DNA of 52,835 nucleotides. Origin: a virus. Lineage: Duplodnaviria; Caudoviricetes. The notes below the pieces were generated by a model. The model ran no database searches and was not told where the DNA came from. It saw nothing but the letters and a program-made list of their open reading frames with translations. How positions within the stretch are numbered: the stretch's first letter is position 1; every line of letters starts with the position of its first letter. The stretch spans positions 1 through 52,835 of IMG/VR virus record IMGVR_UViG_3300022666_000286; one strand, 5' to 3'. Positions 1 through 52,835 of this stretch are shown here, one piece after another. The position numbers and the translations under genes were made by a program.

Positions 1-1435
1 TGGTCTGGCTCTTGGTGCTGGTCAGGTTGATGGTTTTGCTGGCCGCCGCCGTGGCGGTGGCTTCAAACGCATCGGTTCTAAAGCGCAACTGCGCCGACAC
101 CAGTCTTGTAATCCGGTCATCAAACTTCAACCGGGCGATGGCGCTGTTGGCCGGGCTAACGTTGTAGTTCCCCAGCCCCTCGGAGTAATAGCCGGCGTAG
201 GTCTGGGGATAGCCGTCAATCAGATTGGCCTCCTCAATCTGCGCCGTGATCAGGTCGGCAAACGAGGTGGGCCAGGCGTCAACCGTGCTGACTTGCAGCG
301 CCACGGTTTGCACCCCGTTGTCGTCGTACCGCAGGGTTGACTCCAGCACCGTCAGGTCGCGGTCAAGGTCGATAACAATGTAATCATCCACCACCCGGCG
401 GTATACCACCCGGATTTGCTGGCCGGGGTAAACGGCCCGGTGCAGCTTGGTTACCGCCAAATCATAGCTGACCTGGGGCTGGCAATATTTGCTGAGGTAC
501 TGGTACGCCGCCGTAAGCAAAGCGTTCCCCGCCGCTTCAATATCGGCCTCGGTGTTCGAGACCGGCCCGATGTCTTTCCAGCTCAGGTACGTTTCAATCT
601 TGCCGTACTCGGCAAACGCGGCGCTGGCGGTCAGGTTTGGCCCCTTGTCATTGGCTTTGTCAAGCGCATACCCCGCCGGCGCGGCCACCGTGGCGTCGGC
701 CAGGCTGGTGCGGGCGCCGGCGTTGCCGGTCCCGTAGGGGTGCAACCGCGTTACCAAATCGTAGCTGTCGCTTGTGGGCTTCAGCTCGGTAATCAGGCAG
801 ACATCGGCGTTTGTCTCCAGCGCCGGGTCGCCGCTGTTCTGGATGGCCCGCACCCCGCTGGCCGTGATGTCGCCCTGTAACCAGACCAGTTTTTTACCTT
901 CACCCAGCCGGAAGTGCTCGCCGTTGTTGTCGGCCACCGTAATCAACGCCTTCAGTACCGACTGGCCGGAAAAGCTGGCGTACACCTCCTCCGCCGTGGC
1001 GGCATACCCGTTTGTTGTGTCCAAACTCCAGCCGGTGGGCGCTTCGGCCATAAGCAGGGCCAGGGCGTCCGGGCTGGCGTAGCCGTTGCCGGCGGCATCC
1101 CGGGTCACAATTTCCAGGTAGCCCACCGAATTGTTGTTCAACTGCCGCAGCAGGTCGCTGCCGCTGACGCTGAGCGTCAGCCCAATCGCATCAACTTCAA
1201 TTTTGTCAATAACCCCGGCCCCAACGCATTTGGTTTGGCCGTTTTCCACGGTGTAGCACCACGCCTCGCGTTTGTTTTTGATGAGTTGGGCGCGGGGATC
1301 GGACAAGGGCATCTTGAACGAAAACGTGCCGGCTTTGTCCAGCCGGGCGGTGGTTTCCCAACTTTGCCCGGTCAGGATCGGCCCATCGCCGTATTTTGTC
1401 CCTGCCGCATCCTGAATATCAATCCAGATAGCCAT
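1..1435 (-). CDS. Tail tip / baseplate hub (Tal-like) protein, truncated by window edge
   Basis: Not in ORF track. ATG at 1435 overlaps the TAA of the Dit gene; frame reads MAIWIDIQDAAGTKYGDGPIL...DLVTRLHPYG... and stays open to base 1; follows Dit. Confidence 0.8.
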   Translation of the reverse strand, partial: MAIWIDIQDAAGTKYGDGPILTGQSWETTARLDKAGTFSFKMPLSDPRAQLIKNKREAWCYTVENGQTKCVGAGVIDKIEVDAIGLTLSVSGSDLLRQLNNNSVGYLEIVTRDAAGNGYASPDALALLMAEAPTGWSLDTTNGYAATAEEVYASFSGQSVLKALITVADNNGEHFRLGEGKKLVWLQGDITASGVRAIQNSGDPALETNADVCLITELKPTSDSYDLVTRLHPYGTGNAGARTSLADATVAAPAGYALDKANDKGPNLTASAAFAEYGKIETYLSWKDIGPVSNTEADIEAAGNALLTAAYQYLSKYCQPQVSYDLAVTKLHRAVYPGQQIRVVYRRVVDDYIVIDLDRDLTVLESTLRYDDNGVQTVALQVSTVDAWPTSFADLITAQIEEANLIDGYPQTYAGYYSEGLGNYNVSPANSAIARLKFDDRITRLVSAQLRFRTDAFEATATAAASKTINLTSTKSQT

Positions 1436-2226
1436 TAAGACCAGCCTCCATAAAAGCTGATTTGCCAGCCGCTCACCGGCAACTGGCCCGACGGCGTGAC
1501 GGTGATTTGTAACGAGGTCGTTCCCGGCTCCAGCCGCAGCCACTCCTCGATGGCGTGGCCACTGTTCCGGCTGAAATTGGCGTAGGCGTTTACCCCGTCT
1601 TTGGTGACGCTCTGCGCCCCGCAGTCAATTCTGAGCGCATTCGCCGCGTTCAACGCGCCGGTGTAGGTAAAGTCGCTCGCCCCGGCCACCACAAACCGCG
1701 CCGAGGTGAGCGACTTGCCGCCGGGCACGGTCAACTGGATGACCGGGTTGGTCACTCGCTCGGTGCCGGCATTGGTCAGGGTAACGGTCGTCGGGCTGGC
1801 GCTGACGGTCGGGGTCAACACCGTCTGGGTTTCGTCGTACCAGCACGGGCTTAAGACCTGAAAGGAAAAGTCATACTGCTGGCACAGAATATCGCCGGGT
1901 TTGCGCTCGCCGTCCATCTCCAGCAACCGGGCCAACACCCACTCGCGGGTACCATCGCCCCAGCGCCGCACCAGTTGGCCGCGTTTGCCCACCAAGGCGC
2001 GCCAGGTATTAACGTTGGCCCGCAACTGCGCCGGCGAATCGCCGGTGATCAATGCCTGTTTCTTGATGGTGGTAACGCCGGCGGCCAGGCGCTGGCTGCC
2101 GTCCGGGTCGAAGGGCCGCCCCTGAATATCCAGCACATTCGATTTACGGGGCAGCGCCCCAACCGGGTTGGTTGGGTTTTTGAACGGCAGCCTCACCCCA
2201 TCAAACTGGTATAAAACGTAGGACAT
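1435..2226 (-). CDS. Distal tail protein (Dit, Sipho_tail-like)
   Basis: Directly after TMP; SPCWYD, TLTNAGT..P, LRIDC, WLRLEPG motifs typical of Dit. Confidence 0.8.
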   Translation of the reverse strand: MSYVLYQFDGVRLPFKNPTNPVGALPRKSNVLDIQGRPFDPDGSQRLAAGVTTIKKQALITGDSPAQLRANVNTWRALVGKRGQLVRRWGDGTREWVLARLLEMDGERKPGDILCQQYDFSFQVLSPCWYDETQTVLTPTVSASPTTVTLTNAGTERVTNPVIQLTVPGGKSLTSARFVVAGASDFTYTGALNAANALRIDCGAQSVTKDGVNAYANFSRNSGHAIEEWLRLEPGTTSLQITVTPSGQLPVSGWQISFYGGWS

Positions 2227-5200
2227 TATCTCAATCCTTTGCTGCGCAGGGCATCCAGCACGCCTTCTTTTACCGCCGCGCCGGTATCCTGATTGCCGGC
2301 CCCGCCATACACCACAATGGCCCCGGCGGCAAACGATACTGGGTTTAACGCGCCGGCGCCGGCTGCCGCGCCGGCAAATTGCCCCCCAAGGTTGAACTGC
2401 GTAGCCAGATCGGGCATACTTTGAATCGCAGCGGTAATGCCGCGCAGGCCGCGCTCAAACGGGGTGGGGCTGCCCGGCGTTAAAACATCCGGCACCACCA
2501 GATTCATAAAGGCGCTACCGAGATCACCCAACCATTTAATCAGGTCGGTCACGGCAGCGATAATCCCCAGGATGCCTTCTTTGAACATCCGCACTTGATT
2601 GACCACCCCCATAAGCAAACCGGTCAGAACAAGCACGCCATCGCCCCAAGCCGCCATCAGAACAGCTACAACATTGATAACGAGAACAATTGCGTCCAAG
2701 AACCCTTTTAACATTCCCAGCACAACATTGAAGAACACAAACTTGGTCGTTCCCCCTTCAACCCCCAGGAATAATGCGCCAAACGTGTTCCATAATTGGG
2801 TTAACGCCGGTAACAACGCCGTATTCCAGACCTCAGCCATCGTCGTCCACAGGTTATTCAACGCTGGTAACAAGGCTTGCCAGAACTCGGTTAGCACCCC
2901 TTTCAAGCCGTCCCAATATGGCTGCAAGTAACTAAAAACGGTCTGCGTTGTTTGTTGAATCCCGCCCCAATTGTTGGCCCAGGCCGTGGCCAACAACAGC
3001 ACCAACCCGGCCAGCGCCGTCACCGGTGAAGCGATGGCCAAAAGCGCCGCCCCTACCACGCCTAAAATCGGCAGGACAATATTGGCATTATTGGCCAAAA
3101 ATGTGAACGCCTGGCTTAATACCGGCATCACCGCCTGCCCAATTTGCAACGCCCACAGCCCAAGCTGCTGTAAACCAAGCGTAAGCTGGCTGAAAGTATT
3201 CTCTATGATGCCGATAATCTCCGGGCTTATTCCCAAGGCCGCCAACAAGCCGGTGCTGCCAAATGAGCCGGAACGCGAACCAAAAAGACCACCAGCCTGA
3301 AAGGCGGCCTGTAGGGTTGCCAACTTATCCTCAATCTTGCCGAAGTATTCGCTCACAGGTGCAAGAAAAGCAATGATACCTTTTGCCATTTCGGCTAACT
3401 GCGCCGCCGGCCCGGTGCCCAAAGCCGCCACCCGGTCGTTTGCCTGCTGCTGAAGTGTAGCCATCTCTTGATTGGCTGAGTCGGTTAGTTGTTGGCGTTG
3501 TTTTTCGTAGGCCGCATTTTCGGCATCCAGCCGGGCCTGTAGATCGGCCAACTGCCGCTGATTGCTCTCTTTTACTTTGGCTTCTTCTGCCGCTTTTTCC
3601 GCCCCAATCTTCGCCAATTGTTTGGCGCGTTCTTCCTCTTCTTTCCCCAGCCGGTACTGTAGATCACTGACGGCCTGATCGTATTGCTGTTTAAGCCGGG
3701 CCTCGGCCTGAGCCGCCCGCTGGTTTTCCTTGTTTACCTGCGACTGGTATTCTTGCTCTTCCCTGGCTAACTTATCTTTAAGTTTCTGAACTTCCCGGTC
3801 GTATTTGGCCTGTAGTTTATCCTCTGCTTTTTTTGCTTCAGCCTGGTTTTTGTCATACTGCTTTTTGTACGCCGCATCTTCGGCGTCAAGCTTTGCTTGG
3901 ATAGCGGCTTTTTCTTCGTCAGTGGTAGCCTTGGCCAGGTCGGCTATCAACTTGGCCCGTTCCTCTTCATGCTTCTCAGTCAGAGAAGTTTGTTTTTCTT
4001 CAAGGCCATCTCTTATGCCTTGCTTGCTTTCTTCAAGCGCCAGGGTTTTGTCCTGAATCTGTTCGTTGATAGCTCGCCTTTTTTCGGCAAAAGCTTTTTC
4101 CAAATCAACTAACTTTTCCTGGCGCTGTTGCTCGTTTTGGGCTAATTGCTCGCCCAGCCGGTCCTTGGCCTCGGCCAGAGACCGTTCAATATCCTGCCGG
4201 GCTTGGTTAAATCTGTCTTCAACCGCCAGGGTTTTTTCGGCGTATTTTTGGGCTATTTCGGCTAACTGCTCTCCGGTTTTTTGGGCCAAAACCTGAATCT
4301 GATTGTTGATTTTGTTCAGGGTTACTTCATGGTGAGCAGCCAATTCCTCTAACGAACTTTTTAATTTGTCCTTAACGCCGTCAATCGCCACCCCGACTTC
4401 ATTCATAATTGCGCCGGCAGACAGCCCTAAAAACTCATCCCGCAGTTGCACCAGAAAGCCGCTAACCTGCTGCAACCCGCTGGCCAGGCTTTCTACAAAA
4501 CTGTTAACTCCATCAGTTAATGAAACTGACAACAGGCTTTCTACTAACCTCAGCCCGTTTTCCAGCACACTGGCAAATCCACTCACCGCCCTTGAAGCAG
4601 CGTCAGAACTGAGTATTTCCAGTAATCCTTCCAGGCCGGCCTTAACCCGGTCAAAAATCGGCTGGCCCATTTCCCTGATAGCGTTACTGACCCAATCCGA
4701 TAGGGTGGATGACATCCCGTCAAAGGTTTTGGATTGGATATCCATCATTCCGCCAAATCGCTCCTGAGTAATACTCAGCAACGTATCCAGGGCATCTTTG
4801 GCGGGAGTAATCATCTCGCCGGATTTGCTGAATTCCACCCCCATCCCGGCCAGTTCTTCTTTTGTCACCAGGCCCAGCTCTTGCATCCGCTGAATGGCCT
4901 CACCGGTTGCCCCGGCGTTAAATCTGCCCAGTATTCCGGCCATTTCATCGTATTTAACGCCTACCCCGGCGGCCATATCGCCCACCAGGGTTTGGATGTC
5001 TACCCCCATACTTTTAAAATGTTCGGTTGCCGCCGGAGCCGTCAGGCCAAACGTCTCCATAATTTTGGCGGCTTGAACCACTTCCGGCAGTTCAAATGGC
5101 GTCCTGTTGGCAAATTCGGCCAATTCTCCCATGCGCTGCCTGGCTAGTTCGGTACTGCCCAGCAATACCCCAAATTGTTGGTTGTAGGTCTCAAAAGCGG

Positions 5201-5426
5201 CATTGCCGCCGAGTACCCCTTCGGTCAGGTTCCCAAACGAACTTACCAGTCCGTTAATCCCGGCGTTGATTGCGCCGCCAATGGCGAAGCTCAGCCCGGT
5301 TTGCAGCATCCCGCCCAGGCTACTCACCCAGGATTTGGTTTGGGCTTCAGCCGATTTTAAGCCGCTCTTGAGTTGGCTGTCATCAGATGCGATTTTTACA
5401 AAAACGTCGCCTAAAGTTAATGACAC
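2226..5426 (-). CDS. Tape measure protein
   Basis: 1066 aa; FANRTPFELPEV tape-measure motif, long coiled coil, hydrophobic W-periodic C-terminal half. Confidence 0.93.
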   Translation of the reverse strand: MSLTLGDVFVKIASDDSQLKSGLKSAEAQTKSWVSSLGGMLQTGLSFAIGGAINAGINGLVSSFGNLTEGVLGGNAAFETYNQQFGVLLGSTELARQRMGELAEFANRTPFELPEVVQAAKIMETFGLTAPAATEHFKSMGVDIQTLVGDMAAGVGVKYDEMAGILGRFNAGATGEAIQRMQELGLVTKEELAGMGVEFSKSGEMITPAKDALDTLLSITQERFGGMMDIQSKTFDGMSSTLSDWVSNAIREMGQPIFDRVKAGLEGLLEILSSDAASRAVSGFASVLENGLRLVESLLSVSLTDGVNSFVESLASGLQQVSGFLVQLRDEFLGLSAGAIMNEVGVAIDGVKDKLKSSLEELAAHHEVTLNKINNQIQVLAQKTGEQLAEIAQKYAEKTLAVEDRFNQARQDIERSLAEAKDRLGEQLAQNEQQRQEKLVDLEKAFAEKRRAINEQIQDKTLALEESKQGIRDGLEEKQTSLTEKHEEERAKLIADLAKATTDEEKAAIQAKLDAEDAAYKKQYDKNQAEAKKAEDKLQAKYDREVQKLKDKLAREEQEYQSQVNKENQRAAQAEARLKQQYDQAVSDLQYRLGKEEEERAKQLAKIGAEKAAEEAKVKESNQRQLADLQARLDAENAAYEKQRQQLTDSANQEMATLQQQANDRVAALGTGPAAQLAEMAKGIIAFLAPVSEYFGKIEDKLATLQAAFQAGGLFGSRSGSFGSTGLLAALGISPEIIGIIENTFSQLTLGLQQLGLWALQIGQAVMPVLSQAFTFLANNANIVLPILGVVGAALLAIASPVTALAGLVLLLATAWANNWGGIQQTTQTVFSYLQPYWDGLKGVLTEFWQALLPALNNLWTTMAEVWNTALLPALTQLWNTFGALFLGVEGGTTKFVFFNVVLGMLKGFLDAIVLVINVVAVLMAAWGDGVLVLTGLLMGVVNQVRMFKEGILGIIAAVTDLIKWLGDLGSAFMNLVVPDVLTPGSPTPFERGLRGITAAIQSMPDLATQFNLGGQFAGAAAGAGALNPVSFAAGAIVVYGGAGNQDTGAAVKEGVLDALRSKGLR

Positions 5427-5434
5427 AATTCCAC

Positions 5435-5860
5435 CTAAATCTTCTCAATGAGTTCCCCGGCGCTGCCTATCACTTGCTCTGCCGCCCGGTAAAGCGGCGC
5501 GTGATCTATCTCCAGGTAAATCGCATACTCCGCGCCGATAACCACCACCGCCGCCGCATCGGAGGGCATATCCATTTTGCCGGCAATCCGGCGTTCAACC
5601 ATTTGCCCCTCCCGATTCTTGTAGCTCCCGCTGTCATCCGTTTGCCCGTAGCTGTCCCCCCTCGGCGTAACCACGTACACGCTGTTCAGGTAAAAGCCGG
5701 TGTCTATCAGGCCGGTATGCCCGGCGCTGGGAGTCTGGTTGATGTTTACCTTTGTTTGGGCTTCAATTGCATACGCTATCGCTTCAATGAGGTCTTCCGT
5801 CGCGTCTTTAATCGCCCCCAGCACTTTGCCATCGTGCCAACGTATCTCACCCTTTGCCAT
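5435..5860 (-). CDS. HK97 gp10-like tail-completion protein (second copy)
   Basis: IDTGFYLNS and AEYAIYLE motifs; likely start MAKGEIRW at 5860. Confidence 0.7.
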   Translation of the reverse strand: MAKGEIRWHDGKVLGAIKDATEDLIEAIAYAIEAQTKVNINQTPSAGHTGLIDTGFYLNSVYVVTPRGDSYGQTDDSGSYKNREGQMVERRIAGKMDMPSDAAAVVVIGAEYAIYLEIDHAPLYRAAEQVIGSAGELIEKI

Positions 5861-5886
5861 TGTTGCTCCCAAATTTCCGGTTACGC

Positions 5887-5927
5887 TTGACAAAAATCAT
5901 TCCAATCTGTACAGTATCCCTGTACAG
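5887..5927 (+). promoter_or_regulatory. TA promoter with twin TGTACA operator palindromes
   Basis: TTGACA(5887)-N17-TACAGT(5910); CTGTACAG at 5907 and 5920; TGTACA is the known YefM-family operator core. Confidence 0.8.
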
Positions 5928-5940
5928 AAAGGGGATTGCA

Positions 5941-6228
5941 ATGACCATTCAAACCACTTATACCCAGGCCCGGGCCAACCTGGCCAAACTGTTCGAGCAG
6001 GTTACCGCTGACCGCGAGGTTGTTATCATCCACCGCCGCCAGGGCGAGGATGTGGCCCTGGTCGCCGCCGATGAACTCTCCGGCCTGCTGGAAACGGCCC
6101 ACCTGCTGCGCTCCCCGGCCAACGCCCGGCGGCTGCTCACCGCCCTGGCCCGCGTCCCGGAACAAACCCTCCCCGCTCAAACCATTGCCGAGTTGCGCCG
6201 GGAGGTTGGCCTTGACCCCGCCGAGTGA
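5941..6228 (+). CDS. yefM: YefM/Phd family antitoxin
   Basis: MTIQTTYTQARANLAKLFEQV...ETAHLLRSPANARRL; RBS AAGGGG. Confidence 0.92.
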   Translation: MTIQTTYTQARANLAKLFEQVTADREVVIIHRRQGEDVALVAADELSGLLETAHLLRSPANARRLLTALARVPEQTLPAQTIAELRREVGLDPAE

Positions 6229-6487
6229 GTCGCCGGTCGCCGTTTTCCACCCGGAATTCAGGGAGGATTTGCGCTACTGGGTTGAGACTGACCGCAAAAC
6301 CGCGCTCCGTATCCTTGATTTGATCGAAGCCATTCTCCGCAACCCGGTGAGCGGCATCGGCAAGCCGGAACCGCTCAAATACCTGGGCGCAGGGGTGTGG
6401 TCGCGCCGCATCACCCAGGAACACCGGCTGGTGTATGTGGTCAGCGCCACCCGGATTGATTTTCTGCAAGCCCGTTACCATTACTAA
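6212..6487 (+). CDS. yoeB: YoeB/Txe family toxin
   Basis: GIGKPEPLK...WSRRITQEHRLVY...ARYHY; in-frame TTG at 6212 preceded by GGAGG. Confidence 0.92.
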   Translation: MTPPSESPVAVFHPEFREDLRYWVETDRKTALRILDLIEAILRNPVSGIGKPEPLKYLGAGVWSRRITQEHRLVYVVSATRIDFLQARYHY

Positions 6488-6498
6488 AAGGGGGCTGA

Positions 6499-6756
6499 TC
6501 ACTCCGCCCCCAATAACCCCAACATTTCCGCCGTGCTGATTTCTCGCGGCTCCTGGCCACCCCACCACATCCGGCCCACCTCAGCCGCCAGCAGCCTGGC
6601 CTCAAACCGTTTGCGGCGCACATACGCCGCCAGCAGCGCCAGCCGGTCAACCTCATCCAATTCTGCCGCCGGCCATTCGGCCAGGGCCAGTTCGTCCAGG
6701 TCAAACGGGCCGCTTAACCATTCCCGCGCAAGGCCGCCAGCAGTTGGCCAAAAGGG
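6499..6756 (-). CDS. C-terminal part of frameshifted tail assembly chaperone (gpGT-like)
   Basis: Slippery heptamer C-CCT-TTT at 6756-6750 in the TAC frame; -1 frame open (FWPTAGGLAREWLSGPFDLDELALAEW...LLGAE) to TGA at 6499. Confidence 0.75.
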   Translation of the reverse strand, partial: PFWPTAGGLAREWLSGPFDLDELALAEWPAAELDEVDRLALLAAYVRRKRFEARLLAAEVGRMWWGGQEPREISTAEMLGLLGAE

Positions 6757-7094
6757 TAGGCCAGGCGCAGCACCTCGGTAAATGCAGCCATCACCTCGGC
6801 GTCCGTGGCCGTGGCCTCAATCGCTTCGATGTCCGCCTTCAGGCCGGGCGCGTAGGCCAGCAGCAGTTCAAAAATCAAATCCGGGGCCAGCACCAGCCGG
6901 TTGCTCAGGGTTTCCAGCAGCGCCGCAATATCAGCGCCGTTGGTTATTTGAATCGCCCCGGCTCCCTTCAGCGCCGCCGTCACTTCGGCCAGCGGCCCGT
7001 TAAGCTGCTGCCGCCAGGCCCGGCTCTCCCGCAGCGCCAGCGGCTTGATCTCATAGTCCACGCCGCCCAACGAAATTTTTACCGGTTGCTGCAT
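6714..7094 (-). CDS. Tail assembly chaperone (gpG-like)
   Basis: Follows major tail gene; ISLGGVDYEIKPL N-terminus; slippery site near 3' end. Confidence 0.8.
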   Translation of the reverse strand: MQQPVKISLGGVDYEIKPLALRESRAWRQQLNGPLAEVTAALKGAGAIQITNGADIAALLETLSNRLVLAPDLIFELLLAYAPGLKADIEAIEATATDAEVMAAFTEVLRLAYPFGQLLAALRGNG

Positions 7095-7119
7095 ATTCTG
7101 ATCCTTTCCTGCCCCCCGG

Positions 7120-7722
7120 TTACAGCGCCGGCGCGGTTACCCGCTGCCAGCGGATTACCCGGCCATTGTTAGCGGAATCGCCAAACCCTTTGATCTGGAT
7201 TGGCAGCGTCACATACCCGTCACCCTTCCGGCTGTATTCGATTTCGCCGTTTTTCTTGAACGAAGCTATCGGCACCAGGCAACGCTGCGGCAGCGCGTTA
7301 CTGGCGGTATCGTACCGAATCCCCTCCAGCCCCACCGCATATTGCGTTACCCGCGCCACCCCGCCAATATCAAGCTGTTCGTACCCGGCCGCGCCCGACC
7401 CGGCGGCCACCGTTGTGACCGTGCCGCCGGTCAGCAGTTGCAGGTAATCCGCAATCACCTCGGCCAGCACCGTTTCCAGCGTGACCGTTTCCTTGGTGCG
7501 CCAATCCTCCAGCGCCGCCAACTGCTCCTCAACCTCCACGTCCATCCGCTCGTCTTCGTAGGTCAACTTCAACGCTTCGGCGGTAAAGCCCACCCGCGCC
7601 CACGGCGAGGGCCAGGCGGCCCCGGCTCCCAACGTGGTGATTGGCGGCAGCGCCGTGCCCAACGGCGCGTACCACAACACTGCGCCGCTCTTCATAATAT
7701 TTGCCCGTACCGGAACTCCCAT
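7120..7722 (-). CDS. Major tail (tube) protein
   Basis: WARVGFT...LTYE, ETVLAE motifs; position; GGAGG RBS before ATG 7722. Confidence 0.8.
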   Translation of the reverse strand: MGVPVRANIMKSGAVLWYAPLGTALPPITTLGAGAAWPSPWARVGFTAEALKLTYEDERMDVEVEEQLAALEDWRTKETVTLETVLAEVIADYLQLLTGGTVTTVAAGSGAAGYEQLDIGGVARVTQYAVGLEGIRYDTASNALPQRCLVPIASFKKNGEIEYSRKGDGYVTLPIQIKGFGDSANNGRVIRWQRVTAPAL

Positions 7723-7734
7723 CACTACCTCCAC

Positions 7735-8121
7735 TCAATTGATGATTTGAAACTTAAAGAACGCCAACACATACGGCCAGCCGGTGTCCGGCTCATACAG
7801 CGTTTGCCCCTGGGTTTCCAGCTCGGCAGCCAGGATCAGCCCCGTCCCGGCGCGGCTTAACCCGTCAAACAGCGCCCGGTACACCTGGTTGGCCGCCAAC
7901 TCGGACGGCCCGTAACACTTGAACTGAACCGATGGCCGCAGCACCACCGCCTCGTAATCCAGCCCCCCGCCCCGGCGCTTGAAACAGATGGCCGGGCCGG
8001 CGCTCAGGGCGTACCCTTCCGGCGGCGTGTCCCGTTCGGCCCAAAGCCGCTGGCCGGTCAGAGCGGTCAACAACGGCTGAATTATCAAAAATGCCCGGAT
8101 GACTTCGGAAGTGTCAATCAT
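7735..8121 (-). CDS. Tail terminator protein (DUF3168-like)
   Basis: 128 aa, RPSVQFKCYG motif, precedes major tail gene. Confidence 0.7.
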   Translation of the reverse strand: MIDTSEVIRAFLIIQPLLTALTGQRLWAERDTPPEGYALSAGPAICFKRRGGGLDYEAVVLRPSVQFKCYGPSELAANQVYRALFDGLSRAGTGLILAAELETQGQTLYEPDTGWPYVLAFFKFQIIN

Positions 8122-8126
8122 TTACA

Positions 8127-8152
8127 GGCCACCCAATAACTATTGTTTGCCC
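8127..8152. repeat. dif/lox-like site 1 (GGCCACCCAA-TAACTA-TTGTTTGCCC)
   Basis: Member of a 7-copy arm-6-arm family; intergenic. Confidence 0.7.
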
Positions 8153-8547
8153 TAAATTGTCTTGAGCAGGCCGGCCAGTTCCGCCGCCGTCTCTTCCGCC
8201 GCTTTGTACAAAAACGACTGCCGCGCTTCCTGGTAGCTGCTGTACTCCATCCCGGCAGCTACCGCGGCGGCATCATTGCTGCCCAACTCCACCGCCGGAG
8301 CCATTCGCCCTTTGGGATTACAGGCTGCGGCGGCGGCCTTGGCCGCGCCGTAATTGCCGCCGTCGGGCAAGACCACGTAAATCCCATTCAGCATGGCCCC
8401 GGTATCCACCTGGTCATTCGCCACTATGTTGGCCCTGGCCCGCTCCTCAATGCGATGGGCTACGACGGCAATGGTTTCCCGCGTGGCCGCCCGAAGCTCA
8501 ACCAATACGTTGCCGGTATAGAAATTAACCTTCCCGTTCAGGCTCAT
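8152..8547 (-). CDS. HK97 gp10-like tail-completion protein
   Basis: VDTGAMLNGI, EYSSYQE, FLYKA motifs; canonical position. Confidence 0.75.
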   Translation of the reverse strand: MSLNGKVNFYTGNVLVELRAATRETIAVVAHRIEERARANIVANDQVDTGAMLNGIYVVLPDGGNYGAAKAAAAACNPKGRMAPAVELGSNDAAAVAAGMEYSSYQEARQSFLYKAAEETAAELAGLLKTI

Positions 8548-8731
8548 TTCCGGTTGTTTCCAGCGTCTCCGCTACCGCGGCCAGCGCGTCGGCCATCGCC
8601 TCGTTTTGCTGCCGCAGCCGCGCCGCCGGATCGCCGCTCTGCACCATCAGCGCCTCCAGGTACACCGGGTTCAGCCCCAGCATCCTGGTTAGTTTTTCCA
8701 CCGCCACCACCGCTTTTGGTAATGCGTCCAT
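8525..8731 (-). CDS. Small hypothetical protein
   Basis: 68 aa, start overlaps upstream stop; helical sequence more plausible than the alternative frame 8544..8738. Confidence 0.5.
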   Translation of the reverse strand: MDALPKAVVAVEKLTRMLGLNPVYLEALMVQSGDPAARLRQQNEAMADALAAVAETLETTGNEPEREG

Positions 8732-9081
8732 CAGTCACCCGCCACCGAAAAAATACCCACCGAAACCCCGGTCACCGCCGAGTAATCCAGGTATACCGAC
8801 CCCGGATCGGCGGCCACCTGGTTGTACTGCGCCGCCGGAAACGGCCCGATCATCTTTTCCCCGGTGGTGGCCCCCACCGTTACCGCGCGCCCGCTCACCG
8901 CCTGGCCGTCCACCGTCAGCGGGATTTGCGCGGTGACGGTAATGGCCGCCCCGGTGTTTTTGATATGAACAAAACTGCGCCCGTCGTTTGAAAACGAGTT
9001 ACCGCTTGAATTAGCCGCCGTGTATTGGGGCGTTACGCCCGCCCGGCTCAACGGTTGCACCGACAATGCTGTTCGCGCCAT
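8731..9081 (-). CDS. Putative beta-rich virion (decoration-type) protein
   Basis: Ala/Thr/Gly-rich, NDGRSFVHIKN...IGPF, within structural operon. Confidence 0.5.
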   Translation of the reverse strand: MARTALSVQPLSRAGVTPQYTAANSSGNSFSNDGRSFVHIKNTGAAITVTAQIPLTVDGQAVSGRAVTVGATTGEKMIGPFPAAQYNQVAADPGSVYLDYSAVTGVSVGIFSVAGD

Positions 9082-9083
9082 AA

Positions 9084-9599
9084 CTAACTGCTCCTTTGTA
9101 GTTCCTGCTCCAAATCTTCAATTTCCAACCGGATGTGCGCCGGCGTTTCCAGCCCCATCAGGGCGGCCTGCTCTTTCAGGCGATTGAGCCGCCGCTGTTT
9201 TTTAAGGATAACTTCCGGCGGCGTTGTCGCTGCCGGTTGGCGGTTGCAGGCCAGTTCGATCACCCGCGCCGCCAGCAATTCAAAGTCAAACGGTTTGATA
9301 AACACGTCATCCGCGCCGGCTTGCCGCAGGCATTCGCCCAGGCCGGGTTCAGCGTACCCGGTAATGGCGATAATCGGGGTGGCGGGGTCAAACTTCCGAA
9401 TCCGCCGGATGACCTCCACCCCGTTGATGCCCGGCAACCGCACGTCAATCAGCATCACCTCAAACGGCTGCTCCCGCGCCGCCCGCACCGCCTGCCGCCC
9501 ATCCAGGGCGTAGACAAAACTAAACCCGTTGTACTCTTTCAAAATGGTGGCAATAGTTGCCGCAATCTGGTCGTCGGCGATTAAAATTTTGATGTCCAT
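9084..9599 (-). CDS. Response regulator receiver (REC) protein with short C-terminal helical hairpin
   Basis: LIADD, phosphoacceptor IDVRLPG, IAITG, FIKPF all present. Confidence 0.9.
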   Translation of the reverse strand: MDIKILIADDQIAATIATILKEYNGFSFVYALDGRQAVRAAREQPFEVMLIDVRLPGINGVEVIRRIRKFDPATPIIAITGYAEPGLGECLRQAGADDVFIKPFDFELLAARVIELACNRQPAATTPPEVILKKQRRLNRLKEQAALMGLETPAHIRLEIEDLEQELQRSS

Positions 9600-9601
9600 C
9601 G

Positions 9602-9901
9602 CTAAACTTTGGTTACGGCGGCCAGATCCGCGCTCAACCGGGCCGCCTCGCGGGCCATATCCCGCAGGCTGGTTTCCAGTTCGTGAATTTTAGCCTGGGA
9701 TTGCAGTTGAATTTCACTCAGCTTTACCTGCAAGGCAAAGTTTTCCTCATCCAGCCGGTTGATGCGTTCGTTCTGCCGCTCAAGCTGGGCCTTCAACGCC
9801 GCCACCGTTCGCCCGGAATTGCGGCTGGTGGTATGGCTGCCGCCCACCCAGGCAATTAAAAACAACACCCCGATTACCAACCCAAACATCAATTCGGTCA
9901 T
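9602..9901 (-). CDS. Single-TM coiled-coil protein (possible lysis accessory)
   Basis: N-terminal hydrophobic helix, then heptad-rich coil. Confidence 0.5.
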   Translation of the reverse strand: MTELMFGLVIGVLFLIAWVGGSHTTSRNSGRTVAALKAQLERQNERINRLDEENFALQVKLSEIQLQSQAKIHELETSLRDMAREAARLSADLAAVTKV

Positions 9902-9904
9902 AAA

Positions 9905-10282
9905 TCAACTCACCAGTTTTAACTGCGCTTCAACTCCCACCCAGGTTAAACGCGGCGGCCCCACCACTTCATAGACCTCCGGCTCCGCCAACGCCTCGCC
10001 GTGCAGGTGCGTCAGCCTGATCCGGTCGGCGGCGGCCAGCACCGTGTTAACCGGCAGATGCAGCCGGGCCTGCGCTGCCGGTACGTGGGATTGCGCCAGC
10101 GTTTCCTGCCGGCTCTCCGCCCGGAACAGACACGGCAGCGGGTCGCCCTCGATATACGCCGCCGCCGGCACGCCGTAGGCATTGGCGGGTTGTGGCGCGT
10201 GAGCCAATCTGACGCAGGTATCCTGTAACGCCGTCTGGTGGATCAGCCGCAGCCGGTTAATTGTGGCGTCAGAAATCAACAT
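9905..10282 (-). CDS. Head closure / stopper protein (SPP1 gp16-like)
   Basis: LQDTC, LPVNT...DRI, YEVVG motifs; position. Confidence 0.7.
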   Translation of the reverse strand: MLISDATINRLRLIHQTALQDTCVRLAHAPQPANAYGVPAAAYIEGDPLPCLFRAESRQETLAQSHVPAAQARLHLPVNTVLAAADRIRLTHLHGEALAEPEVYEVVGPPRLTWVGVEAQLKLVS

Positions 10283-10288
10283 CTTGCC

Positions 10289-10672
10289 TCAGAACACAAA
10301 CGCGGTCGGCACGTAGCCGGATTGCAGCTTGTTGCCGCCGCCGGGGGTGCCGAGGTAACTTTGATAGTTGTCCCAATGCTGCCGGGCCTGCTGCAAAAAA
10401 AACTCAATCCGCCCCTTTGAAACCGAACGCGAAACATCATCAACCGTTACTGTGTCCGGCTCGCTGGCCAGCCGCTCGGCAATGTGGCTGTAGGCCCGGT
10501 AATACACCCAGTCGGTTATGGCCGCCGCCTGAAACCCGGCCGCAACGCCGCTGAGTTTGCCGGCGGCCTGGGCCAGCCACACCGTAACGTTGGCCTCCAG
10601 ATCGCCATCGGGGAAAAATGCCGGTTGCAACTGCCCGGCCGGGGCCAGAAAATCGGTAACGCTCAGGCTCAT
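10289..10672 (-). CDS. Head-tail adaptor protein
   Basis: 127 aa helical, precedes closure gene. Confidence 0.6.
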   Translation of the reverse strand: MSLSVTDFLAPAGQLQPAFFPDGDLEANVTVWLAQAAGKLSGVAAGFQAAAITDWVYYRAYSHIAERLASEPDTVTVDDVSRSVSKGRIEFFLQQARQHWDNYQSYLGTPGGGNKLQSGYVPTAFVF

Positions 10673-10878
10673 TGCGGCGGCTCGTCTGGCCTGGCTTCTA
10701 TTTTGGCCCGTTCCTTGCCAAAATCGGCCAACCCCTGGCCAATGATGTAGGCTGCCAGCAGGCCCACCGCTTCGCTCACCGGCAACGCGCTGCTGCCGGG
10801 CACTACCTGCTCCAATAGCACCAGCGCCAGCCCCACCAGCGCCGCCTGAAACTTTTTGGATTTTAGAATCTCCATCAC
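10669..10878 (-). CDS. Putative holin-like small membrane protein
   Basis: LKSKKF + two TM helices + AYIIGQGLAD, charged tail. Confidence 0.55.
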   Translation of the reverse strand: MMEILKSKKFQAALVGLALVLLEQVVPGSSALPVSEAVGLLAAYIIGQGLADFGKERAKIEARPDEPPQ

Positions 10879-11186
10879 TCCACCTCGCCTATTGCCTGCA
10901 TAATCTGGCCGGCCAGTTTGGGGCCGATGCCCTTGATGGCCACCAGGGTGTCAAAATCCAGCTTGCGCGCCGCCGCTACCGTGCCGTAGCCGGCTTTGGC
11001 CAGGTACACCCGGCCCGGAAACTCTGCCGGTAACAGGTCGGCGTGCAAATTTTGCACAACTTCCGGCAGCCCCAACGATGGCAGCAGCCCGGCGGGAACA
11101 TCCACCCGCCCCGGCCCGTAATATCTGCGCTCGCCGGTGGCCGGGTCCAGGTAGCCGTAAGAGCCGGCCAGGTCAACCAGCGGCAT
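10875..11186 (-). CDS. Helix-hairpin-helix domain protein
   Basis: LVAIKGIGPKLA HhH motif. Confidence 0.7.
   Translation of the reverse strand: MPLVDLAGSYGYLDPATGERRYYGPGRVDVPAGLLPSLGLPEVVQNLHADLLPAEFPGRVYLAKAGYGTVAAARKLDFDTLVAIKGIGPKLAGQIMQAIGEVE
11043..11057. repeat. 15-bp near-palindrome GTGCAAAATTTGCAC (copy 1 of 4)
   Basis: Identical copies at 33894 and 50800, one mismatch at 50983. Confidence 0.6.
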
Positions 11187-11985
11187 CTGCCCCTGCCTTT
11201 ACTGCCGATCTTAGGCTGAACAGCCGCGCCAGCTTGCCCGGGTCAACCAGCACCGGCTTCCCGACCGCTTTTTCCTTAAAATGCACCGCCCAGGTGTCCC
11301 AATCCACAAACACCGTCTCCAAACCCTGCGCCCCAAACAGCAAACTCACATCGCGGGTAAAGGTCACGTCTTCGGTGCTGGCCTTGTGGGTTTCGTATTC
11401 GTCCGTCCACTCGTAGTAGAACCAGGGATGGGGCAGCCGGAGGGTTTGCCCACCCACCGGGTAGCCGCTGAAAATCCGCAGATCGATGGCAATCAGGCCG
11501 GTGGGCAGCGCCGCCACTGCTTCAATGCCGGACCGCTCCGCCGCTTCTTCCCGGCTGAACTGCGCCAGTTGATAATCCGGGTTGGGGTGATCCGATTCCA
11601 GGTTCTGCCAGCGGAAGATGTACACATTCTCGTGCGGCGGCGGGCCGCAGTAGGGCGCGGCAATCACCGTCGGGGCCTCGTGCCAGCGCCGGGCGATGAA
11701 ATCAAAGGCCCGGGGCCAGAATGCCGCCGCCGGGTTAATCAAATCCGGCCCCATATCGCTGTCCACCATCAGCAGAATATCCACGCCCTGGGCCAGCGCA
11801 TCCTGCACGCAGCGATTCCGGCTCATCGTCACCGGCGTATCATTCAGCCGCCAATGCACCAACTGCCCAATCCGTGGGTCGCTCATACACTGCACCACGG
11901 TGTTGATGACAAAATCCACTTCGCCCGGATGCTCGGCGTTGCCGCCCGGAAACCTGGCCAGCATTACGGTAAATTTTTGGTCCAT
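11173..11985 (-). CDS. GT-A fold glycosyltransferase-like protein
   Basis: SRNRCV...LLMVDSD (DxD), TGLIAID, PWF, TEDVTF motifs; start MDQKF after GGGAGA. Confidence 0.7.
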   Translation of the reverse strand: MDQKFTVMLARFPGGNAEHPGEVDFVINTVVQCMSDPRIGQLVHWRLNDTPVTMSRNRCVQDALAQGVDILLMVDSDMGPDLINPAAAFWPRAFDFIARRWHEAPTVIAAPYCGPPPHENVYIFRWQNLESDHPNPDYQLAQFSREEAAERSGIEAVAALPTGLIAIDLRIFSGYPVGGQTLRLPHPWFYYEWTDEYETHKASTEDVTFTRDVSLLFGAQGLETVFVDWDTWAVHFKEKAVGKPVLVDPGKLARLFSLRSAVKAGADAAG

Positions 11986-12008
11986 CCCATCTCCCTGAGA
12001 TAATAAGA

Positions 12009-12043
12009 CCAGGACAGACGGCGACATTTGCCGTCTGCCCTGG
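12009..12043 (-). terminator. Hairpin / terminator after major capsid gene
   Basis: CCAGGGCAGACGGC-loop-GCCGTCTGTCCTGG followed by TCTTATT. Confidence 0.6.
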
Positions 12044-12047
12044 TGGG

Positions 12048-13160
12048 TTAGCTGCTCATCCCGGTGGTGGCCACCACAATCCGCTCCGGCGCTTCGATCA
12101 CCGGCAGGCCGTTGCTCACGCCGCGCCCTTCCAACGCCCACGGCTCCTGCTCCGGCGTGTACACATCCGCCCAGCGACCGGGCTTCCCGCCGCCCTCGAC
12201 CGTTGGCCCCAAATGGGTGTAGCCCAACCCGTATTCCACCTTCTGGGTTGAGCCTTCGCCCACAATGTAGCGCGGGCGGGTATCGCTGCCGATGAACAGC
12301 ACTTTGCCCCGGGGCATAAACGGCACGGTGACGGTTTGGCCGGGGTTGGCCAAATCCATAATCTCGCCTTCCAGCCCATAGGGGATGAGCGACAGCCGGT
12401 ACAGGTCGTTCTGGTCCAGGTTGGGGTTGGTGTCGCTGCCGCCGGCGCGCCGGACAATGGTGATTACCCCGTTGTTGTCGGTGACTTGCCCGATGGCGTT
12501 GACGCTGTTGTACAGGATGTCGTCAATGGTGTCGGGGTGGGCTACCACCGCCCGGATTTCCCGCTTCAGGGCTTTGCGGGCCAGCTTCACATCTTCCCAC
12601 CACTTGGAGGTGGTGCCGCTGTAGATGTCGTTCCCGGTTCTGGCGGTGAGCAGGTTGGCCGCCGGGATACCGTAGCTCACCACCAGCGCCTTTTTGTTAA
12701 AAGTCCAGTTGATGGCCCCGGCCACCAGCGCCTGCCCGCGCAGCCATTCAAACGTGTCCAGGTGGGCCTGCACAATCAGCTTGTCCACAAAGTTCAGCGC
12801 CTCGTTTTGCAGCGTGGCCAGCGTGGGCTGCTGGTTGAGCAGCATGTGCATCATCATATTTTGCAGTTGCCGCAGCGCCGCTTCCGGCAGCCGCACCCGG
12901 TTGGCAATCTTGGCCGTTTCTTCGGTAAAGGTGCTCACCTCAACCAGCCCGCCTTCGGCATACGGCGAGTCCATCGCCGCCAGCCCGGCCATAGTGGTGC
13001 GCACGGTCATACTGCCGCTTTTGGCCTGGTAATCGTAGCTGTTGCGCTCCGGCAGCAGCGTGGCAAACAGGTAATTGGCCGGGGGCCGGGCCGCGTTGGC
13101 CACCTGAAACGCCGCCCCCTGGGGCAGCGCCGCTAACGCCTGAGAAAAGTTAAAGTTCAT
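12048..13160 (-). CDS. Major capsid protein (lambda gpE-like, HK97 fold)
   Basis: 370 aa from MNFNF with GGAGG RBS; EWLRGQAL..G, YGIPA, C-terminal LPVI; follows scaffold and decoration genes. Confidence 0.85.
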   Translation of the reverse strand: MNFNFSQALAALPQGAAFQVANAARPPANYLFATLLPERNSYDYQAKSGSMTVRTTMAGLAAMDSPYAEGGLVEVSTFTEETAKIANRVRLPEAALRQLQNMMMHMLLNQQPTLATLQNEALNFVDKLIVQAHLDTFEWLRGQALVAGAINWTFNKKALVVSYGIPAANLLTARTGNDIYSGTTSKWWEDVKLARKALKREIRAVVAHPDTIDDILYNSVNAIGQVTDNNGVITIVRRAGGSDTNPNLDQNDLYRLSLIPYGLEGEIMDLANPGQTVTVPFMPRGKVLFIGSDTRPRYIVGEGSTQKVEYGLGYTHLGPTVEGGGKPGRWADVYTPEQEPWALEGRGVSNGLPVIEAPERIVVATTGMSS

Positions 13161-13170
13161 CTTGGGCCTC

Positions 13171-13830
13171 CTAGCTCCGGGTGTCCGCGTATTGCTCAAA
13201 CGCAAAGCCGGTTGATTTGGGGGTGGTGGCGTTGCTCAGTTCGGTCTTGTAAGCATCCGGCAGCGCCCCGGTGGTGCCGCCGGTGGCATCCGGCAGCAGG
13301 TTTTCGTACAGCGCCCCGCCGATGATCAGCCCGTAGCCGGTTTTGGCCGCGCTCACATCGCCCTCGATGGCGTTGGCTTCCAGAAAGCCCGCGCACGCCT
13401 CCGAGCCGGGCCGGTCGCTGCGGGGGGCAATCTTGCCGTTGGCCAGTTCCACCATCGCCTTGCCGGCGGGCAGGGTTTTGGCGGCGGTGCCGGCCACTAT
13501 GGCCGTGTTGCCGCTGGCTAAATTCTGCGGAATGGCCTGCACGCTCAACTGGGTGGCCCCGGTAGTGGCCGCCGCCGTGAGCAGGGCATATTTGGCCGTG
13601 CTGCCAAAATACAGCGCCGCCCCGGTGGGGATGTTTACCGGCAGCGCCAGCACCGGAATCTGCGTGGCCCCGGTGGTGGCTCCGGCGGTGGCCACCGTCA
13701 CCGAGGCCGTGCCCTGCCGGAACGTGTCCGGCACCACGCTCCAATCTACCTGCCGCCCGGAATTGTGGTTGACGCTGCGCGGATCAACCACAAACGGCGG
13801 GCGGGTCACAAACATTCGTTGTCGTCCCAT
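13171..13830 (-). CDS. Head decoration protein with inserted Ala/Thr-rich domain
   Basis: Between scaffold and MCP; KTLPAGK, G.LYENLLP motifs. Confidence 0.65.
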   Translation of the reverse strand: MGRQRMFVTRPPFVVDPRSVNHNSGRQVDWSVVPDTFRQGTASVTVATAGATTGATQIPVLALPVNIPTGAALYFGSTAKYALLTAAATTGATQLSVQAIPQNLASGNTAIVAGTAAKTLPAGKAMVELANGKIAPRSDRPGSEACAGFLEANAIEGDVSAAKTGYGLIIGGALYENLLPDATGGTTGALPDAYKTELSNATTPKSTGFAFEQYADTRS

Positions 13831-13862
13831 AAGATTTTCTCCTTACCGTAGACCTTGCCGGC

Positions 13863-14549
13863 CTACTTCTTTACCAATGGATTCGTTTGGCTGTCACGGG
13901 CTTCCTGCGCCTTTTTGATGAAGTCACTGACCACATCTCCCCTGAGAGACTGGCCGCCCGTACCCTGCGGAATAAACCGGGTGCCCGGCGGGCCGGCTTC
14001 CAGCCGCAGCGCCGGCAGAAAATCGGCAAAATTCCGGCTCACGTATTCATCCAGGTTAAGCGCCTGGCCATCACTGCCGGTCACAAACGCCGCCGGCTTT
14101 TTCTGCCCATCCTTTTCCACTTCGCGCATTTCAACCTGCGCCTCTTTTACCAGCGCCTTCAGCACGCTCGCCTTGTAGCCGTGCGCCGTGGCTGCCGTTT
14201 CCAGCAGGCTCTCCCGCTTCAGCGCGGCCAGTTCGGTTTGGGCCGTTTGCAGTTCGCCCTGAAACCTCTTCAGGTCGTCCGGCGCGCCGAGCGCCTGGTA
14301 CGCCGCCAGCAGTTTGGCCTCAGCCGCGCCCAGGATGACCGCGCCCTCTGCCGGCACTTTCCCCTCAAGCTGCTTTACCTGTTCCTTTAACCCGCGATTT
14401 TTGTCGCGCAGTTGGTAGTTGTCATTGAACAGGTGGTTGATTACCGCCGTCAGGTCATTGTTGTGGCGCTGGATGAGCGCCTGCACCCCGGCCTCCGGGC
14501 CGGGCGGCGGGGTAGCCGGTGGGGTTGGGGTATTGTTGTCATCACTCAT
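13863..14549 (-). CDS. Capsid scaffolding protein
   Basis: Pro-rich N-terminus, coiled coils, position before decoration/MCP. Confidence 0.7.
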   Translation of the reverse strand: MSDDNNTPTPPATPPPGPEAGVQALIQRHNNDLTAVINHLFNDNYQLRDKNRGLKEQVKQLEGKVPAEGAVILGAAEAKLLAAYQALGAPDDLKRFQGELQTAQTELAALKRESLLETAATAHGYKASVLKALVKEAQVEMREVEKDGQKKPAAFVTGSDGQALNLDEYVSRNFADFLPALRLEAGPPGTRFIPQGTGGQSLRGDVVSDFIKKAQEARDSQTNPLVKK

Positions 14550-14566
14550 CGTTTGCTCCTTGAGCT

Positions 14567-14604
14567 AAAATAAAAAGCCACGCTGTCAAATTGACAGCGT
14601 GGCT
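14567..14604 (-). terminator. Intrinsic terminator / attenuator just upstream of scaffold gene
   Basis: Perfect 14-bp inverted repeat AGCCACGCTGTCAA/TTGACAGCGTGGCT, then TTTTATTTT on minus strand. Confidence 0.7.
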
Positions 14605-14679
14605 GATCCAGGCAGGCTACAAAAATTATTAGCCGTGGGGGCCAACGCCCGCAGGGCTGCTCGATGCGTTTGTACTCAC

Positions 14680-14799
14680 TTACCGCAAAATGCGTTTGCT
14701 CTCCGGGGCTTTGTGGCCCGTTACCAGTTTGAACAGCGCCGCGCAAAAGGCGATGGCCGCCCGCACCAGTTCTTCATACGCCTGAAGCTGATGTTCCAT
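14680..14799 (-). CDS. 39-aa putative leaderless peptide
   Basis: MEHQLQAYEELVRAAIAFCAALFKLVTGHKAPESKRILR; ATG 7 nt after the -10 box. Confidence 0.45.
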   Translation of the reverse strand: MEHQLQAYEELVRAAIAFCAALFKLVTGHKAPESKRILR

Positions 14800-14805
14800 A
14801 CCTAT

Positions 14806-14834
14806 ATTTTAGCAAATTTGTTCTGCAAGTGCAA
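14806..14834 (-). promoter_or_regulatory. Head-operon promoter with LexA-like box
   Basis: TTGCAC-N17-TAAAAT with extended TG; AGAACAAATTTGCT in spacer. Confidence 0.6.
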
Positions 14835-14892
14835 TAGTTTGATGATGTTGAGATAGAGATAGGTTGCGTTGACAGTGCCACCTAGACACAAC

Positions 14893-15159
14893 CTATGTTA
14901 TTTCTAATGATAATGGCAGAGTACCAAGTTCATTGATGCTACAAATAGCAGATCGTATTATTTTAACGCTGTCTGCCACTTGGTTGGCCCCAATAGATTG
15001 TAGCAGCACAACAAACGTATCGCACTCGTAAGCCAAAATACCAACTGAATCGGATTTTGGTATGTCATCTTTAATAAAGTCCGAAAATTCTTCTTGACTT
15101 AACCAACCATTTCGGGCAAAACAAGGATCTACCCAGACAACATGTACTACTTTTAACAT
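14893..15159 (-). CDS. Low-GC hypothetical protein (moron-like)
   Basis: 88 aa; VVWVD...SVG motif common in small phage proteins; AT-rich relative to flanks. Confidence 0.6.
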   Translation of the reverse strand: MLKVVHVVWVDPCFARNGWLSQEEFSDFIKDDIPKSDSVGILAYECDTFVVLLQSIGANQVADSVKIIRSAICSINELGTLPLSLEIT

Positions 15160-15207
15160 AGGAGGTTTTACGGCAAAAATAAGTGTTTCTTTTTTTCTGT
15201 TATTTTC

Positions 15208-16233
15208 CTACCCGGCAATCTGCCGCAACTCACTCACCGGGCGCACCTGCGCCGATGGCCCCCAGGTTTCGTTCTCTACAATTTTCACCAGCCGGCGGAA
15301 CGGCACCGCCCCCCGCCGCCACAACTCATACCGCTCCGGCCCCATCCAGTCCCGCTGCACTGCCGGCTCAAGCGTTTTGAAATAGGCTTCACCCTGCGTT
15401 AACGGAATTTCGGCCAGCCCCCGAAGCAGCGGCAGCATCGCGCACCTGTCCTGCGGGTGTAGCGCCATCAACTCGCCGGTGTCGTAAATCGTTCCATCCA
15501 GGGCGATGCAGGCCAAACAGGTGCGGCCCGGCTGTTTGGCGGCCAGGCGGCGATACCCGTACACCACCCGGCTGTGTTGATATTGCTGCCGGGTGGCTTC
15601 CCGGTAGGCCCGCAAATGCTGATCCCGGCTGACCAATAAAATGTGGTTTAGCCCCTGGGCCAGCCCCTCCCGCATAATGCGCCGCGTTACCTCGCGGGGG
15701 TTAATCCCCAGCGCCACTCCCTCAATTAGCTTTTGGGTGATGCCGCTGGCCGAGAGCGGATATGCGGCCTCAAGCAGCCGGTTAAGCGGCTGGCCGGCCC
15801 GCGCCAGCGCCGCAATATTCTCCGTGGCCTCAATCCCCAGGCGGGTAAAGCTCAGGGCCACCGCCGGGTTTTGCCCAAAATATTCCAACGACGCCCCCAT
15901 CAGCTCAACCGCGTGAGCCAACCCCTGCCCGGCGGCTGTTTGCTGGCCCCGGTCAATCTGCTCTGCCGCCCAACGCCCGTACCGGCTGATCTGGGCCTGC
16001 GTTTGCGCCAGCAACCGGTGATACCGTTCCAGCCGGAACAACCGGGCCTCGCTGACCGGCTCGCCGGCCTGCCGCTGCGCCGCCAATTGTTCCGCCAGCC
16101 CGGCAATCTCCGCCTCCAGCGCGGCTTCCACCGGCAGCCACCGCCGCGCCATCTCCCTTGCCGCCGCCTGCTCTCCCGCAATCAATTGCTGCCTAAACTC
16201 CCCGGCCAGCGTTACCACTTTCGGTTCAGCCAT
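15208..16233 (-). CDS. Minor head protein (MuF / SPP1 gp7-like)
   Basis: RTCLACIALDG...HPQDRC motif; follows portal. Confidence 0.85.
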   Translation of the reverse strand: MAEPKVVTLAGEFRQQLIAGEQAAAREMARRWLPVEAALEAEIAGLAEQLAAQRQAGEPVSEARLFRLERYHRLLAQTQAQISRYGRWAAEQIDRGQQTAAGQGLAHAVELMGASLEYFGQNPAVALSFTRLGIEATENIAALARAGQPLNRLLEAAYPLSASGITQKLIEGVALGINPREVTRRIMREGLAQGLNHILLVSRDQHLRAYREATRQQYQHSRVVYGYRRLAAKQPGRTCLACIALDGTIYDTGELMALHPQDRCAMLPLLRGLAEIPLTQGEAYFKTLEPAVQRDWMGPERYELWRRGAVPFRRLVKIVENETWGPSAQVRPVSELRQIAG

Positions 16234-16256
16234 TGGTTAGCTTCCATTATAAAACA

Positions 16257-16282
16257 GGCCACCCAAGCGATCTTGTTGGCCC
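16257..16282. repeat. dif/lox-like site 2 (GGCCACCCAA-GCGATC-TTGTTGGCCC)
   Basis: Family member; between portal and MuF, next to a minus-strand TATAAT at 16246-16251. Confidence 0.7.
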
Positions 16283-16304
16283 TGATTTTTGACACCATTT
16301 TTAT

Positions 16305-17897
16305 CTACGCTGCCGGGTGCGGCTGTTCCAGCCCGGCGCTGGCCGCCCCGCTGTCCACCTGCCGGCTGGCAGTCAACACCGCCGAGGCCAGCGTTGTTTG
16401 CTGTTGCTCCGCCTCGGCCTGCTGCTCACCGGCCACCCGCGCCGCCTCGGCGTCCGTATCCTCCACCCCCAGCAGCCCGCGCCCGGTTTCTTTGCTGTAC
16501 AGGTTTTTGTCCACCAACTCCCCAATTAACCGCTGCTCGTCCGCCGTGAGCGGCCCCACCTCCAGGTGACAATTGGCCTGCACCCGCAGCCCGGCATATC
16601 GCCCCGGCTGCCCGCTGAACACCGCCGCCAGCGCCAGCGCCGTTTCCAGCAGCCAGCGCAGCGCCGCCTCTACTTGTGGCTTGGTCAAGAGCAGGCTTTG
16701 CTTAAAATCGGCCAGCGCCTGCTTGCGGCTTTCGCCGCTTAACCCGGCATCGCCGCTTAAAACGGCGTGTAACTGCTGCGCCTCGCTCAGCATTGCGCTG
16801 TAAATGGCCGTCTCGGTGGCGTTGAACACTTCCACCGGGGCCGGTTCCCGGTACACCACGCTGGGGGTGGCCAATTGCTGGCTGCCATCCGCCATTGGCG
16901 TAACCAGCCCGGAAAAAAAGTTCCGCGCCCCCGGCCCCAGGTAAACCCGATCCGGGATAAAGCGCAGTTGGCCCGTGGTAGGGTCCGGCTTTTCTTCACC
17001 CGGTAATTGGGTGTTAAAGTAGGTGGCTTCTAAAAACCCGGCGGTCACAATATTGCGCTGCCGCATGGTCAGCGCCAGGTTGAGGCTTTTTTGCAACTGC
17101 CGCAATTGCTCGCCAATCAACAACGCCCGGTGCATTTCGTACATTGTCAACTGGCCACTCAACGGCAAGCGAACCGGGGCAAACGGCGGCGGCTCATCAC
17201 CGGCTACCGCCAGCCGGATTACGGTTTCTGTGGTATCGGTATAGCACAGTTCGGCCCGCTGTTCCGGCCCGGCCCGGTACAGGTAAACGCCCAACGGTCG
17301 CAGGGTGGTTCCATCTACGTAAATGGTGGCCTGCGCCAAATCGGGCTGGTGCACAAAAAGCCGTTGTAACGAGGCTGCCGGCGTGCCGCGCGGCACCTGC
17401 CCCCGCTCATTCAAATCGCCGGGCGGGATAAACAACCGCAGCGGCGACCGCCCTCCTAACAACAACGTTGCCACCGCTTGCTGGATAACCTTGTGCACGC
17501 CCACCAGCTTCCCATCCGCCACCCCCTGCGCGCCGTCCCACCAGCTCACCAGCAGCGCCTCCGCCTCGCCGATCAACCGCTGCTCCTCCGCGCCGGGCTG
17601 CTCGCCCGGCCCCAAAGGCCGCCGCAGCGTTAGCGACCAGGCCGGTTCCCGGCCTACCACCCCGGCCACGTGGCGGGCCACAAGCTCGGCTATCACGTTT
17701 CGGGAAACCATTTCCCGCTTGATCTCCGCCACAATTTCCGTATAGAGTTTGTGGGTTGAGGACAGGATTGGCCCCACCCAGGCCCGGCCATCCTGCCAAT
17801 GGTCGCCCCGGTAAAAGGCCAGGTTTGCCTTTAGGCTCTCATCCGGCGGCGGCAGTAATTCGGCGGCTTCCTTCAACGTTAACGCGGCAAAATCCAT
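16305..17897 (-). CDS. Portal protein (SPP1 gp6-like)
   Basis: FYRGDH, SRNVIAELV, LSGESRK, YSKET...LGVED motifs; 530 aa. Confidence 0.88.
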   Translation of the reverse strand: MDFAALTLKEAAELLPPPDESLKANLAFYRGDHWQDGRAWVGPILSSTHKLYTEIVAEIKREMVSRNVIAELVARHVAGVVGREPAWSLTLRRPLGPGEQPGAEEQRLIGEAEALLVSWWDGAQGVADGKLVGVHKVIQQAVATLLLGGRSPLRLFIPPGDLNERGQVPRGTPAASLQRLFVHQPDLAQATIYVDGTTLRPLGVYLYRAGPEQRAELCYTDTTETVIRLAVAGDEPPPFAPVRLPLSGQLTMYEMHRALLIGEQLRQLQKSLNLALTMRQRNIVTAGFLEATYFNTQLPGEEKPDPTTGQLRFIPDRVYLGPGARNFFSGLVTPMADGSQQLATPSVVYREPAPVEVFNATETAIYSAMLSEAQQLHAVLSGDAGLSGESRKQALADFKQSLLLTKPQVEAALRWLLETALALAAVFSGQPGRYAGLRVQANCHLEVGPLTADEQRLIGELVDKNLYSKETGRGLLGVEDTDAEAARVAGEQQAEAEQQQTTLASAVLTASRQVDSGAASAGLEQPHPAA

Positions 17898-17933
17898 CGC
17901 ACCCCTCCTGTAAGAACGGTTTTACATAAACCC

Positions 17934-17962
17934 AGTATATCAGAAAATATGTTCTGTAACAA
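17934..17962 (-). promoter_or_regulatory. Portal promoter with LexA-like box
   Basis: TTGTTA-N17-TATACT with extended TG; AGAACATATTTTCT in spacer (1 mismatch to AGAAC-N4-GTTCT). Confidence 0.65.
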
Positions 17963-17979
17963 CGGGATTATGACAAATA

Positions 17980-18010
17980 AAAAGAGGAGACGAAATCCGT
18001 CCCCTCTTTT
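17980..18010 (-). terminator. Intrinsic terminator ending the defence operon
   Basis: AAAAGAGGAGACG-AAATC-CGTCCCCTCTTTT hairpin with A/T tails on both sides. Confidence 0.75.
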
Positions 18011-18037
18011 ACCAATCAGATTAGTGGCTGCCAGCAA

Positions 18038-21000
18038 TTAGTTAATTTTACTATCATATTTCTTTAAACCGGGGAAGGCATTGTTATCAAATCCATCATC
18101 CAGCGCCGCGTCGAGGCCACTACCTGGGTCTTCGGTAAAGTGAGCGCGAATATTCAGCGTGATGGTTAACTCTGCCGGGTTCTGGCTTTTGATAGGTTGC
18201 AAGATTTTCTTAAAGAACGGCGCCATTACATCAATCGACCCCAAATTACCAGTAATTTCAATGGTTCGTCCATTTTTGATGGGCTTTTCTTCCTCTTTCT
18301 TCTTAACCAACACCCCTTCCAATAATTGGGGGTCATCTTCCGGTAAACCGATTGTGGTCTTGCCATCCAGTCGAAAGGTGAACTTCTGCTCGTTGATTAC
18401 GGCCACGACGGCCTTTTTGAAAGAGGCTTCGTCAATATTATTGTGGTGATTGGTGGCAACAATTTTTTGTACCGCTTTAAGCGTGATCGGATGCTCTCCA
18501 CCGCCAAGCTCTTCGACAGCAGTTAAAATATCGCCAGATGTGACCTGCACCGGCTGTTCGGCGATTTGGCGGTACACGGACGGGCGCATAATCAACCAAC
18601 GCTCGCCGGTGAGCGGCACGTTGGCAGGCAGCGTCTCTTTGAAGTGCAGTTGCACGTAACTGTCGCGTTGATCGCGCGGACTTTGCGCCTCAACCAGTAG
18701 GCCAATGGCCAGCAAACCTTCGTATTCCCCTTTGTTGAGAGTATCCAAAAAGACTTGCTCCCGGGACAGAATGGGCAAACTGACCTGCGAGGTGAATCGC
18801 TCCCACAATTGGGCGGTGGTGACCCACTTTTCCGACTCCGGCCATGCTTTGCTGCTATATCGTTCCAGAAAGGTTGCCGGCGTTAATTCCTTGAGGATTG
18901 CCTGCGTGCCACTGCTTTGAGCCAGGCCTTCCCAGACCATTGCCGCCACCTGTTTGCCGGGGCCATAATGGCCCAACGAAACCGGGTTCAGGGTTAATTT
19001 GTTGGAGACTTTATCCTCAGCCGGGATGAGCGCCGAACTGTATGCTTGAGTCACCGCCTTTAACGTCGCTGATTCGGTATCGCTCATTTGCTCTTTGACC
19101 ACCTCCTGCTGTACAGCGCCAATGCGATCCCAGTCGGCGGCGTTTAGTTGAATTTTGCGCCAGCCCAGATAATCGGCGGCGTGTTCTCTGGCAGCTAATA
19201 CCTGCTCCCGGCTGGGGGCGCAAAAGACCAACGTGTTTCGATGCTGACGCAGCATTGAGAGGTGCCGCTCCAAGATAGCCATCGCTGTTTGCCGGGACTC
19301 TTCGGACAATTCATTGCCGTCCATGGGGTGGTTAAAGCCCAGTACCACCAGCTTCAGAGAGGTGTCATCCCGCTCAACGCTGTCCGAGGGCAAAAAGTAA
19401 ACCTGGTTGAAGCTGTGTTGGGGGCTGCTGCGGCCCAGCGCTTTTTCGGGGATGATTTTGTTGATGTAGGCATCTACCTCATCGGTGTTGGCCAGATTGA
19501 CCCGGTAGGTGTGGTGCAGGCTGGTAACGTTGGGTTCTTTGCGGAATCTGTACCGGGCGTCGTCAAAGTAGAAGTAGAATAACCGCCGGCTGAATTTGTC
19601 CAGCAGGTCATCCCAGGTAACTTCATCCACCTGCTGCCGGGCGCAGGCCAGCCGTATCTCGTGGCGCGTAGCCTCTGGGTTTTCCCCGGCCCCAACGCTG
19701 TACAGCAGGATGGTGGTAGCCAGCGCCCGGGCCAACCCCAGACCGTCAGACCGTTCTGCATCAATCAGTTCCGCTTTAGCCGGCTGTTGCTTTTCGCCGG
19801 AGGCGGGCGCGGCAATGTCGGAGCCGATGACCGACTCCCACTGCATATCGCCGACAATGTCTCTGACCATCGCTCGCAGACTACTGTCGCTGACCGAGAT
19901 ATGCCCCATTTGGATCAGGTCTGGCGCGACGTGTTGGCGCTGGTGCCACAAATCTTGCAGGGCCAGGGCCAGAAAGCGCAGCGTGCCGCGTGTCAACTGA
20001 AAGCCGGGCTTGGCCCCCCAACGCTCGTATAACACGGTGATCAGTTCCGGGTGAAAGGGATAACTGCGGCGCAGCATGTCGCGGTAAGCGGCATCGACAT
20101 ATTGGGCCGGTAAATTGCCCATATTGGTATACAACTGATGGTAATGGTTGGCCACCTGCACAGCCACATTTTCATTCACGCTGTTAAACAAGCGGCGGCG
20201 GACAACTTCGTGAATTTCGGCCCCTTCGATGGGCGTGCACGGCCGAGCCAACCGGTTGATGTGATGCTCCATCCGCTCCAGCCAATCCTGGGCGCGGCTA
20301 CTGAGTTGATCCAGCTTGCTGGCCGTCAGCGAGACCACCAGCATATTTTGGGGGAGCGCGTCCACCACGGCGGTCAGTTCACGTAAAAAAGCCACGGTTT
20401 GTTTGGCCAGGTCGCCTTCAGGCCCTTCGATGGTCGTGACCTTATCCACGTAATGCAGCGTTTCATCCAGCAAAATCACAGACGGCCCGGCAAGTTTTAA
20501 CACCGTTTCCAGCACATCTTCACCGGGGGAGACCAGTTGGGCATCCGACTCGGCCACCAGTTGGAACGCCTCCGGCATGAGCCGGTAGGCCATTTCGCCC
20601 CATAAGGTGCGGATATGAAAACCATCGTCCGTTTTGCGGCCGGTGGGGCTGAGGCGGGTGCATGGCAACACCGCCACCCGGCAGGCCGGTGGCGATTCCA
20701 GCCCGACCTCGTTGACCAGCGCCTTGATTTGCGGTACCTGCATCGAATCCGCCGGATGCTCGAAAAGGTGGTAAATGGCCAGTTCGGTGTGAGTTTTGCC
20801 GCCGCCAAAGCTGGTCTTAAGGTTAATGATGGCGTTGGCCGACCGTTCACCTTTGACAGTCCGCAAAATATCTAGCAAAAGTTGGCGCAAGCCGGCAGTG
20901 AGAAAGGTCTTCTCAAAAAAAACGTTAGCCAGGCGATATTCATCCGGGCCAAGGTTGCGGATGGCCTCGCCCAACTTGGCTTCAAAAAGCGCCTCATTGA

Positions 21001-21061
21001 CCTTACCGTCCTCAATGCTGCTATGTGGGGTGGCCCCGTGCCACCACGGTGTGGTTTCCAT
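18038..21061 (-). CDS. DUF499-family AAA+ ATPase
   Basis: LKTSFGGGKTH Walker A, ILLDE Walker B, SYPFHP, FQLTRGTLR. Confidence 0.9.
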   Translation of the reverse strand: METTPWWHGATPHSSIEDGKVNEALFEAKLGEAIRNLGPDEYRLANVFFEKTFLTAGLRQLLLDILRTVKGERSANAIINLKTSFGGGKTHTELAIYHLFEHPADSMQVPQIKALVNEVGLESPPACRVAVLPCTRLSPTGRKTDDGFHIRTLWGEMAYRLMPEAFQLVAESDAQLVSPGEDVLETVLKLAGPSVILLDETLHYVDKVTTIEGPEGDLAKQTVAFLRELTAVVDALPQNMLVVSLTASKLDQLSSRAQDWLERMEHHINRLARPCTPIEGAEIHEVVRRRLFNSVNENVAVQVANHYHQLYTNMGNLPAQYVDAAYRDMLRRSYPFHPELITVLYERWGAKPGFQLTRGTLRFLALALQDLWHQRQHVAPDLIQMGHISVSDSSLRAMVRDIVGDMQWESVIGSDIAAPASGEKQQPAKAELIDAERSDGLGLARALATTILLYSVGAGENPEATRHEIRLACARQQVDEVTWDDLLDKFSRRLFYFYFDDARYRFRKEPNVTSLHHTYRVNLANTDEVDAYINKIIPEKALGRSSPQHSFNQVYFLPSDSVERDDTSLKLVVLGFNHPMDGNELSEESRQTAMAILERHLSMLRQHRNTLVFCAPSREQVLAAREHAADYLGWRKIQLNAADWDRIGAVQQEVVKEQMSDTESATLKAVTQAYSSALIPAEDKVSNKLTLNPVSLGHYGPGKQVAAMVWEGLAQSSGTQAILKELTPATFLERYSSKAWPESEKWVTTAQLWERFTSQVSLPILSREQVFLDTLNKGEYEGLLAIGLLVEAQSPRDQRDSYVQLHFKETLPANVPLTGERWLIMRPSVYRQIAEQPVQVTSGDILTAVEELGGGEHPITLKAVQKIVATNHHNNIDEASFKKAVVAVINEQKFTFRLDGKTTIGLPEDDPQLLEGVLVKKKEEEKPIKNGRTIEITGNLGSIDVMAPFFKKILQPIKSQNPAELTITLNIRAHFTEDPGSGLDAALDDGFDNNAFPGLKKYDSKIN

Positions 21062-21078
21062 GTAGATTCTCCCTAGAG

Positions 21079-21167
21079 GAATTGTGAATTGCGAATGTCA
21101 CCCACCACTCGCAACCCGTTACTTGTCATTTGTCACTCGTTACGCATCACGCACTACGGATCACTGC
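21079..21167. repeat. Degenerate tandem heptamer array
   Basis: GAATTGT GAATTGC ... TTACTTG TCATTTG TCACTCG TTACGCA TCACGCA CTACGGA TCACTGC. Confidence 0.55.
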
Positions 21168-23917
21168 TCACTTTCATCAAAGCCCAGCGGTAACTGGGTA
21201 AATCCTTCTTTTTTGGGTTTCCCTGCTTTTGGTTTGGCCGTCAGGCCGGAGGGCCACGCGCCCAAAAATCCAAGCGTCAGGCGGCGTTCGCTATGCCCGT
21301 TTTTCTGAATTTCGGCCAGAGCCTGGGCCACCTTGCGCATGGCGTCGCTCTGGTCGGCCAGCAACTCGGCCAATTGCTCGCGCTGGTTGTCCCGCCACAG
21401 CAAATCGGCGCTGTGGATTACATCAATCAGGGGGGCGTCGCCGCTGCGCAGGCGGTTGAGGGTTTGCTCCACCACCTTGGGCCGTTCTTCCGGCCCAAAC
21501 AGCACCATCCGCCGATTGTTATCCACCCGGCCCAGCAACCCCCGCTTTTCCAGTTCAGATAGTTCCACGCCGGTGGCTTTGTCCAACAGCAGCGCCGCGC
21601 CGGTTTCTACCTGCTGATGGCCGTAAGTCCAGCGCCAGAGCAGGGCAAACTGGGTTTCACGATCCACTTCGCCCAGGCTGACCCCTTGCAGGGCTTGCTC
21701 CAGCGAGAAATCCACCACCGCCTGCCGCACCAGGCTGAGAAAGTTGGCTACCGACACCCGCTGACCGGAGCTGTAGCGCACCTCCTCGAAGCGGGAGTAG
21801 ACCGATAGCGCCGGGCCGATGGCGCTGATGAAGAAATCAGCGCCGCCAATGCCGGCTGCCCAGAAGCGGGCCAAGGCTTGCTGCACCGCCTTACGCATCT
21901 CCGGCAGCACTTCATCCAGGTAACCGCTACGGCTGCTGGTGCGTTTGCGGCACACCAGAAAGATGGTAGATTGCAGTACGACCGCATTTAACCAGACCTG
22001 CCGGCTGCGCGTCTCGGTGTTGACCGGCCAGGAGCCTGTCACCTGAAAACCGGAGCTGATCAGGGCTGAGACTAAAGTTTCCCAGGCGCTGGTATCGGTG
22101 TGGGCGTACATAATCATGGCAATGCCGTCTGGTTTGAGAACGCGCCGCATCTCAACCAGAGCCGCTTGCATGCGCTCCTCAAAAAAAGCTTTGGCTGCCG
22201 CGCTGCTCTCGTGGCGGCTATTTTCCTGAATGATTTCTGCTTTTTTGGGGGTCAAGGGAGACGGGAAATGTTCAGGCAAAATATCTTTCAGGGCGCGATG
22301 CACCCAGACATATTGCATATCCGTCAAATCGCTGTAAGACACACTGTCGTAATATGGGGGATCAGTCAAGACGGCATCAAAATAATTATCTTCATACAGC
22401 AATTGCGTTGCATCTCCCCAGTCAACCTTTACTGGTTCTTTGGCAGCATCCAATACACGTTCAAGAGACGGTAATGCCCATTTGTGCATATTCTCCCAAC
22501 TACCAGATGCCCCACCAAACGGATTTACTTCGGCATAATCCCACAGCATTGGTATTCTATGACCAGCGGACGCTGACTGAACTTTATCACCACCACTATC
22601 CCAACGCGAAACCTCAGACAACTTCAAAACCATTCGGCTTAAAGAAAGGGACAAATACAGGCTCACCGCCTGGGCCATTTCTTTTGTTGTCCCATAATTG
22701 CCGATTTCAGTGTGAGCGGCGTGGATTACATCAACAAATGTTGTGAGGGCAAGTAACTGGCGGGCATTATGCACCTGTCCCCAAAAGCTAATACCATAAC
22801 GCCCCAAATTGTTGCCGCGTGATTGTTTGGGCAACGGTTCATCGGGCACTAACGGGAAAAAGGGGTCATCGTGCTCCATTTCGGCCTGGGCCAGCGCCTC
22901 GGCGGCGGCTTGAAAAGTTTGCCGATCTTCGTCACGGGCGGCCATGTAACTGGTGCCACTTTCACCCGCTTTTTTGTAGGCAAAGACCAGCAGCATGCGC
23001 CCGCCCTGCCCGGCAATAAACTGCCGTTTCACTTCGGCGGGGGCAATGGTTTGCGGGCAGTAGGGGCATTGCACCGAGCCGCTGGCCATGGTGCCGGTGT
23101 CGGGGTGGGCGGCTTTGGCGTCTTTGCCGGTTAACACTTCTATCTTCATACTCCGGTTCGGCTGGGGTAACAACCGAAAAGCTATCGGCGGTTTGTCTGG
23201 GCGCCGGCTCAGCCAGCGGTGGGCCACCAGGGGGATTTCGCCGCCGCAGGTAGGGTTGGTGCAGCGGATTGTCTTGGCCCAAAAGTAGGCTACCACGGTC
23301 TGGCCATCGTAGGGTGGGTAATACTTCTCTAGTTGGGGGCGGGCTTGTTCCAGCACCCAGTCGCCCCATTCAGCCACGGCCTGCACCAGGTTGCCGGTGC
23401 GGGGCGTGTCGCCAGTCAGGCTAAAGGCATCTTCGAGCCGGGGCGGCAACGGGAATCGGGTACCGGCAAAGCGCATCGGGTAATCCACTGTACCCAGCAG
23501 GGTCAATACGGCGTTGGGGTTCAGGTCGTGGGCATAGGTTTCGCATCCCAGGCGGGCGGCTTCCAGTGGCAGGGAGCCGCCGCCGGCGAAGGGGTCCAAT
23601 ACCCGGGGCGCATTGCCATCAAAAGTTTGGCGAATGCGTTGGCGCATCTCGTTAATCAGATCGGATCTATTCTGCGGCGCAGCATTAGGCAGCGTAGAGA
23701 TGATGAGTTTTAGTAAATCATCTCGCTCAGATTCCGTGATTGGAGCATTGACCAGCGCGGCAAAAGTGGCGGCGCGACAGGCCGCCAACGGTCGGCGGGC
23801 AAACCAGGTGTGGATAGCGTGAATATCGCCAATGGAAATGGATTTGGAGCTTTCCACCCCAATCTCGGTCAGGGGGATCAACTCCTCAATCATCCGTTTA
23901 GGCAGAGCCTCGGTCAT
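21161..23917 (-). CDS. DUF1156-family N6-adenine DNA methyltransferase with Zn ribbon
   Basis: WFARRPLAACRA, DPFAGGGS (SAM binding), CTNPTC/CPYC, TDPPYYD catalytic motif. Confidence 0.92.
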   Translation of the reverse strand: MTEALPKRMIEELIPLTEIGVESSKSISIGDIHAIHTWFARRPLAACRAATFAALVNAPITESERDDLLKLIISTLPNAAPQNRSDLINEMRQRIRQTFDGNAPRVLDPFAGGGSLPLEAARLGCETYAHDLNPNAVLTLLGTVDYPMRFAGTRFPLPPRLEDAFSLTGDTPRTGNLVQAVAEWGDWVLEQARPQLEKYYPPYDGQTVVAYFWAKTIRCTNPTCGGEIPLVAHRWLSRRPDKPPIAFRLLPQPNRSMKIEVLTGKDAKAAHPDTGTMASGSVQCPYCPQTIAPAEVKRQFIAGQGGRMLLVFAYKKAGESGTSYMAARDEDRQTFQAAAEALAQAEMEHDDPFFPLVPDEPLPKQSRGNNLGRYGISFWGQVHNARQLLALTTFVDVIHAAHTEIGNYGTTKEMAQAVSLYLSLSLSRMVLKLSEVSRWDSGGDKVQSASAGHRIPMLWDYAEVNPFGGASGSWENMHKWALPSLERVLDAAKEPVKVDWGDATQLLYEDNYFDAVLTDPPYYDSVSYSDLTDMQYVWVHRALKDILPEHFPSPLTPKKAEIIQENSRHESSAAAKAFFEERMQAALVEMRRVLKPDGIAMIMYAHTDTSAWETLVSALISSGFQVTGSWPVNTETRSRQVWLNAVVLQSTIFLVCRKRTSSRSGYLDEVLPEMRKAVQQALARFWAAGIGGADFFISAIGPALSVYSRFEEVRYSSGQRVSVANFLSLVRQAVVDFSLEQALQGVSLGEVDRETQFALLWRWTYGHQQVETGAALLLDKATGVELSELEKRGLLGRVDNNRRMVLFGPEERPKVVEQTLNRLRSGDAPLIDVIHSADLLWRDNQREQLAELLADQSDAMRKVAQALAEIQKNGHSERRLTLGFLGAWPSGLTAKPKAGKPKKEGFTQLPLGFDESEQ

Positions 23918-26900
23918 AAAAGTGTCTCCTCATCCGCCGCAGCTTGCCAGGTTGAAGCGTTAAAAACATAGCGTGCGCCGCTGTACAGCACGTCGTCATA
24001 GGTCATTTTTGATAGTGGGTCGCGGATAATGGTCAATTTAGGGTGAGCGCCCAACGGATCGCGCACCACGTAGATATAATACGCATGGCTCAGCTTTTTG
24101 GCAGCACGGCGCTCATTTTCGGTCAACTTGAACTGGCCAGTAGTGGTGCCTTTCACCTCAATGCAACGGGTACCTCCGGGGCCGGTGCTGTGCAAATCGT
24201 AGGGGTACATTTCATGTTCCCCGCTGACGTTTCTTACGTCACGCCCGTGCTTTTTCTCGTAAGCCTGGGCCAGTTCCTCGGCTTTCAGGCCAACATAAGG
24301 TTTTTCATCGATCATGTCTTCGGCAGGAGCGTCAATTAACGCATAAACCGCCGCCGCGCCGATGATTTGCGGCGCACCCAGCGAACAGGCGGCTTCCAGT
24401 TCAAACTGGCGGGTCAGGTCGGCCACTCGCGCTTTGGTCTGATTACGCCGGGCCTCGATCTTCGATAAATCAGCGTCATCCCCGGCAAATACCAGTTCGT
24501 TGTAAGCGTCATTGGCAGCCAATTCCGCGGCCTGGGCATCGGCCAGCATCGGCGCACGCCGCAAGGCGGTAATGTGCTGGCGCTGCCGTTGCACCCGCTG
24601 CAAAAATGGTAACTGCTGTTGGGCCAGACTCCAGGCGATCACCGGCTGCGGCTCTCGCGCCCACTGGCTCAGGTGGGGCGGCGTTAAAAAAGTCTCCGCC
24701 GCCGAAATGAGGTCAATCAGGCTGGCGGCCGGGGCCGACTCCAGCCCGGCAGCGTTTTGCTTGACGGCAAAAAGAGTTTCATCCACCACCTGATCATGGC
24801 CATCGCGCACTTGGGCGGTTAAAAACCAGAGCAGGTAACTCTCGCCCGGCGGCAGATCAACATCAATAAATTTGGCCCCCTGGATCAGGGTCTCGCCCCA
24901 GCGCTGCCGCACCAGCGCCAGCAGCGCGTTAAACACCGCCGTCCCCAGCGCCAGAAACGTGGCCTCGCCGGGCTGATCGGCGGCGTCCGTAGATGAGTCA
25001 TCATAAAAGGAAAAGCGTAGGCGTTGCTGAACCGGAAGCGCCAACGCCTGAGCAATGTTGCCGCGCTGCAAGGTTAGGCTCAGCAGCGCGGCATCGCCCG
25101 GCGGCTGGCTGGCGTCCGGCGCGGCCAGCGGCGTTTCGTTAAGCGCAAGCAGGGTATCTACAAAAAAATGCTGGGCATACTCCGGGGTCAGGCGCGACTG
25201 CCGCGACGACTCCTGCATTTGCCGAAATTGGACGGGGGAGATGGCAAAGGGATGCTCCGGCCACTGTTTATAACGTGTTTCGCCGGCTTGTGTCGCTTGA
25301 ATCAGGGCTTGCAGCGCTGTATCCTGCGAAGCCTCGGTGGTGGGTGAAACCGCTACTCGCGCCAATAATTGCTCCAGGCTTACATCGCTGACCAAAGTAC
25401 TGACCACATCAAACACCTGATCCCCTAAGTGGACGCGCATTTCATCCAGCCGACGCATCAGACCCAGCAGCACCGCACCCTCGCGGGTATCACCGGCGGT
25501 CAGGTTGTAAATTTTGGCGATGCGCTTTTGCCCGTAACGGTGGATGCGCCCCATGCGCTGTTCTAGCCGGGTAGGAATCCAGGGTAAATCGTAATTGACC
25601 ATGCGGGCGCAAAATTGCAGGTTGATACCTTCGCCGGCGGCTTCGGTAGCGAGCATCACCTGGCAGTGCCGCCGAAAATCGGTCTCGGCCTGCCGGCGCT
25701 GGGCGTGGTTCATGCTGCCGTCAATCTGGGTAACGACATAGCCCCAACCCTCAAACAGGCCACGCAAAAAATCCAGCGTATCTTTGAACTCGGTAAAGAC
25801 CAGCAGCTTTTCATCGTTGCCCGACGCAACACCCATCTCAACCAAAATTTCGCGCAGCTTCTCCACTTTGGTTTCGAGGCCGCTCTGCCGCACGGCATCC
25901 AGTTTAGCCAGCAGGTCATCAAGTTGGGCAATCTCCTTGTCCCGTTCAACCTGGGTTCTGGCGGGCGTGGCCGTCTCCGCCTGGGCTTCCTGTCGCCAGC
26001 GACTTGCTTCCGGCTGCTCCTCCAGGTCGCACCAATCGAATTCATCCGGGGTCAGGTCTGGCCCAAACAGCAACCCATCGCGCCGCCGGAGCAGTGATTT
26101 TTTCAACGCGGCAAAGCTGGAGGCCATTCGTCGCTGCAAAATGACCATCGCAAATTCGGTATTCACCTTCACCCGTCCGCCGATACGCTCGGCGGCGCGA
26201 TAAACCTTGTTCACATAATCGGTTAAGGCGGTGTAAAGCGCCATCTCCGGCGGGTTGTCAGCGATGGTATGCCAGCGGGTTTTCACCTGCCGGGGCTTAA
26301 AGAGGGGGTTGCCGTCAAAATCAACCATCTCTTCTTTGAGCCGGCGCAGCATCAGTGGGTTACCACGCTGACCCGGCGCTTTCTGGTTGACAATCTCCGG
26401 CTCGTAAATAGCGTCATCAAGCAGTTGCAGCAACCTGAGAAAGTTGGTGCGGTCGCCCTTGTGGGGCGTGGCCGTGGCCAGCACCAGATGTTTGGCGTTG
26501 CGAGCCAGGGTGCGCCCCAACCGGTAAGCCTGGGTCTCGCGCTGCTCGTAGCCGGCCAGATGGTGGGCCTCATCCACCAGCACCAAATCCCATGAGACAC
26601 TGGCCAACGTGGCCTGCACATCGGCCTGCCGGGCAAACGGCAGCGATGTAATCAACCGGTTGGCGGCGGTCCAGACCTGCGGGTTCTCACGTAACTGTTC
26701 CCGCTCGACAATCTCAAACTCAACCAAAAATTTTTCACGCAGTTCACGTTGCCACTGTACGGTCAACGCCGCTGGCGCAACAATCAAGGTGCGTAAATCC
26801 GGGTCGCGGCTGGCCAGTTCCTTGAACAACAAACCGCCCATCACCGTTTTGCCAGCCCCGGCGTCGTGGGCCATTAAATGCCGGATGCGCGGCTGCGGCA

Positions 26901-27318
26901 GCATCACCCCATACACCGCTTCAACCTGATGCGGCAGCAGATGCACCAGGGCGTTGTTGGCCGCCAGGAGCGGGTCGGCGGTATGAGCCAAGCGCAGCCG
27001 TTCGCCCTCAACAGCTAAACGGAAAGACTGAGCTTTAGCGGTAAATGAGAAGTCATACCTTTGTACGCAAAGAATATCATTCCATGCTGCCAACGGTAGG
27101 CTGGTGTTATAAAACCGCCGCGTCTGTACTCCAACAGCATAAAGCGTGACCAAATCTGGTGAGGACTCATCAATGGACAAAATATCCACCGGTTCCGGCC
27201 AGTAAGGGCTGGAAACCGTCACAGTGGAAATAAGGTGAGCACGCAGTTCGTTCACCTGTGAGGTATAATATTGTTGGTTATCTGGCTGTACCTCTTCTGT
27301 TTTTTCTGGTTCTGGCAC
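23914..27318 (-). CDS. SNF2-family helicase with C-terminal DUF3883-like nuclease
   Basis: HDAGAGKT, DEAHH, TATPH, QRMGRIHRYGQ; C-terminal YDL...IEVKG...LTENE. Confidence 0.92.
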   Translation of the reverse strand: MPEPEKTEEVQPDNQQYYTSQVNELRAHLISTVTVSSPYWPEPVDILSIDESSPDLVTLYAVGVQTRRFYNTSLPLAAWNDILCVQRYDFSFTAKAQSFRLAVEGERLRLAHTADPLLAANNALVHLLPHQVEAVYGVMLPQPRIRHLMAHDAGAGKTVMGGLLFKELASRDPDLRTLIVAPAALTVQWQRELREKFLVEFEIVEREQLRENPQVWTAANRLITSLPFARQADVQATLASVSWDLVLVDEAHHLAGYEQRETQAYRLGRTLARNAKHLVLATATPHKGDRTNFLRLLQLLDDAIYEPEIVNQKAPGQRGNPLMLRRLKEEMVDFDGNPLFKPRQVKTRWHTIADNPPEMALYTALTDYVNKVYRAAERIGGRVKVNTEFAMVILQRRMASSFAALKKSLLRRRDGLLFGPDLTPDEFDWCDLEEQPEASRWRQEAQAETATPARTQVERDKEIAQLDDLLAKLDAVRQSGLETKVEKLREILVEMGVASGNDEKLLVFTEFKDTLDFLRGLFEGWGYVVTQIDGSMNHAQRRQAETDFRRHCQVMLATEAAGEGINLQFCARMVNYDLPWIPTRLEQRMGRIHRYGQKRIAKIYNLTAGDTREGAVLLGLMRRLDEMRVHLGDQVFDVVSTLVSDVSLEQLLARVAVSPTTEASQDTALQALIQATQAGETRYKQWPEHPFAISPVQFRQMQESSRQSRLTPEYAQHFFVDTLLALNETPLAAPDASQPPGDAALLSLTLQRGNIAQALALPVQQRLRFSFYDDSSTDAADQPGEATFLALGTAVFNALLALVRQRWGETLIQGAKFIDVDLPPGESYLLWFLTAQVRDGHDQVVDETLFAVKQNAAGLESAPAASLIDLISAAETFLTPPHLSQWAREPQPVIAWSLAQQQLPFLQRVQRQRQHITALRRAPMLADAQAAELAANDAYNELVFAGDDADLSKIEARRNQTKARVADLTRQFELEAACSLGAPQIIGAAAVYALIDAPAEDMIDEKPYVGLKAEELAQAYEKKHGRDVRNVSGEHEMYPYDLHSTGPGGTRCIEVKGTTTGQFKLTENERRAAKKLSHAYYIYVVRDPLGAHPKLTIIRDPLSKMTYDDVLYSGARYVFNASTWQAAADEETLL

Positions 27319-27339
27319 GAAATGCCACCTGCTAGAAAT

Positions 27340-27372
27340 AAAAAAACGCCGCGTGGATTGACCATGCGGCGT
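27340..27372 (-). terminator. Leader terminator before defence operon
   Basis: ACGCCGCATGG-TCAAT-CCACGCGGCGT-TTTTTT on minus strand, about 20 nt upstream of helicase start. Confidence 0.6.
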
Positions 27373-27458
27373 ATAGGTGCTAATATAGCAGCACCGATTA
27401 GGCGATTACGCCGCCTGACTCGGTAGAATTAAGCCCCGGTTGCAACGGGGCTTTTTTT
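27358..27458 (+). ncRNA. Putative antisense sRNA unit (about 65 nt plus promoter)
   Basis: TTGACC-N17-TAATAT, then AAGCCCCG-GTTGCAA-CGGGGCTT-T run. Confidence 0.55.
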
Positions 27459-27530
27459 GTTAGGTTCCGATTTTAGCACGTTTTGGGAAGAGTAGCGAGT
27501 CTTTGCCCCACTAACGGGTAATAGAATTCA

Positions 27531-27556
27531 GGGCTAACAAGAAGTATTGTTCTACC
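27531..27556. repeat. dif/lox-like site 3 (GGGCTAACAA-GAAGTA-TTGTTCTACC)
   Basis: Family member; overlaps stop of J-domain gene. Confidence 0.6.
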
Positions 27557-28067
27557 TGGAAATGGCCTCTTCATAAGCCGCCCGTAAACGCTTAAAATCC
27601 TCAGCTCTACCCCCTACATCTGGATGGTGAACTTTAGCCAGGGCGCGATAGGCGTTGGTTATTTCGGCTTTATCAGCGTCACTTCTGACGCCAAGAATTT
27701 CCCACCACTGCGCCCGGCCATCGCCCAGCAGCAGGGCCGTATCATTGGTCAGCGCAGCAAATCCCAAGAAAAACTGAGCAAATGTTTGGTCAAGCTGTTC
27801 GGTTTTGCCGGTAACACCATATTCTTCCAGCGCCCGCCACAAGTAGGTGATGGTCAGTTGGGCCGCCCGCAGATTATCCATCGGGTTATTGTAACGGGTG
27901 CAGCGAAAGGCATACCGCTGCCCGGCCCGGTCAAAAATGATTTCAGCCTGGCCGGTGAACAGGTCTTGATTGATTTTTAAGCTGGTCGCGCCCAACTTGC
28001 GCACCAGCGTGGTTAGTTCCTTCTGAATCGTCTGTGGTTGGGCGCTGAATCTGCGGTTTGTTGCCAT
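27552..28067 (-). CDS. J-domain (DnaJ-like) protein
   Basis: WEILGV...AYRALAKVHHPDVGG with HPD motif at C-terminus. Confidence 0.88.
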   Translation of the reverse strand: MATNRRFSAQPQTIQKELTTLVRKLGATSLKINQDLFTGQAEIIFDRAGQRYAFRCTRYNNPMDNLRAAQLTITYLWRALEEYGVTGKTEQLDQTFAQFFLGFAALTNDTALLLGDGRAQWWEILGVRSDADKAEITNAYRALAKVHHPDVGGRAEDFKRLRAAYEEAISR

Positions 28068-28644
28068 AATTATTCCCTCTCATTGCTTGCTCAATGGTGC
28101 TTAACTTAACCTTCCATAGATTACTCAAGGCGATGACACACATTAATGGTCGTGTTATCCAAAAATCACCACGCTCGCTGATTATAGCCAGCGCAAACCG
28201 GCCCGGCGCCGGTTCTCCGGCTGCAATATACACCCGCCGTCCGGTTGATTGCTTCCGCTGTCTGGCTATTTCGATCTGGCTCGATGTGGATTGAGAGCCT
28301 GTTATTTGTAGCCAGTTCTGGCTACCTGGCAGCCAGAACATTGGTGTTTGGTATGTCATTTCCACTCCCAAATTGTTCATCACCCGCGCCCATCGTTCTT
28401 CGGTGGCGGTTTGGCAGTTTGGCTCAGGTACGCCGGCCGCGTCAGCAGAAACAACAGAACCATTGCCCGGACCATATTCAAAATTACCGTCAGCTCCATT
28501 CAGGACTCCCTGCCAATACTCAATCTGGCTGAGATACAGTTGTTTCCAGTTTGGTGTTACGAACGTCCAACTATCATCTTTGGGCTGCTGTAACAACACC
28601 TCAAAGTAGGCTATTCTGGCTTTAGCTTGATCGAGTCTATTCAT
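27943..28644 (-). CDS. Hypothetical protein
   Basis: Likely start MNRLDQ at 28644; in operon order. Confidence 0.5.
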   Translation of the reverse strand: MNRLDQAKARIAYFEVLLQQPKDDSWTFVTPNWKQLYLSQIEYWQGVLNGADGNFEYGPGNGSVVSADAAGVPEPNCQTATEERWARVMNNLGVEMTYQTPMFWLPGSQNWLQITGSQSTSSQIEIARQRKQSTGRRVYIAAGEPAPGRFALAIISERGDFWITRPLMCVIALSNLWKVKLSTIEQAMRGNNYGNKPQIQRPTTDDSEGTNHAGAQVGRDQLKNQSRPVHRPG

Positions 28645-28663
28645 CCATTGTCCCTTGCCTGGC

Positions 28664-29569
28664 CTAAATCTTCTCTTTCTCCATAGCGGGTAGAGCCTCA
28701 AACAGCGCCAACTGCCCCAGCGCCGCTTTCTTTCTGGCCCGGATCACCGGCGTGCGGCCCAAATCTGTTGTTTTGCGCCGTTTTACCTGCACCTTGCCCA
28801 GGTTACTTTCGCCCATAATGTTTTCGCCCACCAAAAACACTTCGCCGGTGCGCAAGTGGAGCAACTGTTGAAAGCTAACCACCGACAGGTATTTACGGAC
28901 CACCTGGTCGTAGTCTGGCCGGTAGGTGGTTTTGCCAAAAATACGCACGTTAGAGCCAAAAATCACCCGTTTGCTGAGAAACGTTGACCGTTGCGAGGCG
29001 ACCACCAGCATCATCCCCCGCTTGCGGCCATCGTGAGCCACTTTGAACAAGGCTTTACGGCTGGCGGTCTCGGCCTCATCGGCCCGACCTTCGGGCGCAA
29101 ATATATGGGCTTCATCCACCAAAACCAGCGCCGGGGTGCGCATTTTGCCGGCCAACCTAAAATGCTCGTTCACCAGCCGGGCAAAGGCAAACTGGGCCAA
29201 ATCCGGGTCGTCCTGATCCGACAAATCTACCACCAGGCTGTAATCATCCTCCAGCAGCATCCGAACCAGCTTTGGCCCATCCTTGCCCACCTCACTCAGC
29301 GGATAATGCGCCCGGCGGAGCGGCTCATCGTGGCCGGGGTGGCCCACCACCACCACATCCGGCCCCAGTTCGCGCAGCGAGCAGGCATCGCCGTTGGGGT
29401 CAAAAAACAAAAACGGGATACCCTGGCTGTAGGCTTCTTCGGCCAGCACCGCCATAATGTTACTTTTGCCCATCCCCGGATTACCGATGATGGCCATCCG
29501 TAACCCTTCGGTTTCATAGGGCGGCTCGGTTAGTTTTATTTGCACCCCGTGGGCTAACTCAAGTTGCAT
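28664..29569 (-). CDS. HerA/DUF87-like P-loop ATPase
   Basis: GNPGMGKS, FFDPNGD, LVDEAH, GRKRG, ASQR. Confidence 0.85.
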   Translation of the reverse strand: MQLELAHGVQIKLTEPPYETEGLRMAIIGNPGMGKSNIMAVLAEEAYSQGIPFLFFDPNGDACSLRELGPDVVVVGHPGHDEPLRRAHYPLSEVGKDGPKLVRMLLEDDYSLVVDLSDQDDPDLAQFAFARLVNEHFRLAGKMRTPALVLVDEAHIFAPEGRADEAETASRKALFKVAHDGRKRGMMLVVASQRSTFLSKRVIFGSNVRIFGKTTYRPDYDQVVRKYLSVVSFQQLLHLRTGEVFLVGENIMGESNLGKVQVKRRKTTDLGRTPVIRARKKAALGQLALFEALPAMEKEKI

Positions 29570-30678
29570 TATTCACCTCGTTCGATAAATTTCAGTTCCA
29601 CCGGGCCGTCCACAAATTGTTTCAGCGCCCGCGCCATGTGGTTTTTTAGCCGGGTTTCCAGCCATTCTTTGGTGTAATTGTTCTCAACCTCCACCGTCCA
29701 CACCCCATCATCAGCGGAGATGAGCGTTGTGTCTTTAAGACACGTGTCAAATGTGGCTTTGGTCATTTGCAGCCGTAACACATTTAGCACATCCGCCCAA
29801 AGCTCCGCCTGTTTATCCGGCGGAGGTAGCGCCAGAGCCTCCACCGGCGATGGTTCTCCGGCCATAGCCCGGGCCTCGGCCAGCCGGGTACTGATTATTT
29901 TCTGAAAGTACGGCAGTGGTTTTTTAGGCTGGTACGCCGCCGTTTTGTCTATGGCGGCTATCAGCCAATCTCTGGCCGTTTCTCCGCCGGTGATGGCCGC
30001 TTGCCGCAGGTCGGGGTCGGCTAACAACCGGTCAATAACCTCATTGGCGTTGATACCGCCGTTATTACCGCCAAAATAACGCTGCCAGAGTAGTTTTGGC
30101 TCTGTATCGTCACAAATCTGTGACGGTGGTGAGGTATCGTCATAAATTTGTGACGATACCTCGTTAGATGATGACTCCTTATCTTTTAAATCATTAATAG
30201 AATCATCATCATGATCAATCGTATCGTCATGAATTTGTGACGGGTATCGGCATGAATTTGTGACAGGGGGTTTACCATTGTGAGGGGACTCAGAGGAGGG
30301 CTTTTCACCCTCTGAATTTTGATAAGTCTGGACCTCCGGCTCAATAAGTCGGCTGGGCTGAAGGGCGCTTGCCAAGTCACCGGAATCGGCAGGGGTCAAT
30401 CGCTGCCGCCCATCGGTGAGGGTGATCGCGGTCACCAAGTTCATCCCAATTAATTTACCGAGGAGCCTTCTCACTTTTTCCCTGTTGGTATTCAAGTAGA
30501 TACCAAGCTCGGCGTTGTAGCACTCCACAAAGCCGTGCTGCCAACTGAGCGCCACCAAAATCTGGTACAGCCGGTACGCCTGATCCGGCAACTCAGCATT
30601 GAGCAGCGGAATAACGGATGACGTAAATGTTTTTCGTGGGGGTAAGGCAAACGGGTTTGAGCGTGTTTTACGCGGCAT
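29569..30678 (-). CDS. Replication initiator: N-terminal wHTH, internal iterons, C-terminal DnaA domain I-like
   Basis: LWADVLNVLRLQMTKATFDTCLKDT...KEWLETRL resembles the DnaA N-terminus; internal repeats. Confidence 0.8.
   Translation of the reverse strand: MPRKTRSNPFALPPRKTFTSSVIPLLNAELPDQAYRLYQILVALSWQHGFVECYNAELGIYLNTNREKVRRLLGKLIGMNLVTAITLTDGRQRLTPADSGDLASALQPSRLIEPEVQTYQNSEGEKPSSESPHNGKPPVTNSCRYPSQIHDDTIDHDDDSINDLKDKESSSNEVSSQIYDDTSPPSQICDDTEPKLLWQRYFGGNNGGINANEVIDRLLADPDLRQAAITGGETARDWLIAAIDKTAAYQPKKPLPYFQKIISTRLAEARAMAGEPSPVEALALPPPDKQAELWADVLNVLRLQMTKATFDTCLKDTTLISADDGVWTVEVENNYTKEWLETRLKNHMARALKQFVDGPVELKFIERGE
30104..30265. repeat. Iteron origin: four 22-bp repeats around an AT-rich core
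   Basis: GTATCGTCAYRAATYTGTGACG-like at 30104, 30134, 30221, 30244; AT-rich 30175-30220. Confidence 0.85.
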
Positions 30679-30686
30679 AGTTTGGC

Positions 30687-31358
30687 TTATAGGGGCAGGC
30701 GCATAGTGCGCGGCTGCAAGATTTCAATCTCATTCCAGTTCCAGGCCGGTTGAGGCAGTCGCCGGCACCAGCCAAACTTACCTTTTGGCCCAGGCACAGG
30801 CAGCCCGGCAGAATTGGTATACATGGGCTGCCAGTTCATTTGGCGGTACAGAGTGCCGCGATGAAAGGCCGGATCGTGATAACTGATGATTAATTCTATG
30901 TGGTATGGCTGGTCTGGTAACACCGGCGGCCACAGACTAATACGGTCCGTCTGAATCCGTTTTAGCACTTCACCCACCACCCAACTGGCCACTGCCGGTC
31001 GCCACTGACCGCCCCGATCCACAAAACCCGGTACCACCCCGGCGCGGCAGGCTTTGCCGCCATATTGCAATACGCTATCCAGATAAATGCGACACAGATC
31101 AACCACCTGCCATTGCGTTATCAACCCCGGATAGCCCCACCAACCGCTACAACGGGTTGCGTGCGGGATACCGGCTATCACCAGGCCGGCATCCCAGTTA
31201 TCTAAAGCAACCACATACACCATTGGCCGGGCGCGGTTGTCAACCGGTCGGCGCAGGTAGTGATAATATGTGACCGTTTCCTGCGCCCAGGCCAGGTCAG
31301 CTTTATTCCCAAGACGAATAGTGAGCCTGTGTGAATCCTGAATCTGGGCGCTGGGCAT
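30687..31358 (-). CDS. Mom-like (GNAT-fold) DNA modification protein
   Basis: YHYL, DLCRIYL, IISYHDP..H.GTLYRQMNW resemble Mu Mom family motifs. Confidence 0.65.
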   Translation of the reverse strand: MPSAQIQDSHRLTIRLGNKADLAWAQETVTYYHYLRRPVDNRARPMVYVVALDNWDAGLVIAGIPHATRCSGWWGYPGLITQWQVVDLCRIYLDSVLQYGGKACRAGVVPGFVDRGGQWRPAVASWVVGEVLKRIQTDRISLWPPVLPDQPYHIELIISYHDPAFHRGTLYRQMNWQPMYTNSAGLPVPGPKGKFGWCRRLPQPAWNWNEIEILQPRTMRLPL

Positions 31359-31360
31359 GG

Positions 31361-32158
31361 TTATTCGTCCTCGTCGCGGTTGTCGGTATCGTCGTCGTAG
31401 TCGGCTTCGTCCGGTTCAGTTTCCTTCGGCGTTTTGGTTAATTTTCCGGCGGCGTGTTGCTGATAGTAGGCGGTGAGCTTTGACCAGTCACCGTCAGTGC
31501 AATCAATGATGGTTGTTTTTGGATGATCCTCAAGAATTCTGGAGATTGCCCACAGGCGGTTCGATTCCGTAAACCCTAACCGGTGCAGGCTACTCCACCA
31601 GCCACCATCATCCTTAATATGTGGGGGAATTCCGTTGTCGTGATGAACCAACACCGCCAGGTCAATTCTGTAATTTGTTTCGACAACCAAATATTCCAAT
31701 TCTGGCAGGTCACTTTCATTAGTGACTTCATCATAGATAGTGTAATTATTGAACTCACCCATATAGAGTGCATTCCCAAGGGTCAGGCAGCGATGAATGT
31801 ACTCCAGCCGGTGTCCCTTCATTTTGACAGGCGCATCTTTCCAACTACCGGGCAATTCCACACCAAATGGGACAATAGCCATAACTCGCTCTGCCTCGAC
31901 AACAGCTACCTGGTAGCGGGTGTCAACGCTATATGGAGCCGGTTTGCGGTACATTTCAAACTCTGTGTCAACTTCATTCTGAACCTGGCGTTTGATAGCC
32001 TCCAGGTTATCGGCAAAAACAGCGTGCAAGTCATCGTCGGGGGTGACAAACACCGGCATACTCACGCCGGCGCGAATGCTTGTGTACGGCTCGGCCTGCT
32101 TGGTCAGGTGATAATCAATGGTCATCACTGCAATTTGATCATTATTTAGTTGGGTCAT
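31361..32158 (-). CDS. Hypothetical protein with acidic tail
   Basis: 265 aa ORF in operon, lower-GC core. Confidence 0.6.
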   Translation of the reverse strand: MTQLNNDQIAVMTIDYHLTKQAEPYTSIRAGVSMPVFVTPDDDLHAVFADNLEAIKRQVQNEVDTEFEMYRKPAPYSVDTRYQVAVVEAERVMAIVPFGVELPGSWKDAPVKMKGHRLEYIHRCLTLGNALYMGEFNNYTIYDEVTNESDLPELEYLVVETNYRIDLAVLVHHDNGIPPHIKDDGGWWSSLHRLGFTESNRLWAISRILEDHPKTTIIDCTDGDWSKLTAYYQQHAAGKLTKTPKETEPDEADYDDDTDNRDEDE

Positions 32159-32200
32159 CGTTCCTCCGGGAATAATTTTTACGCTATTGTGATAGGTTTA

Positions 32201-32806
32201 TTAACGTCGGCACCAGCTACAGGTACAATCGGGTGCCGGGCCGCCATCATCAAGCCGCTTCAGAAGCAAGGCCGCCTTGTCGTCCAACTCATCTTGTCTG
32301 GTCGGGTCCGGCAGCACTTCAAAGACGCGGATCGGCACCCCGGCCCATTCCCGGTAAACAATATCGCGGGCCGTGTAAATGATGAGCGCCCGTGGCCACC
32401 CGCCATGGCGCAGGTACATCTGCACCTGGTCAACGTGCTCGGCCTTGGGGCCGCCGTACAGTTTGGTAAAATTGCTCCAGTCCACGCTCTTGCACTCAAG
32501 TAGCGTGCCATCATCCAGTACAAAATCCACGTGGCCCCGAAACCGGCTGTCAAATCCGGCCACCACCTCGAGCTGTGCTGCCGGTGGTTCACACCCCAGT
32601 AACCGGATCAGGCTGTGCTCGTGCATGCAACCGGCGTAGCTGTACCAGGCCATCCGATCATCGTCTTGTTTGCCTTCAACCAAATCAAGAAATGTTTTGC
32701 GTGGGCACAGACCGATACTGCTCATTCCCAGATAATCGCGCTGCTGCACATTGGCAGCGGCAATCAGGGCGTTCTTCAACTGCTGTTCCATTTCTTGCGG
32801 GGTCAT
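32201..32806 (-). CDS. Cas4-like PD-(D/E)XK nuclease
   Basis: CPRK, GHVD, ECKS, QVQMY, C-terminal CTCSWC (Fe-S-type cysteines). Confidence 0.8.
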   Translation of the reverse strand: MTPQEMEQQLKNALIAAANVQQRDYLGMSSIGLCPRKTFLDLVEGKQDDDRMAWYSYAGCMHEHSLIRLLGCEPPAAQLEVVAGFDSRFRGHVDFVLDDGTLLECKSVDWSNFTKLYGGPKAEHVDQVQMYLRHGGWPRALIIYTARDIVYREWAGVPIRVFEVLPDPTRQDELDDKAALLLKRLDDGGPAPDCTCSWCRR

Positions 32807-33084
32807 TTTGTTTTTTGGTTCCTTTCCTGTTCTAGCTTGTTCAATTTTTTTGCGGCGGTTTCCCACCTATGGTCGGCCTCAAAATACAATTTCTGTTCCT
32901 TTGGCTTTGACAGGTCCAACGACTTCATTTGCAGCAAAGCCGCATCCATATCCGCCAGAGCCTTGTCACACTCACGCCGGTAAATGATTAACGCCAATTC
33001 CGCCGGGTCTATACGGAAAACATACCGCTGAAACAGTTCAATCAACTCCGGTTTGGTCAGATCGTTCAAAGTTGGCGTTTTCAT
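32803..33084 (-). CDS. Hypothetical protein
   Basis: MKTPTLNDLTKPELI, ATGA-coupled to nuclease. Confidence 0.6.
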   Translation of the reverse strand: MKTPTLNDLTKPELIELFQRYVFRIDPAELALIIYRRECDKALADMDAALLQMKSLDLSKPKEQKLYFEADHRWETAAKKLNKLEQERNQKTK

Positions 33085-33089
33085 ATCAA

Positions 33090-33115
33090 GGTTACACAAG
33101 CAACGTTGTTGGCCC
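33090..33115. repeat. dif/lox-like site 4 (GGTTACACAA-GCAACG-TTGTTGGCCC)
   Basis: Arms identical to inverted site at 43895; overlaps E1 stop codon. Confidence 0.8.
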
Positions 33116-33880
33116 TGTTTCAACGGCCTCAACATACTCGCTGCGGGCGTTGCCGGCCTGCAAGTTTACGTAAGTAGCCCAGGTATCCAGGTTGCGGCTG
33201 ATGATGAGCCGGTACAGGTAATGGGCGGCAAAACTGGCCACCGTCTCGTTAACCATCAAGCCCTGAACGTTGGCCAGGGCGTCATCGGCGCAGGCCCGCC
33301 GCCGTTTTTTCTCTTTGGCCACCAACTCCGGCAGCCGCACCGACGGCAGCGGCAACCCGGAGCAATAGCCCAACGGGCTGATTTTGGGCATATCCGCCGC
33401 CAGGTTGCCAATGACCACCTGGCCGTGCTGGTCGCCGTTGCCGCAATCCAGCCACCACCACCGGCCTGGCTTTGCGCGGGCAATTTTGTCAATCACTCGC
33501 CGGGCAGCGGTGTTGTCTACGCAGCCCACCACCACATTCAGGTCAGCCGAATCAATCTTAAGGTTGGCGGCGCTGACCGGCTCGACAAAGAAGCGGATGG
33601 GCAGGCCAAAGGCGCGGCTGTAGCGCACCGCCAGGGCGCGGGCCTTGGGCTGCCCCACTTCGCTGTCTACAAACAATTGCCGCCACAGGTTTTTGCGCTC
33701 TACCGTGTCGGGGTCAATCAGGGTTAAACCCAGTTCAAGGCCCATTTCACGGGCGTGGCCGGCCAGCCGGGCCAGGCGTTGCACCAGGTAACTGCCGGTG
33801 CCGCCACAGCCCACCACGCTGATGGCCACCCGCTGCGGCTGCCCCACGTTCACCACCAGGCTGGGTTTAAGCGCGTCCAT
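33092..33880 (-). CDS. ThiF/E1-like activating enzyme (PRTRC ThiF family)
   Basis: VVGCGGTGS, DPDTVERKNLWRQ, GCVDN..AR, WLDCGN, ACADDAL...QGLMVN (candidate catalytic Cys). Confidence 0.92.
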   Translation of the reverse strand: MDALKPSLVVNVGQPQRVAISVVGCGGTGSYLVQRLARLAGHAREMGLELGLTLIDPDTVERKNLWRQLFVDSEVGQPKARALAVRYSRAFGLPIRFFVEPVSAANLKIDSADLNVVVGCVDNTAARRVIDKIARAKPGRWWWLDCGNGDQHGQVVIGNLAADMPKISPLGYCSGLPLPSVRLPELVAKEKKRRRACADDALANVQGLMVNETVASFAAHYLYRLIISRNLDTWATYVNLQAGNARSEYVEAVETGPTTLLV

Positions 33881-34502
33881 TGGCCCCGCTCCCGTGCAAA
33901 TTTTGCACTGACACATCCCTGATCCCGCCGTCGAGGTCGGCAAACAGCCAGCTTGCCGGCACGTCCACCATATCGCCGTACAGACCCAACCGCACCCGGA
34001 TTTCCGGCGCGGCCAGCACCCGGCCAATGACGGCGTAGAAGCGGAAGCCCTGCTCGTCGGCATCGTCAACCCCGGAGAAAAAGGCGGGCATCGTGTGGTG
34101 GCTGTGCAACTCGCAGACCACGTTGTCGTAGCCCTGGCCGCTGTAGGATTGCACCCGCACCGCGGTTACTTGCTGGGCCGGGCGCGACACCCGGTAGCGG
34201 TCGCCGTCCCAGCGGAAGAGGTAGGTTTGTTCCTGGCGCTGGCGGGCTTTGTCGCGGGCATCCAGCAACACGTAATACAACAGCGTGGCGGGGATGCGCC
34301 CGTGGGCCAGCATCACCATCCCCGCCAAATCAGGCAGGCCGCGCACCCGGCAGGGGGCCACCGGCAAACAGGCGGCCACATAGTTACCGTAAGCCCGTTT
34401 GAACAGGCCGTTACCGGCCAGCAGGTAATCGTACCCGGCCGGGTGGGGCGGCAATTCGCCCCGGTAAATGGAATGGTTGACCAGATCAGCGAACAGATTC
34501 AT
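33867..34502 (-). CDS. JAB/MPN deubiquitinase-like peptidase (PRTRC protein A)
   Basis: ELHSHHTMPAFFSGVDDADE JAMM motif; LLAGNGLF N-terminal motif. Confidence 0.9.
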   Translation of the reverse strand: MNLFADLVNHSIYRGELPPHPAGYDYLLAGNGLFKRAYGNYVAACLPVAPCRVRGLPDLAGMVMLAHGRIPATLLYYVLLDARDKARQRQEQTYLFRWDGDRYRVSRPAQQVTAVRVQSYSGQGYDNVVCELHSHHTMPAFFSGVDDADEQGFRFYAVIGRVLAAPEIRVRLGLYGDMVDVPASWLFADLDGGIRDVSVQNLHGSGANGRA

Positions 34503-35160
34503 ACAGCCACGCCTCCAGAGTGATATTCATCGGGATCAAATCAGCGGTGGGGTATTCCGCCCGCTGTTCCCCGGCCAAAATACGCCACAACGCGGTCACA
34601 TCGGCCGGGTATTGGTTGCTCTTGCCGTTGGCCAGGTCGCGGTTAAACTCGCTCTCAAAAAACAGGCGGGCCGCCGCCCGGATGGTTGCCAACCCGGCCG
34701 GCGGAAAGTTTACCGAGCCGGGGCAAACCCGGCTGCCGGCGTACACGTTGGGAAACGGGGCATGATACAGTCCGGTGGCAGCGGCAGGCCAGCCGGTCTC
34801 GGCCAGCGCCGCCAGCCGGTAGGTGGTTTGATTGCCCGCCAGCACCAGCGGCGGGCAGGGAATGGTGAACCCTTCGCCGCCGGCCAGCCGCACCCGGCGG
34901 GGTTCCGGCGGCAGGTAGAGCGCCACCAGTTCGGCCAGGCCGCGCCGGGCGTAGTAGAGCAGGTGGGGCGGCAGCAGGCCGGGGCTAACCTGCACATCGG
35001 CCAGAATTTGCGCCACATCCAGCGGCGAAACCTCATCTACCTGGGCCGGTTTTCCGCGTTCATATATGGTGCGCAGAATAGACTCGGTATAAATGTCCAG
35101 CGTTAACACCAACTGCTGGCTGTCCAGGTCGGGGCCTGGGGTCAGGTCAAGAATGTTCAT
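34486..35160 (-). CDS. Prokaryotic E2-like enzyme (PRTRC protein B)
   Basis: LYHAPFPNVYAGSRVCPGS with Cys; FFESEF. Confidence 0.88.
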   Translation of the reverse strand: MNILDLTPGPDLDSQQLVLTLDIYTESILRTIYERGKPAQVDEVSPLDVAQILADVQVSPGLLPPHLLYYARRGLAELVALYLPPEPRRVRLAGGEGFTIPCPPLVLAGNQTTYRLAALAETGWPAAATGLYHAPFPNVYAGSRVCPGSVNFPPAGLATIRAAARLFFESEFNRDLANGKSNQYPADVTALWRILAGEQRAEYPTADLIPMNITLEAWLYESVR

Positions 35161-35932
35161 CGGTTAATTCTCCGGTCAGTAAGTAAATGGCCACCTGCCG
35201 CAAAACCGCGGTTTCATTGGCTTGGCAACGATTGAACAGGGTGTTGGCCGGGTCAAAGATTGTTTCCAGCGCCTCCTCGTATTCGGCGGCCAGGGCGGTG
35301 ATGGTTTCCATTGACCAATCGTATTCCCAGCGCAACTCGCCGCTGTCCTCCGGCGACACGTCCACAAACACGTTGCCGGTGTTGCCCACAAGCCAGTAAT
35401 ACATTGCCCGCAGGCCGGGGATGGCGTTTTGTTCCAGCCGCGCGACGGCAACGTTGCGGTCAATCTCCGCCGGCGACGGCAGGGCCAACCCCAGCCGTTT
35501 GGACAGATCCGCCCACCAATTCTGATGTCGTTCCGGCGAATGCTCATCGCTGCTGATGGCCAGCACCAGCCGCCACAGGTCGTTCCAGTCGTCAAAATCA
35601 ATGGCCCACCCCCCGGATAACCCGTCCACCTGCAGAAAATCGGACAGGTCGGGCAGCGCCAATTCGCCCGGCTCGGTTTCGGCCAGTTCGCGCAGTTCGG
35701 CGTACTCCTCGGCGTAATCGGTGTAAACCGGAAAGTATTCCTGGTCATCGAGCGCCTTAACCACCTGGCCCACCGCCGTACTGATACCGGCCGGGGTCAG
35801 TTGCAGGTTGCCGCCGCACAACTCGCGGTAAACCCGGGCAAAATTCATAAATACCAGCCGGTTGGCCAAAGCATCGCGCAGGGCGCTGTAGGCTACCGGG
35901 GGTCGTCGAATGTCCACGTGGCTTTGCTGCAT
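35147..35932 (-). CDS. Acidic helical protein, paralog 1 (PRTRC F position)
   Basis: YFP, NTGNVFVD, W..E.I..LA..Y shared with neighbour. Confidence 0.6.
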   Translation of the reverse strand: MQQSHVDIRRPPVAYSALRDALANRLVFMNFARVYRELCGGNLQLTPAGISTAVGQVVKALDDQEYFPVYTDYAEEYAELRELAETEPGELALPDLSDFLQVDGLSGGWAIDFDDWNDLWRLVLAISSDEHSPERHQNWWADLSKRLGLALPSPAEIDRNVAVARLEQNAIPGLRAMYYWLVGNTGNVFVDVSPEDSGELRWEYDWSMETITALAAEYEEALETIFDPANTLFNRCQANETAVLRQVAIYLLTGELTDEHS

Positions 35933-36675
35933 CGGGTTAACATCTCCATTACGGCATAGTGGTTCTGGTCCGGGGCGGCCTCGAACCAGGTTTTGAACGC
36001 CTCAATCTGCTCAACCACCGGCTGCGCCTGCCGCCAATAATCGGCCAACTGTTGCACATCATCTTTGGTCCAGTACCAAAACGTGTACTGGTAATCCCCC
36101 ACAAAATCCGGGCCGGGCAACAGCAAAAAAGGGTTGGCCAACTGCTGCATAGAAATGTAGATCATCTGCCCCAACCCGGGCCACGGGTCGCCCTGGGCCG
36201 TTAACCAATCCAACCCAATTTGCCAGGCTTCCGCCGAGGCGTAGGGGGCCAGCCACCAGACATCCGGCGGGTAGCCAATATCTTCAAAAAACCATTCATC
36301 CTGCTCTTGCAGGTAATTGAGCAGCATCACCGCGCCGGCGGCCTGCTGGTATGGTTCCAGGTCGCCAATAGCGGCTTCCTCAAATGGAATGCGGTAGCCG
36401 CTGATGGGGACGGTTTCGGCCAGCGGGTCGCCGCCATAAACCAACTCCTCCAGCCACAACCAGTTGAGCGGGAACAACTCCCGGTCAACCCGCTCAAACA
36501 GCCGGTCGGTCAGCCCGGCTAACGTTCCGGCGGGCGGTGGCTCGTTGAAGATGGTGGCCCACAGCCGGGCCGCCTTGAGCGGCGACAACGCCTCATTCAG
36601 CCGCTCGATCAGCGCGGTGTAACTTACAGGCCGGGCGGCGGTATGCGCGACGGGCGCGACGGCATTTGTTGGCAT
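35893..36675 (-). CDS. Acidic helical protein, paralog 2 (PRTRC F position)
   Basis: LFP, LANPFL, W..D.V..LA.YW shared with neighbour. Confidence 0.6.
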   Translation of the reverse strand: MPTNAVAPVAHTAARPVSYTALIERLNEALSPLKAARLWATIFNEPPPAGTLAGLTDRLFERVDRELFPLNWLWLEELVYGGDPLAETVPISGYRIPFEEAAIGDLEPYQQAAGAVMLLNYLQEQDEWFFEDIGYPPDVWWLAPYASAEAWQIGLDWLTAQGDPWPGLGQMIYISMQQLANPFLLLPGPDFVGDYQYTFWYWTKDDVQQLADYWRQAQPVVEQIEAFKTWFEAAPDQNHYAVMEMLTRCSKATWTFDDPR

Positions 36676-36863
36676 TGGGCGCTGATCCGTTTGATTGTGT
36701 CTAACTGCCGGTTTAATTGGGCAACGGCCTGGTCTATCTCTTCCAACCGGGCCAGGTAAATATCCAGGGTATCAGTTCGTTTCACTTCCAGGTAGAGCGA
36801 TACCGCCGGCACGTCCGCCGGCGGTAAGCCGGTCAACCTGGCGGCAAGGCCGGCGGCGGTCAC
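36624..36863 (-). CDS. Small hypothetical protein
   Basis: GTGA-coupled, coiled-coil C-terminus. Confidence 0.5.
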   Translation of the reverse strand: MTAAGLAARLTGLPPADVPAVSLYLEVKRTDTLDIYLARLEEIDQAVAQLNRQLDTIKRISAQCQQMPSRPSRIPPPGL

Positions 36864-37156
36864 AGCACAAATCCCGGCAGCCGGGGCGCAATCTCCGGCG
36901 GCAAACTGGCCAATTGCTGATCCAGCGGCACCAGGCTAACCTGCGGTTTCTCGCGCCAGAGCAGGTAGGTTCCGTTGGGTAGCCAGTATCCGTCGCCGCA
37001 CTGCGAGTAATGGGTGGTCAATGCGGCTGATTTACTGGGAGCCTCAACGGTGACTTTGTGTTCCTGCCAATCGCTTTCGTCCGGCTGCTCGCCGGCTATA
37101 TCTTCCACGGCAGCGGCGGTTAGAATGGTAGCCCACCCGCTAAGGATGAATTTCAT
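36860..37156 (-). CDS. Hypothetical protein
   Basis: Start MKFILSGW after GAAGGGGG. Confidence 0.55.
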   Translation of the reverse strand: MKFILSGWATILTAAAVEDIAGEQPDESDWQEHKVTVEAPSKSAALTTHYSQCGDGYWLPNGTYLLWREKPQVSLVPLDQQLASLPPEIAPRLPGFVL

Positions 37157-37694
37157 TGTTGCCCCCTTCCCCGGCATTTGATTGGGCCGCTTTGATAGCG
37201 CGTTTGAGCTTGTCGATGGCGATAAATTCACTGAGTTCAACGGGCTGGTTTTGTTTGATCACTTTTACGGCAAAGGTCGCGGCCTCCAGCAACTCCGGCG
37301 CGGCGGCAAACAGTTGGGCGTAAGCGTGGCTCTCCGGGTCGTGGGCCGGGCCGGTCACGGCTACCAAGCCGCGAGTTTCGGCATCCATCACAGCGGTATG
37401 TTCCGGGATTTGCAGGAATTTAGTAGTGGGGGTGTAATACCCCACCGCCAGGCCCGGCCCGCCGCCTTTGGTGCCGGCTTTTTTGGTGAAGGTTAGCTCC
37501 AGGTCGCCATCGGCCAGAACGCGCTGGCCGATCTCGCATTTGGCCGCTTCGGGAAACTGCTTGGCCAACTCACGCTGCACAATCTCAATGGTCAACGCGC
37601 CCTGCGGGTTGGAGTACGGCCCAAAAGTTTTGCCGTCGTATTTGACCACAATCCGGCTGTGACTGATTTTGTCGGTTGGTTTCAGGTCACTCAT
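37140..37694 (-). CDS. Ubiquitin-like protein (PRTRC protein C-like) fused to a C-terminal domain
   Basis: KYDG...QFPE...FTKKAGTKG ends at 37464, then in-frame GGPG linker and ~108 aa containing AAAPELLEA. Confidence 0.75.
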   Translation of the reverse strand: MSDLKPTDKISHSRIVVKYDGKTFGPYSNPQGALTIEIVQRELAKQFPEAAKCEIGQRVLADGDLELTFTKKAGTKGGGPGLAVGYYTPTTKFLQIPEHTAVMDAETRGLVAVTGPAHDPESHAYAQLFAAAPELLEAATFAVKVIKQNQPVELSEFIAIDKLKRAIKAAQSNAGEGGNNEIHP

Positions 37695-38628
37695 TGGTAA
37701 TCTCCTCAGTTTCGCTTTCAAGATAATTAATGATGGCCTGCCGCAGAACACTTTCTAACTCGGCGTACAAACCGGAGTAATACAAGGGGATGTACCCCTT
37801 CAACAAGCCACCCTCAGCATTGATCTCCAACTCAAACGCCCAGGTTTCCGCCCGTTTGAGCCGAATGTTCAGCAACAAATCAGGCTTAACCGGCGCGGCC
37901 ACATTCGGTTCTTCAATTTCAACCGGCGCGGAAAAATCCAGGGTAACGGGTGGGGTTGGGGCTTTGATGGACTTAGCCAAAGGTTGAGCCTGCTGCCGCG
38001 ATGCTTCCGCTTCGGCTTTTACCCGATCCGCCATCAACGGTGTCGCCGGCGGCGTAATCGGTTTGGCTTGCTGGCGCAGCCGGCTTAAGGCCGTTGGGGG
38101 GGCAACTTCCGGGGCGCGGCTGGCCGGATCGTTCGGTTCTTCGGGGGCAACTTCCGGTTCGGCTTCGGCTCCAGTCAAGGTGGCTTGTTGGGGTTGAGCG
38201 GCCTGGGCCGCCGCCTTATGGTCGGCCACAATCGCTTTGGCCGTGGTGTGGCTGATGCGTTCCCCGGCTTCGGCGCGGTCGAGCACCTCGTCCACGGCGC
38301 TGGCCGGGGTGCTGGGCGCGGCCAGCAGATACAGGGCGCTGGTGGCTACATCCATCTGGGCAAAGTTGGCCCGCCCCCTGAATTGCTTGTAGACGCCTAT
38401 AAAGTTATAGGCAGTCCTGCGCGACCAATCGAACTCGGCCTGAAGCCAGGCGTCGAACTGGCCGTTGCCGAGTTTAGCCTGCACCTCCAGCAGTTTTTCG
38501 CCCACCTGCATGACATTTTCGGCGGTGGCGCGCATCAGCGTTTTGATTTCGCCGGCGCGTTGCTGGGCTACAATCCGGGTTTCACTGTCAAGCTGGGTGT
38601 AATCGAACAGGGTCAGTTGGGTACTCAA
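37687..38628 (-). CDS. DUF3102-like HTH protein with PRTRC E-like C-terminus
   Basis: VGEKLLEVQ...GQFDAWL..EF..SRRTAYNFI; Pro/Ala linker; IPLYYSGLYAELE. Confidence 0.7.
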   Translation of the reverse strand: MSTQLTLFDYTQLDSETRIVAQQRAGEIKTLMRATAENVMQVGEKLLEVQAKLGNGQFDAWLQAEFDWSRRTAYNFIGVYKQFRGRANFAQMDVATSALYLLAAPSTPASAVDEVLDRAEAGERISHTTAKAIVADHKAAAQAAQPQQATLTGAEAEPEVAPEEPNDPASRAPEVAPPTALSRLRQQAKPITPPATPLMADRVKAEAEASRQQAQPLAKSIKAPTPPVTLDFSAPVEIEEPNVAAPVKPDLLLNIRLKRAETWAFELEINAEGGLLKGYIPLYYSGLYAELESVLRQAIINYLESETEEITNE

Positions 38629-38650
38629 TCTGTCATCTCCTTTCTATGGT

Positions 38651-39091
38651 TTATTGTTTTTGGCTGATAATTATTTTTTGATCCGCTATGTCCGACAAAG
38701 GCACAGGTGTACCGCACTCGTTTAGTTTGGTAATCCCCAACCAGGGCATTAAAACATTGCTCCACTGAATCAACACTGCCTGCGCGGTGAACGCCATAAC
38801 AACGCTGTTCTGGTCATAAACGCCGGGAGCAAGTTTTACTTTTTGGATCAGGGCGTTAATCCAGCTACGGGCTATTCTGGCATTGCTCCAGCAGGCATTC
38901 TCCGGGTGCTCGCCATAGGCGTGGCCGGAGATGGCCGTATAAAGCTGGGCGGCAACTTCGCCGGTAATCAGAGTGAATCTCTGGTTTAATATGCCCGGCG
39001 GCGGGTTGCCCCAACCGGCGTACAACACGCCGTAACTTTCCGAGATGGCCAAAGTGATGGGCCGGTCAAACGTAATCAATTCTCTGTTCAT
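38651..39091 (-). CDS. Hypothetical protein
   Basis: 146 aa, RBS GGAAAGGA. Confidence 0.55.
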   Translation of the reverse strand: MNRELITFDRPITLAISESYGVLYAGWGNPPPGILNQRFTLITGEVAAQLYTAISGHAYGEHPENACWSNARIARSWINALIQKVKLAPGVYDQNSVVMAFTAQAVLIQWSNVLMPWLGITKLNECGTPVPLSDIADQKIIISQKQ

Positions 39092-39107
39092 GGTTAATTT
39101 CCTTTCC

Positions 39108-39133
39108 GGTTACACAATCTGCCTTGTGTGACC
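39108..39133. repeat. dif/lox-like site 5 (GGTTACACAA-TCTGCC-TTGTGTGACC)
   Basis: Intergenic near-perfect inverted arms. Confidence 0.8.
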
Positions 39134-39496
39134 TTATGCTACGGGTCTGTCATCTATAAATTCTGAGTTTTTGGGTTCGACTATTTCATAAACCGGCCCC
39201 GGCTCTGGCAGATAACCAGCCGCCCCGACCGGCGGCAACTGGTTTTGATACGGGTAATCCGGCAGGCGGTATTGGTTGGTGATTTTGGGTTGAAGCTGCG
39301 GTTGGCTAAACACCGCCCGGGTCCATTGCCGGTTGAGCAGCAGGGCAAAACCCATTGCCAGGGTTGCCCCCATCACAAACATCAGCAGCGCCAAAAATAT
39401 AATGAGCGCGGTTTGGTTGGTGGCCAGGGTATAAATCAGGCCGCCGCCAACGGCCAGGCCAAACCCCAGGCTCATTAGCCACAATATTTTTTTCAC
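39134..39496 (-). CDS. Two-TM membrane protein coupled to FtsK-like gene
   Basis: GTGA overlap; two hydrophobic helices. Confidence 0.7.
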   Translation of the reverse strand: MKKILWLMSLGFGLAVGGGLIYTLATNQTALIIFLALLMFVMGATLAMGFALLLNRQWTRAVFSQPQLQPKITNQYRLPDYPYQNQLPPVGAAGYLPEPGPVYEIVEPKNSEFIDDRPVA

Positions 39497-40779
39497 GCCG
39501 CCAACCCTTTCCTTACCCGCAACCAATAATCGGCTTCTTTATTCAATAACCTGGCATAATCACGGACTTGCATGGCGCGTTGGGTAGCGCCGCCAAACTG
39601 CTTTTGGATGGCGGTGGCGCTGTTGTTGATGACCAGCGCGTAAGCCAGCCGGTGCGGGTCAACCTGCCAGTTTTCAACAATGAGGCTGTCGCCGGCAATG
39701 TTTTCCTGGGCCGGCATCGGCGGTTCCGCCTGAATCCTGGGTAATTGTTCGTAATCAATTGGGTTGGGCAGCGCCGCCCTAAAGCGAGTAACCTTATCGC
39801 CGTTGATGGCCAGCCCATCCCCCAGGCCGCCCAGTTTTTCCGGGTGCTGGCCGGCCAGGTTGGTGGCCAGGTACGCCTGGGCGTGGGGCAGTTGAAACAC
39901 CAGCCGGCTTTGAAAGTTGGCCTGGGCCAGGCTACCGCTCTGCCCAAACGTAGACGGGTTGGCCGCCTGTGAGGCCACAATCAGGTTAATTTTCAGGCCG
40001 CCGGCCATTTGCGAAAGCTGGGTAATGATGGGGCCGCTTTCCGGCATCGCGGCGGTTAGCTGCGCCACTTCATCAATGATGACCACCCAACGCGGCTGGT
40101 AAGGCAACTGTTCGCGGCGGCGTTGGTCCATCTCCCGTAGCGCCAAGCGGAGCAAGGTAACTGCCCCCTCGTAGGTGGTGGCTATTGGGGCAACCAGGTG
40201 CGGCAACCGGGCAAACGCCGCAAACGCCGGATCATTCTTGGGGTTCAAAATCAGGAGTTTTGTCTCCGTGGCCTGCGGATCGGTGCGCGCCAGGCTAATG
40301 ACCATATCAGCCAGAACGGTGGTTTTGCCCGTTTGGGTGCTGCCAAAGATGGCCTTGTGCGGGTTAACCCAATCCAGCCGGGCCACCGGCCCCAGCGCCT
40401 TTTGGCCAATCGTCACCTGTTCGCGGTGGTGGGGCAGGTGCGATAGTTGCACATCGCGCCATTGCGACCGGGGCAGGGTAAACTCAACTCTAACCGCGCC
40501 CAGATCGCGGTAAACCCGGGCAAATTGGCTGGTAGCCTTAAACGCGAAGCGTTCACTCTGCCCCATTACCGTGTCCAAATCCAGGTCATCAATTACCAGG
40601 CTCACGGTTACGCACTGGGGGCCGGCCACCGGACGACCCATAAATTTGAACGGCACGCCGTTGGGTAACTTTGCTATTCGCCCCAACGTTCGCGCCGACC
40701 GGCGCCTGGCTTCGGTTCGATGCAGCACATCGGCCACACTATTCATATAAAACCGTTCCGCCTCCCCTATGGTTGTCAT
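39493..40779 (-). CDS. FtsK/SpoIIIE-like ATPase
   Basis: PHKAIFGSTQTGKT, LPHL, EMDQR, VVIIDE, ASQ; likely start MTTIGE. Confidence 0.85.
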   Translation of the reverse strand: MTTIGEAERFYMNSVADVLHRTEARRRSARTLGRIAKLPNGVPFKFMGRPVAGPQCVTVSLVIDDLDLDTVMGQSERFAFKATSQFARVYRDLGAVRVEFTLPRSQWRDVQLSHLPHHREQVTIGQKALGPVARLDWVNPHKAIFGSTQTGKTTVLADMVISLARTDPQATETKLLILNPKNDPAFAAFARLPHLVAPIATTYEGAVTLLRLALREMDQRRREQLPYQPRWVVIIDEVAQLTAAMPESGPIITQLSQMAGGLKINLIVASQAANPSTFGQSGSLAQANFQSRLVFQLPHAQAYLATNLAGQHPEKLGGLGDGLAINGDKVTRFRAALPNPIDYEQLPRIQAEPPMPAQENIAGDSLIVENWQVDPHRLAYALVINNSATAIQKQFGGATQRAMQVRDYARLLNKEADYWLRVRKGLAA

Positions 40780-40871
40780 CTGCCTATTCCTTATGTATAA
40801 TTGAACTCGGTCAGGGTTTTTGCCTATTCTCCTGACCTTGCCTGTTGCGCCGTTACGCAACAGGCGTTTTT

Positions 40872-41192
40872 TTAGATTGCGGGCCGCAGCGCCCAGCCCC
40901 ATGAGCGGGCCATAATCCCGACCAGTTCCGCCTGAAAACTCAGCCGGGCCAACCCGCACAAAATCAACGCCCGGCCTAATTCAACCACCGCCAAAGTCAA
41001 ATCCAGCCACAGTAACCCCTGAGTTACCAGCCGCCACAACCCATTTACTACCCACTGCCACCAGAATACCAGCCGGGTTAACCACCACAACTTCCATATT
41101 ATTGTTACCCGCGAATGATTACCGGTTTGGCTGATTTTTACCACCGTCAGGCAGTAACCTTCTCTGGTTAACTCAAGTTTTTGTCGCTTCAT
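40872..41192 (-). CDS. Trp-rich putative membrane protein
   Basis: ATGA-coupled; hydrophobic. Confidence 0.4.
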   Translation of the reverse strand: MKRQKLELTREGYCLTVVKISQTGNHSRVTIIWKLWWLTRLVFWWQWVVNGLWRLVTQGLLWLDLTLAVVELGRALILCGLARLSFQAELVGIMARSWGWALRPAI

Positions 41193-41419
41193 TTTTTCCT
41201 GCCGCCGCTGTAGCCGCAAAGCCGCTTGAAGCGCCGGATTTGCTGCTGAATCCTTTGCCGGGTGACGTGAAACACTTCCGCAATCTCGCCCTGGTTGTAA
41301 TCTAGCAAGTACAAAATCACAATCACTCGCTCGTAATCGCTGGGCAATTTGGCCAGCGCCCGGAGCAAGTAGTTACTATGATCCACTTTGTCCAATACGT
41401 AATCCTCTAAATGAGACAT
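41189..41419 (-). CDS. Sigma70 region 4-like HTH protein
   Basis: ALAKLP...ER.I..L...YNQGEIAE...VTRQRIQQ. Confidence 0.75.
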   Translation of the reverse strand: MSHLEDYVLDKVDHSNYLLRALAKLPSDYERVIVILYLLDYNQGEIAEVFHVTRQRIQQQIRRFKRLCGYSGGRKK

Positions 41420-41452
41420 ACATTTTCCGGGTTACATAAGCCAGAACTTAAC

Positions 41453-41683
41453 CTAAACCCCTTGATTCCATTCCCATAGCTTCAGCCGGCCCTTTTGCTT
41501 AAATTGTTTATCGGCCCGGCCCAGGTGGTAGCCCCGGCAAAACGGGCAGTGGTACACGTGCAACCCTGGCCGCAGCCGCCCAATCGAGGCCAACCGGCCC
41601 AGCATCCGTTCGGCCTGGGGCTGGTTATCAAACCGCCGTTTGTGGGTGCATTGCCTGCGGCGCAGGCGTCGTTTACTGCTCAT
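41453..41683 (-). CDS. Small basic Zn-finger protein
   Basis: CTHKRRF...VYHCPFCRGYHL. Confidence 0.7.
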   Translation of the reverse strand: MSSKRRLRRRQCTHKRRFDNQPQAERMLGRLASIGRLRPGLHVYHCPFCRGYHLGRADKQFKQKGRLKLWEWNQGV

Positions 41684-41882
41684 TGTTCACCGCCGCCAGT
41701 TCGTTGTTTTCTATCGCCCGAATCACTTCATCAAGGTTGGTTAGCAACCGCCCGCCGGCGTTTCTAAAATGCACCCGGCCCAATGTCAAGGCCGCTTCAA
41801 TCCACTGCACCAGCGCCAGGGCGGATAAATACACCGCTTCACGCTTTTGATTGTCTGCCTGTGTTAATTGATTAAAGCTCAT
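41673..41882 (-). CDS. Hypothetical protein
   Basis: Coupled small ORF. Confidence 0.5.
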   Translation of the reverse strand: MSFNQLTQADNQKREAVYLSALALVQWIEAALTLGRVHFRNAGGRLLTNLDEVIRAIENNELAAVNNEQ

Positions 41883-42147
41883 CGCCGCTCCCAAAGAAAT
41901 CTCTTAAAAAGGCTTCGGTTTCTACGGCTTCCACACTCGCCGCCTGCCTGGCTGCGCCAATTCCCCCACCGGCAACCCTGTCCAGAATATCCGCCGCCCG
42001 CTGCGGCCCGGCCATAGCCAGCAGTTCCAGTAGTTCGGCCAAGTCCGGCGAATGCCGCCCCGGATTGAACCGGACGCTGAACCGGTACAATTTTCCCGGC
42101 GTTCGCCGCCGCCCGCTTCTCCCTGTCCGTCCGGCCATCATCCCCAC
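41872..42147 (-). CDS. Putative ParR-like adaptor
   Basis: Directly after ParM; basic N-terminus, beta-strand YRFSVRF then helices, acidic/aromatic tail. Confidence 0.55.
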   Translation of the reverse strand: MGMMAGRTGRSGRRRTPGKLYRFSVRFNPGRHSPDLAELLELLAMAGPQRAADILDRVAGGGIGAARQAASVEAVETEAFLRDFFGSGDEL

Positions 42148-42161
42148 CCTGAATTTGGCGT

Positions 42162-43235
42162 TTACCCCAAAAACCCGCTCACCGCCAGCTTGGCCAACCC
42201 GCGAGCGTTGGCCAGGGCCGGGTTGGCGGCCATCTCCGCGTGAGGGTACTGCCGTTGCAACCGCCCGGCCATAGCCAGCGCCCCGCCACCGGTCAGGATG
42301 ATGCGGAACCGTTTGGCATCCACTTTGATTCGTTCCCGGATAAAGTTCAGTACGTCAGCCGCCAGGCTGTTAAGCGCCTGGTCAATCTCGGCGGTAATGC
42401 TCACGGCCTCGCCGTGAACGTAAATGACCGGTTTTTCACCGTTAACCCGTTGTTGTAAGCGGGCGTCGGCTTCGTGCAGGCTAAGGGCTACCCCGTGCCC
42501 CTGCTTTACCCGCTGCCGGATCATCTCCGCCGCCCGCGCCATTCCCAGGTCGTCCCCGGCGGTATAGCGGTCGCTGGGTTTGCCGTTTTCTACGGCAAAC
42601 AGATCAAGCGTGTTAAAGCCCTGGTCAATTACCAGCACCGGCGCGGTGCGCCCCGCTGCTCCGCGAATCCATTGGCCCTCCTCATTCAGCGCCCAATCCA
42701 TCCAGGCCCCTAACGGTTGGGCTACCTGCGCCCGAATTTTTGCAACCTCAAAGGCGCTTTCCTGCCCGCCAAAGGTAAAGCGGTGCGGCCCCAACAGCCA
42801 TTTGGCCAGCGCCTTTTCGGTGGCTTCGGCTTTGGCTTTATCCGCCAGCATAGTTACCGGCAGGCCAATAGCTACCGCCACCCGCTGGCCGGTTAGCCCC
42901 AACTGCACCACCAGCGCGTAAAACATTGCCCGCAGTTCGGCGCCATCAATAAACCGGCTTTCGTCTATGTTTTCGATTGGCCGGGTGTAAGCCGCCACGT
43001 TGGGGCCAACCAGGTAATCCATTCCTTCAAACGATACCTGAAAGGGGACCTCGCCCCGTTTCTGGCTGTCCAGCCCGGCCAGGTTTAGCCCGCTGGACTC
43101 AATCCGCCCCACTCCGGCCACGCTGGGCATTGTTACCAAATTCATCTGCCCGTTAACCCAGGCCGCTTTCATCATCCCGTTGCCGGGGTCCCAGCCAAAT
43201 TTTTCCACCGCACTTTTGTTCGTCATCTTGAACAA
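42162..43235 (-). CDS. ParM/StbA actin-like ATPase (PRTRC D-like)
   Basis: GWDPGNGMMK, IGLP, VAQP.G, IDQGFNTLD, LTGGGA, ANARG. Confidence 0.9.
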   Translation of the reverse strand: MFKMTNKSAVEKFGWDPGNGMMKAAWVNGQMNLVTMPSVAGVGRIESSGLNLAGLDSQKRGEVPFQVSFEGMDYLVGPNVAAYTRPIENIDESRFIDGAELRAMFYALVVQLGLTGQRVAVAIGLPVTMLADKAKAEATEKALAKWLLGPHRFTFGGQESAFEVAKIRAQVAQPLGAWMDWALNEEGQWIRGAAGRTAPVLVIDQGFNTLDLFAVENGKPSDRYTAGDDLGMARAAEMIRQRVKQGHGVALSLHEADARLQQRVNGEKPVIYVHGEAVSITAEIDQALNSLAADVLNFIRERIKVDAKRFRIILTGGGALAMAGRLQRQYPHAEMAANPALANARGLAKLAVSGFLG

Positions 43236-43329
43236 TCCTTCCAGTTATGGTAAATTAGCAGGGTCTTGTAACCCTTTTCTGTTCCGCGAAGGCTCGCCGC
43301 TTGCCTCGGCGAGCCTTCTTTGTTTTTTT
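43228..43329 (+). ncRNA. Putative antisense sRNA unit opposite the parM leader
   Basis: TTGAAC-N17-TAAATT, then GAAGGCTCGCCG/CGGCGAGCCTTC hairpin and T run. Confidence 0.55.
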
Positions 43330-43535
43330 AATTCCTTCAACCGGGGCCGGTATTCCACCAGCCGGCGCTGCATTGTTAACGAAATTCGCTTTATTTCCAA
43401 CACGGCCATCAGTACCGCCGGGTCGTCGGTTAACTCTTTGACCGCTTCAACCCTATCCTGAATATCAAGGTTGAGCGCGATCTGGCCATCCAGAAACGCC
43501 TGATCCCGATCATCCGCGCCACGGGGACGTGCCAT
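43245..43535 (-). CDS. Hypothetical protein
   Basis: Start MARPRG; helical. Confidence 0.55.
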   Translation of the reverse strand: MARPRGADDRDQAFLDGQIALNLDIQDRVEAVKELTDDPAVLMAVLEIKRISLTMQRRLVEYRPRLKELKKQRRLAEASGEPSRNRKGLQDPANLP

Positions 43536-43833
43536 TCTTGGATGCGTCTCCTTTCCGCAGTTGCCGGGCCTGCCAGCTTTTCCGGGCCGCCTCAAAACCA
43601 ACCTTTACCGCCCCGCTAACGCCCACCGCAAAAAACAGGCCAATCCAGGTTTTTACATCCCACACCCCTAAAATAAGCAGTGGAATACCCAGGTAAAAAA
43701 CCGTAAAGTACCCCATTGTCCACCGGTGGGCCTCTTTGCGTTCCCACAAAATTCCAAACGTGGCGGCTTCAAGCAGGATGATAAGGGCCAGGCCGCTCCA
43801 GTAAACCAGGTGGTAAGCGTTAAAAAGTTCCAT
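43510..43833 (-). CDS. Three-TM membrane protein
   Basis: Hydrophobic helices; AAGGAGG upstream. Confidence 0.7.
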   Translation of the reverse strand: MELFNAYHLVYWSGLALIILLEAATFGILWERKEAHRWTMGYFTVFYLGIPLLILGVWDVKTWIGLFFAVGVSGAVKVGFEAARKSWQARQLRKGDASKNGTSPWRG

Positions 43834-43894
43834 TTTTATTACAAGCCTCCTTTTCTATGCTACACTGGTACAAAACCAGCACCTTAACAACTCA

Positions 43895-43920
43895 GGGCCA
43901 ACAATTATGCTTGTGTAACC
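43895..43920. repeat. dif/lox-like site 6 (GGGCCAACAA-TTATGC-TTGTGTAACC)
   Basis: About 120 bp downstream of the tyrosine recombinase gene. Confidence 0.8.
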
Positions 43921-44041
43921 TGCACCATTAACTAAACCTCGGCCTTTTGCCCCTTTAGCCGAGGCGGGGCGGGGCAATTGTGCTCTATCCGCAGCCGGAA
44001 GCAAGCCCCACAAGTGGGACACATCCACCTTTGGGTGAATA

Positions 44042-45238
44042 TCAGGGGCACCGCCCACAGGCCGGCTGTAGCGGCAATTGCTCCCCCGCCGGCTTTTGGC
44101 GGCGACGGTATTTACTTTTGGGCAGCAATTCTTCGGCGGCGGCCTGCCCGCCTTTATCTACGGGATCATCCAGCACCCGGCTGGCGTAAATTTGGGTTAC
44201 GGCCAGGCTGCTGTGCCCCAGCAAATTCATTACCTCCTCAAAGTCAACCCCGCCCCGGCTCCGGCGCATTTGCTGCACCCGCAGCCGCGCCCCGGCGTGG
44301 CGCAGGCCGTGAACGTGGGCCTTGCTTTTTTCTACCCCGGCGCGCCGGGCGTATTTTTTTAAAATCCGGTTCACCAGGCTGTTGCTAACCGGCTGGTTAG
44401 GGTCAACCTCGGCCCCGGGATTAATCCGCTTGATCCGTTCTTCGTCCATGGGGATAAAGATGTAATCCTGCTCCTGCATTTTGCCCCACCGGCCATCGGC
44501 CTTGAGGTAGGCTACAATGGCCTGGTAGCAGTTGCGGTTGAGTACCGCCAGTTTTATCTGGCCGCCTTTGTAGCGATAGTTAAAGGCGTGGTGGCCGTCA
44601 TCGGTTTGCTTTAAATCACCCCACTTCAGGTTGAGGATTTCCGAGGAGCGCCGGCACGTCACCATGTAGGTGTACAGCAGGGCAAAGTCTCGCTTGCCGG
44701 TTAAGCACTCCGTATTGATGGCCGCCAAAATGGCTTTGGCCTCATCGCCGCTGGGGTATTTGGCCCGCCCATACGGGCTAACCTTGGCCCGGTCTACGCT
44801 ATCAAACGGGTTACGCCGATCCGCCGGCCACAGGTCATATTTTTTCTGCACAAAGTTGTAAAAATCCCCCAGAGCGGCCAGCTTCAGGTTGAAGGTGCTC
44901 TTGGCCAGCGGCTCGCGCCCCACCACCAGCCCGGTTTTGCGGTCAATCACCGCTTTTCCTTCGCGGCCCAAAAAGGCGGCCCACCGCTCGGCCAGTTCCG
45001 GGGTTACTGCCCAGGGGCGCACCTGCCCCCAGCGAAAAAACTGCTTCCAGGCGGTTTCGTAATTGCCCGCCGTGCTGCCGGTATCGTTTTGCCGGCGCTT
45101 CCCTTCTAACCAGTGATGGTAGGCGTCAATCCAGGCCATCCATAGCTGGGTATCCTCATCGCCAAATACCAGCCCGTCGAGAATGGTTAGGTTAGCTGTT
45201 GCCGGAATCACTGTCAGTTCGGCTGCTTCAGTTTTCAT
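44042..45238 (-). CDS. XerC/D-like tyrosine recombinase
   Basis: CRRSSEI (R), YKGG (K), HGLRH, LLGHSSLAVTQIY: full catalytic set. Confidence 0.93.
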   Translation of the reverse strand: MKTEAAELTVIPATANLTILDGLVFGDEDTQLWMAWIDAYHHWLEGKRRQNDTGSTAGNYETAWKQFFRWGQVRPWAVTPELAERWAAFLGREGKAVIDRKTGLVVGREPLAKSTFNLKLAALGDFYNFVQKKYDLWPADRRNPFDSVDRAKVSPYGRAKYPSGDEAKAILAAINTECLTGKRDFALLYTYMVTCRRSSEILNLKWGDLKQTDDGHHAFNYRYKGGQIKLAVLNRNCYQAIVAYLKADGRWGKMQEQDYIFIPMDEERIKRINPGAEVDPNQPVSNSLVNRILKKYARRAGVEKSKAHVHGLRHAGARLRVQQMRRSRGGVDFEEVMNLLGHSSLAVTQIYASRVLDDPVDKGGQAAAEELLPKSKYRRRQKPAGEQLPLQPACGRCP

Positions 45239-45413
45239 TCTTTATCTGTCCTATCGCCACTTCGGTCATAGCCAGCACCATCAGCCGGATAAACCGGGTT
45301 CGCTCGTCGGTAGCCGCCAAAACTTTTTGCTCCACAAACCTGGCCATCCGTTCCAACGCCTGTTTTTCCCGTTCTTTTGGTGAAAGCGCCTCGGCACTCA
45401 ATAACGCTGTCAT
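45228..45413 (-). CDS. Small hypothetical protein
   Basis: ATGA-coupled. Confidence 0.5.
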   Translation of the reverse strand: MTALLSAEALSPKEREKQALERMARFVEQKVLAATDERTRFIRLMVLAMTEVAIGQIKNEN

Positions 45414-45631
45414 AGCTCCTCATCACGGCCATAATCGCCGTACAGATTGGGACCAAAAATAGAAGCTACCGCGCTTTGCATTGTTCGCCGCCCGCTGCCG
45501 CCGGCCTGGCGCGCCCGCCGCTTGCGGGCCGCCGCGTTTCGGCATTTTTGGCAGTACCAATGCTTGCGCCCATCCCGGCCTGTTTTGCCGGTCATTTTGT
45601 GGCCGCGTTTGCAAACTTTTTCATTGTTCAT
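45410..45631 (-). CDS. Small Zn-binding basic protein
   Basis: CKRGH...CQKCR. Confidence 0.6.
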   Translation of the reverse strand: MNNEKVCKRGHKMTGKTGRDGRKHWYCQKCRNAAARKRRARQAGGSGRRTMQSAVASIFGPNLYGDYGRDEEL

Positions 45632-45792
45632 AACGCCACCTGCAACACCCGGCACTGGCCGTTTGCGTCATTCCACAGGATAGAACGGGTAGCCGGCGAT
45701 GGTTTGGCCCGTTTACGTTTACTTGCCGCCTGCGAGCCGGTGCAATTTATTTTTGTGACAAAGGAAAAAAACTGTGCTATAATATTTTTCAT
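45628..45792 (-). CDS. Small hypothetical protein
   Basis: MKNIIAQFF after AGAAAGGA RBS. Confidence 0.45.
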   Translation of the reverse strand: MKNIIAQFFSFVTKINCTGSQAASKRKRAKPSPATRSILWNDANGQCRVLQVAL

Positions 45793-45868
45793 AACAGAAC
45801 ATCCTTTCTCTGTTTTAAAGAGGTCCACCCGTGCTTTCCAGGGCGTTGGGGTGGGCCTCTTTCGTTTT
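45755..45868 (+). ncRNA. Putative antisense sRNA unit
   Basis: GTGACA-N17-TATAAT with extended TG; hairpin AAAGAGGTCCACCC/GGGTGGGCCTCTTT; covers RBS of ORF starting at 45792. Confidence 0.55.
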
Positions 45869-46003
45869 AAATACTCTCTATCTGCGCTGAGCCGCCAGGG
45901 GGCGGGGGTGAGCCGGCCTGCCACAAACCGGCTCACCCGAGGCTAAGGGGTCACAGGCGGGGGGAGAAGCCCGCCCACCGGCGGCTCAGGTTGCGTTTGG
46001 TTG

Positions 46004-46201
46004 TTACTCATCCTTCGGCAGTAGTTGGGCCAGGATTTCGTATTGGGCCAGGTGGTGGCGCAACACGCGCAGTTCGGTGAGCAGCGCCAACCCGGTGGAT
46101 TCCTCCCGTTGGTTGGTAAACAGGACGGCGCTTAATTCCTCATAACGCCGGTTCATTTTTTTCAGCGTTTCCAGCGCGGCAAGCGGGTTATCAAAAATCA
46201 T
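46004..46201 (-). CDS. Small coiled-coil protein
   Basis: ATGA-coupled, MIFDNPL. Confidence 0.5.
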   Translation of the reverse strand: MIFDNPLAALETLKKMNRRYEELSAVLFTNQREESTGLALLTELRVLRHHLAQYEILAQLLPKDE

Positions 46202-46395
46202 TGCGTCGCCTCTGCTAACCACTTATCCCGCTTTTGCCGGCAAGCGAACAGGGTTGGGGCTACGCAGCTAAATAGTTTGCCGGTCTCGGTGCGATAATAG
46301 TCATACTGGTACATCGTACCTCTGGGAGTTTTGAACGTTTCATACTGTTCTTCTCCTTTTGTGGTGGTTGAACACCCGTTCATATCGATTTTCAT
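46198..46395 (-). CDS. DUF3873-like small protein
   Basis: NGCST..GEEQYE.F...QYDY...G.LFSCV.PTL..CR..RDKWL. Confidence 0.7.
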   Translation of the reverse strand: MKIDMNGCSTTTKGEEQYETFKTPRGTMYQYDYYRTETGKLFSCVAPTLFACRQKRDKWLAEATQ

Positions 46396-46420
46396 TTTCT
46401 CAATCCTTTTTGGGTAAGAC

Positions 46421-46705
46421 TTAAATTTCATCGCCGGGGCCGGTGCCCAGATATTCATAATTAGTTGGGGCTGCTTCAAGCTGTGAGGTTTTGGCCGGAG
46501 GGTTGGGGATAAAACCGGGCAAACTGCGCACCAGGCGCGATTCATTTTCCAGCCCAGGAAACTGCAATGTGCGGTACTTCTGCACAAATTCAGCCATGGC
46601 AATATCAACCGCTGCCTGAAACTTCCAACGGTTGCGCTCGGCAATAGCTCGCGCCTCTTTCAACACATCGTCTTCTATCCTGACACTGATAAATGTTCTC
46701 GACAT
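46421..46705 (-). CDS. Ribbon-helix-helix regulator in Cro position
   Basis: TFISVRIEDDVLKEARAIAE; first gene of leftward operon. Confidence 0.65.
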   Translation of the reverse strand: MSRTFISVRIEDDVLKEARAIAERNRWKFQAAVDIAMAEFVQKYRTLQFPGLENESRLVRSLPGFIPNPPAKTSQLEAAPTNYEYLGTGPGDEI

Positions 46706-46733
46706 TCGTCTATCTCTTTCGCAATATTTTTTA

Positions 46734-46867
46734 TTGCATTTGCAATGTTTTTGAATAAAAAAAACTAACGAGTAAGGATGTATTCAATATAACATATGTT
46801 ATTGCGATTGTCAACAACTGAATTGCAATCGCAATTAACAAAAACCTTAAAATTATTGCAAATGAAA
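46734..46867. promoter_or_regulatory. Immunity switch: leftward promoter and four TTGC-N4-GCAA-like operators
   Basis: Minus TTGACA(46814)-N17-TATATT; TTGCATTTGCAA 46734, TTGCGATTGTCA 46802, TTGCAATCGCAA 46823, TTGCAAATGAAA 46856. Confidence 0.7.
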
Positions 46868-47206
46868 AATCAATTATTCACTTGGATAAACGAAGAAGCA
46901 GAAAAACGCGATTGGAACAACAGTGAATTAGCAAGACGTGCAAAAATTTCACAGTCTAATCTTTCGCTTATACTTAGCGAGCAACGCAATGTTACGTGGG
47001 ATTTTTGCGAAGCAATAGCGAAGGCTTTTGGAGAACGGCCAGAAAAAGTATTCAGGCTGGCCGGTCTATTGCCGCCCAGTGCGGGGCAAATGCAGGATTT
47101 AAGCGAGGATGAGGGACGGCTGGTAGCGTTATACCGTGGCTCGTCGCCGTTGGCACGGGAGTGGATACTCAAGGCGGTGGAGGGGTTTGCGGACGGGAAG
47201 AAATAG
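46862..47206 (+). CDS. XRE-family repressor (CI-like, no peptidase domain)
   Basis: SELARRAKISQSNLSLI HTH; divergent from RHH gene. Confidence 0.88.
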   Translation: MKNQLFTWINEEAEKRDWNNSELARRAKISQSNLSLILSEQRNVTWDFCEAIAKAFGERPEKVFRLAGLLPPSAGQMQDLSEDEGRLVALYRGSSPLAREWILKAVEGFADGKK

Positions 47207-47630
47207 GGAGAGATTTAATCTCAGCCGCCGCCGCGCAACCGGCGCAAATGTCGTTTAGCGTCAATTAGCAAGCGTACCAGGTGGGGAATGACCTGGTACT
47301 GCAAGTAACGCCGTTCTTCAACAGTGTTGGTAAAAGTCAGGCCGAATGTTTGTTTGGGTTTGTGGGTGTAGCGACGTTTTTTACGCATTAGAAAAACCTC
47401 AAAACATTATAAATTATAAATCAATGAATAGGCCGGAGTTCAGCGCGGATTTAACAAAGCGCAAGTTTTTGTTGGTGAGAAATTTTAAATTTTTCAAACA
47501 AGCCGGAATGGTTATTGATACGTTACAATAACGCAAAAACTTCAAATTTAAATAGACCACAAATTCTTTTTAATTATTGGTGAAATACGGGCGTTAGGTA
47601 ATTTGTATTTACCAGAGACAGGAAACTCAA

Positions 47631-48614
47631 ATGCAGACCATCACTGATTTTTGGAAAACTACCACAGGTAAATTGATTATTATCGGGGGTAGTGGATTTA
47701 TTGGGATAATTTTTTTGTGTTTTGTTTGTATGATTTGCGGTGCCTTGGGAAATAACAAAAACAATATTGAACAACTTCCTCCCAAATCAACAACGGTAAA
47801 AAAAGTGGTATCTATTGCAACTGAGACTCATACACCTGCAAATACGCCAATTCCTACAAACACCCCTGTCCCAACAAAAACACCAATACCAGAACTTTTA
47901 TTTACTGATATTATTCAAGGCCCTAAAGAAAAAGGATGGACAGATACTCAATATTCCACCTATTTTGACACTATCAAAGGGAAAGAAATTAATGGATGGT
48001 CTGGTACCATACTCGAAATCAAGGAGTATGCTGGAGACCCTTACGTAAGCCTTGATATGAAACCCGGCGACCCGAAAATTGATGCTTATGTTTATATTAA
48101 CAAGGACGATGTTTTAAAAGTTGCTTTAGAGCAAAATATAACTTTTGCTGGCACTATTGATAGTAACTGGAGTGAAGGCAATAATCTTTACGCCCTACAA
48201 ATAAAAAATGTAATATTAACTAAACTGGGTGAAATTCCCACTCCAACTTCAATCCCGCCTACACCTACTTTAGGACCAACTGCACCACCTACCCCAGATA
48301 TTGGTAATGAAATAGAAGCCGGCGGAATGTGCAAAGATTTTGTCAGAAAGAATCTTAAATCTCCTTCTACTGCGGATTTTGGAGGATGGTTAGAGAAACG
48401 AGATAAGGCTGTATTTGTACCTACTGAAAAAATAAATGATTTGGGATTAAAAATAGATATATCCAAACTTCACAATTCTGGAATATGGGCAGTAGCAGGA
48501 CAAGTTGACGCCCAAAATTCATTTGGAGCTATGATTAGATCAGAATATATATGTGTTATGGACTATGACAAGAATACAAAAATGTGGTACTTGCTCGACA
48601 TTAGTATCAAATAA
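47631..48614 (+). CDS. Membrane-anchored extracytoplasmic protein with PT linkers
   Basis: N-terminal TM, PT repeats, LKSPSTADF...VDAQNSFGAMIR domain; low GC. Confidence 0.75.
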   Translation: MQTITDFWKTTTGKLIIIGGSGFIGIIFLCFVCMICGALGNNKNNIEQLPPKSTTVKKVVSIATETHTPANTPIPTNTPVPTKTPIPELLFTDIIQGPKEKGWTDTQYSTYFDTIKGKEINGWSGTILEIKEYAGDPYVSLDMKPGDPKIDAYVYINKDDVLKVALEQNITFAGTIDSNWSEGNNLYALQIKNVILTKLGEIPTPTSIPPTPTLGPTAPPTPDIGNEIEAGGMCKDFVRKNLKSPSTADFGGWLEKRDKAVFVPTEKINDLGLKIDISKLHNSGIWAVAGQVDAQNSFGAMIRSEYICVMDYDKNTKMWYLLDISIK

Positions 48615-48741
48615 TCTGGCTCATGAGGCTATTTCATTATTCGGAATAATTTAATTATTGATACGTTACATCAGATATTTGGCTCTAAGCCAGATTAGAA
48701 AGCAAGTTCCATAAAACCACTCAAGAAGGATCTGCATAAGC

Positions 48742-49005
48742 ATGAGTAATTACAACAAAGAGCCGTTATATCCTGGGGTAGACTCGCAACCCACGAAAAG
48801 AAATGGGCAATGGGGCAGATTTAATTCACCCCGATTTTTAATAGGGACAGGAATTGTTCTGGCAATTCTAATCATCTGTATTTTTTGTTGTTTGAGCATA
48901 GCTATAGTAGGGGCATTTTCTAGTGACACCAACAACAAAAGAATAAAACCAACCCCAACCGTGGGGATGATAGAACAGCGAGAAAGTATATGCCAGTTTG
49001 TGTAA
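48742..49005 (+). CDS. Small single-TM protein (possibly truncated relative of upstream gene)
   Basis: Cys-containing TM followed by PTPT. Confidence 0.5.
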   Translation: MSNYNKEPLYPGVDSQPTKRNGQWGRFNSPRFLIGTGIVLAILIICIFCCLSIAIVGAFSSDTNNKRIKPTPTVGMIEQRESICQFV

Positions 49006-49958
49006 GATGTCGTCGGGAAGTTGGCCTACTCAGTGGGTTAGTGGATTTTAACCGAAAAACCCAACGTTGTGGCAATTGCGACAGGCAAGTTAAAGACCAA
49101 TTACTTCATTTTCGGAATGCCTTTTTAACTTATTGCAAAGATGGGATTTTATCTCCCCAAGAGTGGCATTATTTACAAATTGGTTCAGTGCGGGCTGGTT
49201 TGGATTGGGACGAAGCCTTAGAATTTATTAGAACCGATACGCTGTACTTTTTGGAGCGAACCTTAACCTTTATTGCCGAAGATGGGATTATCACCGAAGA
49301 GGAAGCCGGTTATTTCCAATCCTTAATTCAACAATTACAGTTATCTCCCGAACTGGTTAAACCTCTAACTGAACGGTTAATTTATCAAAGAAGGATTTCC
49401 GATATTCGCCAGGGTAAACTGGCCACCATCCGGGCCACCATTCACCTGGAGCCAAATGAATTGTGTTACCTGGAAGACCAGGCGATTTACGAAAAGATAA
49501 AAGCCAAAGGGATCCAGTTTATACCGGGGCGGTTGATTGTGACCGACAAAAAAATACACTTCCTCTCTGATAACGGAGGCTGGACTATTATTTGGAAAAA
49601 TATAATGCGAGTAGAGCGGGATAGCCGTAGCATTTACTTGGAGTTAGCTACTCAAAAAGGAAATGGGCGCTACCAGATACCCGATCCACTTTTAGCAGAA
49701 GCAATATTGAATACTTTAACCAGATTAGCCAAAAGACAGCTACTTATACCCCAAGAAGGCAACGAAAGCCGACACATCCCCCAGGATATAAAAATAGCCG
49801 TCTGGCAGCGAGACCAAGGTAAGTGTGTTCAGTGTGGGAACACCTCTTACCTGGAATTTGACCATATTATTCCTTTCAGCAAAGGCGGCGCCAGCACAAC
49901 CAACAACGTACAATTGCTTTGTCGTAAATGTAATTTGGAAAAAGGGGATAGAATTTAG
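48990..49958 (+). CDS. Zn-ribbon / TerB-like / PH-like / HNH endonuclease fusion
   Basis: CVRC..CGNC; DGILSPQE and DGIITEEE; GRLIVTDKKIHF; RDQGKCVQCG...DHIIP..GG....NVQLLC..CN. Confidence 0.8.
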   Translation: MPVCVRCRREVGLLSGLVDFNRKTQRCGNCDRQVKDQLLHFRNAFLTYCKDGILSPQEWHYLQIGSVRAGLDWDEALEFIRTDTLYFLERTLTFIAEDGIITEEEAGYFQSLIQQLQLSPELVKPLTERLIYQRRISDIRQGKLATIRATIHLEPNELCYLEDQAIYEKIKAKGIQFIPGRLIVTDKKIHFLSDNGGWTIIWKNIMRVERDSRSIYLELATQKGNGRYQIPDPLLAEAILNTLTRLAKRQLLIPQEGNESRHIPQDIKIAVWQRDQGKCVQCGNTSYLEFDHIIPFSKGGASTTNNVQLLCRKCNLEKGDRI

Positions 49959-49963
49959 GTCAG

Positions 49964-50143
49964 ATGAAACGGGAATTTACAGCGACGGTATGGGCAGAAT
50001 ATGGGGTTTGGGTGGCGCAATGCCTGGAGGTAGATGTGGCCAGCCAGGGGGATACTGAAACAGAGGCGTTAAAAAACCTGCAAGAAGCGTTGGAACTCCA
50101 TTTTGAAGCGCCGGTGGCCACCATAGTTTTTAAGCCGGTTTGA
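49964..50143 (+). CDS. HicB-like antitoxin domain (59 aa, no HicA partner seen)
   Basis: Not in track: MKREFTATVWAEYGVWVAQCLEVDVASQGDTETEALKNLQEALELHFE. Confidence 0.75.
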   Translation: MKREFTATVWAEYGVWVAQCLEVDVASQGDTETEALKNLQEALELHFEAPVATIVFKPV

Positions 50144-50165
50144 GCGCAGAAGAATTTAAGGAACC

Positions 50166-50735
50166 GTGAAAGAGAGAAAGACTATCAAACGGATTAAGCC
50201 GGGCGGCTGGCTGATGGCCGCCATTTTATTGTTATCCGTAGGGTGCAGCTTAACGGGGCGGATACAGGGAAGTGAACGCAACCGGATTCGCACCGTAGCC
50301 TCACCCGCATTGCGCCTTACGCCGGTAGCATTTTCCACACCGACAACCACGCCAATCTTGTCCACCGTTACACCGGCTTTGGCCACGTCCACTCCAATCC
50401 CCCCCACTGACACGCCGATACCTCCAACTGCCATCCCGGTTCAGTCTACCGATACGCCGGTGCCGCCTGTGGCTACCCCGGTTTCACCCACCGACACGCC
50501 GATACCTCCAACCGCCACGCCGGTTTTGGCCCAACCTACCCCAACATCTGTTTCTAATTCGGCGATTGTGCCGGAGGTAAATTGCGATTGCTCCGCCAAT
50601 CTTTATAACTGTAAAGATTTCAAATCAGATGCCGAAGCCCAGGGCTGTTACCTCCATTGTTTGAATGCGGGTGCAGGTGATATTCACGATCTTGACCGCG
50701 ATCACGATGGCAACGCCTGTGAGTGGGATAAATGA
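50166..50735 (+). CDS. Lipoprotein with PT repeats and Excalibur-like Ca-binding domain
   Basis: Lipobox LSVGC; NCKDF...LDRDHDGNACE. Confidence 0.8.
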   Translation: MKERKTIKRIKPGGWLMAAILLLSVGCSLTGRIQGSERNRIRTVASPALRLTPVAFSTPTTTPILSTVTPALATSTPIPPTDTPIPPTAIPVQSTDTPVPPVATPVSPTDTPIPPTATPVLAQPTPTSVSNSAIVPEVNCDCSANLYNCKDFKSDAEAQGCYLHCLNAGAGDIHDLDRDHDGNACEWDK

Positions 50736-50739
50736 TACA

Positions 50740-50765
50740 GGTCATACAACTTACCTTGTGTGACC
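50740..50765. repeat. dif/lox-like site 7 (GGTCATACAA-CTTACC-TTGTGTGACC)
   Basis: Begins 5 bp after the lipoprotein stop. Confidence 0.8.
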
Positions 50766-50887
50766 TAAATTAAAAATGCCTGTTTTTGACCCGTGGTTTG
50801 TGCAAAATTTGCACGCCTGTAACGGCCAAATTATCCCTAATTTACCCGGTCTTTGCTCCCTGTTTTGCATCCAACAACCGTCAATTC

Positions 50888-50939
50888 ATTTTTCCAACCA
50901 CGAAAAATGAACCGGCTCATTTTTCGTGGTTGGAAAAAT
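50888..50939. repeat. Perfect 23-bp inverted repeat, 6-nt centre
   Basis: ATTTTTCCAACCACGAAAAATGA-ACCGGC-TCATTTTTCGTGGTTGGAAAAAT. Confidence 0.9.
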
Positions 50940-51076
50940 AAACCGCTATTCCCTACCCCTACTGCCCTACTCCCCCCTACTTATGCAAAATTTGCACTCC
51001 AGGTGGGGGGGTGAGTAGGCCCAGTAGGGCGAGTAGGGGGAGTAGGGCAGTTCACTCGTTTCAAAAAGAAGGTGTT

Positions 51077-52606
51077 ATGAAACAAACCGTTCTGCTGGGC
51101 TACCGCCGCAAGTCGGTGGTGCGCGATGCCACCGACCTGGTCAGCCCGGAACAACAAACCCACGCCGTAGAAGCCTGGGCCAAAGCTCAAAATTCTGACA
51201 CCATTATTGAATGGTACGAAGATATAGACCGCTCCGCCAGAGAAGAAAAAGGCCGCCCCGGTTGGCTCAACCTGATGCGCCAACTGGAACGGCCCGAAGT
51301 TTCCGGCGTTATCGCCTGGTCGTTCGACCGGCTATACCGCAATGTTCATCAGTTTCTCACCTTTCTTAATCGCCTGGAGCAACTAAACAAACGGCTCATT
51401 GTGGTGCGCGAATCACTCGACACCTCCACCCCCATAGGCCGGGCCATCGTCACCATCCTCATGGTCATCGCGCAACTGGAATCAGACCAAACCAGCGAGC
51501 GAATGAAAACCGGTATCACCTATCGCCGCGAAGTGCAAGGGCGTCACTGGGGGCCAACCCCGTTTGGTTGTGATCGTGACGACCAAGGGCAATTGATACC
51601 ATCAACACGAAGATACTGGTTAAATCCCTTTACCGGCGAGGCAAGAAACGGCCAAGAGACACCAGGGGAGCCTTGGGAAGAACGAAAGTATTACGAAGCG
51701 ATAAAATTGATTTATACGTTATATGCAACAGGCGATCACAGTTACGATTCTGTCACCACAATTCTAAACAAAAATGGCTGGCGATTTATTGACCGTCATG
51801 GTCAGCCGCGACCATTCGACCGTGATGACGTGCGGCGTTCGTTAGCGTACTGGCAACTATTTCGCGGTGATCTACCGACAGGTAAAATCCAACAAAAAAA
51901 CGGAAAAATATTGGCCGGCGGGCATCAACCAATATTGCCAATAGAATTGTGTGAACAAGTAGCTGTAGTAATGACTAAGCGAGAGCACTTTCGACGACGC
52001 CCAAAAAAGGGACAACTCTACTTATTGGGTAATGTACTTTACTGTGGAGTTTGCCAAAAGAAAATGGTTGGTGCGTTCGAACACGGTCAGCGATTATATC
52101 GGCACTTGGGATCAAAAGGAAATTGTCCAGAACGATGGATTTTGGCAGACCAAATTGAGACTGAAGCTATAGCGATATTGATTCGTTTGAACAACACTGA
52201 ACTGATGACAGATATCAGGCAAGAGGCGGAACGTATAGCTCGTGAGGCGTTTGCACAGGACGAATCCGGTAAGGCGATTATAGCCGAACTGGAACGGCAA
52301 CGGGAGCGATTAAAGCGGTTGGAAGATTTATACCTGGATGGTGATATTGATAAAGACCGGTATCGGCAACGAAAGTTAGAGATCGGGGAGACAATAGCCA
52401 AGCTGGAAAACGATCTCTATACTATTTGTCAGATGACTGATTTTGGAGCAGTATTGCGTCGAATGGAATCAATATTAACACAGTTAACGGAAACATCCGG
52501 CGAGACAAAAAAGGCTCTAATCAATAGTATCATTGAGCGATTAGAAATTGGCAGTGGCAAGATTTTACATCTTGAGCCACGACCATGGTCTCGTGGTTTT
52601 TTCTGA
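51077..52606 (+). CDS. Large serine recombinase (integrase)
   Basis: GYRRKS catalytic Ser, RPG, DRLYR, recombinase domain, CGVC Zn ribbon, coiled coil. Confidence 0.93.
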   Translation: MKQTVLLGYRRKSVVRDATDLVSPEQQTHAVEAWAKAQNSDTIIEWYEDIDRSAREEKGRPGWLNLMRQLERPEVSGVIAWSFDRLYRNVHQFLTFLNRLEQLNKRLIVVRESLDTSTPIGRAIVTILMVIAQLESDQTSERMKTGITYRREVQGRHWGPTPFGCDRDDQGQLIPSTRRYWLNPFTGEARNGQETPGEPWEERKYYEAIKLIYTLYATGDHSYDSVTTILNKNGWRFIDRHGQPRPFDRDDVRRSLAYWQLFRGDLPTGKIQQKNGKILAGGHQPILPIELCEQVAVVMTKREHFRRRPKKGQLYLLGNVLYCGVCQKKMVGAFEHGQRLYRHLGSKGNCPERWILADQIETEAIAILIRLNNTELMTDIRQEAERIAREAFAQDESGKAIIAELERQRERLKRLEDLYLDGDIDKDRYRQRKLEIGETIAKLENDLYTICQMTDFGAVLRRMESILTQLTETSGETKKALINSIIERLEIGSGKILHLEPRPWSRGFF

Positions 52607-52835
52607 TTGCGCGGCGTTTTATGTAGGCTTAACTCCCACCCGGCCCACCTCTGGGACGAAAAATACGTAAAAAAGTAAAACTACAATTCAGTAAGGCTTT
52701 TTTGTAATCACTAGATAACATTCACAATAAGTAAAAACAGTGTAAAATAGATAAATGATCTTACAATACCGATACCTAAGCCAAAATAAACACGTGTTCA
52801 AAGCGATGACCGGTCTCCACCGGGCCGAGTTCGAT

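Follow-up and report, generated by a model that had tools for sequence, protein, structure and literature searches.

Evenly spaced dif/lox-type sites at the gene junctions of a phage genome and their possible copy-against-copy use by the phage's own recombinase

Why should a phage carry many copies of one dif/lox-like sequence along its genome, and which protein would use them? The question is raised by 52,835 nt of tailed-phage DNA (here called the window), in which the original prediction placed seven such sites between functional modules that a phage tyrosine recombinase might swap between related phages. A scan with the pattern GG-N5-CAA-N6-TTG-N5-CC finds eight matches in the window and recovers all seven sites at the predicted positions (Table 1); 100 shuffles averaged 0.27 matches and never gave more than 2. 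The eighth match is probably due to chance. The recurring arms are reproduced as well, GGTTACACAA and GGGCCAACAA occurring three times each in the sites and GGCCACCCAA and GGTCACACAA twice each; one stray copy of GGGCCAACAA lies at 2971. In the host assembly the loose pattern has 8 matches in contig C36 versus 13 in the other 5.61 Mb. A weight matrix run over the whole 5.67 Mb returns eight sites of 30.8 to 40.1 bits, the next best sequence scoring 12.6; the eight are the seven window sites and one at position 5107 of a neighbouring contig, C8, that belongs to the same prophage. The comparison of phage with host chromosome proposed along with the prediction thus finds the motif confined to the prophage, and the sites are confirmed as real and exclusive to this element within the host assembly. 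An artefact of chance or composition is excluded by the shuffles, by reversed-pattern controls in relatives (0 matches), by the counts of template positions and by the host-wide scan.

Table 1. Coordinates of the sites and of the main features associated with them in the window.
Feature	Coordinates	Strand	Context	Score or match
Site 1	8127..8152		between two minus-strand virion genes	34.6 bits
Site 2	16257..16282		between 530-aa putative portal gene and Mu F-like head morphogenesis gene	35.1 bits
Site 3	27531..27556		covers stop codon of DnaJ-domain ORF	30.8 bits
Site 4	33090..33115		covers last 8 codons and stop of ThiF-like E1 gene	37.9 bits
Site 5	39108..39133		abuts stop of 39134-39526	31.9 bits
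Site 6	43895..43920		121 nt after tyrosine recombinase stop, at head of ParM operon	40.1 bits
Site 7	50740..50765		4 nt after stop of 50166-50735 (+)	35.2 bits
Eighth loose-pattern match	46185..46210		probably chance	<10 bits, <12/14 template positions
HmaC, HmaB, HmaA defence cassette	18038..27318	-	absent from G047, G048, G049	
Xer/Cre-like tyrosine recombinase, 398 aa	44042..45238	-		Pfam Phage_integrase 1.7e-20
Large serine recombinase, 531 aa	51011..52606	+		Pfam Resolvase 2.7e-28

The refined motif is asymmetric, cAGGTCACACAA-N6-TTGT-N4-CCTg, each site consisting of a strong arm, cAGGTCACACAA, and a weaker arm, TTGT-N4-CCTg. In all 28 sites of four genomes a spacer of exactly 6 bp separates two inverted arms of 10-11 bp, and the outer AGG and CCT are conserved 24 bp apart, giving a site of about 30 bp with an 11-6-11 layout. 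Conservation is confined to the arms and the spacer is free. The seven window sites do have seven different spacers, as predicted; since 4096 spacers are possible, this is the chance expectation and carries no weight by itself. The arms within one site are poorly self-complementary (those of site 2 pair at 6/10 positions), which points to a protein site rather than an RNA hairpin. That the sites are intergenic and roughly palindromic would suit terminators or processing sites; yet compensatory changes are missing, one arm occurs with differing partner arms, complementarity is often poor and no T-run follows the sites, so that hairpins, even when taken together with an artefact, are the least credible of the explanations considered.

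The sites keep close company with the ends of genes. Five of the seven contain the upstream stop codon or have it at most 5 nt away; at site 2 the distance is 22 nt and at site 6 it is 121 nt. Site 1 shares its first base with the stop codon of 8152-8547 and is separated by 5 nt from the start codon of 7735-8121; orthologous sites are found in G047 (51703) and G052 (17394), and the corresponding junction in G049 is without a site. Site 2 lies within an operon, its neighbour gene having a Phage_Mu_F match, and the same junction is occupied by a site in G047, G048 and G049. A proposed overlap of site 2 with a -35 region was not borne out, a promoter scan of 7000-18500 giving no match at 16257-16282. 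The Hma defence operon starts about 210 nt from site 3, behind a conserved 160-bp segment X (27341-27502). Five nucleotides beyond site 4 the next gene begins. A site follows the ThiF stop codon in G049 also, and in the distant relative G054 (13312); at this junction G048 has an extra gene (14452-14991) between ThiF and the site, and G047 has lost the site through a 2.3-kb deletion. Site 5, with both arms near consensus, is 16 nt ahead of the start of 38651-39091 and has orthologues in G047, G048, G049 and G053, the one in G049 being flipped. Site 6, 61 nt before 43510-43833, has the highest score in the window. The top-scoring site is the one at the recombinase-adjacent junction in 4/4 genomes (40.1, 44.0, 43.8 and 40.9 bits), these four being orthologous and hence not independent observations; two metagenome contigs (L055 and L073) carry a site directly after the recombinase stop codon. 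Site 7 is 245 nt ahead of the serine recombinase gene, and a site stands upstream of that gene in G047, G048, G049, L051 and L056 too.

Two recombinases are encoded in the window. The large serine recombinase, whose best NCBIfam match is XisF-like and below the cut-off, is the probable prophage integrase; in G048 its gene and that of the large terminase are 180 bp apart, and in the provirus G047 the two stand at opposite ends. This would leave the tyrosine recombinase free for another task. The latter is encoded in the early leftward operon. In NCBIfam it scores best against XerA, XerD and XerC while falling far short of their cut-offs; its best PDB sequence match is XerA (5hxy), and a model of low confidence (pLDDT 63) has XerA, Cre and XerH as best fold matches. 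R196, K224, H310, R313, H342 and Y351 are invariant across six sequences of the enzyme, which is thus predicted to be catalytically intact. From its profile and from the geometry of the sites we infer that it is the protein that binds them.

The sites of related phages bear on this assignment. Three relatives carry 5, 5 and 11 copies (11 in G049), G054 has 10 sites against 0.22 expected, and G051, of a second lineage, has 7 within 17.7 kb. Five or six junctions retain a site in relatives that share 44-68% identity in the proteins flanking it. In four genomes with recombinases 68-75% identical the strong arm is the same; in G054, with a recombinase 44% identical, the architecture is kept and the letters are changed to ATAA-N6-TTAT. 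Motif and recombinase thus vary together. The proteins detectably shared by the window and G054 are limited to the Ubl cassette, the tyrosine recombinase and two weak matches, a Cro/CI helix-turn-helix protein and a 1066-aa virion protein, and the recombinase is the only one among them that matches the site geometry. Two results speak against the assignment: the G054 recombinase gene has no adjoining site, the nearest being 1.9 kb off, and no multi-site motif was found in five contigs whose recombinases are more remote homologues (E 1e-43 to 1e-25).

Spacing is a further trait of the family. The gaps between sites are more even than those between random gene junctions in G054 (CV 0.28, P 0.0001), the window (CV 0.30, P 0.004) and G051 (CV 0.20, P 0.005), with P values of 0.035 in G049, 0.06 in G047 and 0.25 in G048; a tail region of 13-17 kb has no site.

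We favour, with a probability of roughly 0.4, the explanation that these are lox/dif-type docking sites used copy against copy in resolving or circularising the phage DNA. The phage's Xer/Cre-like recombinase would dock on the core-type 11-6-11 sites through the strong and the weaker arm, without reading the spacer. As each site has a spacer of its own, different sites could not recombine together, and each would react only with another copy of itself, provided by a sister genome in a multimer or, if the genome is circularly permuted and packaged by the headful, by its terminal redundancy. Such pairing would resolve or circularise phage DNA rather than swap modules between phages, and with numerous sites at even distances any given molecule would be more likely to carry a usable pair. 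The large terminase is of T4 type (Terminase_6N/6C) and the G054 assembly is circular, with a 127-bp exact end overlap; together with the Mu F-like head protein these features are compatible with headful packaging without proving it. Other traits sit less easily with this purpose. The recombinase, as a product of the early leftward operon, may not be available at the right time. With the tail region free of sites, many permuted genomes would duplicate no site at all unless they had a long redundancy, and pure resolution or circularisation does not require conservation of junctions, which looks more like a position-specific regulatory role.

A regulatory use is a possible though less probable alternative. 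A phage-encoded DNA-binding protein, be it a recombinase that does not recombine, a ParB-like protein or an unrecognised factor, could act on sites in operons or before start codons, controlling read-through or silencing the genome. The sites occupy stop codons, very short gaps between genes and positions 1-23 nt ahead of start codons inside operons, a placement that suits such a roadblock equally well, as does the retention of sites at the same junctions across the family; the transcription units concerned have their promoters and terminators elsewhere, the arms alone are conserved, and a protein that slides or spreads would fit the even spacing. A bona fide ParB gene begins 17 nt after the site on contig C8, a site in G054 (7804) with a TTGACA box precedes the gene for a ParB-like protein related to that of C8, and ParB-like proteins are found in 5/5 of the fuller genomes. 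However, these proteins are 21-27% identical to the one of contig C8 and their recognition helices differ between genomes with the same motif. Similarly, the strong arm is invariant although the CI-like proteins share only 38-51% identity, and the immunity region, from the CI-like gene to the early operon, is without a site and has different repeats, which vary between genomes and bear no resemblance to the sites. Both candidates thus appear to fit poorly as binders of the sites. The orientation relative to transcription flips at the orthologous site 5, which argues against a polar roadblock, and promoter-like boxes are not found at any fixed place with respect to the sites. A helix-turn-helix dimer would also not usually bind a site of 30 bp whose conserved ends stand 24 bp apart around a spacer of exactly 6 bp. 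A precedent is nonetheless offered by stoperators, described in the sections of PMC9283540 drawn on here as numerous repressor sites that halt elongation across a phage genome.

The exchange of cassettes between related phages by the recombinase, in the manner of pdif modules, is unlikely and is not supported by the comparison of genomes. Some observations do favour it. The Hma cassette adjoins site 3 with its upstream end, a three-gene insert relative to G049 stops at site 4, in G047 and G048 an 11-kb type IIG R-M cassette runs up to the site that precedes the serine recombinase gene, and an extra gene abuts the G048 site at 14461. The 160-bp segment X, beside a site, heads two different defence cassettes at two map positions; in run X3 a variant contig matches 27560-33087 of the window, an interval that opens just past site 3 and closes just short of site 4; sites are cleanly gained and lost at gene junctions among relatives; and a degenerate site-like sequence lies at 32307, near the far end of the G048 cassette. 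Gene-content breakpoints were counted within 300 bp of a site in four genomes. In G049 20/74 are near sites versus 9.6 expected (P 0.006), a count in which the same boundaries enter repeatedly, through comparison with three close relatives, whereas enrichment is not found in the window (3/43), G047 (2/45) or G048 (3/36), where P values are 0.68-0.85 across the three, nor in the pooled data (28/198 versus 21.1 expected, P 0.11). Of the two ends of a variable cassette only one carries a site; Hma, for instance, ends downstream with a terminator and lacks a site there. The orientation of the sites does not alternate, at least 8/11 in G049 pointing one way, and a switch from 93% to 72% identity with the closest relative, G047, falls near 14530, away from any site. 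No joint between sites was seen in the contigs of three runs, contigs being poor at showing rare forms. Position-specific spacers, on which the proposed exchange depended, did not hold up: in distant relatives 2.43 of 6 positions are alike at orthologous and 2.15 at non-orthologous junctions, and in close relatives spacers differ at 1-5 of 6 positions at most junctions. Spacer mismatches block tyrosine recombination. The original interpretation is thus supported in part, indirectly for the dif/lox-type geometry and the link to the phage tyrosine recombinase, and not for module swapping at position-specific spacers. Its alternative, that the sites are operators, corresponds to the regulatory use above and is still a serious rival.

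It is very improbable that the sites mimic the host dif and serve as substrates of host XerC/XerD, as happens with Xer-exploiting elements and pdif sites. The 11-6-11 geometry would agree with this, and the inner bases of the G054 sites, ATAA-N6-TTAT, are those of classical dif sites. Yet the rest of the 98%-complete host assembly contains nothing above 12.6 bits, the phage has an Xer-like enzyme of its own and the motif varies between phage lineages.

Among known systems, the docking sites favoured here share with the dif sites of XerA, XerH, XerS and XerC/XerD their inverted arms of about 11 bp, the 6-bp spacer and the unequal conservation of the arms, with the inner bases the most conserved; a simple two-domain tyrosine recombinase, most similar in sequence and fold to XerA, Cre and XerH, is a further likeness. 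In contrast to dif, present once per replicon, there are 5-11 sites per 45-66-kb phage genome, located at gene junctions, with the letters ACAA/TTGT and with nothing similar in the host genome, and the phage recombinase is far below every Xer family cut-off. Cre-loxP of phage P1 resolves dimers of the plasmid and is able to close terminally redundant DNA into a circle upon infection. It too combines a simple tyrosine recombinase with a core-only site in a temperate phage/plasmid, but has a single 13-8-13 site, whereas the 11-6-11 sites here are numerous, evenly spaced and individual in their spacers. The ParB/KorB operators of IncP plasmids and the centromere sites of the plasmid-prophage N15 are dispersed 13-16-bp palindromes without a spacer. 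They resemble the phage sites in being several palindromic sites over a 45-60-kb replicon with partition genes, and one phage site has a ParB gene directly behind it; they differ in that the phage ParB-like proteins and their recognition helices diverge despite an identical motif.

In the part of PMC6449649 used here, the pdif/dif modules of Acinetobacter also place many dif-like sites on one mobile replicon, with some accessory cassettes abutting a site. The phage cassettes, unlike these modules, are one-ended and their sites do not alternate in orientation; the phage has its own recombinase, and its sites are unlike any host dif. The stoperators of cluster A mycobacteriophages, as far as the excerpts of PMC9283540 and PMC6550527 describe them, are likewise many copies of one protein-binding site spread over the genome in short intergenic gaps and at start and stop codons. 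They are short, asymmetric and bound by a monomeric immunity repressor that also binds the early promoter, whereas the phage sites are two-fold and 30 bp long, are absent from the immunity region and can flip in orientation.

The pattern GG-N5-CAA-N6-TTG-N5-CC occurs eight times in the window, whereas 100 shuffles average 0.27 matches and never exceed two. Seven of the eight matches (sites 1 to 7, at 8127, 16257, 27531, 33090, 39108, 43895 and 50740) are the dif/lox-like sites named in the original prediction, and the recurring arms and seven differing spacers are as it described them. The eighth, a loose match at 46185, fails every refined test, by weight matrix as well as by template positions. 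Alignment of the 28 sites of four genomes (the window and its three collinear relatives) yields an asymmetric element comprising a strong arm, cAGGTCACACAA, a spacer that is T-poor on the strong-arm strand and has G as its first base in 19 of the 28 sites, and a weak arm, TTGT-N4-CC-T(G/A). In 28/28 the spacer has a length of exactly 6 bp, between arms of 10-12 bp. No degenerate extra copies of the motif appear in relaxed scans, indicating that the sites are a discrete class. Within one site the arms are often poorly complementary, with up to 4 of 10 positions mismatched, and one arm is found with different partners. The element is thus recognised as double-stranded DNA, by a protein of two protomers, and is not an RNA hairpin. 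A hairpin or intrinsic terminator is rejected on inspection of the arms, which show neither the complementarity nor the compensatory changes of such structures. A core-type recombinase site has inverted arms of roughly 11-13 bp on either side of a spacer of 6-8 bp, and this layout is found in all 28 sites and in the ten sites of the distant relative G054. Promoter and terminator scans find no constant relation to the sites. Automated distances to stop and start codons are noisy because the TTG within a site scores as a start codon, and only values checked by eye on the coding strand are used here.

The window corresponds almost exactly to contig C36 of a 5.67-Mb, 71-contig host assembly. Family searches broadly bear out the earlier description of the site-to-site intervals as blocks of head, portal and defence, replication, ubiquitin-like, FtsK/ParM, and recombinase and immunity genes.

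Principal genes of the prophage in the window, with the basis of each assignment
Feature	Position in window	Strand	Basis
Major head protein	12048-13205	-	family search
Mu F-like head morphogenesis protein	15208-16233	-	family search
Putative portal, 530 aa	16305-17897	-	no family hit
HmaC/HmaB/HmaA defence system	18038-27318	-	family search
AAA ATPase and DnaA_N-domain proteins	28664-30678	-	family search
ThiF / JAB / E2 ubiquitin-like cassette	33092-35160	-	family search
DUF3102	37687-38628	-	family search
FtsK-like ATPase	39493-40959	-	family search
ParM/Alp-like actin	42162-43235	-	family search
Tyrosine recombinase	44042-45238	-	family search
Cro/CI-type helix-turn-helix protein	46796-47206	+	family search
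Large serine recombinase	51011-52606	+	family search

The large terminase is encoded at the start of the neighbouring contig C8 (657-2132; phrog_38, 2e-97; Terminase_6N/6C), with a small ORF beside it. Behind it lie a methylase fused to a beta-clamp, RadC, ParB, an MgsA_C protein and a TET-associated glycosyltransferase, which together look like a DNA-modification cassette, and then a host histidine kinase. A further site, C8:5107-5134, sits between RadC and ParB. Since the first 12.5 kb of C8 align collinearly with the far end of provirus G047, the prophage extends from C36 across a gap into C8, and the C8 site is part of it. The 7.6-kb cassette of C8, from methylase/beta-clamp to glycosyltransferase, is absent from G047. 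In G048 a stretch of 180 bp separates the genes for the serine recombinase and the terminase, which in provirus G047 stand at opposite ends; attP therefore lies between the two, and the serine enzyme is probably the integrase of the prophage. The ubiquitin-like conjugation cassette (window 33092-36863) comprises an E2 of family D, a JAB protein, a ThiF-type E1 and two unknown genes; 5/5 fuller genomes have it, the fragment G053 contains its E2, JAB and E1 portion, and it travels with the tyrosine recombinase. In the immunity region, 46645-46830, repeats resembling TTGCAAT accompany a leftward promoter close to consensus (TTGACA-17-TATATT, 46814-46786). Every relative has other repeats at this place, suggesting that the phages belong to different immunity types.

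The sites are specific to the phage. The loose pattern has 8 matches in C36 and 13 in the remaining 5.61 Mb of the assembly. With a weight matrix the seven sites and C8:5107 score 30.8-40.1 bits, as against at most 12.6 bits in the rest of the genome. In 30 other genomes of the host's family a stricter pattern matches 0-3 times each, about as often as a reversed-pattern control, and the motif is thus clearly not as frequent in host DNA as in the phage. Mimicry of the host dif site is unlikely, as no host locus resembles the sites or scores above 12.6 bits. A megablast search with window 27000-47000 returns no match among deposited phages. Scanning public collections for the strong arm adds three further IMG/VR fragments and 29 metagenome loci, nine of which encode homologues of window proteins; in 185,579 species genomes it gives 5 single hits in unrelated low-G+C taxa, treated as chance because about 17 are estimated by chance. 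The host assembly has no 16S rRNA gene and is negative in the HIP1 test for cyanobacteria. It strongly avoids CTGCAG (33 copies in 5.67 Mb versus 342 for GAATTC), which hints at a PstI-type restriction system.

Three IMG/VR contigs, G047, G048 and G049, align collinearly with the window (64-93% nucleotide identity) and carry 5, 5 and 11 sites respectively, with 0 in controls. In the second lineage, G051, a stretch of 17.7 kb contains 7 sites with arms GGTC-NN-ACAA; this lineage has almost no genes in common, its overlap with G047 and G048 being only a 64-aa DUF551 ORF. The most informative comparison is with G054, a 44.9-kb contig found by a profile of the tyrosine recombinase, whose 127-bp exact end overlap marks it as a circular assembly. 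The window's own motif is absent from G054, and in its place are 10 sites of unchanged architecture and altered letters, cAGGCGCAATAA-N6-TTATGGGACGag (10 matches to ATAA-N6-TTAT vs 0.22 expected). One of them lies directly 3′ of the ThiF gene, like site 4 of the window. Protein similarity between the two phages is confined to the ubiquitin-like cassette, the recombinase, a ParB-like protein related to the one on C8, and weak matches in a 1066-aa virion protein and a CI-like helix-turn-helix protein. Thus site architecture and position are conserved and the recognised letters change along with the phage lineage. More distant recombinase homologues, on five contigs from four genomes, are accompanied by no multi-site motif. 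Short tandem arrays occur directly upstream of some sites, with ACGTT-containing units in G051 (12160-12235 and 14560-14634), GTAGGGA x5 in G049 (10390-10462) and GGTTTGACA x4 in G054 (3290-3335).

The gaps between sites are far more regular than those between an equal number of randomly chosen gene junctions. The coefficient of variation is 0.28 in G054 (P 0.0001), 0.30 in the window (P 0.004), 0.20 in G051 (P 0.005), 0.56 in G049 when circularity is assumed (P 0.035), 0.32 in G047 (P 0.06) and 0.51 in G048 (P 0.25). G054, G051 and the window's clade provide three largely independent site sets, and any explanation has to account for their even spacing.

The protein that binds the sites is, at slightly better than even odds, the tyrosine recombinase. 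A gene for it is present on the same element in 5/5 fuller site-bearing genomes, and none is found in the available stretches of the three fragments G051, G052 and G053. Pairwise identity of the protein is 68-75% within the set of four genomes and drops to 44% between the window and G054, and the catalytic residues R, K, HxxR, H and Y are all present and invariant in the alignments. Its best sequence matches are XerA, XerD and XerC, far below family cut-offs; its best fold matches are XerA, Cre and XerH, indicative only because they come from a low-confidence model (pLDDT 63, pTM 0.42). Tyrosine recombinases of the Xer/Cre type use exactly the two-arm, short-spacer geometry seen here. The top-scoring site occupies the junction just after the recombinase gene in 4/4 genomes; as these sites are orthologous, this amounts to roughly one observation. 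The CI-like repressor is rejected as the binder, its proteins being 38-51% identical among four genomes with an identical strong arm and the repeats of the immunity region varying by genome and bearing no resemblance to the sites. The case for a ParB-like protein is weakened: such proteins are present in 5/5 fuller genomes but share no more than 21-27% identity with the C8 ParB, and their recognition helices differ. In G047 (17762-18691) and G048 (27305-28168) the gene directly upstream of the recombinase encodes a ParB-like protein with a C-terminal cysteine motif; the window has no such gene at the corresponding place.

The reading preferred here, with a probability of about 0.4, is that these are lox/dif-type sites recombining copy against copy. 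Each site would recombine only with a second copy of itself, to resolve multimers of a plasmid-like replicon, to circularise terminally redundant DNA, or both; genes for ParM and an FtsK-like ATPase are nearby. An unlikely special form of it is 'multi-lox' circularisation in a headful-packaging phage. Headful packaging would give each virion a circularly permuted, terminally redundant genome, and with sites spread evenly the redundant ends, at whatever map position, would probably include one site in duplicate. This could allow the phage recombinase to circularise the molecule, and to resolve multimers afterwards, independently of host recombination, while private spacers would forbid deletions between different sites and the gain of cassettes beside sites would be an occasional by-product. 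Its precedent is Cre-lox, which circularises the DNA of phage P1. The multi-lox scheme would account for how many sites there are and how evenly they lie, as well as for conserved arms around free spacers; the T4-type terminase, the Mu F-like head protein and the circular G054 assembly all fit with it. Against it, five or six junctions retain their site across the family, sites lie 1-23 nt before start codons inside operons with promoters and terminators elsewhere, and the tail region has no site for 13-17 kb. The same three features favour a tentative alternative in which the sites act as roadblocks or operators, possibly through binding of the recombinase itself.

Programmed exchange of modules between phages at position-specific sites, the mechanism originally predicted, appears quite improbable, although several observations associate sites with mobile segments. 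Several cassettes abut sites, and sites are present or absent at otherwise conserved junctions. A homologous 160-bp segment beside a site (window 27341-27502) heads two defence cassettes at two map positions, HmaABC in the window and, in G048 (32094-42550) and G047, a type IIG R-M system with a TnpB/Cas12f-like gene. In one sequencing run, X3, the match of a variant contig to the window exactly spans the interval between two sites, beginning immediately past site 3 and stopping immediately short of site 4. No whole cassette is seen in two contexts among the compared genomes. The spacers prove not to be position-specific: between the window's clade and G049, orthologous junctions have 2.43/6 bases in common versus 2.15/6 at non-orthologous ones, with a single orthologous pair identical (site 4 and G049:47538). 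Even among close relatives 1-5 of 6 positions differ at most junctions, and partners with mismatched spacers should not recombine. Among sites of distant genomes, two pairs agree in all six spacer bases, window 33090/G049:47538 (GCAACG) and C8:5107/G049:7200 (GCGGTG); the flanks of both are dissimilar, and about 0.7 such pairs are estimated by chance, given spacer composition.

Breakpoints, scored as protein-level homology boundaries within 300 bp of a site and compared with random gene junctions, likewise do not show the predicted enrichment overall (28/198 vs 21.1 expected, P 0.11). The window (3/43), G047 (2/45) and G048 (3/36) give P 0.68-0.85, and the excess in G049 (20/74, P 0.006) counts identical boundaries against three close relatives. 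The Hma cassette and a 3-gene insert have a site at one end only, the far ends scoring below -20 bits at best, and site 4 is absent from G047 simply through a 2.3-kb deletion. The switch from 93% to 72% identity with G047, at about 14530, is away from any site. Site orientation does not alternate, at least 8 of the 11 G049 sites pointing one way. Joints between different sites are absent from the contigs of three sequencing runs, which is weak evidence because contigs drop rare forms and are uninformative on same-site events. The defence cassette of G048 includes, between its final two genes, a degenerate, hybrid-looking site (32307-32336; CAGG...ATAA...CCTG, 12/14 template positions), which could be a decayed second boundary site.

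Searches of the open literature, with supplements and subscription journals outside their scope, return pdif modules on Acinetobacter plasmids, stoperators and partition work, and no phage with a genome-wide set of dif/lox-like sites. If the recombinase uses the sites, this would be the first known phage family with genome-wide, evenly spaced, mutually incompatible lox/dif-type sites and a new viral way to circularise or maintain DNA. It would also offer a natural orthogonal set of recombination sites for one enzyme, which is of practical interest. If they are roadblocks instead, they would represent a new way of punctuating operons. The sites also mark the locations of defence cassettes in these phages (Hma, type IIG R-M).

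Both pdif modules and stoperators differ from the phage sites in defining properties. Modules of the pdif type are bounded by two inversely oriented sites that resemble the host chromosomal dif and depend on host XerC/D, whereas the phage cassettes have a site at one end, in non-alternating orientation, and the host has no comparable locus above 12.6 bits. Stoperators also form the early lytic operator under the immunity repressor and keep one orientation to transcription; the phages have no site in their immunity regions, the site-5 junction is flipped in G049 relative to the window, G047 and G048, and site 6 is inverted relative to most others. A role as dispersed ParB/KorB-type operators would call for helix-turn-helix specificity kept together with the site; ParB-like proteins are present in the fuller genomes, with recognition helices that differ between them, which weakens this reading. 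By their sequence, then, the sites appear to be neither pdif modules nor stoperators and have the structure expected of a core-type recombinase site.

What the first reader, a model, noticed from the sequence alone, without database searches (positions are those of the whole stretch)
33092..39091. Phage-encoded ubiquitin-like conjugation cassette (Ubl-E2-JAB-E1), bracketed by two dif-like sites
Seen: coupled ORFs with E1 (GCGGTGS plus candidate Cys), JAB (HSH-x7-S-x2-D), E2 (HAPFPNV...VCPG) and Ubl (...AGTKG) motifs, all apparently intact; sites at 33090 and 39108 closely flank the block. Known: this is the PRTRC gene set, mostly described on plasmids and ICEs, with function unresolved; other bacterial E1/E2/JAB systems (type II CBASS, Bil) are anti-phage. 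Inference: here it sits in the early operon just before replication genes, so the phage may conjugate host or phage proteins for counter-defence or replication/partition control.
Basis: partly seen in the sequence, partly recalled or inferred. Interest (0 to 1): 0.82.

Follow-up and report, generated by a model that had tools for sequence, protein, structure and literature searches.

The report
Phage ubiquitin-like tagging cassette, diverged type
A temperate phage carries an intact but diverged set of ubiquitin-like tagging genes whose small tag protein is made fused to a variable extra domain, so it probably has to be cut free before use; what it tags is still unknown.

Summary
The genes are real. 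On the minus strand, overlapping ORFs encode E1 (33092-33880), JAB peptidase (33867-34502), E2 (34486-35160), two helical accessory proteins, and a Ubl (37140-37694). Catalytic motifs are intact and invariant across relatives.

It is a diverged relative of the PRTRC cassette, Iyer-Burroughs-Aravind class "6d". Only the E1 passes its NCBIfam cut-off. No ParB, PRTRC_E or PRTRC_F is detected; a DUF3102 protein sits where ParB usually does.

The host element is a siphovirus-like temperate phage. The cassette lies in a syntenic core between partition and replication genes, shared with IMG/VR phage contigs. The phage setting is not unprecedented: Ralstonia phage Dina, B. gladioli phage AB2 and 23 IMG/VR loci carry such cassettes.

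- The "dif-like" sites are 2 of at least 6 copies of an intergenic motif spread over the phage. They do not bracket the cassette.
- The Ubl is not free-standing. After the conserved ...AGTKG the ORF runs on for 107 residues, a P22 Y8K6-like domain.

Family-wide, 120 of 130 single-domain relatives carry such extensions and 19 of 150 are tandem poly-Ubls. This points to JAB maturation of a precursor. The biological role is unresolved.

The parts
33092..33880 (-). E1-like adenylating enzyme (262 aa from ATG at 33880), single ThiF/MoeB-type domain
   Evidence: NCBIfam PRTRC_ThiF 147.6 bits (cut-off 144.75) and Pfam ThiF 70.8 bits. In an 8-sequence alignment the GxGGxGS loop, D56, D58, N64, R67, Q68, K79, D122, R127 and C197 are invariant. 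The crossover-loop Cys (GYCSGLP) is present in 7 of 8.
33867..34502 (-). JAB/JAMM metallopeptidase (211 aa) with an N-terminal extra domain
   Evidence: Prok-JAB 32.6 bits (cut-off 25). PRTRC_A 54.7 bits, E 9.5e-15, below the cut-off of 101.8. E91, H133, S134, H135, S143 and D146 are invariant in 8 of 8 and 14 of 14 sequences.
34486..35160 (-). E2-like conjugating enzyme (224 aa)
   Evidence: Prok-E2_D 80.6 bits (cut-off 25). PRTRC_B 86.4 bits, below the cut-off of 131.45. H133, A134, P135, N138, C146 and G148 are invariant in 14 of 14 sequences. N138 to C146 is +8, the same spacing as I recall for classical E2s.
35147..35932 (-). U261: all-helical accessory protein in the position of PRTRC_F
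   Evidence: No Pfam, NCBIfam, PHROG or PADLOC hit. hhalign against the F-position proteins of L008-L010 gives Prob 93%, E 2.9e-7 over 198 columns. AF2 model: pLDDT 80.6, pTM 0.76, helical. No solved fold matches: Foldseek best E 0.62, VIA best Z 4.1.
35893..36675 (-). U260: weak paralogue of U261
   Evidence: BLASTP against U261 gives E 0.002. hhalign A4 against A5 gives Prob 54.5%, E 1.2e-4. Orthologues at 74-76% identity in L005 and L006 and 27% in L007. Phages L015-L018 have a single U260-like gene.
36624..36863 (-). U79: small conserved ORF of unknown function
   Evidence: Orthologues at 57-59% identity in L005 and L006 at the same position. A similar 82-aa ORF is present in L007. No family hit.
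36860..37156 (-). U98: 98-aa protein from ATG at 37156 (MKFILSG...), ending ...LPGFVL
   Evidence: Orthologues at 59-60% identity in L005 and L006. In P0003 the same sequence type is fused directly behind the Ubl's AGTKG.
37464..37694 (-). Ubl (beta-grasp) domain, residues 1-77 of the fusion protein, ending KKAGTKG
   Evidence: PRTRC_C E 5.4e-4. Pfam Prok_Ub 14.2 bits here and 25.0 bits in the L007 orthologue. AF2 gives pLDDT about 80 over residues 11-70 with a strand-strand-helix-strand-strand order. G21, P26, P48, A51, G63, K71, A73, G74, K76 and G77 are invariant in 7 sequences.
37140..37463 (-). C-terminal extension of the Ubl ORF (residues 78-184): P22 Y8K6-like domain (PF27050 / phrog_1273)
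   Evidence: phrog_1273 E 5.7e-6. PF27050 is precomputed for this protein. The Atlas structure row gives TM 0.70 to PF27050 Phage_P22_Y8K6 clusters. Free-standing homologues are P0007 and P0009-P0011.
37687..38628 (-). DUF3102 protein (313 aa) immediately upstream of the Ubl, in the slot that ParB or PRTRC_E holds in other cassettes
   Evidence: Pfam DUF3102 32.9 bits. 79% identical orthologue in L005. ParB-type genes hold this slot in 8 of 23 IMG/VR loci and PRTRC_E in 4 of 23.
38651..39091 (-). U146: unknown protein, first gene after the 39107 motif
   Evidence: Orthologues at 47-55% identity in L005 and L006. No family hit.
33089..33116 (.). Copy of the dispersed intergenic motif AGGYYAYMCAA-N6-TTGTKKGMCCT, overlapping the E1 stop codon
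   Evidence: 90% complementary over 29 nt to the inverted copy at 43893-43921 (I3).
39107..39134 (.). Most palindromic copy of the same motif, in the 42-bp gap upstream of U146
   Evidence: It matches on both strands.

Best explanation
This is a diverged member of the PRTRC ('6d') class of prokaryotic ubiquitin-like conjugation cassettes. It is fixed in the early partition/replication gene array of a temperate siphovirus lineage.

Proposed mechanism. Gene content and motifs are shown; the chemistry is inferred.
1. The Ubl is translated as a precursor, Ubl(1-77)-TKG followed by a variable C-terminal domain. Here that domain is P22 Y8K6-like.
2. The JAB peptidase cuts after Gly77. This frees the extra domain and exposes the Ubl C-terminal glycine.
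3. The single-domain ThiF-type E1 adenylates Gly77 and passes it on. A thioester on Cys197 or on the crossover-loop Cys is possible.
4. The Ubl is transferred to Cys146 of the E2.
5. The E2 transfers the Ubl to lysines of target proteins. The fast-evolving helical proteins U261 and U260 are the best candidates for target choice or regulation.
6. The JAB can also reverse conjugates.

Proposed role. The cassette acts early after the element enters or is induced. It would act on proteins of the element's own DNA-handling module or on host factors that meet it, as an establishment, maintenance or counter-defence function. It would not be a lysogen-expressed defence moron.
For: Identity. E1 is above the PRTRC_ThiF cut-off. 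Prok-E2_D, Prok-JAB and ThiF are above their Pfam cut-offs. Catalytic residues are invariant in 8-14 homologues. The order Ubl-F-E2-JAB-E1 is kept in the IMG/VR loci: E2 plus E1 in 23 of 23 and JAB in 19 of 23.

Phage core position. Synteny with L005 and L006 runs from ParM through FtsK-like, DUF3102, the cassette, DnaA_N protein and AAA to portal and MuF at 55-90% aa identity. The Hma defence block at 18-27.3 kb is missing from L005 and L006.

Neighbours in other phage loci:
- ParB-type gene directly upstream in 8 of 23.
- DnaB helicase downstream in 3.
- Pol III beta in 1.
- DNA ligase in 1.
- ParM-like gene in 1.

Precursor model:
- The ORF runs 107 aa past AGTKG.
- In 9 close relatives the Ubl domain is 61-86% identical, but the sequence after TKG falls into at least 5 classes unrelated by BLASTP.
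- Of the 150 best of 512 family hits, 130 are single-domain. Only 10 of these end within 3 aa of the conserved Gly.
- 19 of the 150 are tandem poly-Ubls. 12 of them repeat the xKG end in every unit, followed by 1-15 trailing residues.
- The junction tripeptide is T/S/P-K-G in 120 of 130.
- A JAB that pre-processes its Ubl is established for Bil (Chambers et al. preprint, passages read).

Mobile-element behaviour. E2 relatives occur in 10 of 60 related genomes and in 0 of 4 genomes of the same genus.
Against: - No experiment or expression data exist. No RNA run holds the stretch.
- PRTRC_A, PRTRC_B and PRTRC_C score below their curated cut-offs. ParB, PRTRC_D, PRTRC_E and PRTRC_F are not detected.
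- The E1 catalytic cysteine is ambiguous. The crossover-loop Cys is missing in phage Dina.
- 69 of 113 extended Ubls end in a conserved C-terminal Gly-Phe. The extension may therefore have its own role and may not simply be discarded.
- Multi-beta-grasp Ubls of Bub operons exist (PMC11601603, summary passage read); that they act uncut is my inference, not stated in the passage. Tandem repeats alone therefore do not prove cleavage.
- The single-sequence AF2 model is poor beyond residue 75.
- Nothing here identifies a target.
Confidence: 0.55

Rival explanations
1. A prophage-borne anti-phage defence, working like Bil. The lysogen expresses the cassette and conjugates the Ubl to proteins of superinfecting phages.
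For: The characterised bacterial E1/E2/JAB systems (type II CBASS, Bil) are anti-phage (passages read). The same prophage carries an Hma defence system. In a P. vulgatus prophage, PRTRC protein B is a hotspot of recurrent variation (bioRxiv 10.64898/2026.10.01.756045, passages read). That fits an arms race.
Against: The cassette lies inside the syntenic, co-directional, overlapping early gene array, not in a variable moron slot. The Hma block, by contrast, is absent from L005 and L006. None of JAB, E2, Ubl, U260 or U261 hits a PADLOC model. No promoter or terminator signal exceeds chance: 8 against 6.7 and 25 against 21.6.
Confidence: 0.2
2. No conjugation occurs. The Ubl acts only as a cleavable N-terminal leader or chaperone for variable cargo, or as a sulfur carrier, with E1 and E2 serving another chemistry.
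For: The cargo slot is variable and the xKG junction is conserved. The E1 is of the short ThiF/MoeB type rather than a tandem-domain E1.
Against: An E2 with an invariant HAPxPN...C motif is kept in 14 of 14 homologues. No sulfur-metabolism genes or rhodanese domain lie nearby. Iyer et al. note that E1s of these operons never carry rhodanese (passage read).
Confidence: 0.15
3. The cassette is an independently mobile module delimited by two Xer/dif-type recombination sites.
For: Both sites have two roughly 10-bp arms around a 6-bp spacer. A tyrosine recombinase gene lies at 44042-45238, 121 bp from another copy.
Against: At least 6 copies are spread from 8 kb to 50 kb, all in intergenic gaps. 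The copy most like 33089 is the inverted one at 43894, not 39107. Relatives L005 and L006 keep the same cassette at the same place without the motif. The 39107 copy lies three genes upstream of the Ubl, not at the cassette edge.
Confidence: 0.03

Closest known systems
PRTRC system (NCBIfam TIGR03734-TIGR03742), equal to operon class '6d' of Iyer, Burroughs and Aravind 2006 (PMC1779556). Pfam families: Prok_Ub, alpha-hel2, Prok-E2_D, Prok-JAB, ThiF.
   Same: Same gene order Ubl-helical protein-E2-JAB-E1. Homologous E1, E2, JAB and Ubl. Carried on mobile elements and uncharacterised functionally.
   Different: Only the E1 reaches its curated cut-off. There is no ParB, PRTRC_D, PRTRC_E or detectable PRTRC_F/alpha-hel2. 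DUF3102 sits in the ParB slot. The helical gene is duplicated (U260 and U261). The Ubl is fused to a Y8K6-like domain. The E2 has an invariant His in HAPFPN, whereas the 2006 description says the classical His is lacking.
PRTRC cassettes already annotated in phages: Ralstonia phage Dina (NC_055026), B. gladioli phage AB2 and BgVeeders33, and a P. vulgatus prophage
   Same: Temperate phage carriers. The cassette lies next to lysogeny or early genes. Dina's PRTRC_C also runs 62 aa beyond its ...GRKG.
   Different: Those are canonical PRTRC, with all models passing in Dina. E2 identity to the window is only 29%.
Bil (BilABCD) anti-phage ubiquitination system
   Same: Separate Ubl, E2, JAB and E1 genes. 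The JAB pre-processes a C-terminally extended Ubl.
   Different: The Bil E1 has tandem inactive and active adenylation domains plus a CYS domain. Here the E1 is a 262-aa single domain, and BilD matches at only 21 bits. Bil is a host defence, whereas this cassette is a phage core gene set.
Type II CBASS Cap2/Cap3 and Bub (6E/DUF6527) operons
   Same: E1/E2/JAB-type chemistry in prokaryotic conflict systems. The E1 shows weak similarity: PADLOC E1-E2 40 bits and BubCD E 1.3e-6.
   Different: No E1-E2 fusion, no CD-NTase and no DUF6527. The E2 here keeps its cysteine.
Eukaryotic ubiquitin precursor genes: polyubiquitin and ubiquitin-ribosomal protein fusions. Recalled knowledge, not from a call.
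   Same: The tag is encoded as head-to-tail repeats with a few trailing residues, or as an N-terminal fusion to another protein, so a peptidase must release it.
   Different: The resemblance is one of architecture only, and processing is not shown here. The junction is xKG, not GG.
Lambda-like tail assembly proteins TAPI (Ubl) and TAPK (JAB), from Iyer 2006 (passages read)
   Same: A phage-encoded Ubl with a conserved Gly followed by a C-terminal domain, predicted to be cut by a JAB.
   Different: No E1 or E2 is present there, and those genes sit among tail genes. Here the cassette lies in the early region.

Membership tests
PRTRC system (NCBIfam) | PRTRC ThiF-family E1 (TIGR03736) at or above its curated cut-off | tested here: met
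   147.6 bits against a cut-off of 144.75.
PRTRC system (NCBIfam) | PRTRC proteins A (JAB), B (E2) and C (Ubl) at or above their curated cut-offs | tested here: not met
   A scores 54.7 against 101.8, B scores 86.4 against 131.45, and C scores 20.1 against 45.95. The E-values (9.5e-15, 1.7e-24, 5.4e-4) show homology but not equivalog membership.
PRTRC system (NCBIfam) | ParB-family protein (TIGR03734) in the cassette | tested here: not met
   No ParB hit among the 16 plus 40 window proteins scanned. A DUF3102 protein occupies the slot.
PRTRC system (NCBIfam) | PRTRC proteins D, E and F | tested here: not met
   No hits. U261 is related to the F-position proteins of L008-L010 (Prob 93%). Those proteins show no detectable similarity to Dina's PRTRC_F (Prob 0.4%).
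Class 6d operon (Iyer et al. 2006) / Pfam set | Prok-E2_D, Prok-JAB and ThiF domains in adjacent genes | tested here: met
   80.6, 32.6 and 70.8 bits, all above the gathering scores.
Class 6d operon (Iyer et al. 2006) / Pfam set | Prok_Ub Ubl with a conserved C-terminal Gly | tested here: inconclusive
   Prok_Ub scores 14.2 bits here, below 25. The L007 orthologue scores 25.0. The Gly is conserved but internal, not C-terminal.
Class 6d operon (Iyer et al. 2006) / Pfam set | alpha-hel2 helical protein | tested here: inconclusive
   No Pfam hit for U260 or U261. The model is all-helical and the gene sits in the same position. The 2006 paper calls this protein rapidly diverging.
Class 6d operon (Iyer et al. 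2006) / Pfam set | JAB-N domain with conserved Arg and Trp | not tested
   An N-terminal region of about 90 aa precedes the JAMM core. The named residues were not mapped.
Bil (BilABCD) | E1 with tandem inactive and active adenylation domains and a CYS domain | tested here: not met
   The E1 is 262 aa with one ThiF domain. BilD scores 21 bits over 85 residues only.
Type II CBASS | Cap2 E1-E2 fusion next to a CD-NTase | tested here: not met
   E1 and E2 are separate genes. No CD-NTase model hit among the 21 proteins scanned with PADLOC.
dif / Xer recombination site | A single site per replicon, recombined by XerCD, with two roughly 11-bp arms around a 6-bp spacer (definition recalled) | tested here: not met
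   The arm-spacer-arm layout is present. However, there are at least 6 copies per 52.8 kb, all intergenic. No sequence comparison with a dif consensus was run.

The most novel reading that the evidence does not exclude
The PRTRC/6d Ubl family is genetically organised like eukaryotic ubiquitin. It is encoded as precursors, either an N-terminal Ubl fused to a swappable cargo domain or head-to-tail poly-Ubl of 2-7 units with a few trailing residues. A cognate JAB releases them at a conserved (T/S/P)KG. In this phage lineage the position just behind TKG is a hypervariable slot. The phage would use it to express and release different small effector proteins while also generating the conjugatable tag.
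Probability: 0.35. Interest if true: 0.8.

Novelty: new variant of a known kind. Interest (0 to 1): 0.58.

Why it matters
Bacterial ubiquitin-like conjugation is now established for type II CBASS, Bil and Bub. The PRTRC/6d class, common on plasmids, ICEs and, as shown here, temperate phages, has no known function and no solved structure. Profile searches of the PDB found nothing for E2, JAB or Ubl.

This phage lineage offers a compact, intact cassette with a natural Ubl-cargo fusion. That makes JAB processing, E1 to E2 transfer and target identification directly testable.

Ubl precursors and poly-Ubl genes may be the rule in this family. If so, a hallmark of eukaryotic ubiquitin gene architecture has a prokaryotic and viral counterpart.

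The finding also raises a further question. Mobile elements may use protein tagging on their own side of the conflict with the host, not only hosts against phages.

Tried and rejected
- C-terminal domain of the DUF3102 or ParB proteins upstream of the Ubl as a PRTRC_E-like domain: not supported. hmmsearch E at least 0.33; hhalign Prob 0.4% and 2.3%.
- U98 as a remnant of the canonical 'GF' extension: not supported. hhalign Prob 0.2%. Only the PGF tripeptide is shared.
- U261 and U260 against Dina's PRTRC_F by BLASTP: nothing.
- Fold of U261: Foldseek PDB best E 0.62; VIA-align wide best Z 4.1; Atlas gave no usable hit.
- Complex prediction of E2 + JAB + Ubl(1-77) with U261 as partner: no verdict. 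Score 0.04 against a mark of 0.32, controls not run. This is not evidence either way.
- Poly-Ubl P0021 in IMG/VR: no locus found.
- Genome-contig scan with the E1: only one distant locus, in Deinococcus piscis.
- Motif in related phage loci: absent.
- Promoter and terminator scan: not above shuffles.
- Sequencing runs: 3 DNA runs of one biofilm-metagenome study hold the stretch, and no RNA holder is listed. Laying their contigs showed no informative joint. The loose end at 33089 is the flank of the other motif copy.
- Host phylum: a cyanobacterial host was suspected from plasmid hits, but no phycobilisome family match exists in the 98%-complete genome.
- Literature searches for PRTRC, Prok-E2, Prok_Ub / alpha-hel2 and ubiquitin-like+ThiF+ParB+JAB found no functional study. 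Subscription journals are not covered.

Full report
WHAT IS THERE. The window is a whole 52.7-kb contig (C36) of a 5.67-Mb, 71-contig genome that is 98% complete and 7% contaminated. Between 33.1 and 39.1 kb, on the minus strand, lies an unbroken run of ORFs. Each start overlaps the previous stop by 4 to 52 nt.

In transcription order the ORFs are:
- U146, 38651-39091.
- A DUF3102 protein, 37687-38628.
- The Ubl fusion, 37140-37694.
- U98, 36860-37156.
- U79, 36624-36863.
- U260, 35893-36675.
- U261, 35147-35932.
- E2, 34486-35160.
- JAB, 33867-34502.
- E1, 33092-33880.

- E1: PRTRC_ThiF 147.6 bits (cut-off 144.75) and Pfam ThiF 70.8 bits.
- E2: Prok-E2_D 80.6 bits. PRTRC_B 86.4 bits, below its cut-off of 131.45.
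- JAB: Prok-JAB 32.6 bits. PRTRC_A 54.7 bits, below its cut-off of 101.8.
- Ubl: PRTRC_C 20.1 bits, E 5.4e-4, below its cut-off of 45.95.

Alignments with phage and plasmid homologues show the catalytic residues are invariant:
- E1: the GxGGxGS loop, D56, D58, N64, R67, Q68, K79, D122, R127 and a single invariant Cys197. A second Cys in the crossover loop (GYCSGLP) is present in 7 of 8 sequences and missing in phage Dina.
- E2: H133, A134, P135, N138, C146 and G148 in 14 of 14 sequences.
- JAB: E91, H133, S134, H135, S143 and D146 in 8 of 8 and 14 of 14 sequences.

THE ELEMENT IS A TEMPERATE PHAGE. PHROG and Pfam hits at 0-17.9 kb include tape measure, Dit, tail tube, major head and a MuF-like head protein. 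Further along are a ParM-like partition ATPase (42162-43235), an FtsK-like ATPase (39493-40959), a tyrosine integrase (44042-45238) and a serine recombinase (51011-52606).

GC content (0.562 against 0.565 for the genome) and tetranucleotide usage (r = 0.978) match the rest of the genome.

Two IMG/VR phage contigs, L005 (69 kb) and L006 (46 kb), share this gene order at 55-90% protein identity: ParM, FtsK-like, membrane protein, U146, DUF3102, Ubl, U98, U79, U260, U261, E2, JAB, E1, DnaA_N-domain protein, AAA ATPase, portal-like, MuF. They lack the window's 18-27.3 kb block. PADLOC identifies that block as an HmaA/B/C defence system, with E values of 1.6e-145, 6e-122 and 5e-129.

So the Ubl cassette belongs to the conserved early partition/replication array, while Hma is a later insertion.

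HOW IT RELATES TO KNOWN SYSTEMS. This is operon class "6d" of Iyer, Burroughs and Aravind 2006 (PMC1779556; passages read). NCBI models it as the ParB-Related, ThiF-Related Cassette.

The window's version is a diverged variant:
- Only the E1 reaches its curated cut-off.
- No ParB, PRTRC_D, PRTRC_E or PRTRC_F is found.
- A DUF3102 protein sits in the slot just upstream of the Ubl.
- The helical "F" gene is present as two weak paralogues. U261 against U260 gives BLASTP E 0.002 and hhalign Prob 54.5%.

U261 is homologous to the F-position proteins of more typical phage cassettes L008-L010 (hhalign Prob 93%, E 2.9e-7). Those proteins show no detectable similarity to Dina's PRTRC_F.

U261 models confidently as an all-helical protein (pLDDT 80.6, pTM 0.76). 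It has no solved structural relative: Foldseek best E 0.62 and VIA best Z 4.1.

Profile searches of PDB sequences find nothing for the E2, JAB or Ubl (best E 0.2-0.6). They find only generic E1s (UBA6, UBA5, BubCD, ThiF) for the E1.

THE PHAGE SETTING IS NOT NEW.
- tblastn of the E2 finds 144 plasmid records. Only 3 phage records match: Ralstonia phage Dina twice, and one unannotated fecal phage.
- Dina's RefSeq record annotates PRTRC E, C, F, B, A and ThiF at its left end.
- A 2026 paper on B. gladioli prophages notes the cassette in phage AB2 and says its function has not been studied (PMC13366799, passages read).
- A 2026 preprint reports PRTRC protein B as a recurrent variation hotspot in a P. 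vulgatus prophage (passages read).
- A degenerate-motif scan of IMG/VR with an E2 alignment returned 23 loci on contigs of 5.6-175 kb. Five of these are the contigs of L005 and L007-L010.

With local HMMs:
- 23 of 23 loci have E2 followed by E1.
- 19 of 23 have a detectable JAB between them.
- 15 of 23 have a Ubl upstream by my profile. Two more (L026, L030) are found by Pfam Prok_Ub.

Neighbours:
- A ParB-type gene directly upstream in 8 of 23 loci.
- PRTRC_E in 4 of 23.
- DnaB helicase downstream in 3.
- Pol III beta in 1, DNA ligase in 1 and a ParM-like gene in 1.

Among 60 genomes related to the host, 10 have an E2 relative at E no higher than 1e-5, and 0 of 4 in the same genus do. This is the patchy pattern of a mobile element.

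THE UBL IS A FUSION, AND THAT IS THE RULE IN THE FAMILY. The Ubl ORF does not stop at ...KKAGTKG (residue 77). It continues for 107 residues that match phrog_1273 and PF27050, the P22 Y8K6 family. Free-standing homologues exist (P0007, P0009-P0011).

In nine close relatives the Ubl domain is 61-86% identical to the window's. The sequence after TKG falls into at least five classes that BLASTP does not connect at E 1e-3:
- L005, L006, P0002 and P0004.
- The window, with a 30-residue patch shared with L007.
- P0003.
- P0005.
- P0006.

In P0003 the Ubl is fused directly to a homologue of the window's next gene, U98. Dina's canonical PRTRC_C also runs 62 residues past its ...GRKG.

A profile of seven phage Ubl domains was searched against 1.84 billion representative proteins and found 512 hits at E no higher than 1e-3. 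I re-analysed the best 150 locally:
- 130 have one Ubl domain, 19 have 2-7 tandem domains, and 1 was not re-detected.
- Of the 130, only 10 end within 3 residues of the conserved Gly. 7 have 4-30 extra residues, 19 have 31-70, 69 have 71-110 and 25 have more than 110.
- The junction tripeptide is TKG in 85, SKG in 22 and PKG in 13.
- 69 of the 113 with more than 30 extra residues end in Gly-Phe.
- In 12 of the 19 tandem proteins every unit ends in xKG, and the last unit is followed by 1-15 residues. Examples are I, N, DRA and VKLAK.
- These tandem proteins match Pfam Prok_Ub, not Multi_ubiq: 4 of the 6 scanned did.

The 2006 description called these "small standalone Ub-like proteins". I found no mention of precursor or tandem forms in the searches listed under Tried and rejected.

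THE "DIF-LIKE" SITES. Both sequences are present. They belong to a family with the consensus AGGYYAYMCAA-N6-TTGTKKGMCCT. It has six sites: 8126, 16256, 33089, 39107, 43894 (inverted) and 50739. None is expected in 100 shuffles, although the pattern was derived from the copies themselves.

Every copy lies in a short gap between genes. The gaps are:
- between tail genes
- between the MuF-like and portal-like genes
- at the E1 stop codon
- upstream of U146
- beside the integrase
- upstream of the serine recombinase

The best-matching pair is 33089 with 43894 (90% over 29 nt). Most copies are only partly palindromic, so a protein-binding DNA site is more likely than an RNA hairpin. The motif is absent from L005-L035.

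I read it as this phage's own dispersed operator-type or recombinase-type motif. It is not a bracket around the cassette.

HOW IT MOST LIKELY WORKS. Shown: gene content, intact active sites, translational coupling, core-synteny position, the fusion, and the family-wide extension and tandem statistics.

Inferred:
1. The JAB cuts after Gly77. A JAB that pre-processes its Ubl is established for Bil.
2. The E1 adenylates Gly77.
3. The Ubl passes to E2 Cys146.
4. The E2 transfers it to target lysines.
5. U261 and U260 choose targets or regulate.

The biological role is open. The constant neighbourhood of ParB-type or DUF3102 genes and replication genes, together with the core position, favours a function in the element's own establishment or maintenance. 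The fast turnover of the slot behind TKG and the reported variation in PRTRC B are the kind of pattern seen in conflict systems. I therefore cannot separate "regulates the element's replication or partition" from "counter-defence".

The main rival is a lysogen-expressed defence like Bil (0.2). It is disfavoured by the cassette's position and by the absence of PADLOC matches. A non-conjugating leader or sulfur-carrier role (0.15) is disfavoured by the conserved E2 cysteine.

LIMITS.
- No expression data exist.
- The complex prediction gave no verdict.
- The genomic context of the poly-Ubl genes could not be fetched.
- The conserved Gly-Phe end of many extensions is unexplained.
- The host was not identified beyond not matching a phycobilisome family.

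Noticed in passing
window 18038-27318 (-): A complete HmaC/HmaB/HmaA (ATPase, methylase, SNF2 helicase) defence system sits between the replication and packaging genes. It is absent from the syntenic phages L005 and L006, so it is probably a recently acquired moron.
   Followed up: partly
window 30104-30265: Four direct copies of a 22-nt unit (GTATCGTCATAAATTTGTGACG, 86-100% identical) lie inside the gene for the DnaA_N-domain protein (D4). They look like iterons of a replication origin embedded in the initiator gene.
   Followed up: no
window 8126, 16256, 33089, 39107, 43894, 50739: A dispersed 28-bp intergenic motif with partial dyad symmetry, specific to this phage. It may be operator-like or recombinase-binding. 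The binder is unknown.
   Followed up: partly
window 9084-9599 (-): A response-regulator receiver domain protein (Response_reg 78.4 bits) is encoded in the middle of the tail and connector genes.
   Followed up: no
window 46000-50000: A low-GC stretch (0.38-0.45 against about 0.57) holds a DUF3873 protein, an HTH repressor-like gene and an HNH endonuclease. It is followed by a serine recombinase preceded by a 29-nt perfect-type palindrome at 50885-50942. It is possibly a second mobile insert or the phage's accessory arm.
   Followed up: no
proteins P0013, P0014, P0016, P0021, P0037 and others: Tandem poly-Ubl proteins with 4-7 near-identical Prok_Ub units. Each unit ends AGTKG and 1-5 trailing residues follow the last. 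This resembles eukaryotic polyubiquitin genes. Their genomic context is unknown.
   Followed up: partly
extended Ubl homologues: 69 of 113 extended Ubl proteins end exactly in Gly-Phe. The window's separate U98 ends ...LPGFVL. No explanation was found.
   Followed up: partly
window 27552-28067 (-) and L004 1262-1924: A J-domain (DnaJ) protein is encoded a few kb from the cassette, both in the window and on the Gloeothece plasmid. This may be coincidence.
   Followed up: no
L032 11062-12237: A reverse transcriptase gene lies about 1.3 kb downstream of the E1 in a 175-kb IMG/VR contig. This recalls the preprint's link between diversity-generating retroelements and PRTRC protein B.
   Followed up: no
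window 30687-31358 and 32201-32866 (-): A weak Mom-like DNA-modification hit and a Cas4-type exonuclease lie between the cassette and the replication genes. This segment varies between the window, L005 and L006.
   Followed up: no

Follow-up and report, generated by a model that had tools for sequence, protein, structure and literature searches.

The first-pass annotation of the tailed-phage DNA analysed here (52,835 nucleotides, hereafter the window) described a ubiquitin-like (Ubl) protein made as an in-frame fusion with a 108-aa cargo, which raises the question of whether this virus makes its Ubl as a precursor and what would separate the two parts. The open reading frame bears out the fusion, with a cargo of 107 rather than 108 aa. 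The precursor gene (37140..37694, minus strand) encodes 184 aa followed by a stop codon (37140-37142), and joins a 77-aa Ubl domain to the cargo in one frame; its ATG at 37694 overlaps the stop codon of the preceding DUF3102 gene and has GAGGAG 7 nt upstream. As annotated, the Ubl domain (residues 1-77, 37464..37694, minus strand) ends FTKKAGTKG with the G77 codon at bases 37466-37464, after which the same frame enters a GGPG linker and runs on for 107 more residues. Confirmation of these bases in reads had been proposed; at the level of assembled contigs rather than raw reads, Logan contigs of run X1, possibly made from the source sample (depth 80), and of X2, which covers a second sample of the same study at a depth of about 3.6, equal the window over 37100-37750 with zero substitutions or indels and carry no stop at the junction. 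The exact 184-aa protein occurs once (1 member, 1 contig) in a collection of 5.8 billion proteins, tblastn against 50,697 phage records gave zero matches, and none of 450 pattern matches in the scanned metagenome contigs was confirmed. The AF2 model of the precursor has two confidently predicted domains (mean pLDDT 89.5) and, between them, a linker modelled as disordered (residues 75-80, pLDDT below 50); the pTM of 0.55 indicates only that the domains lack a fixed mutual orientation. The layout is thus of the ubiquitin-fusion type, i.e., an N-terminal Ubl with a separate folded protein in frame directly after its terminal glycine.

We compared the N-terminal domain with family models and known folds. 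The NCBIfam PRTRC_C model (TIGR03738) aligns residues 28-77 with profile positions 17-66 of 66 (E 4e-4), the profile ending exactly at G77, with 20.4 bits against a curated cut-off of 45.95, and PF14454 gave 15.9 bits (E 0.012; cut-off 25). Judged by these profile scores, the window Ubl is a divergent relative of PRTRC_C/Prok_Ub rather than a model-certified member, since it lies under both cut-offs while relatives linked to it through HMMs built for this analysis pass the family model (L008 with 49.1 bits; L039, L031, L033, L038, L040 and L037 with at least 25 bits). A beta-grasp N-terminal domain, on which the first-pass annotation had staked its reading, is what the modelling gives: the element order is E14-19, E22-28, H36-46, H48-52, E54-59, E65-70, and of the 50 VIA rows at least 40 are, by title, members of the ubiquitin family or further beta-grasp domains (FUBI, MoaD, SUMO, ISG15, PB1, UBX). 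These fold matches are weak, the best VIA rows being FUBI with a Z of only 5.1 (rmsd 2.4, 58 aligned) and MoaD (Z 4.8), and Foldseek against the PDB returned nothing at E 0.001 or below for the full model or the N-domain. Across 17 sequences K76 is invariant and G77 nearly so, giving the GTKG end that the first-pass annotation ascribed to PRTRC protein C homologs and that is present in the 69-aa Azospira plasmid protein, P0156 and P0158. Those are small standalone proteins, whereas the window encodes a 184-aa two-domain chain.

The precursor gene adjoins genes for E2 (Prok-E2_D), JAB and a ThiF-type E1 on the siphovirus-like contig of an environmental phage whose host probably belongs to the Chloroflexota, all on the minus strand. 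Downstream of the DUF3102 gene (37687..38628) and the precursor lies a 98-aa gene (MKFILSG..., 36860..37156) whose start overlaps the end of the cargo frame by 17 nt, followed by a 79-aa helical partner (36624..36863) and two conserved genes of 260 and 261 aa (35147..36675), which are 74% and 60% identical to their counterparts in phage contig L001. Further on are an E2-like protein (PRTRC_B/Prok-E2_D, 34486..35160) with an invariant C146, a JAB/JAMM peptidase (PRTRC_A, 33867..34502) whose E91...H133-S-H135...S143..D146 motif is invariant in six of six aligned JABs, and the E1 (PRTRC ThiF, 33092..34069, start codon uncertain) with an invariant GCGGTG nucleotide loop and invariant C236 and C260. 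Matches to PRTRC_B, PRTRC_A and PRTRC_ThiF (for PRTRC_ThiF 147.6 bits, cut-off 144.75) and to Pfam Prok-E2_D, Prok-JAB and ThiF place the locus with PRTRC/6d operons. A PRTRC_D-like ParM is encoded at 42162-43235, and the family-model scan gave no ParB or PRTRC_E match at the phage operon. The same enzymes accompany fused Ubls elsewhere: among 12 viral loci, which end 3 kb downstream, E2 is found in 10, JAB in nine and E1 in five, and seven genomic loci have JAB and ThiF in six and E2 in five.

To the question of whether free, fused and variable-cargo forms occur among homologs, which the first-pass annotation had posed, the answer is that all three exist. In a set of 38 Ubls, which are mutually related and were found with queries or patterns containing the TKG end so that the counts are not independent samples, seven stop exactly at the TKG glycine (P0156/L003, P0158, L014, L029, L030, L032 and Azospira P0159), four have tails of at most 7 aa (P0157, P0013, L009, L012) and 27 continue in frame. 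The continuations comprise 24 with extensions of 33-370 aa and three more distant forms, namely P0129 with a further 88 aa, P0065, in which four Ubl copies that each end in SGTKG follow one another head to tail with a single residue after the last, and P0146 with five copies; the junctions of the poly-Ubl forms are exact (TKG followed by M or A). The 25 extensions of at least 33 aa fall into 13 blastp clusters, or 12 after one HMM link merges two, and include PF27050, DUF551 (L031, 23.1 bits against a cut-off of 22), the operon's helical partner (nine fusions) and the downstream 98-aa gene. A homolog of the latter is fused straight to the Ubl in P0003 (tail 62% over 98 aa by blastp), and the 79-aa helical partner, which in nine other loci has its homolog as the C-terminal extension of the Ubl, matches the Ubl tails by hhalign (probability 92.8, E 4e-7) with blastp links to P0129 and L040. 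The residues that directly follow the terminal glycine in relatives are G, N, S, A, R, H, Q, L and M. By these alignments, the position after the glycine codon is a slot, occupied by a stop, unrelated small proteins, the helical partner or further Ubl copies. The 431-aa frame of L011/L021, counted as extended, may contain frameshifts; it starts like the helical tail, continues with out-of-frame-like sequence and ends in the product of the next gene. P0029 (1145 aa, seven stretches) was left out as a relative, being low-complexity, repetitive and judged spurious.

The slot might also be read as serving an integral, uncleaved adaptor, as in eukaryotic UBL-domain proteins such as Rad23 or parkin, in which the Ubl tethers the cargo to E1, E2 and JAB or to Ubl receptors and is itself never conjugated. 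Such an arrangement would fit the evolutionary stability of the fusion, but we consider it unlikely, as the fused forms retain the conjugation-type GTKG end, the linker is modelled as disordered, and both the poly-Ubl junctions and the close relatives ending at the glycine point to this residue as the functional end. Moreover, the whole phage genome contains a single Ubl match, and hence no second, free Ubl gene, so that an uncleaved fusion would leave an intact E1 and E2 without a substrate.

That relatives have roughly a dozen different proteins in this position suggests that the neighbouring protease separates Ubl and cargo, and in agreement with the first-pass annotation, whose proposed checks on homologs, junction and fold all came out in its favour, we think it probable that the cognate JAB does so with a cut after G77 that makes the Ubl available to E1 and sets the cargo free. 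In the proposed sequence of events, the PRTRC/"6D" E1-E2-JAB modifier of a temperate siphovirus-like phage would be made as one chain with the PF27050 protein; JAB would bind the Ubl, thread the flexible KKAGTKG-GGPG tail through its active site and hydrolyse the G77-G78 peptide bond. One product would be Ubl 1-77 with a free C-terminal glycine, ready for adenylation by the ThiF-type E1 and transfer to the E2 cysteine, and the other a free cargo beginning GGPG. The predicted cleavage site and flexible linker, K76-G77 followed by G78-G79-P80-G81 (37452..37469, minus strand), coincide with low pLDDT, a break in conservation and the contacts of a complex model, and the predicted scissile bond lies between the codons at 37464-37466 and 37461-37463. 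Possible purposes include equimolar or timed release of the cargo, or a Ubl that stays capped until JAB is present. The first-pass annotation had named gating of conjugation alongside cargo release; we have downgraded gating as the main purpose, and it does not hold in general: seven of the 38 relatives already end at the glycine when translated and need no processing, so processing is not obligatory for the pathway.

Complex prediction for JAB with Ubl residues 1-80 gave a score of 0.87, against 0.00 for the best of three controls; this mark is reached by 58 of 80 solved complexes and by 2 of 110 mismatched pairs, a calibration that holds only roughly here because our own alignments were used. 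At least 70% of contacts recur between runs, with a partner pLDDT of at least 85, and the modelled interface brings JAB residues 91, 133, 135 and 143-146 together with Ubl residues 70-79 in the JAB active site. As JAMM-Ubl complexes have already been solved, the score may reflect likeness to known structures. The model nevertheless bears on a further explanation, that a host or other phage protease processes the fusion, or that the cargo arises mainly from an internal start (e.g., GTG at V84), with JAB acting only as a deconjugating isopeptidase. Members of the JAB family are described as also removing conjugates (PMC1779556, PMC10557695), which would suit that division of labour; with the junction residues placed in the JAB active site, with BilC and BubCD carrying out exactly such a cleavage (PMC10557695, PMC11601596) and with no Shine-Dalgarno-like sequence ahead of V84 as judged by eye, we regard it as distinctly unlikely and retain cleavage by JAB as the preferred reading.

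The released cargo would be a small phage accessory protein. The cargo domain (residues 78-184, 37143..37463, minus strand) is predicted to fold into two strands and a long helical hairpin. It matches free-standing small proteins (best E 5e-28), 143 of the 150 listed representatives matching precursor residues about 62-184, and judged by these matches the C-terminal part is real coding sequence and not an accidentally open frame; an HMM built from the free-standing homologs finds the cargo at E 3e-34. The precursor (P0001) carries a precomputed PF27050 label and Atlas names the aligned part Phage_P22_Y8K6 (TM 0.70/0.74), while the Pfam copy that we scanned gave no match. Pfam and PHROGs yielded no function for the cargo, the sole match being phrog_1273 ("unknown function", E 4.6e-6). 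The VIA rows for the full model were taken up by helical hairpins of a generic kind (Z at most 6.3, over residues 126-181) and gave no lead on its role. The AAAPELLEA motif, which the first-pass annotation held to be common in small phage proteins, is indeed reflected in the consensus of 80 aligned cargo-family sequences (LFAAAPxLLxAL). In sequence and predicted fold the cargo resembles free-standing phage proteins of about 90-130 aa; nearly all listed PF27050 relatives, however, stand alone or follow other N-terminal domains, and among the proteins examined only the window, L001, L002, P0002 and partly L037 have a Ubl in frame before PF27050.

How long the two parts have been joined can be judged from related phages. 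In an alignment of eight close relatives, identity is high through TKG and lost immediately past it, and the DNA alignment breaks at the same point. Between the window and L001 the Ubl is 83% identical and neighbouring genes 48-81%, whereas the cargos share only 36% over 44 columns; both cargos match the same HMM, by which the Ubl-PF27050 fusion is old and maintained. The first-pass annotation had offered a recent stop-loss fusion as the alternative, which is unlikely because two other diverged phage contigs, with flanking genes 48-81% identical, retain the same type of fusion. A neutral accident more broadly, i.e., insertion of an accessory gene or loss of the Ubl stop that is tolerated or mildly harmful and serves no role, or else an assembly error, can draw on the overlap of the L003 Ubl stop with the next gene's ATG (GGATGA), where a single indel would turn separate genes into a fusion, on the region being a hotspot of gene gain and loss and on the exact protein having been found once, but is very improbable given that the contigs of two samples agree, that 27 of 38 relatives continue in frame into about 12 cargo types, far more than expected from random insertions with their own start codon, that phages with neighbouring proteins at 48-81% identity have the PF27050-type fusion in common, and that the junction is no more than about 4 residues away from the start of the free-standing homologs.

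The PRTRC/6D system was described through comparative genomics in 2006 (PMC1779556), and our literature search for experimental work on it found none. The system is widespread and occurs on plasmids, on ICEs and in phages. Should precursors with exchangeable cargo be the rule for this Ubl, JAB would gain a defined and easily assayed substrate, PF27050, DUF551 and other small phage cargos would become tied to a ubiquitin-like pathway, and the ubiquitin-fusion/polyubiquitin layout, usually deemed eukaryotic, would have a diverse counterpart in bacterial viruses; proteins with N-termini of choice could also be released with the natural, orthogonal Ubl/protease pair of these phages. A bolder and more tentative proposal is that the phage-borne PRTRC/6D Ubl has a second role as a general release tag at the N-terminus of other proteins, the slot after the TKG glycine being loaded by recombination with interchangeable accessory proteins (among them PF27050, DUF551 and the helical partner) that JAB would release in step with Ubl activation. 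Proteins released in this way could bear N-termini that ordinary translation cannot make; Leu and Arg N-termini are N-degron residues in bacteria. Were the proposal true, the eukaryotic ubiquitin-fusion architecture would have a counterpart, or possibly even a forerunner, among viruses and prokaryotes, and the cargos would give a first handle on the role of the 20-year-old orphan PRTRC system.

Eukaryotic ubiquitin fusion genes encode polyubiquitin, Ub-L40 (UBA52), Ub-S27a (RPS27A) and FUBI-S30 (FAU). The phage fusions resemble them in having an N-terminal Ubl with an in-frame protein or Ubl copies and a predicted release at the terminal glycine by a DUB; the last copy of polyubiquitin bears one or more capping residues, as does that of P0065, and FUBI is the best structural row for the N-domain. 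They differ in that the eukaryotic genes carry two or three fixed ribosomal cargos whereas the phage cargo is swappable, and in that the putative phage enzyme, a JAMM peptidase, comes from the operon of its own substrate; the likeness is one of architecture rather than of descent.

Among prokaryotic systems, the Ubl shares with PRTRC protein C/Prok_Ub of the 6d type (PMC1779556) a small beta-grasp domain, the conserved GTKG end glycine and a mobile element. The Azospira plasmid cassette, the sole match when a fused Ubl was searched against plasmids by tblastn, has the same gene order of Ubl, small helical protein, protein(s) of unknown function, E2, JAB (PRTRC_A) and ThiF E1. PRTRC protein C is described as standalone (PMC1779556), whereas the window and 26 of 37 relatives have it at the N-terminus of a longer polypeptide; furthermore, the window Ubl is divergent, under both family cut-offs, and is carried by a tailed phage, not by a plasmid or ICE. 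Iyer, Burroughs and Aravind predicted that JAB processes the 6d Ubl (2006, PMC1779556), and phage-borne PRTRC has already been reported (PMC13366799; bioRxiv 10.64898/2026.10.01.756045).

Processing of Ubl fusions by JAB enzymes is not new in kind, as BilA-GFP and BubAB precede it (PMC10557695, PMC11601596). The JAB domain of BubCD cuts the natural BubAB Ubl-E2 pre-protein after G229 (Ye et al., 2024, PMC11601596), and BubAB is likewise a natural Ubl-X protein in which a JAB cut after a conserved glycine, shown in Bub, gives an activatable Ubl and a functional C-terminal protein. In Type I Bub (6E), as described there, X is always the system's own E2, JAB and E1 form one fused protein, and the operon includes a DUF6527 protease (PMC11601596), whereas the phage system has one gene each for E2, JAB and E1, its X varies and in most cases is a small accessory phage protein unrelated to the pathway (PF27050 in the window), and no DUF6527 match was found among 15 neighbouring proteins scanned. 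In Bil, a JAB DUB trims the Ubl at its terminal glycine, and BilC removes folded GFP from an artificial BilA-GFP fusion after Gly97 (Chambers et al., 2023, PMC10557695); natural BilA, by that account, has only one extra residue, and Bil is a host anti-phage defence whereas the present system is carried by a phage. What the phage-borne 6D/PRTRC system adds to these is a Ubl with a slot for exchangeable cargo.

The ubiquitin-like (Ubl) domain and its C-terminal cargo are encoded by one minus-strand ORF at 37140-37694 (184 codons plus stop). The ORF listing also holds an alternative upstream GTG start at 37751; the ATG at 37694 was chosen on three grounds: it gives the MSDLK start seen in homologs, it is preceded by GAGGAG at a distance of 7 nt, and it overlaps the stop codon of the DUF3102 gene before it. 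Residues 1-77 terminate in FTKKAGTKG, with the G77 codon at bases 37466-37464, after which the frame reads on through GGPG; the first-pass annotation had described this read-through into a second domain correctly, but had given the cargo 108 residues where we count 107. Positions 17-66 of the 66-position NCBIfam PRTRC_C profile align with residues 28-77, and the family profile thus ends exactly at G77, at a score of 20.4 bits, under the cut-off of 45.95. The junction bases, which had been flagged for confirmation, hold up: over 37100-37750, independent Logan contigs (not raw reads) from two sequencing runs of the same study, X1 (depth 80, possibly the source sample) and X2 (depth approximately 3.6, a second sample), are identical to the window and argue against a local assembly error.

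The window is approximately one entire contig of a 71-contig, 5.67-Mb genome bin and looks like a temperate siphovirus-type phage, encoding a tape measure, Dit, major tail and major head proteins, a head morphogenesis/protease protein, a terminase-like protein and an integrase, together with PRTRC_D, which is ParM-like, and an ATPase of the FtsK type. Beside the replication/partition block lie genes for a large DNA methyltransferase (phrog_10183, E 1e-107) and a helicase-like protein of 1134 aa (21161-27318), and a 369-aa protein (29569-30678) carries a DnaA N-terminal domain (PF11638, E 1e-8) at its C-terminus, an unusual placement. Downstream of the Ubl gene, also on the minus strand, lie a 98-aa gene (36860-37156), whose ATG (MKFILSG...) overlaps the cargo end by 17 nt in a different frame (37140-37156), a gene for a 79-aa helical protein (36624-36863), two genes whose products (260 and 261 aa) have no known function, the E2 (PRTRC_B/Prok-E2_D, 34486-35160), the JAMM peptidase JAB (PRTRC_A/Prok-JAB, 33867-34502) and the ThiF E1 (PRTRC_ThiF, 147.6 bits, exceeding the cut-off). 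The order agrees with operon type 6d as outlined by Iyer et al. 2006 (PMC1779556), and with the PRTRC cassette annotated on an Azospira plasmid (E, C, 78-aa, 339-aa, B, A, ThiF), whose 69-aa protein C ends ...GVGTKG at a stop, as the annotation had stated for PRTRC protein C homologs. Judged by alignment, the catalytic equipment looks intact: JAMM residues E91, H133, H135, S143 and D146 are invariant in all six aligned JABs and C146 in all eight E2 sequences, and the E1 nucleotide loop GCGGTG and two invariant cysteines are kept in seven of seven. The 79-aa and 98-aa proteins, the helical tails of fused Ubls and the 78-aa protein from Azospira have in common a short proline-rich motif at the C-terminus, followed by G or C and F or L (...IPPPGL, ...RLPGFVL, ...VAPTGF, ...KVPLGF and ...MVPPCF; window 36624-36863 and 36860-37156, P0129, L040 and L016:6213-6449), conceivably a docking peptide. 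In canonical operons (loci L016, L018 and L020) a paralog of the beta-clamp DnaN lies directly upstream.

The Ubl occurs in free, fused and tandem forms among its relatives. Three word-indexed searches and two contig scans yielded the close relatives (66-86% Ubl identity): searching with the whole protein gave 11 matches among 297 candidates and with the Ubl only 6 of 57 longer and 4 of 4 similar-length proteins, and the scans confirmed 2 of 113 pattern matches in viral contigs and 1 of 120 in genomes. An exact stop at the glycine is found in two of the 12, namely database proteins P0156 (locus L003, in a Chloroflexi MAG) and P0158; P0157, with five extra residues, and P0013 have tails that are short or atypical, and eight carry 75-153 extra residues (the window, P0002, phage contigs L001 and L002, P0003, P0004, P0005 and P0006), identity dropping off right after TKG. 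In L003 the Ubl stop overlaps the ATG of the helical-partner gene (GGATGA). P0003 has no PF27050-type cargo, its Ubl being joined straight to a homolog of the window's 98-aa protein (62% over 98 aa, blastp). Of 401 genomes from the window's phylum searched with a profile, 10 contain the Ubl, the window's own included. The Ubls at the 10 other loci comprise six with a conserved helical extension of 68-78 aa, one that stops exactly at the glycine, two with tails of 2 and 7 aa, and one whose 370-aa extension may contain frameshifts. The helical extension is a homolog of the 79-aa gene that stands alone in the window (hhalign probability 92.8, E 4e-7). A 431-aa ORF at L021:5915-7210 (the same place as L011) comprises the Ubl, the start of a helical tail, an out-of-frame-like stretch and the next operon protein, and is either a triple fusion or a product of assembly frameshifts. 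Of 29 pattern matches in a second scan of viral contigs, 14 were confirmed, 12 of them on new contigs, where three Ubls stop at the glycine and nine run on for 33-246 aa. Distant matches are P0129, with a helical tail, P0065, with four head-to-tail copies each ending SGTKG and one final residue, and P0146, with five copies; P0029 (1145 aa, E 9e-12, seven stretches against the Ubl) was judged spurious, being a low-complexity repetitive protein. In total 7 of 38 sequences are free, 4 short-tailed and 27 extended or tandem, counts that describe a sample of mutually related sequences retrieved with TKG-containing queries and not frequencies in nature.

The C-terminal part of the ORF is a protein domain in its own right. 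Searched exhaustively with HMMER, a set of 1.84 billion representatives yielded 241 proteins at E 0.001 or better; among the 150 matches listed, 143 cover residues ~62-184, and most of these are free-standing proteins of ~90-130 aa matched from within their first 10-20 residues. The window protein carries the PF27050 label in the protein collection, the ESM Atlas family name for the cargo is Phage_P22_Y8K6 (structural TM 0.70/0.74), and the consensus of the 80-sequence alignment contains LFAAAPxLLxAL, bearing out the earlier remark that its AAAPELLEA motif is common in small phage proteins. PF27050 also follows another shared N-terminal domain of ~65-80 aa without a TKG end (P0008, P0017, P0021 and P0044), so that this cargo family is also joined to partners other than the Ubl. 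The cargo and 98-aa-type genes are 3 nt apart in L001 and L002, compared with the 17-nt overlap in the window.

The comparison of homologs proposed by the first-pass annotation does reveal variable cargo. The 25 extensions of at least 33 aa fall into 13 blastp clusters (E below 1e-3): the helical partner (nine fusions), a PF27050-like plus Cys-rich type (L001, L002, P0002 and P0004), the window with L037, P0003, and nine singletons. An HMM built from free-standing PF27050 homologs only matches the cargos of the window (E 3e-34), L001 (4e-8) and L002 (5e-6), which merges two clusters and leaves ~12 cargo types. The L031 cargo passes Pfam DUF551 (23.1 versus 22 bits), and that of P0005 matches it more weakly (19.7 bits); PF27050 and DUF551 both typically occur alone, as small phage proteins without known function. 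Gene neighbourhoods indicate that fused Ubls belong to complete operons: the 12 new viral loci, each cut 3 kb downstream, contain an E2 homolog in 10, JAB in 9 and E1 in 5 cases, and a Pfam search of a subset of ORFs at seven genomic loci gave JAB and ThiF in six and Prok-E2_D in five. Compared with L001, the window's Ubl shows 83% identity and the flanking genes 48-81%, against 36% over only 44 aligned columns for the cargo; the fusion is thus old and has been retained, with the cargo as its fastest-changing part.

We modelled the fusion with AlphaFold2 (80-row alignment; mean pLDDT 89.5, pTM 0.55). Both domains are confident, the N-domain with elements E14-19, E22-28, H36-46, H48-52, E54-59 and E65-70, and the C-domain with two strands and a long helical hairpin, joined by a linker (residues 75-80) with pLDDT below 50; modelled alone, the N-domain kept its topology (pLDDT 82.8). 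Foldseek gave no match at E 0.001 or better. VIA-align of the N-domain against 48,161 chains placed FUBI first (Z 5.1, rmsd 2.4, 58 aligned) and MoaD next (Z 4.8), values not significant by themselves, with ubiquitin variants, SUMO, ISG15, PB1 and UBX domains lower down; going by titles, beta-grasp proteins make up at least 40 of the 50 rows. List composition, topology and family links support a beta-grasp N-domain, in favour of the original assignment, while VIA-align of the full model found no informative structural neighbour for the cargo.

E1 chemistry requires an exposed terminal glycine on the Ubl. The best reading is that JAB processes the precursor: it would bind the Ubl and cut G77|G78, which would expose the glycine needed by E1 and free the cargo. 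A predicted complex of JAB (6-row alignment) with Ubl residues 1-80 (17-row) scored 0.87, a mark that 58 of 80 solved complexes attained, as did 2 of 110 mismatched pairs, although the score may partly reflect memory of known structures, since JAMM-Ubl complexes have already been solved. Three runs scored 0.87, 0.89 and 0.79 (best of three controls, 0.00) and share at least 70% of contacts, with partner pLDDT at least 85; JAB residues 91, 133, 135 and 143-146 confidently contact Ubl residues 70-79, a modelled geometry compatible with cleavage, not cleavage itself. The seven free relatives need no processing, so that the proposed gating of conjugation does not extend to a general role. The fusion may equally serve equimolar or timed cargo release, or help the cargo to fold.

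It is improbable that the protein acts uncleaved, as a Ubl-domain adaptor, given the retained conjugation-type end, the poly-Ubl and exact-stop relatives, and a genome search whose single match revealed no second Ubl. We consider it rather less likely still that another protease processes the fusion, or that the cargo arises from an internal start. A neutral accident or assembly artefact is very unlikely, as contigs of two samples agree and the fusion recurs and is maintained across diverged phages, which also disfavours the recent stop loss raised by the first-pass annotation.

Processing of the fusion by JAB would have precedents in known bacterial Ubl systems. When BilA is fused to GFP, BilC cuts after Gly97 (PMC10557695); the JAB domain of BubCD cuts BubAB, a natural Ubl-E2 pre-protein, after G229 (PMC11601596); and JAB processing of the 6d Ubl was predicted by Iyer et al. 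2006 (PMC1779556). In the literature covered, supplementary tables aside and including the catalogue of Ubl architectures in PMC11601603, we found no description of the 6d/PRTRC Ubl as commonly encoded in fusions, of a Ubl partner swappable among ~12 unrelated proteins, or of head-to-tail poly-Ubl with a capping residue in the PRTRC_C family. The PRTRC/6d system itself and JAB trimming or cleavage of Ubl-X are both already known, and prophages carrying PRTRC cassettes have been reported in PMC13366799 and bioRxiv 10.64898/2026.10.01.756045. According to the latter, a diversity-generating retroelement of a Phocaeicola vulgatus prophage diversifies PRTRC protein B, the E2, a hint that the targets recognised by the E2 are variable.
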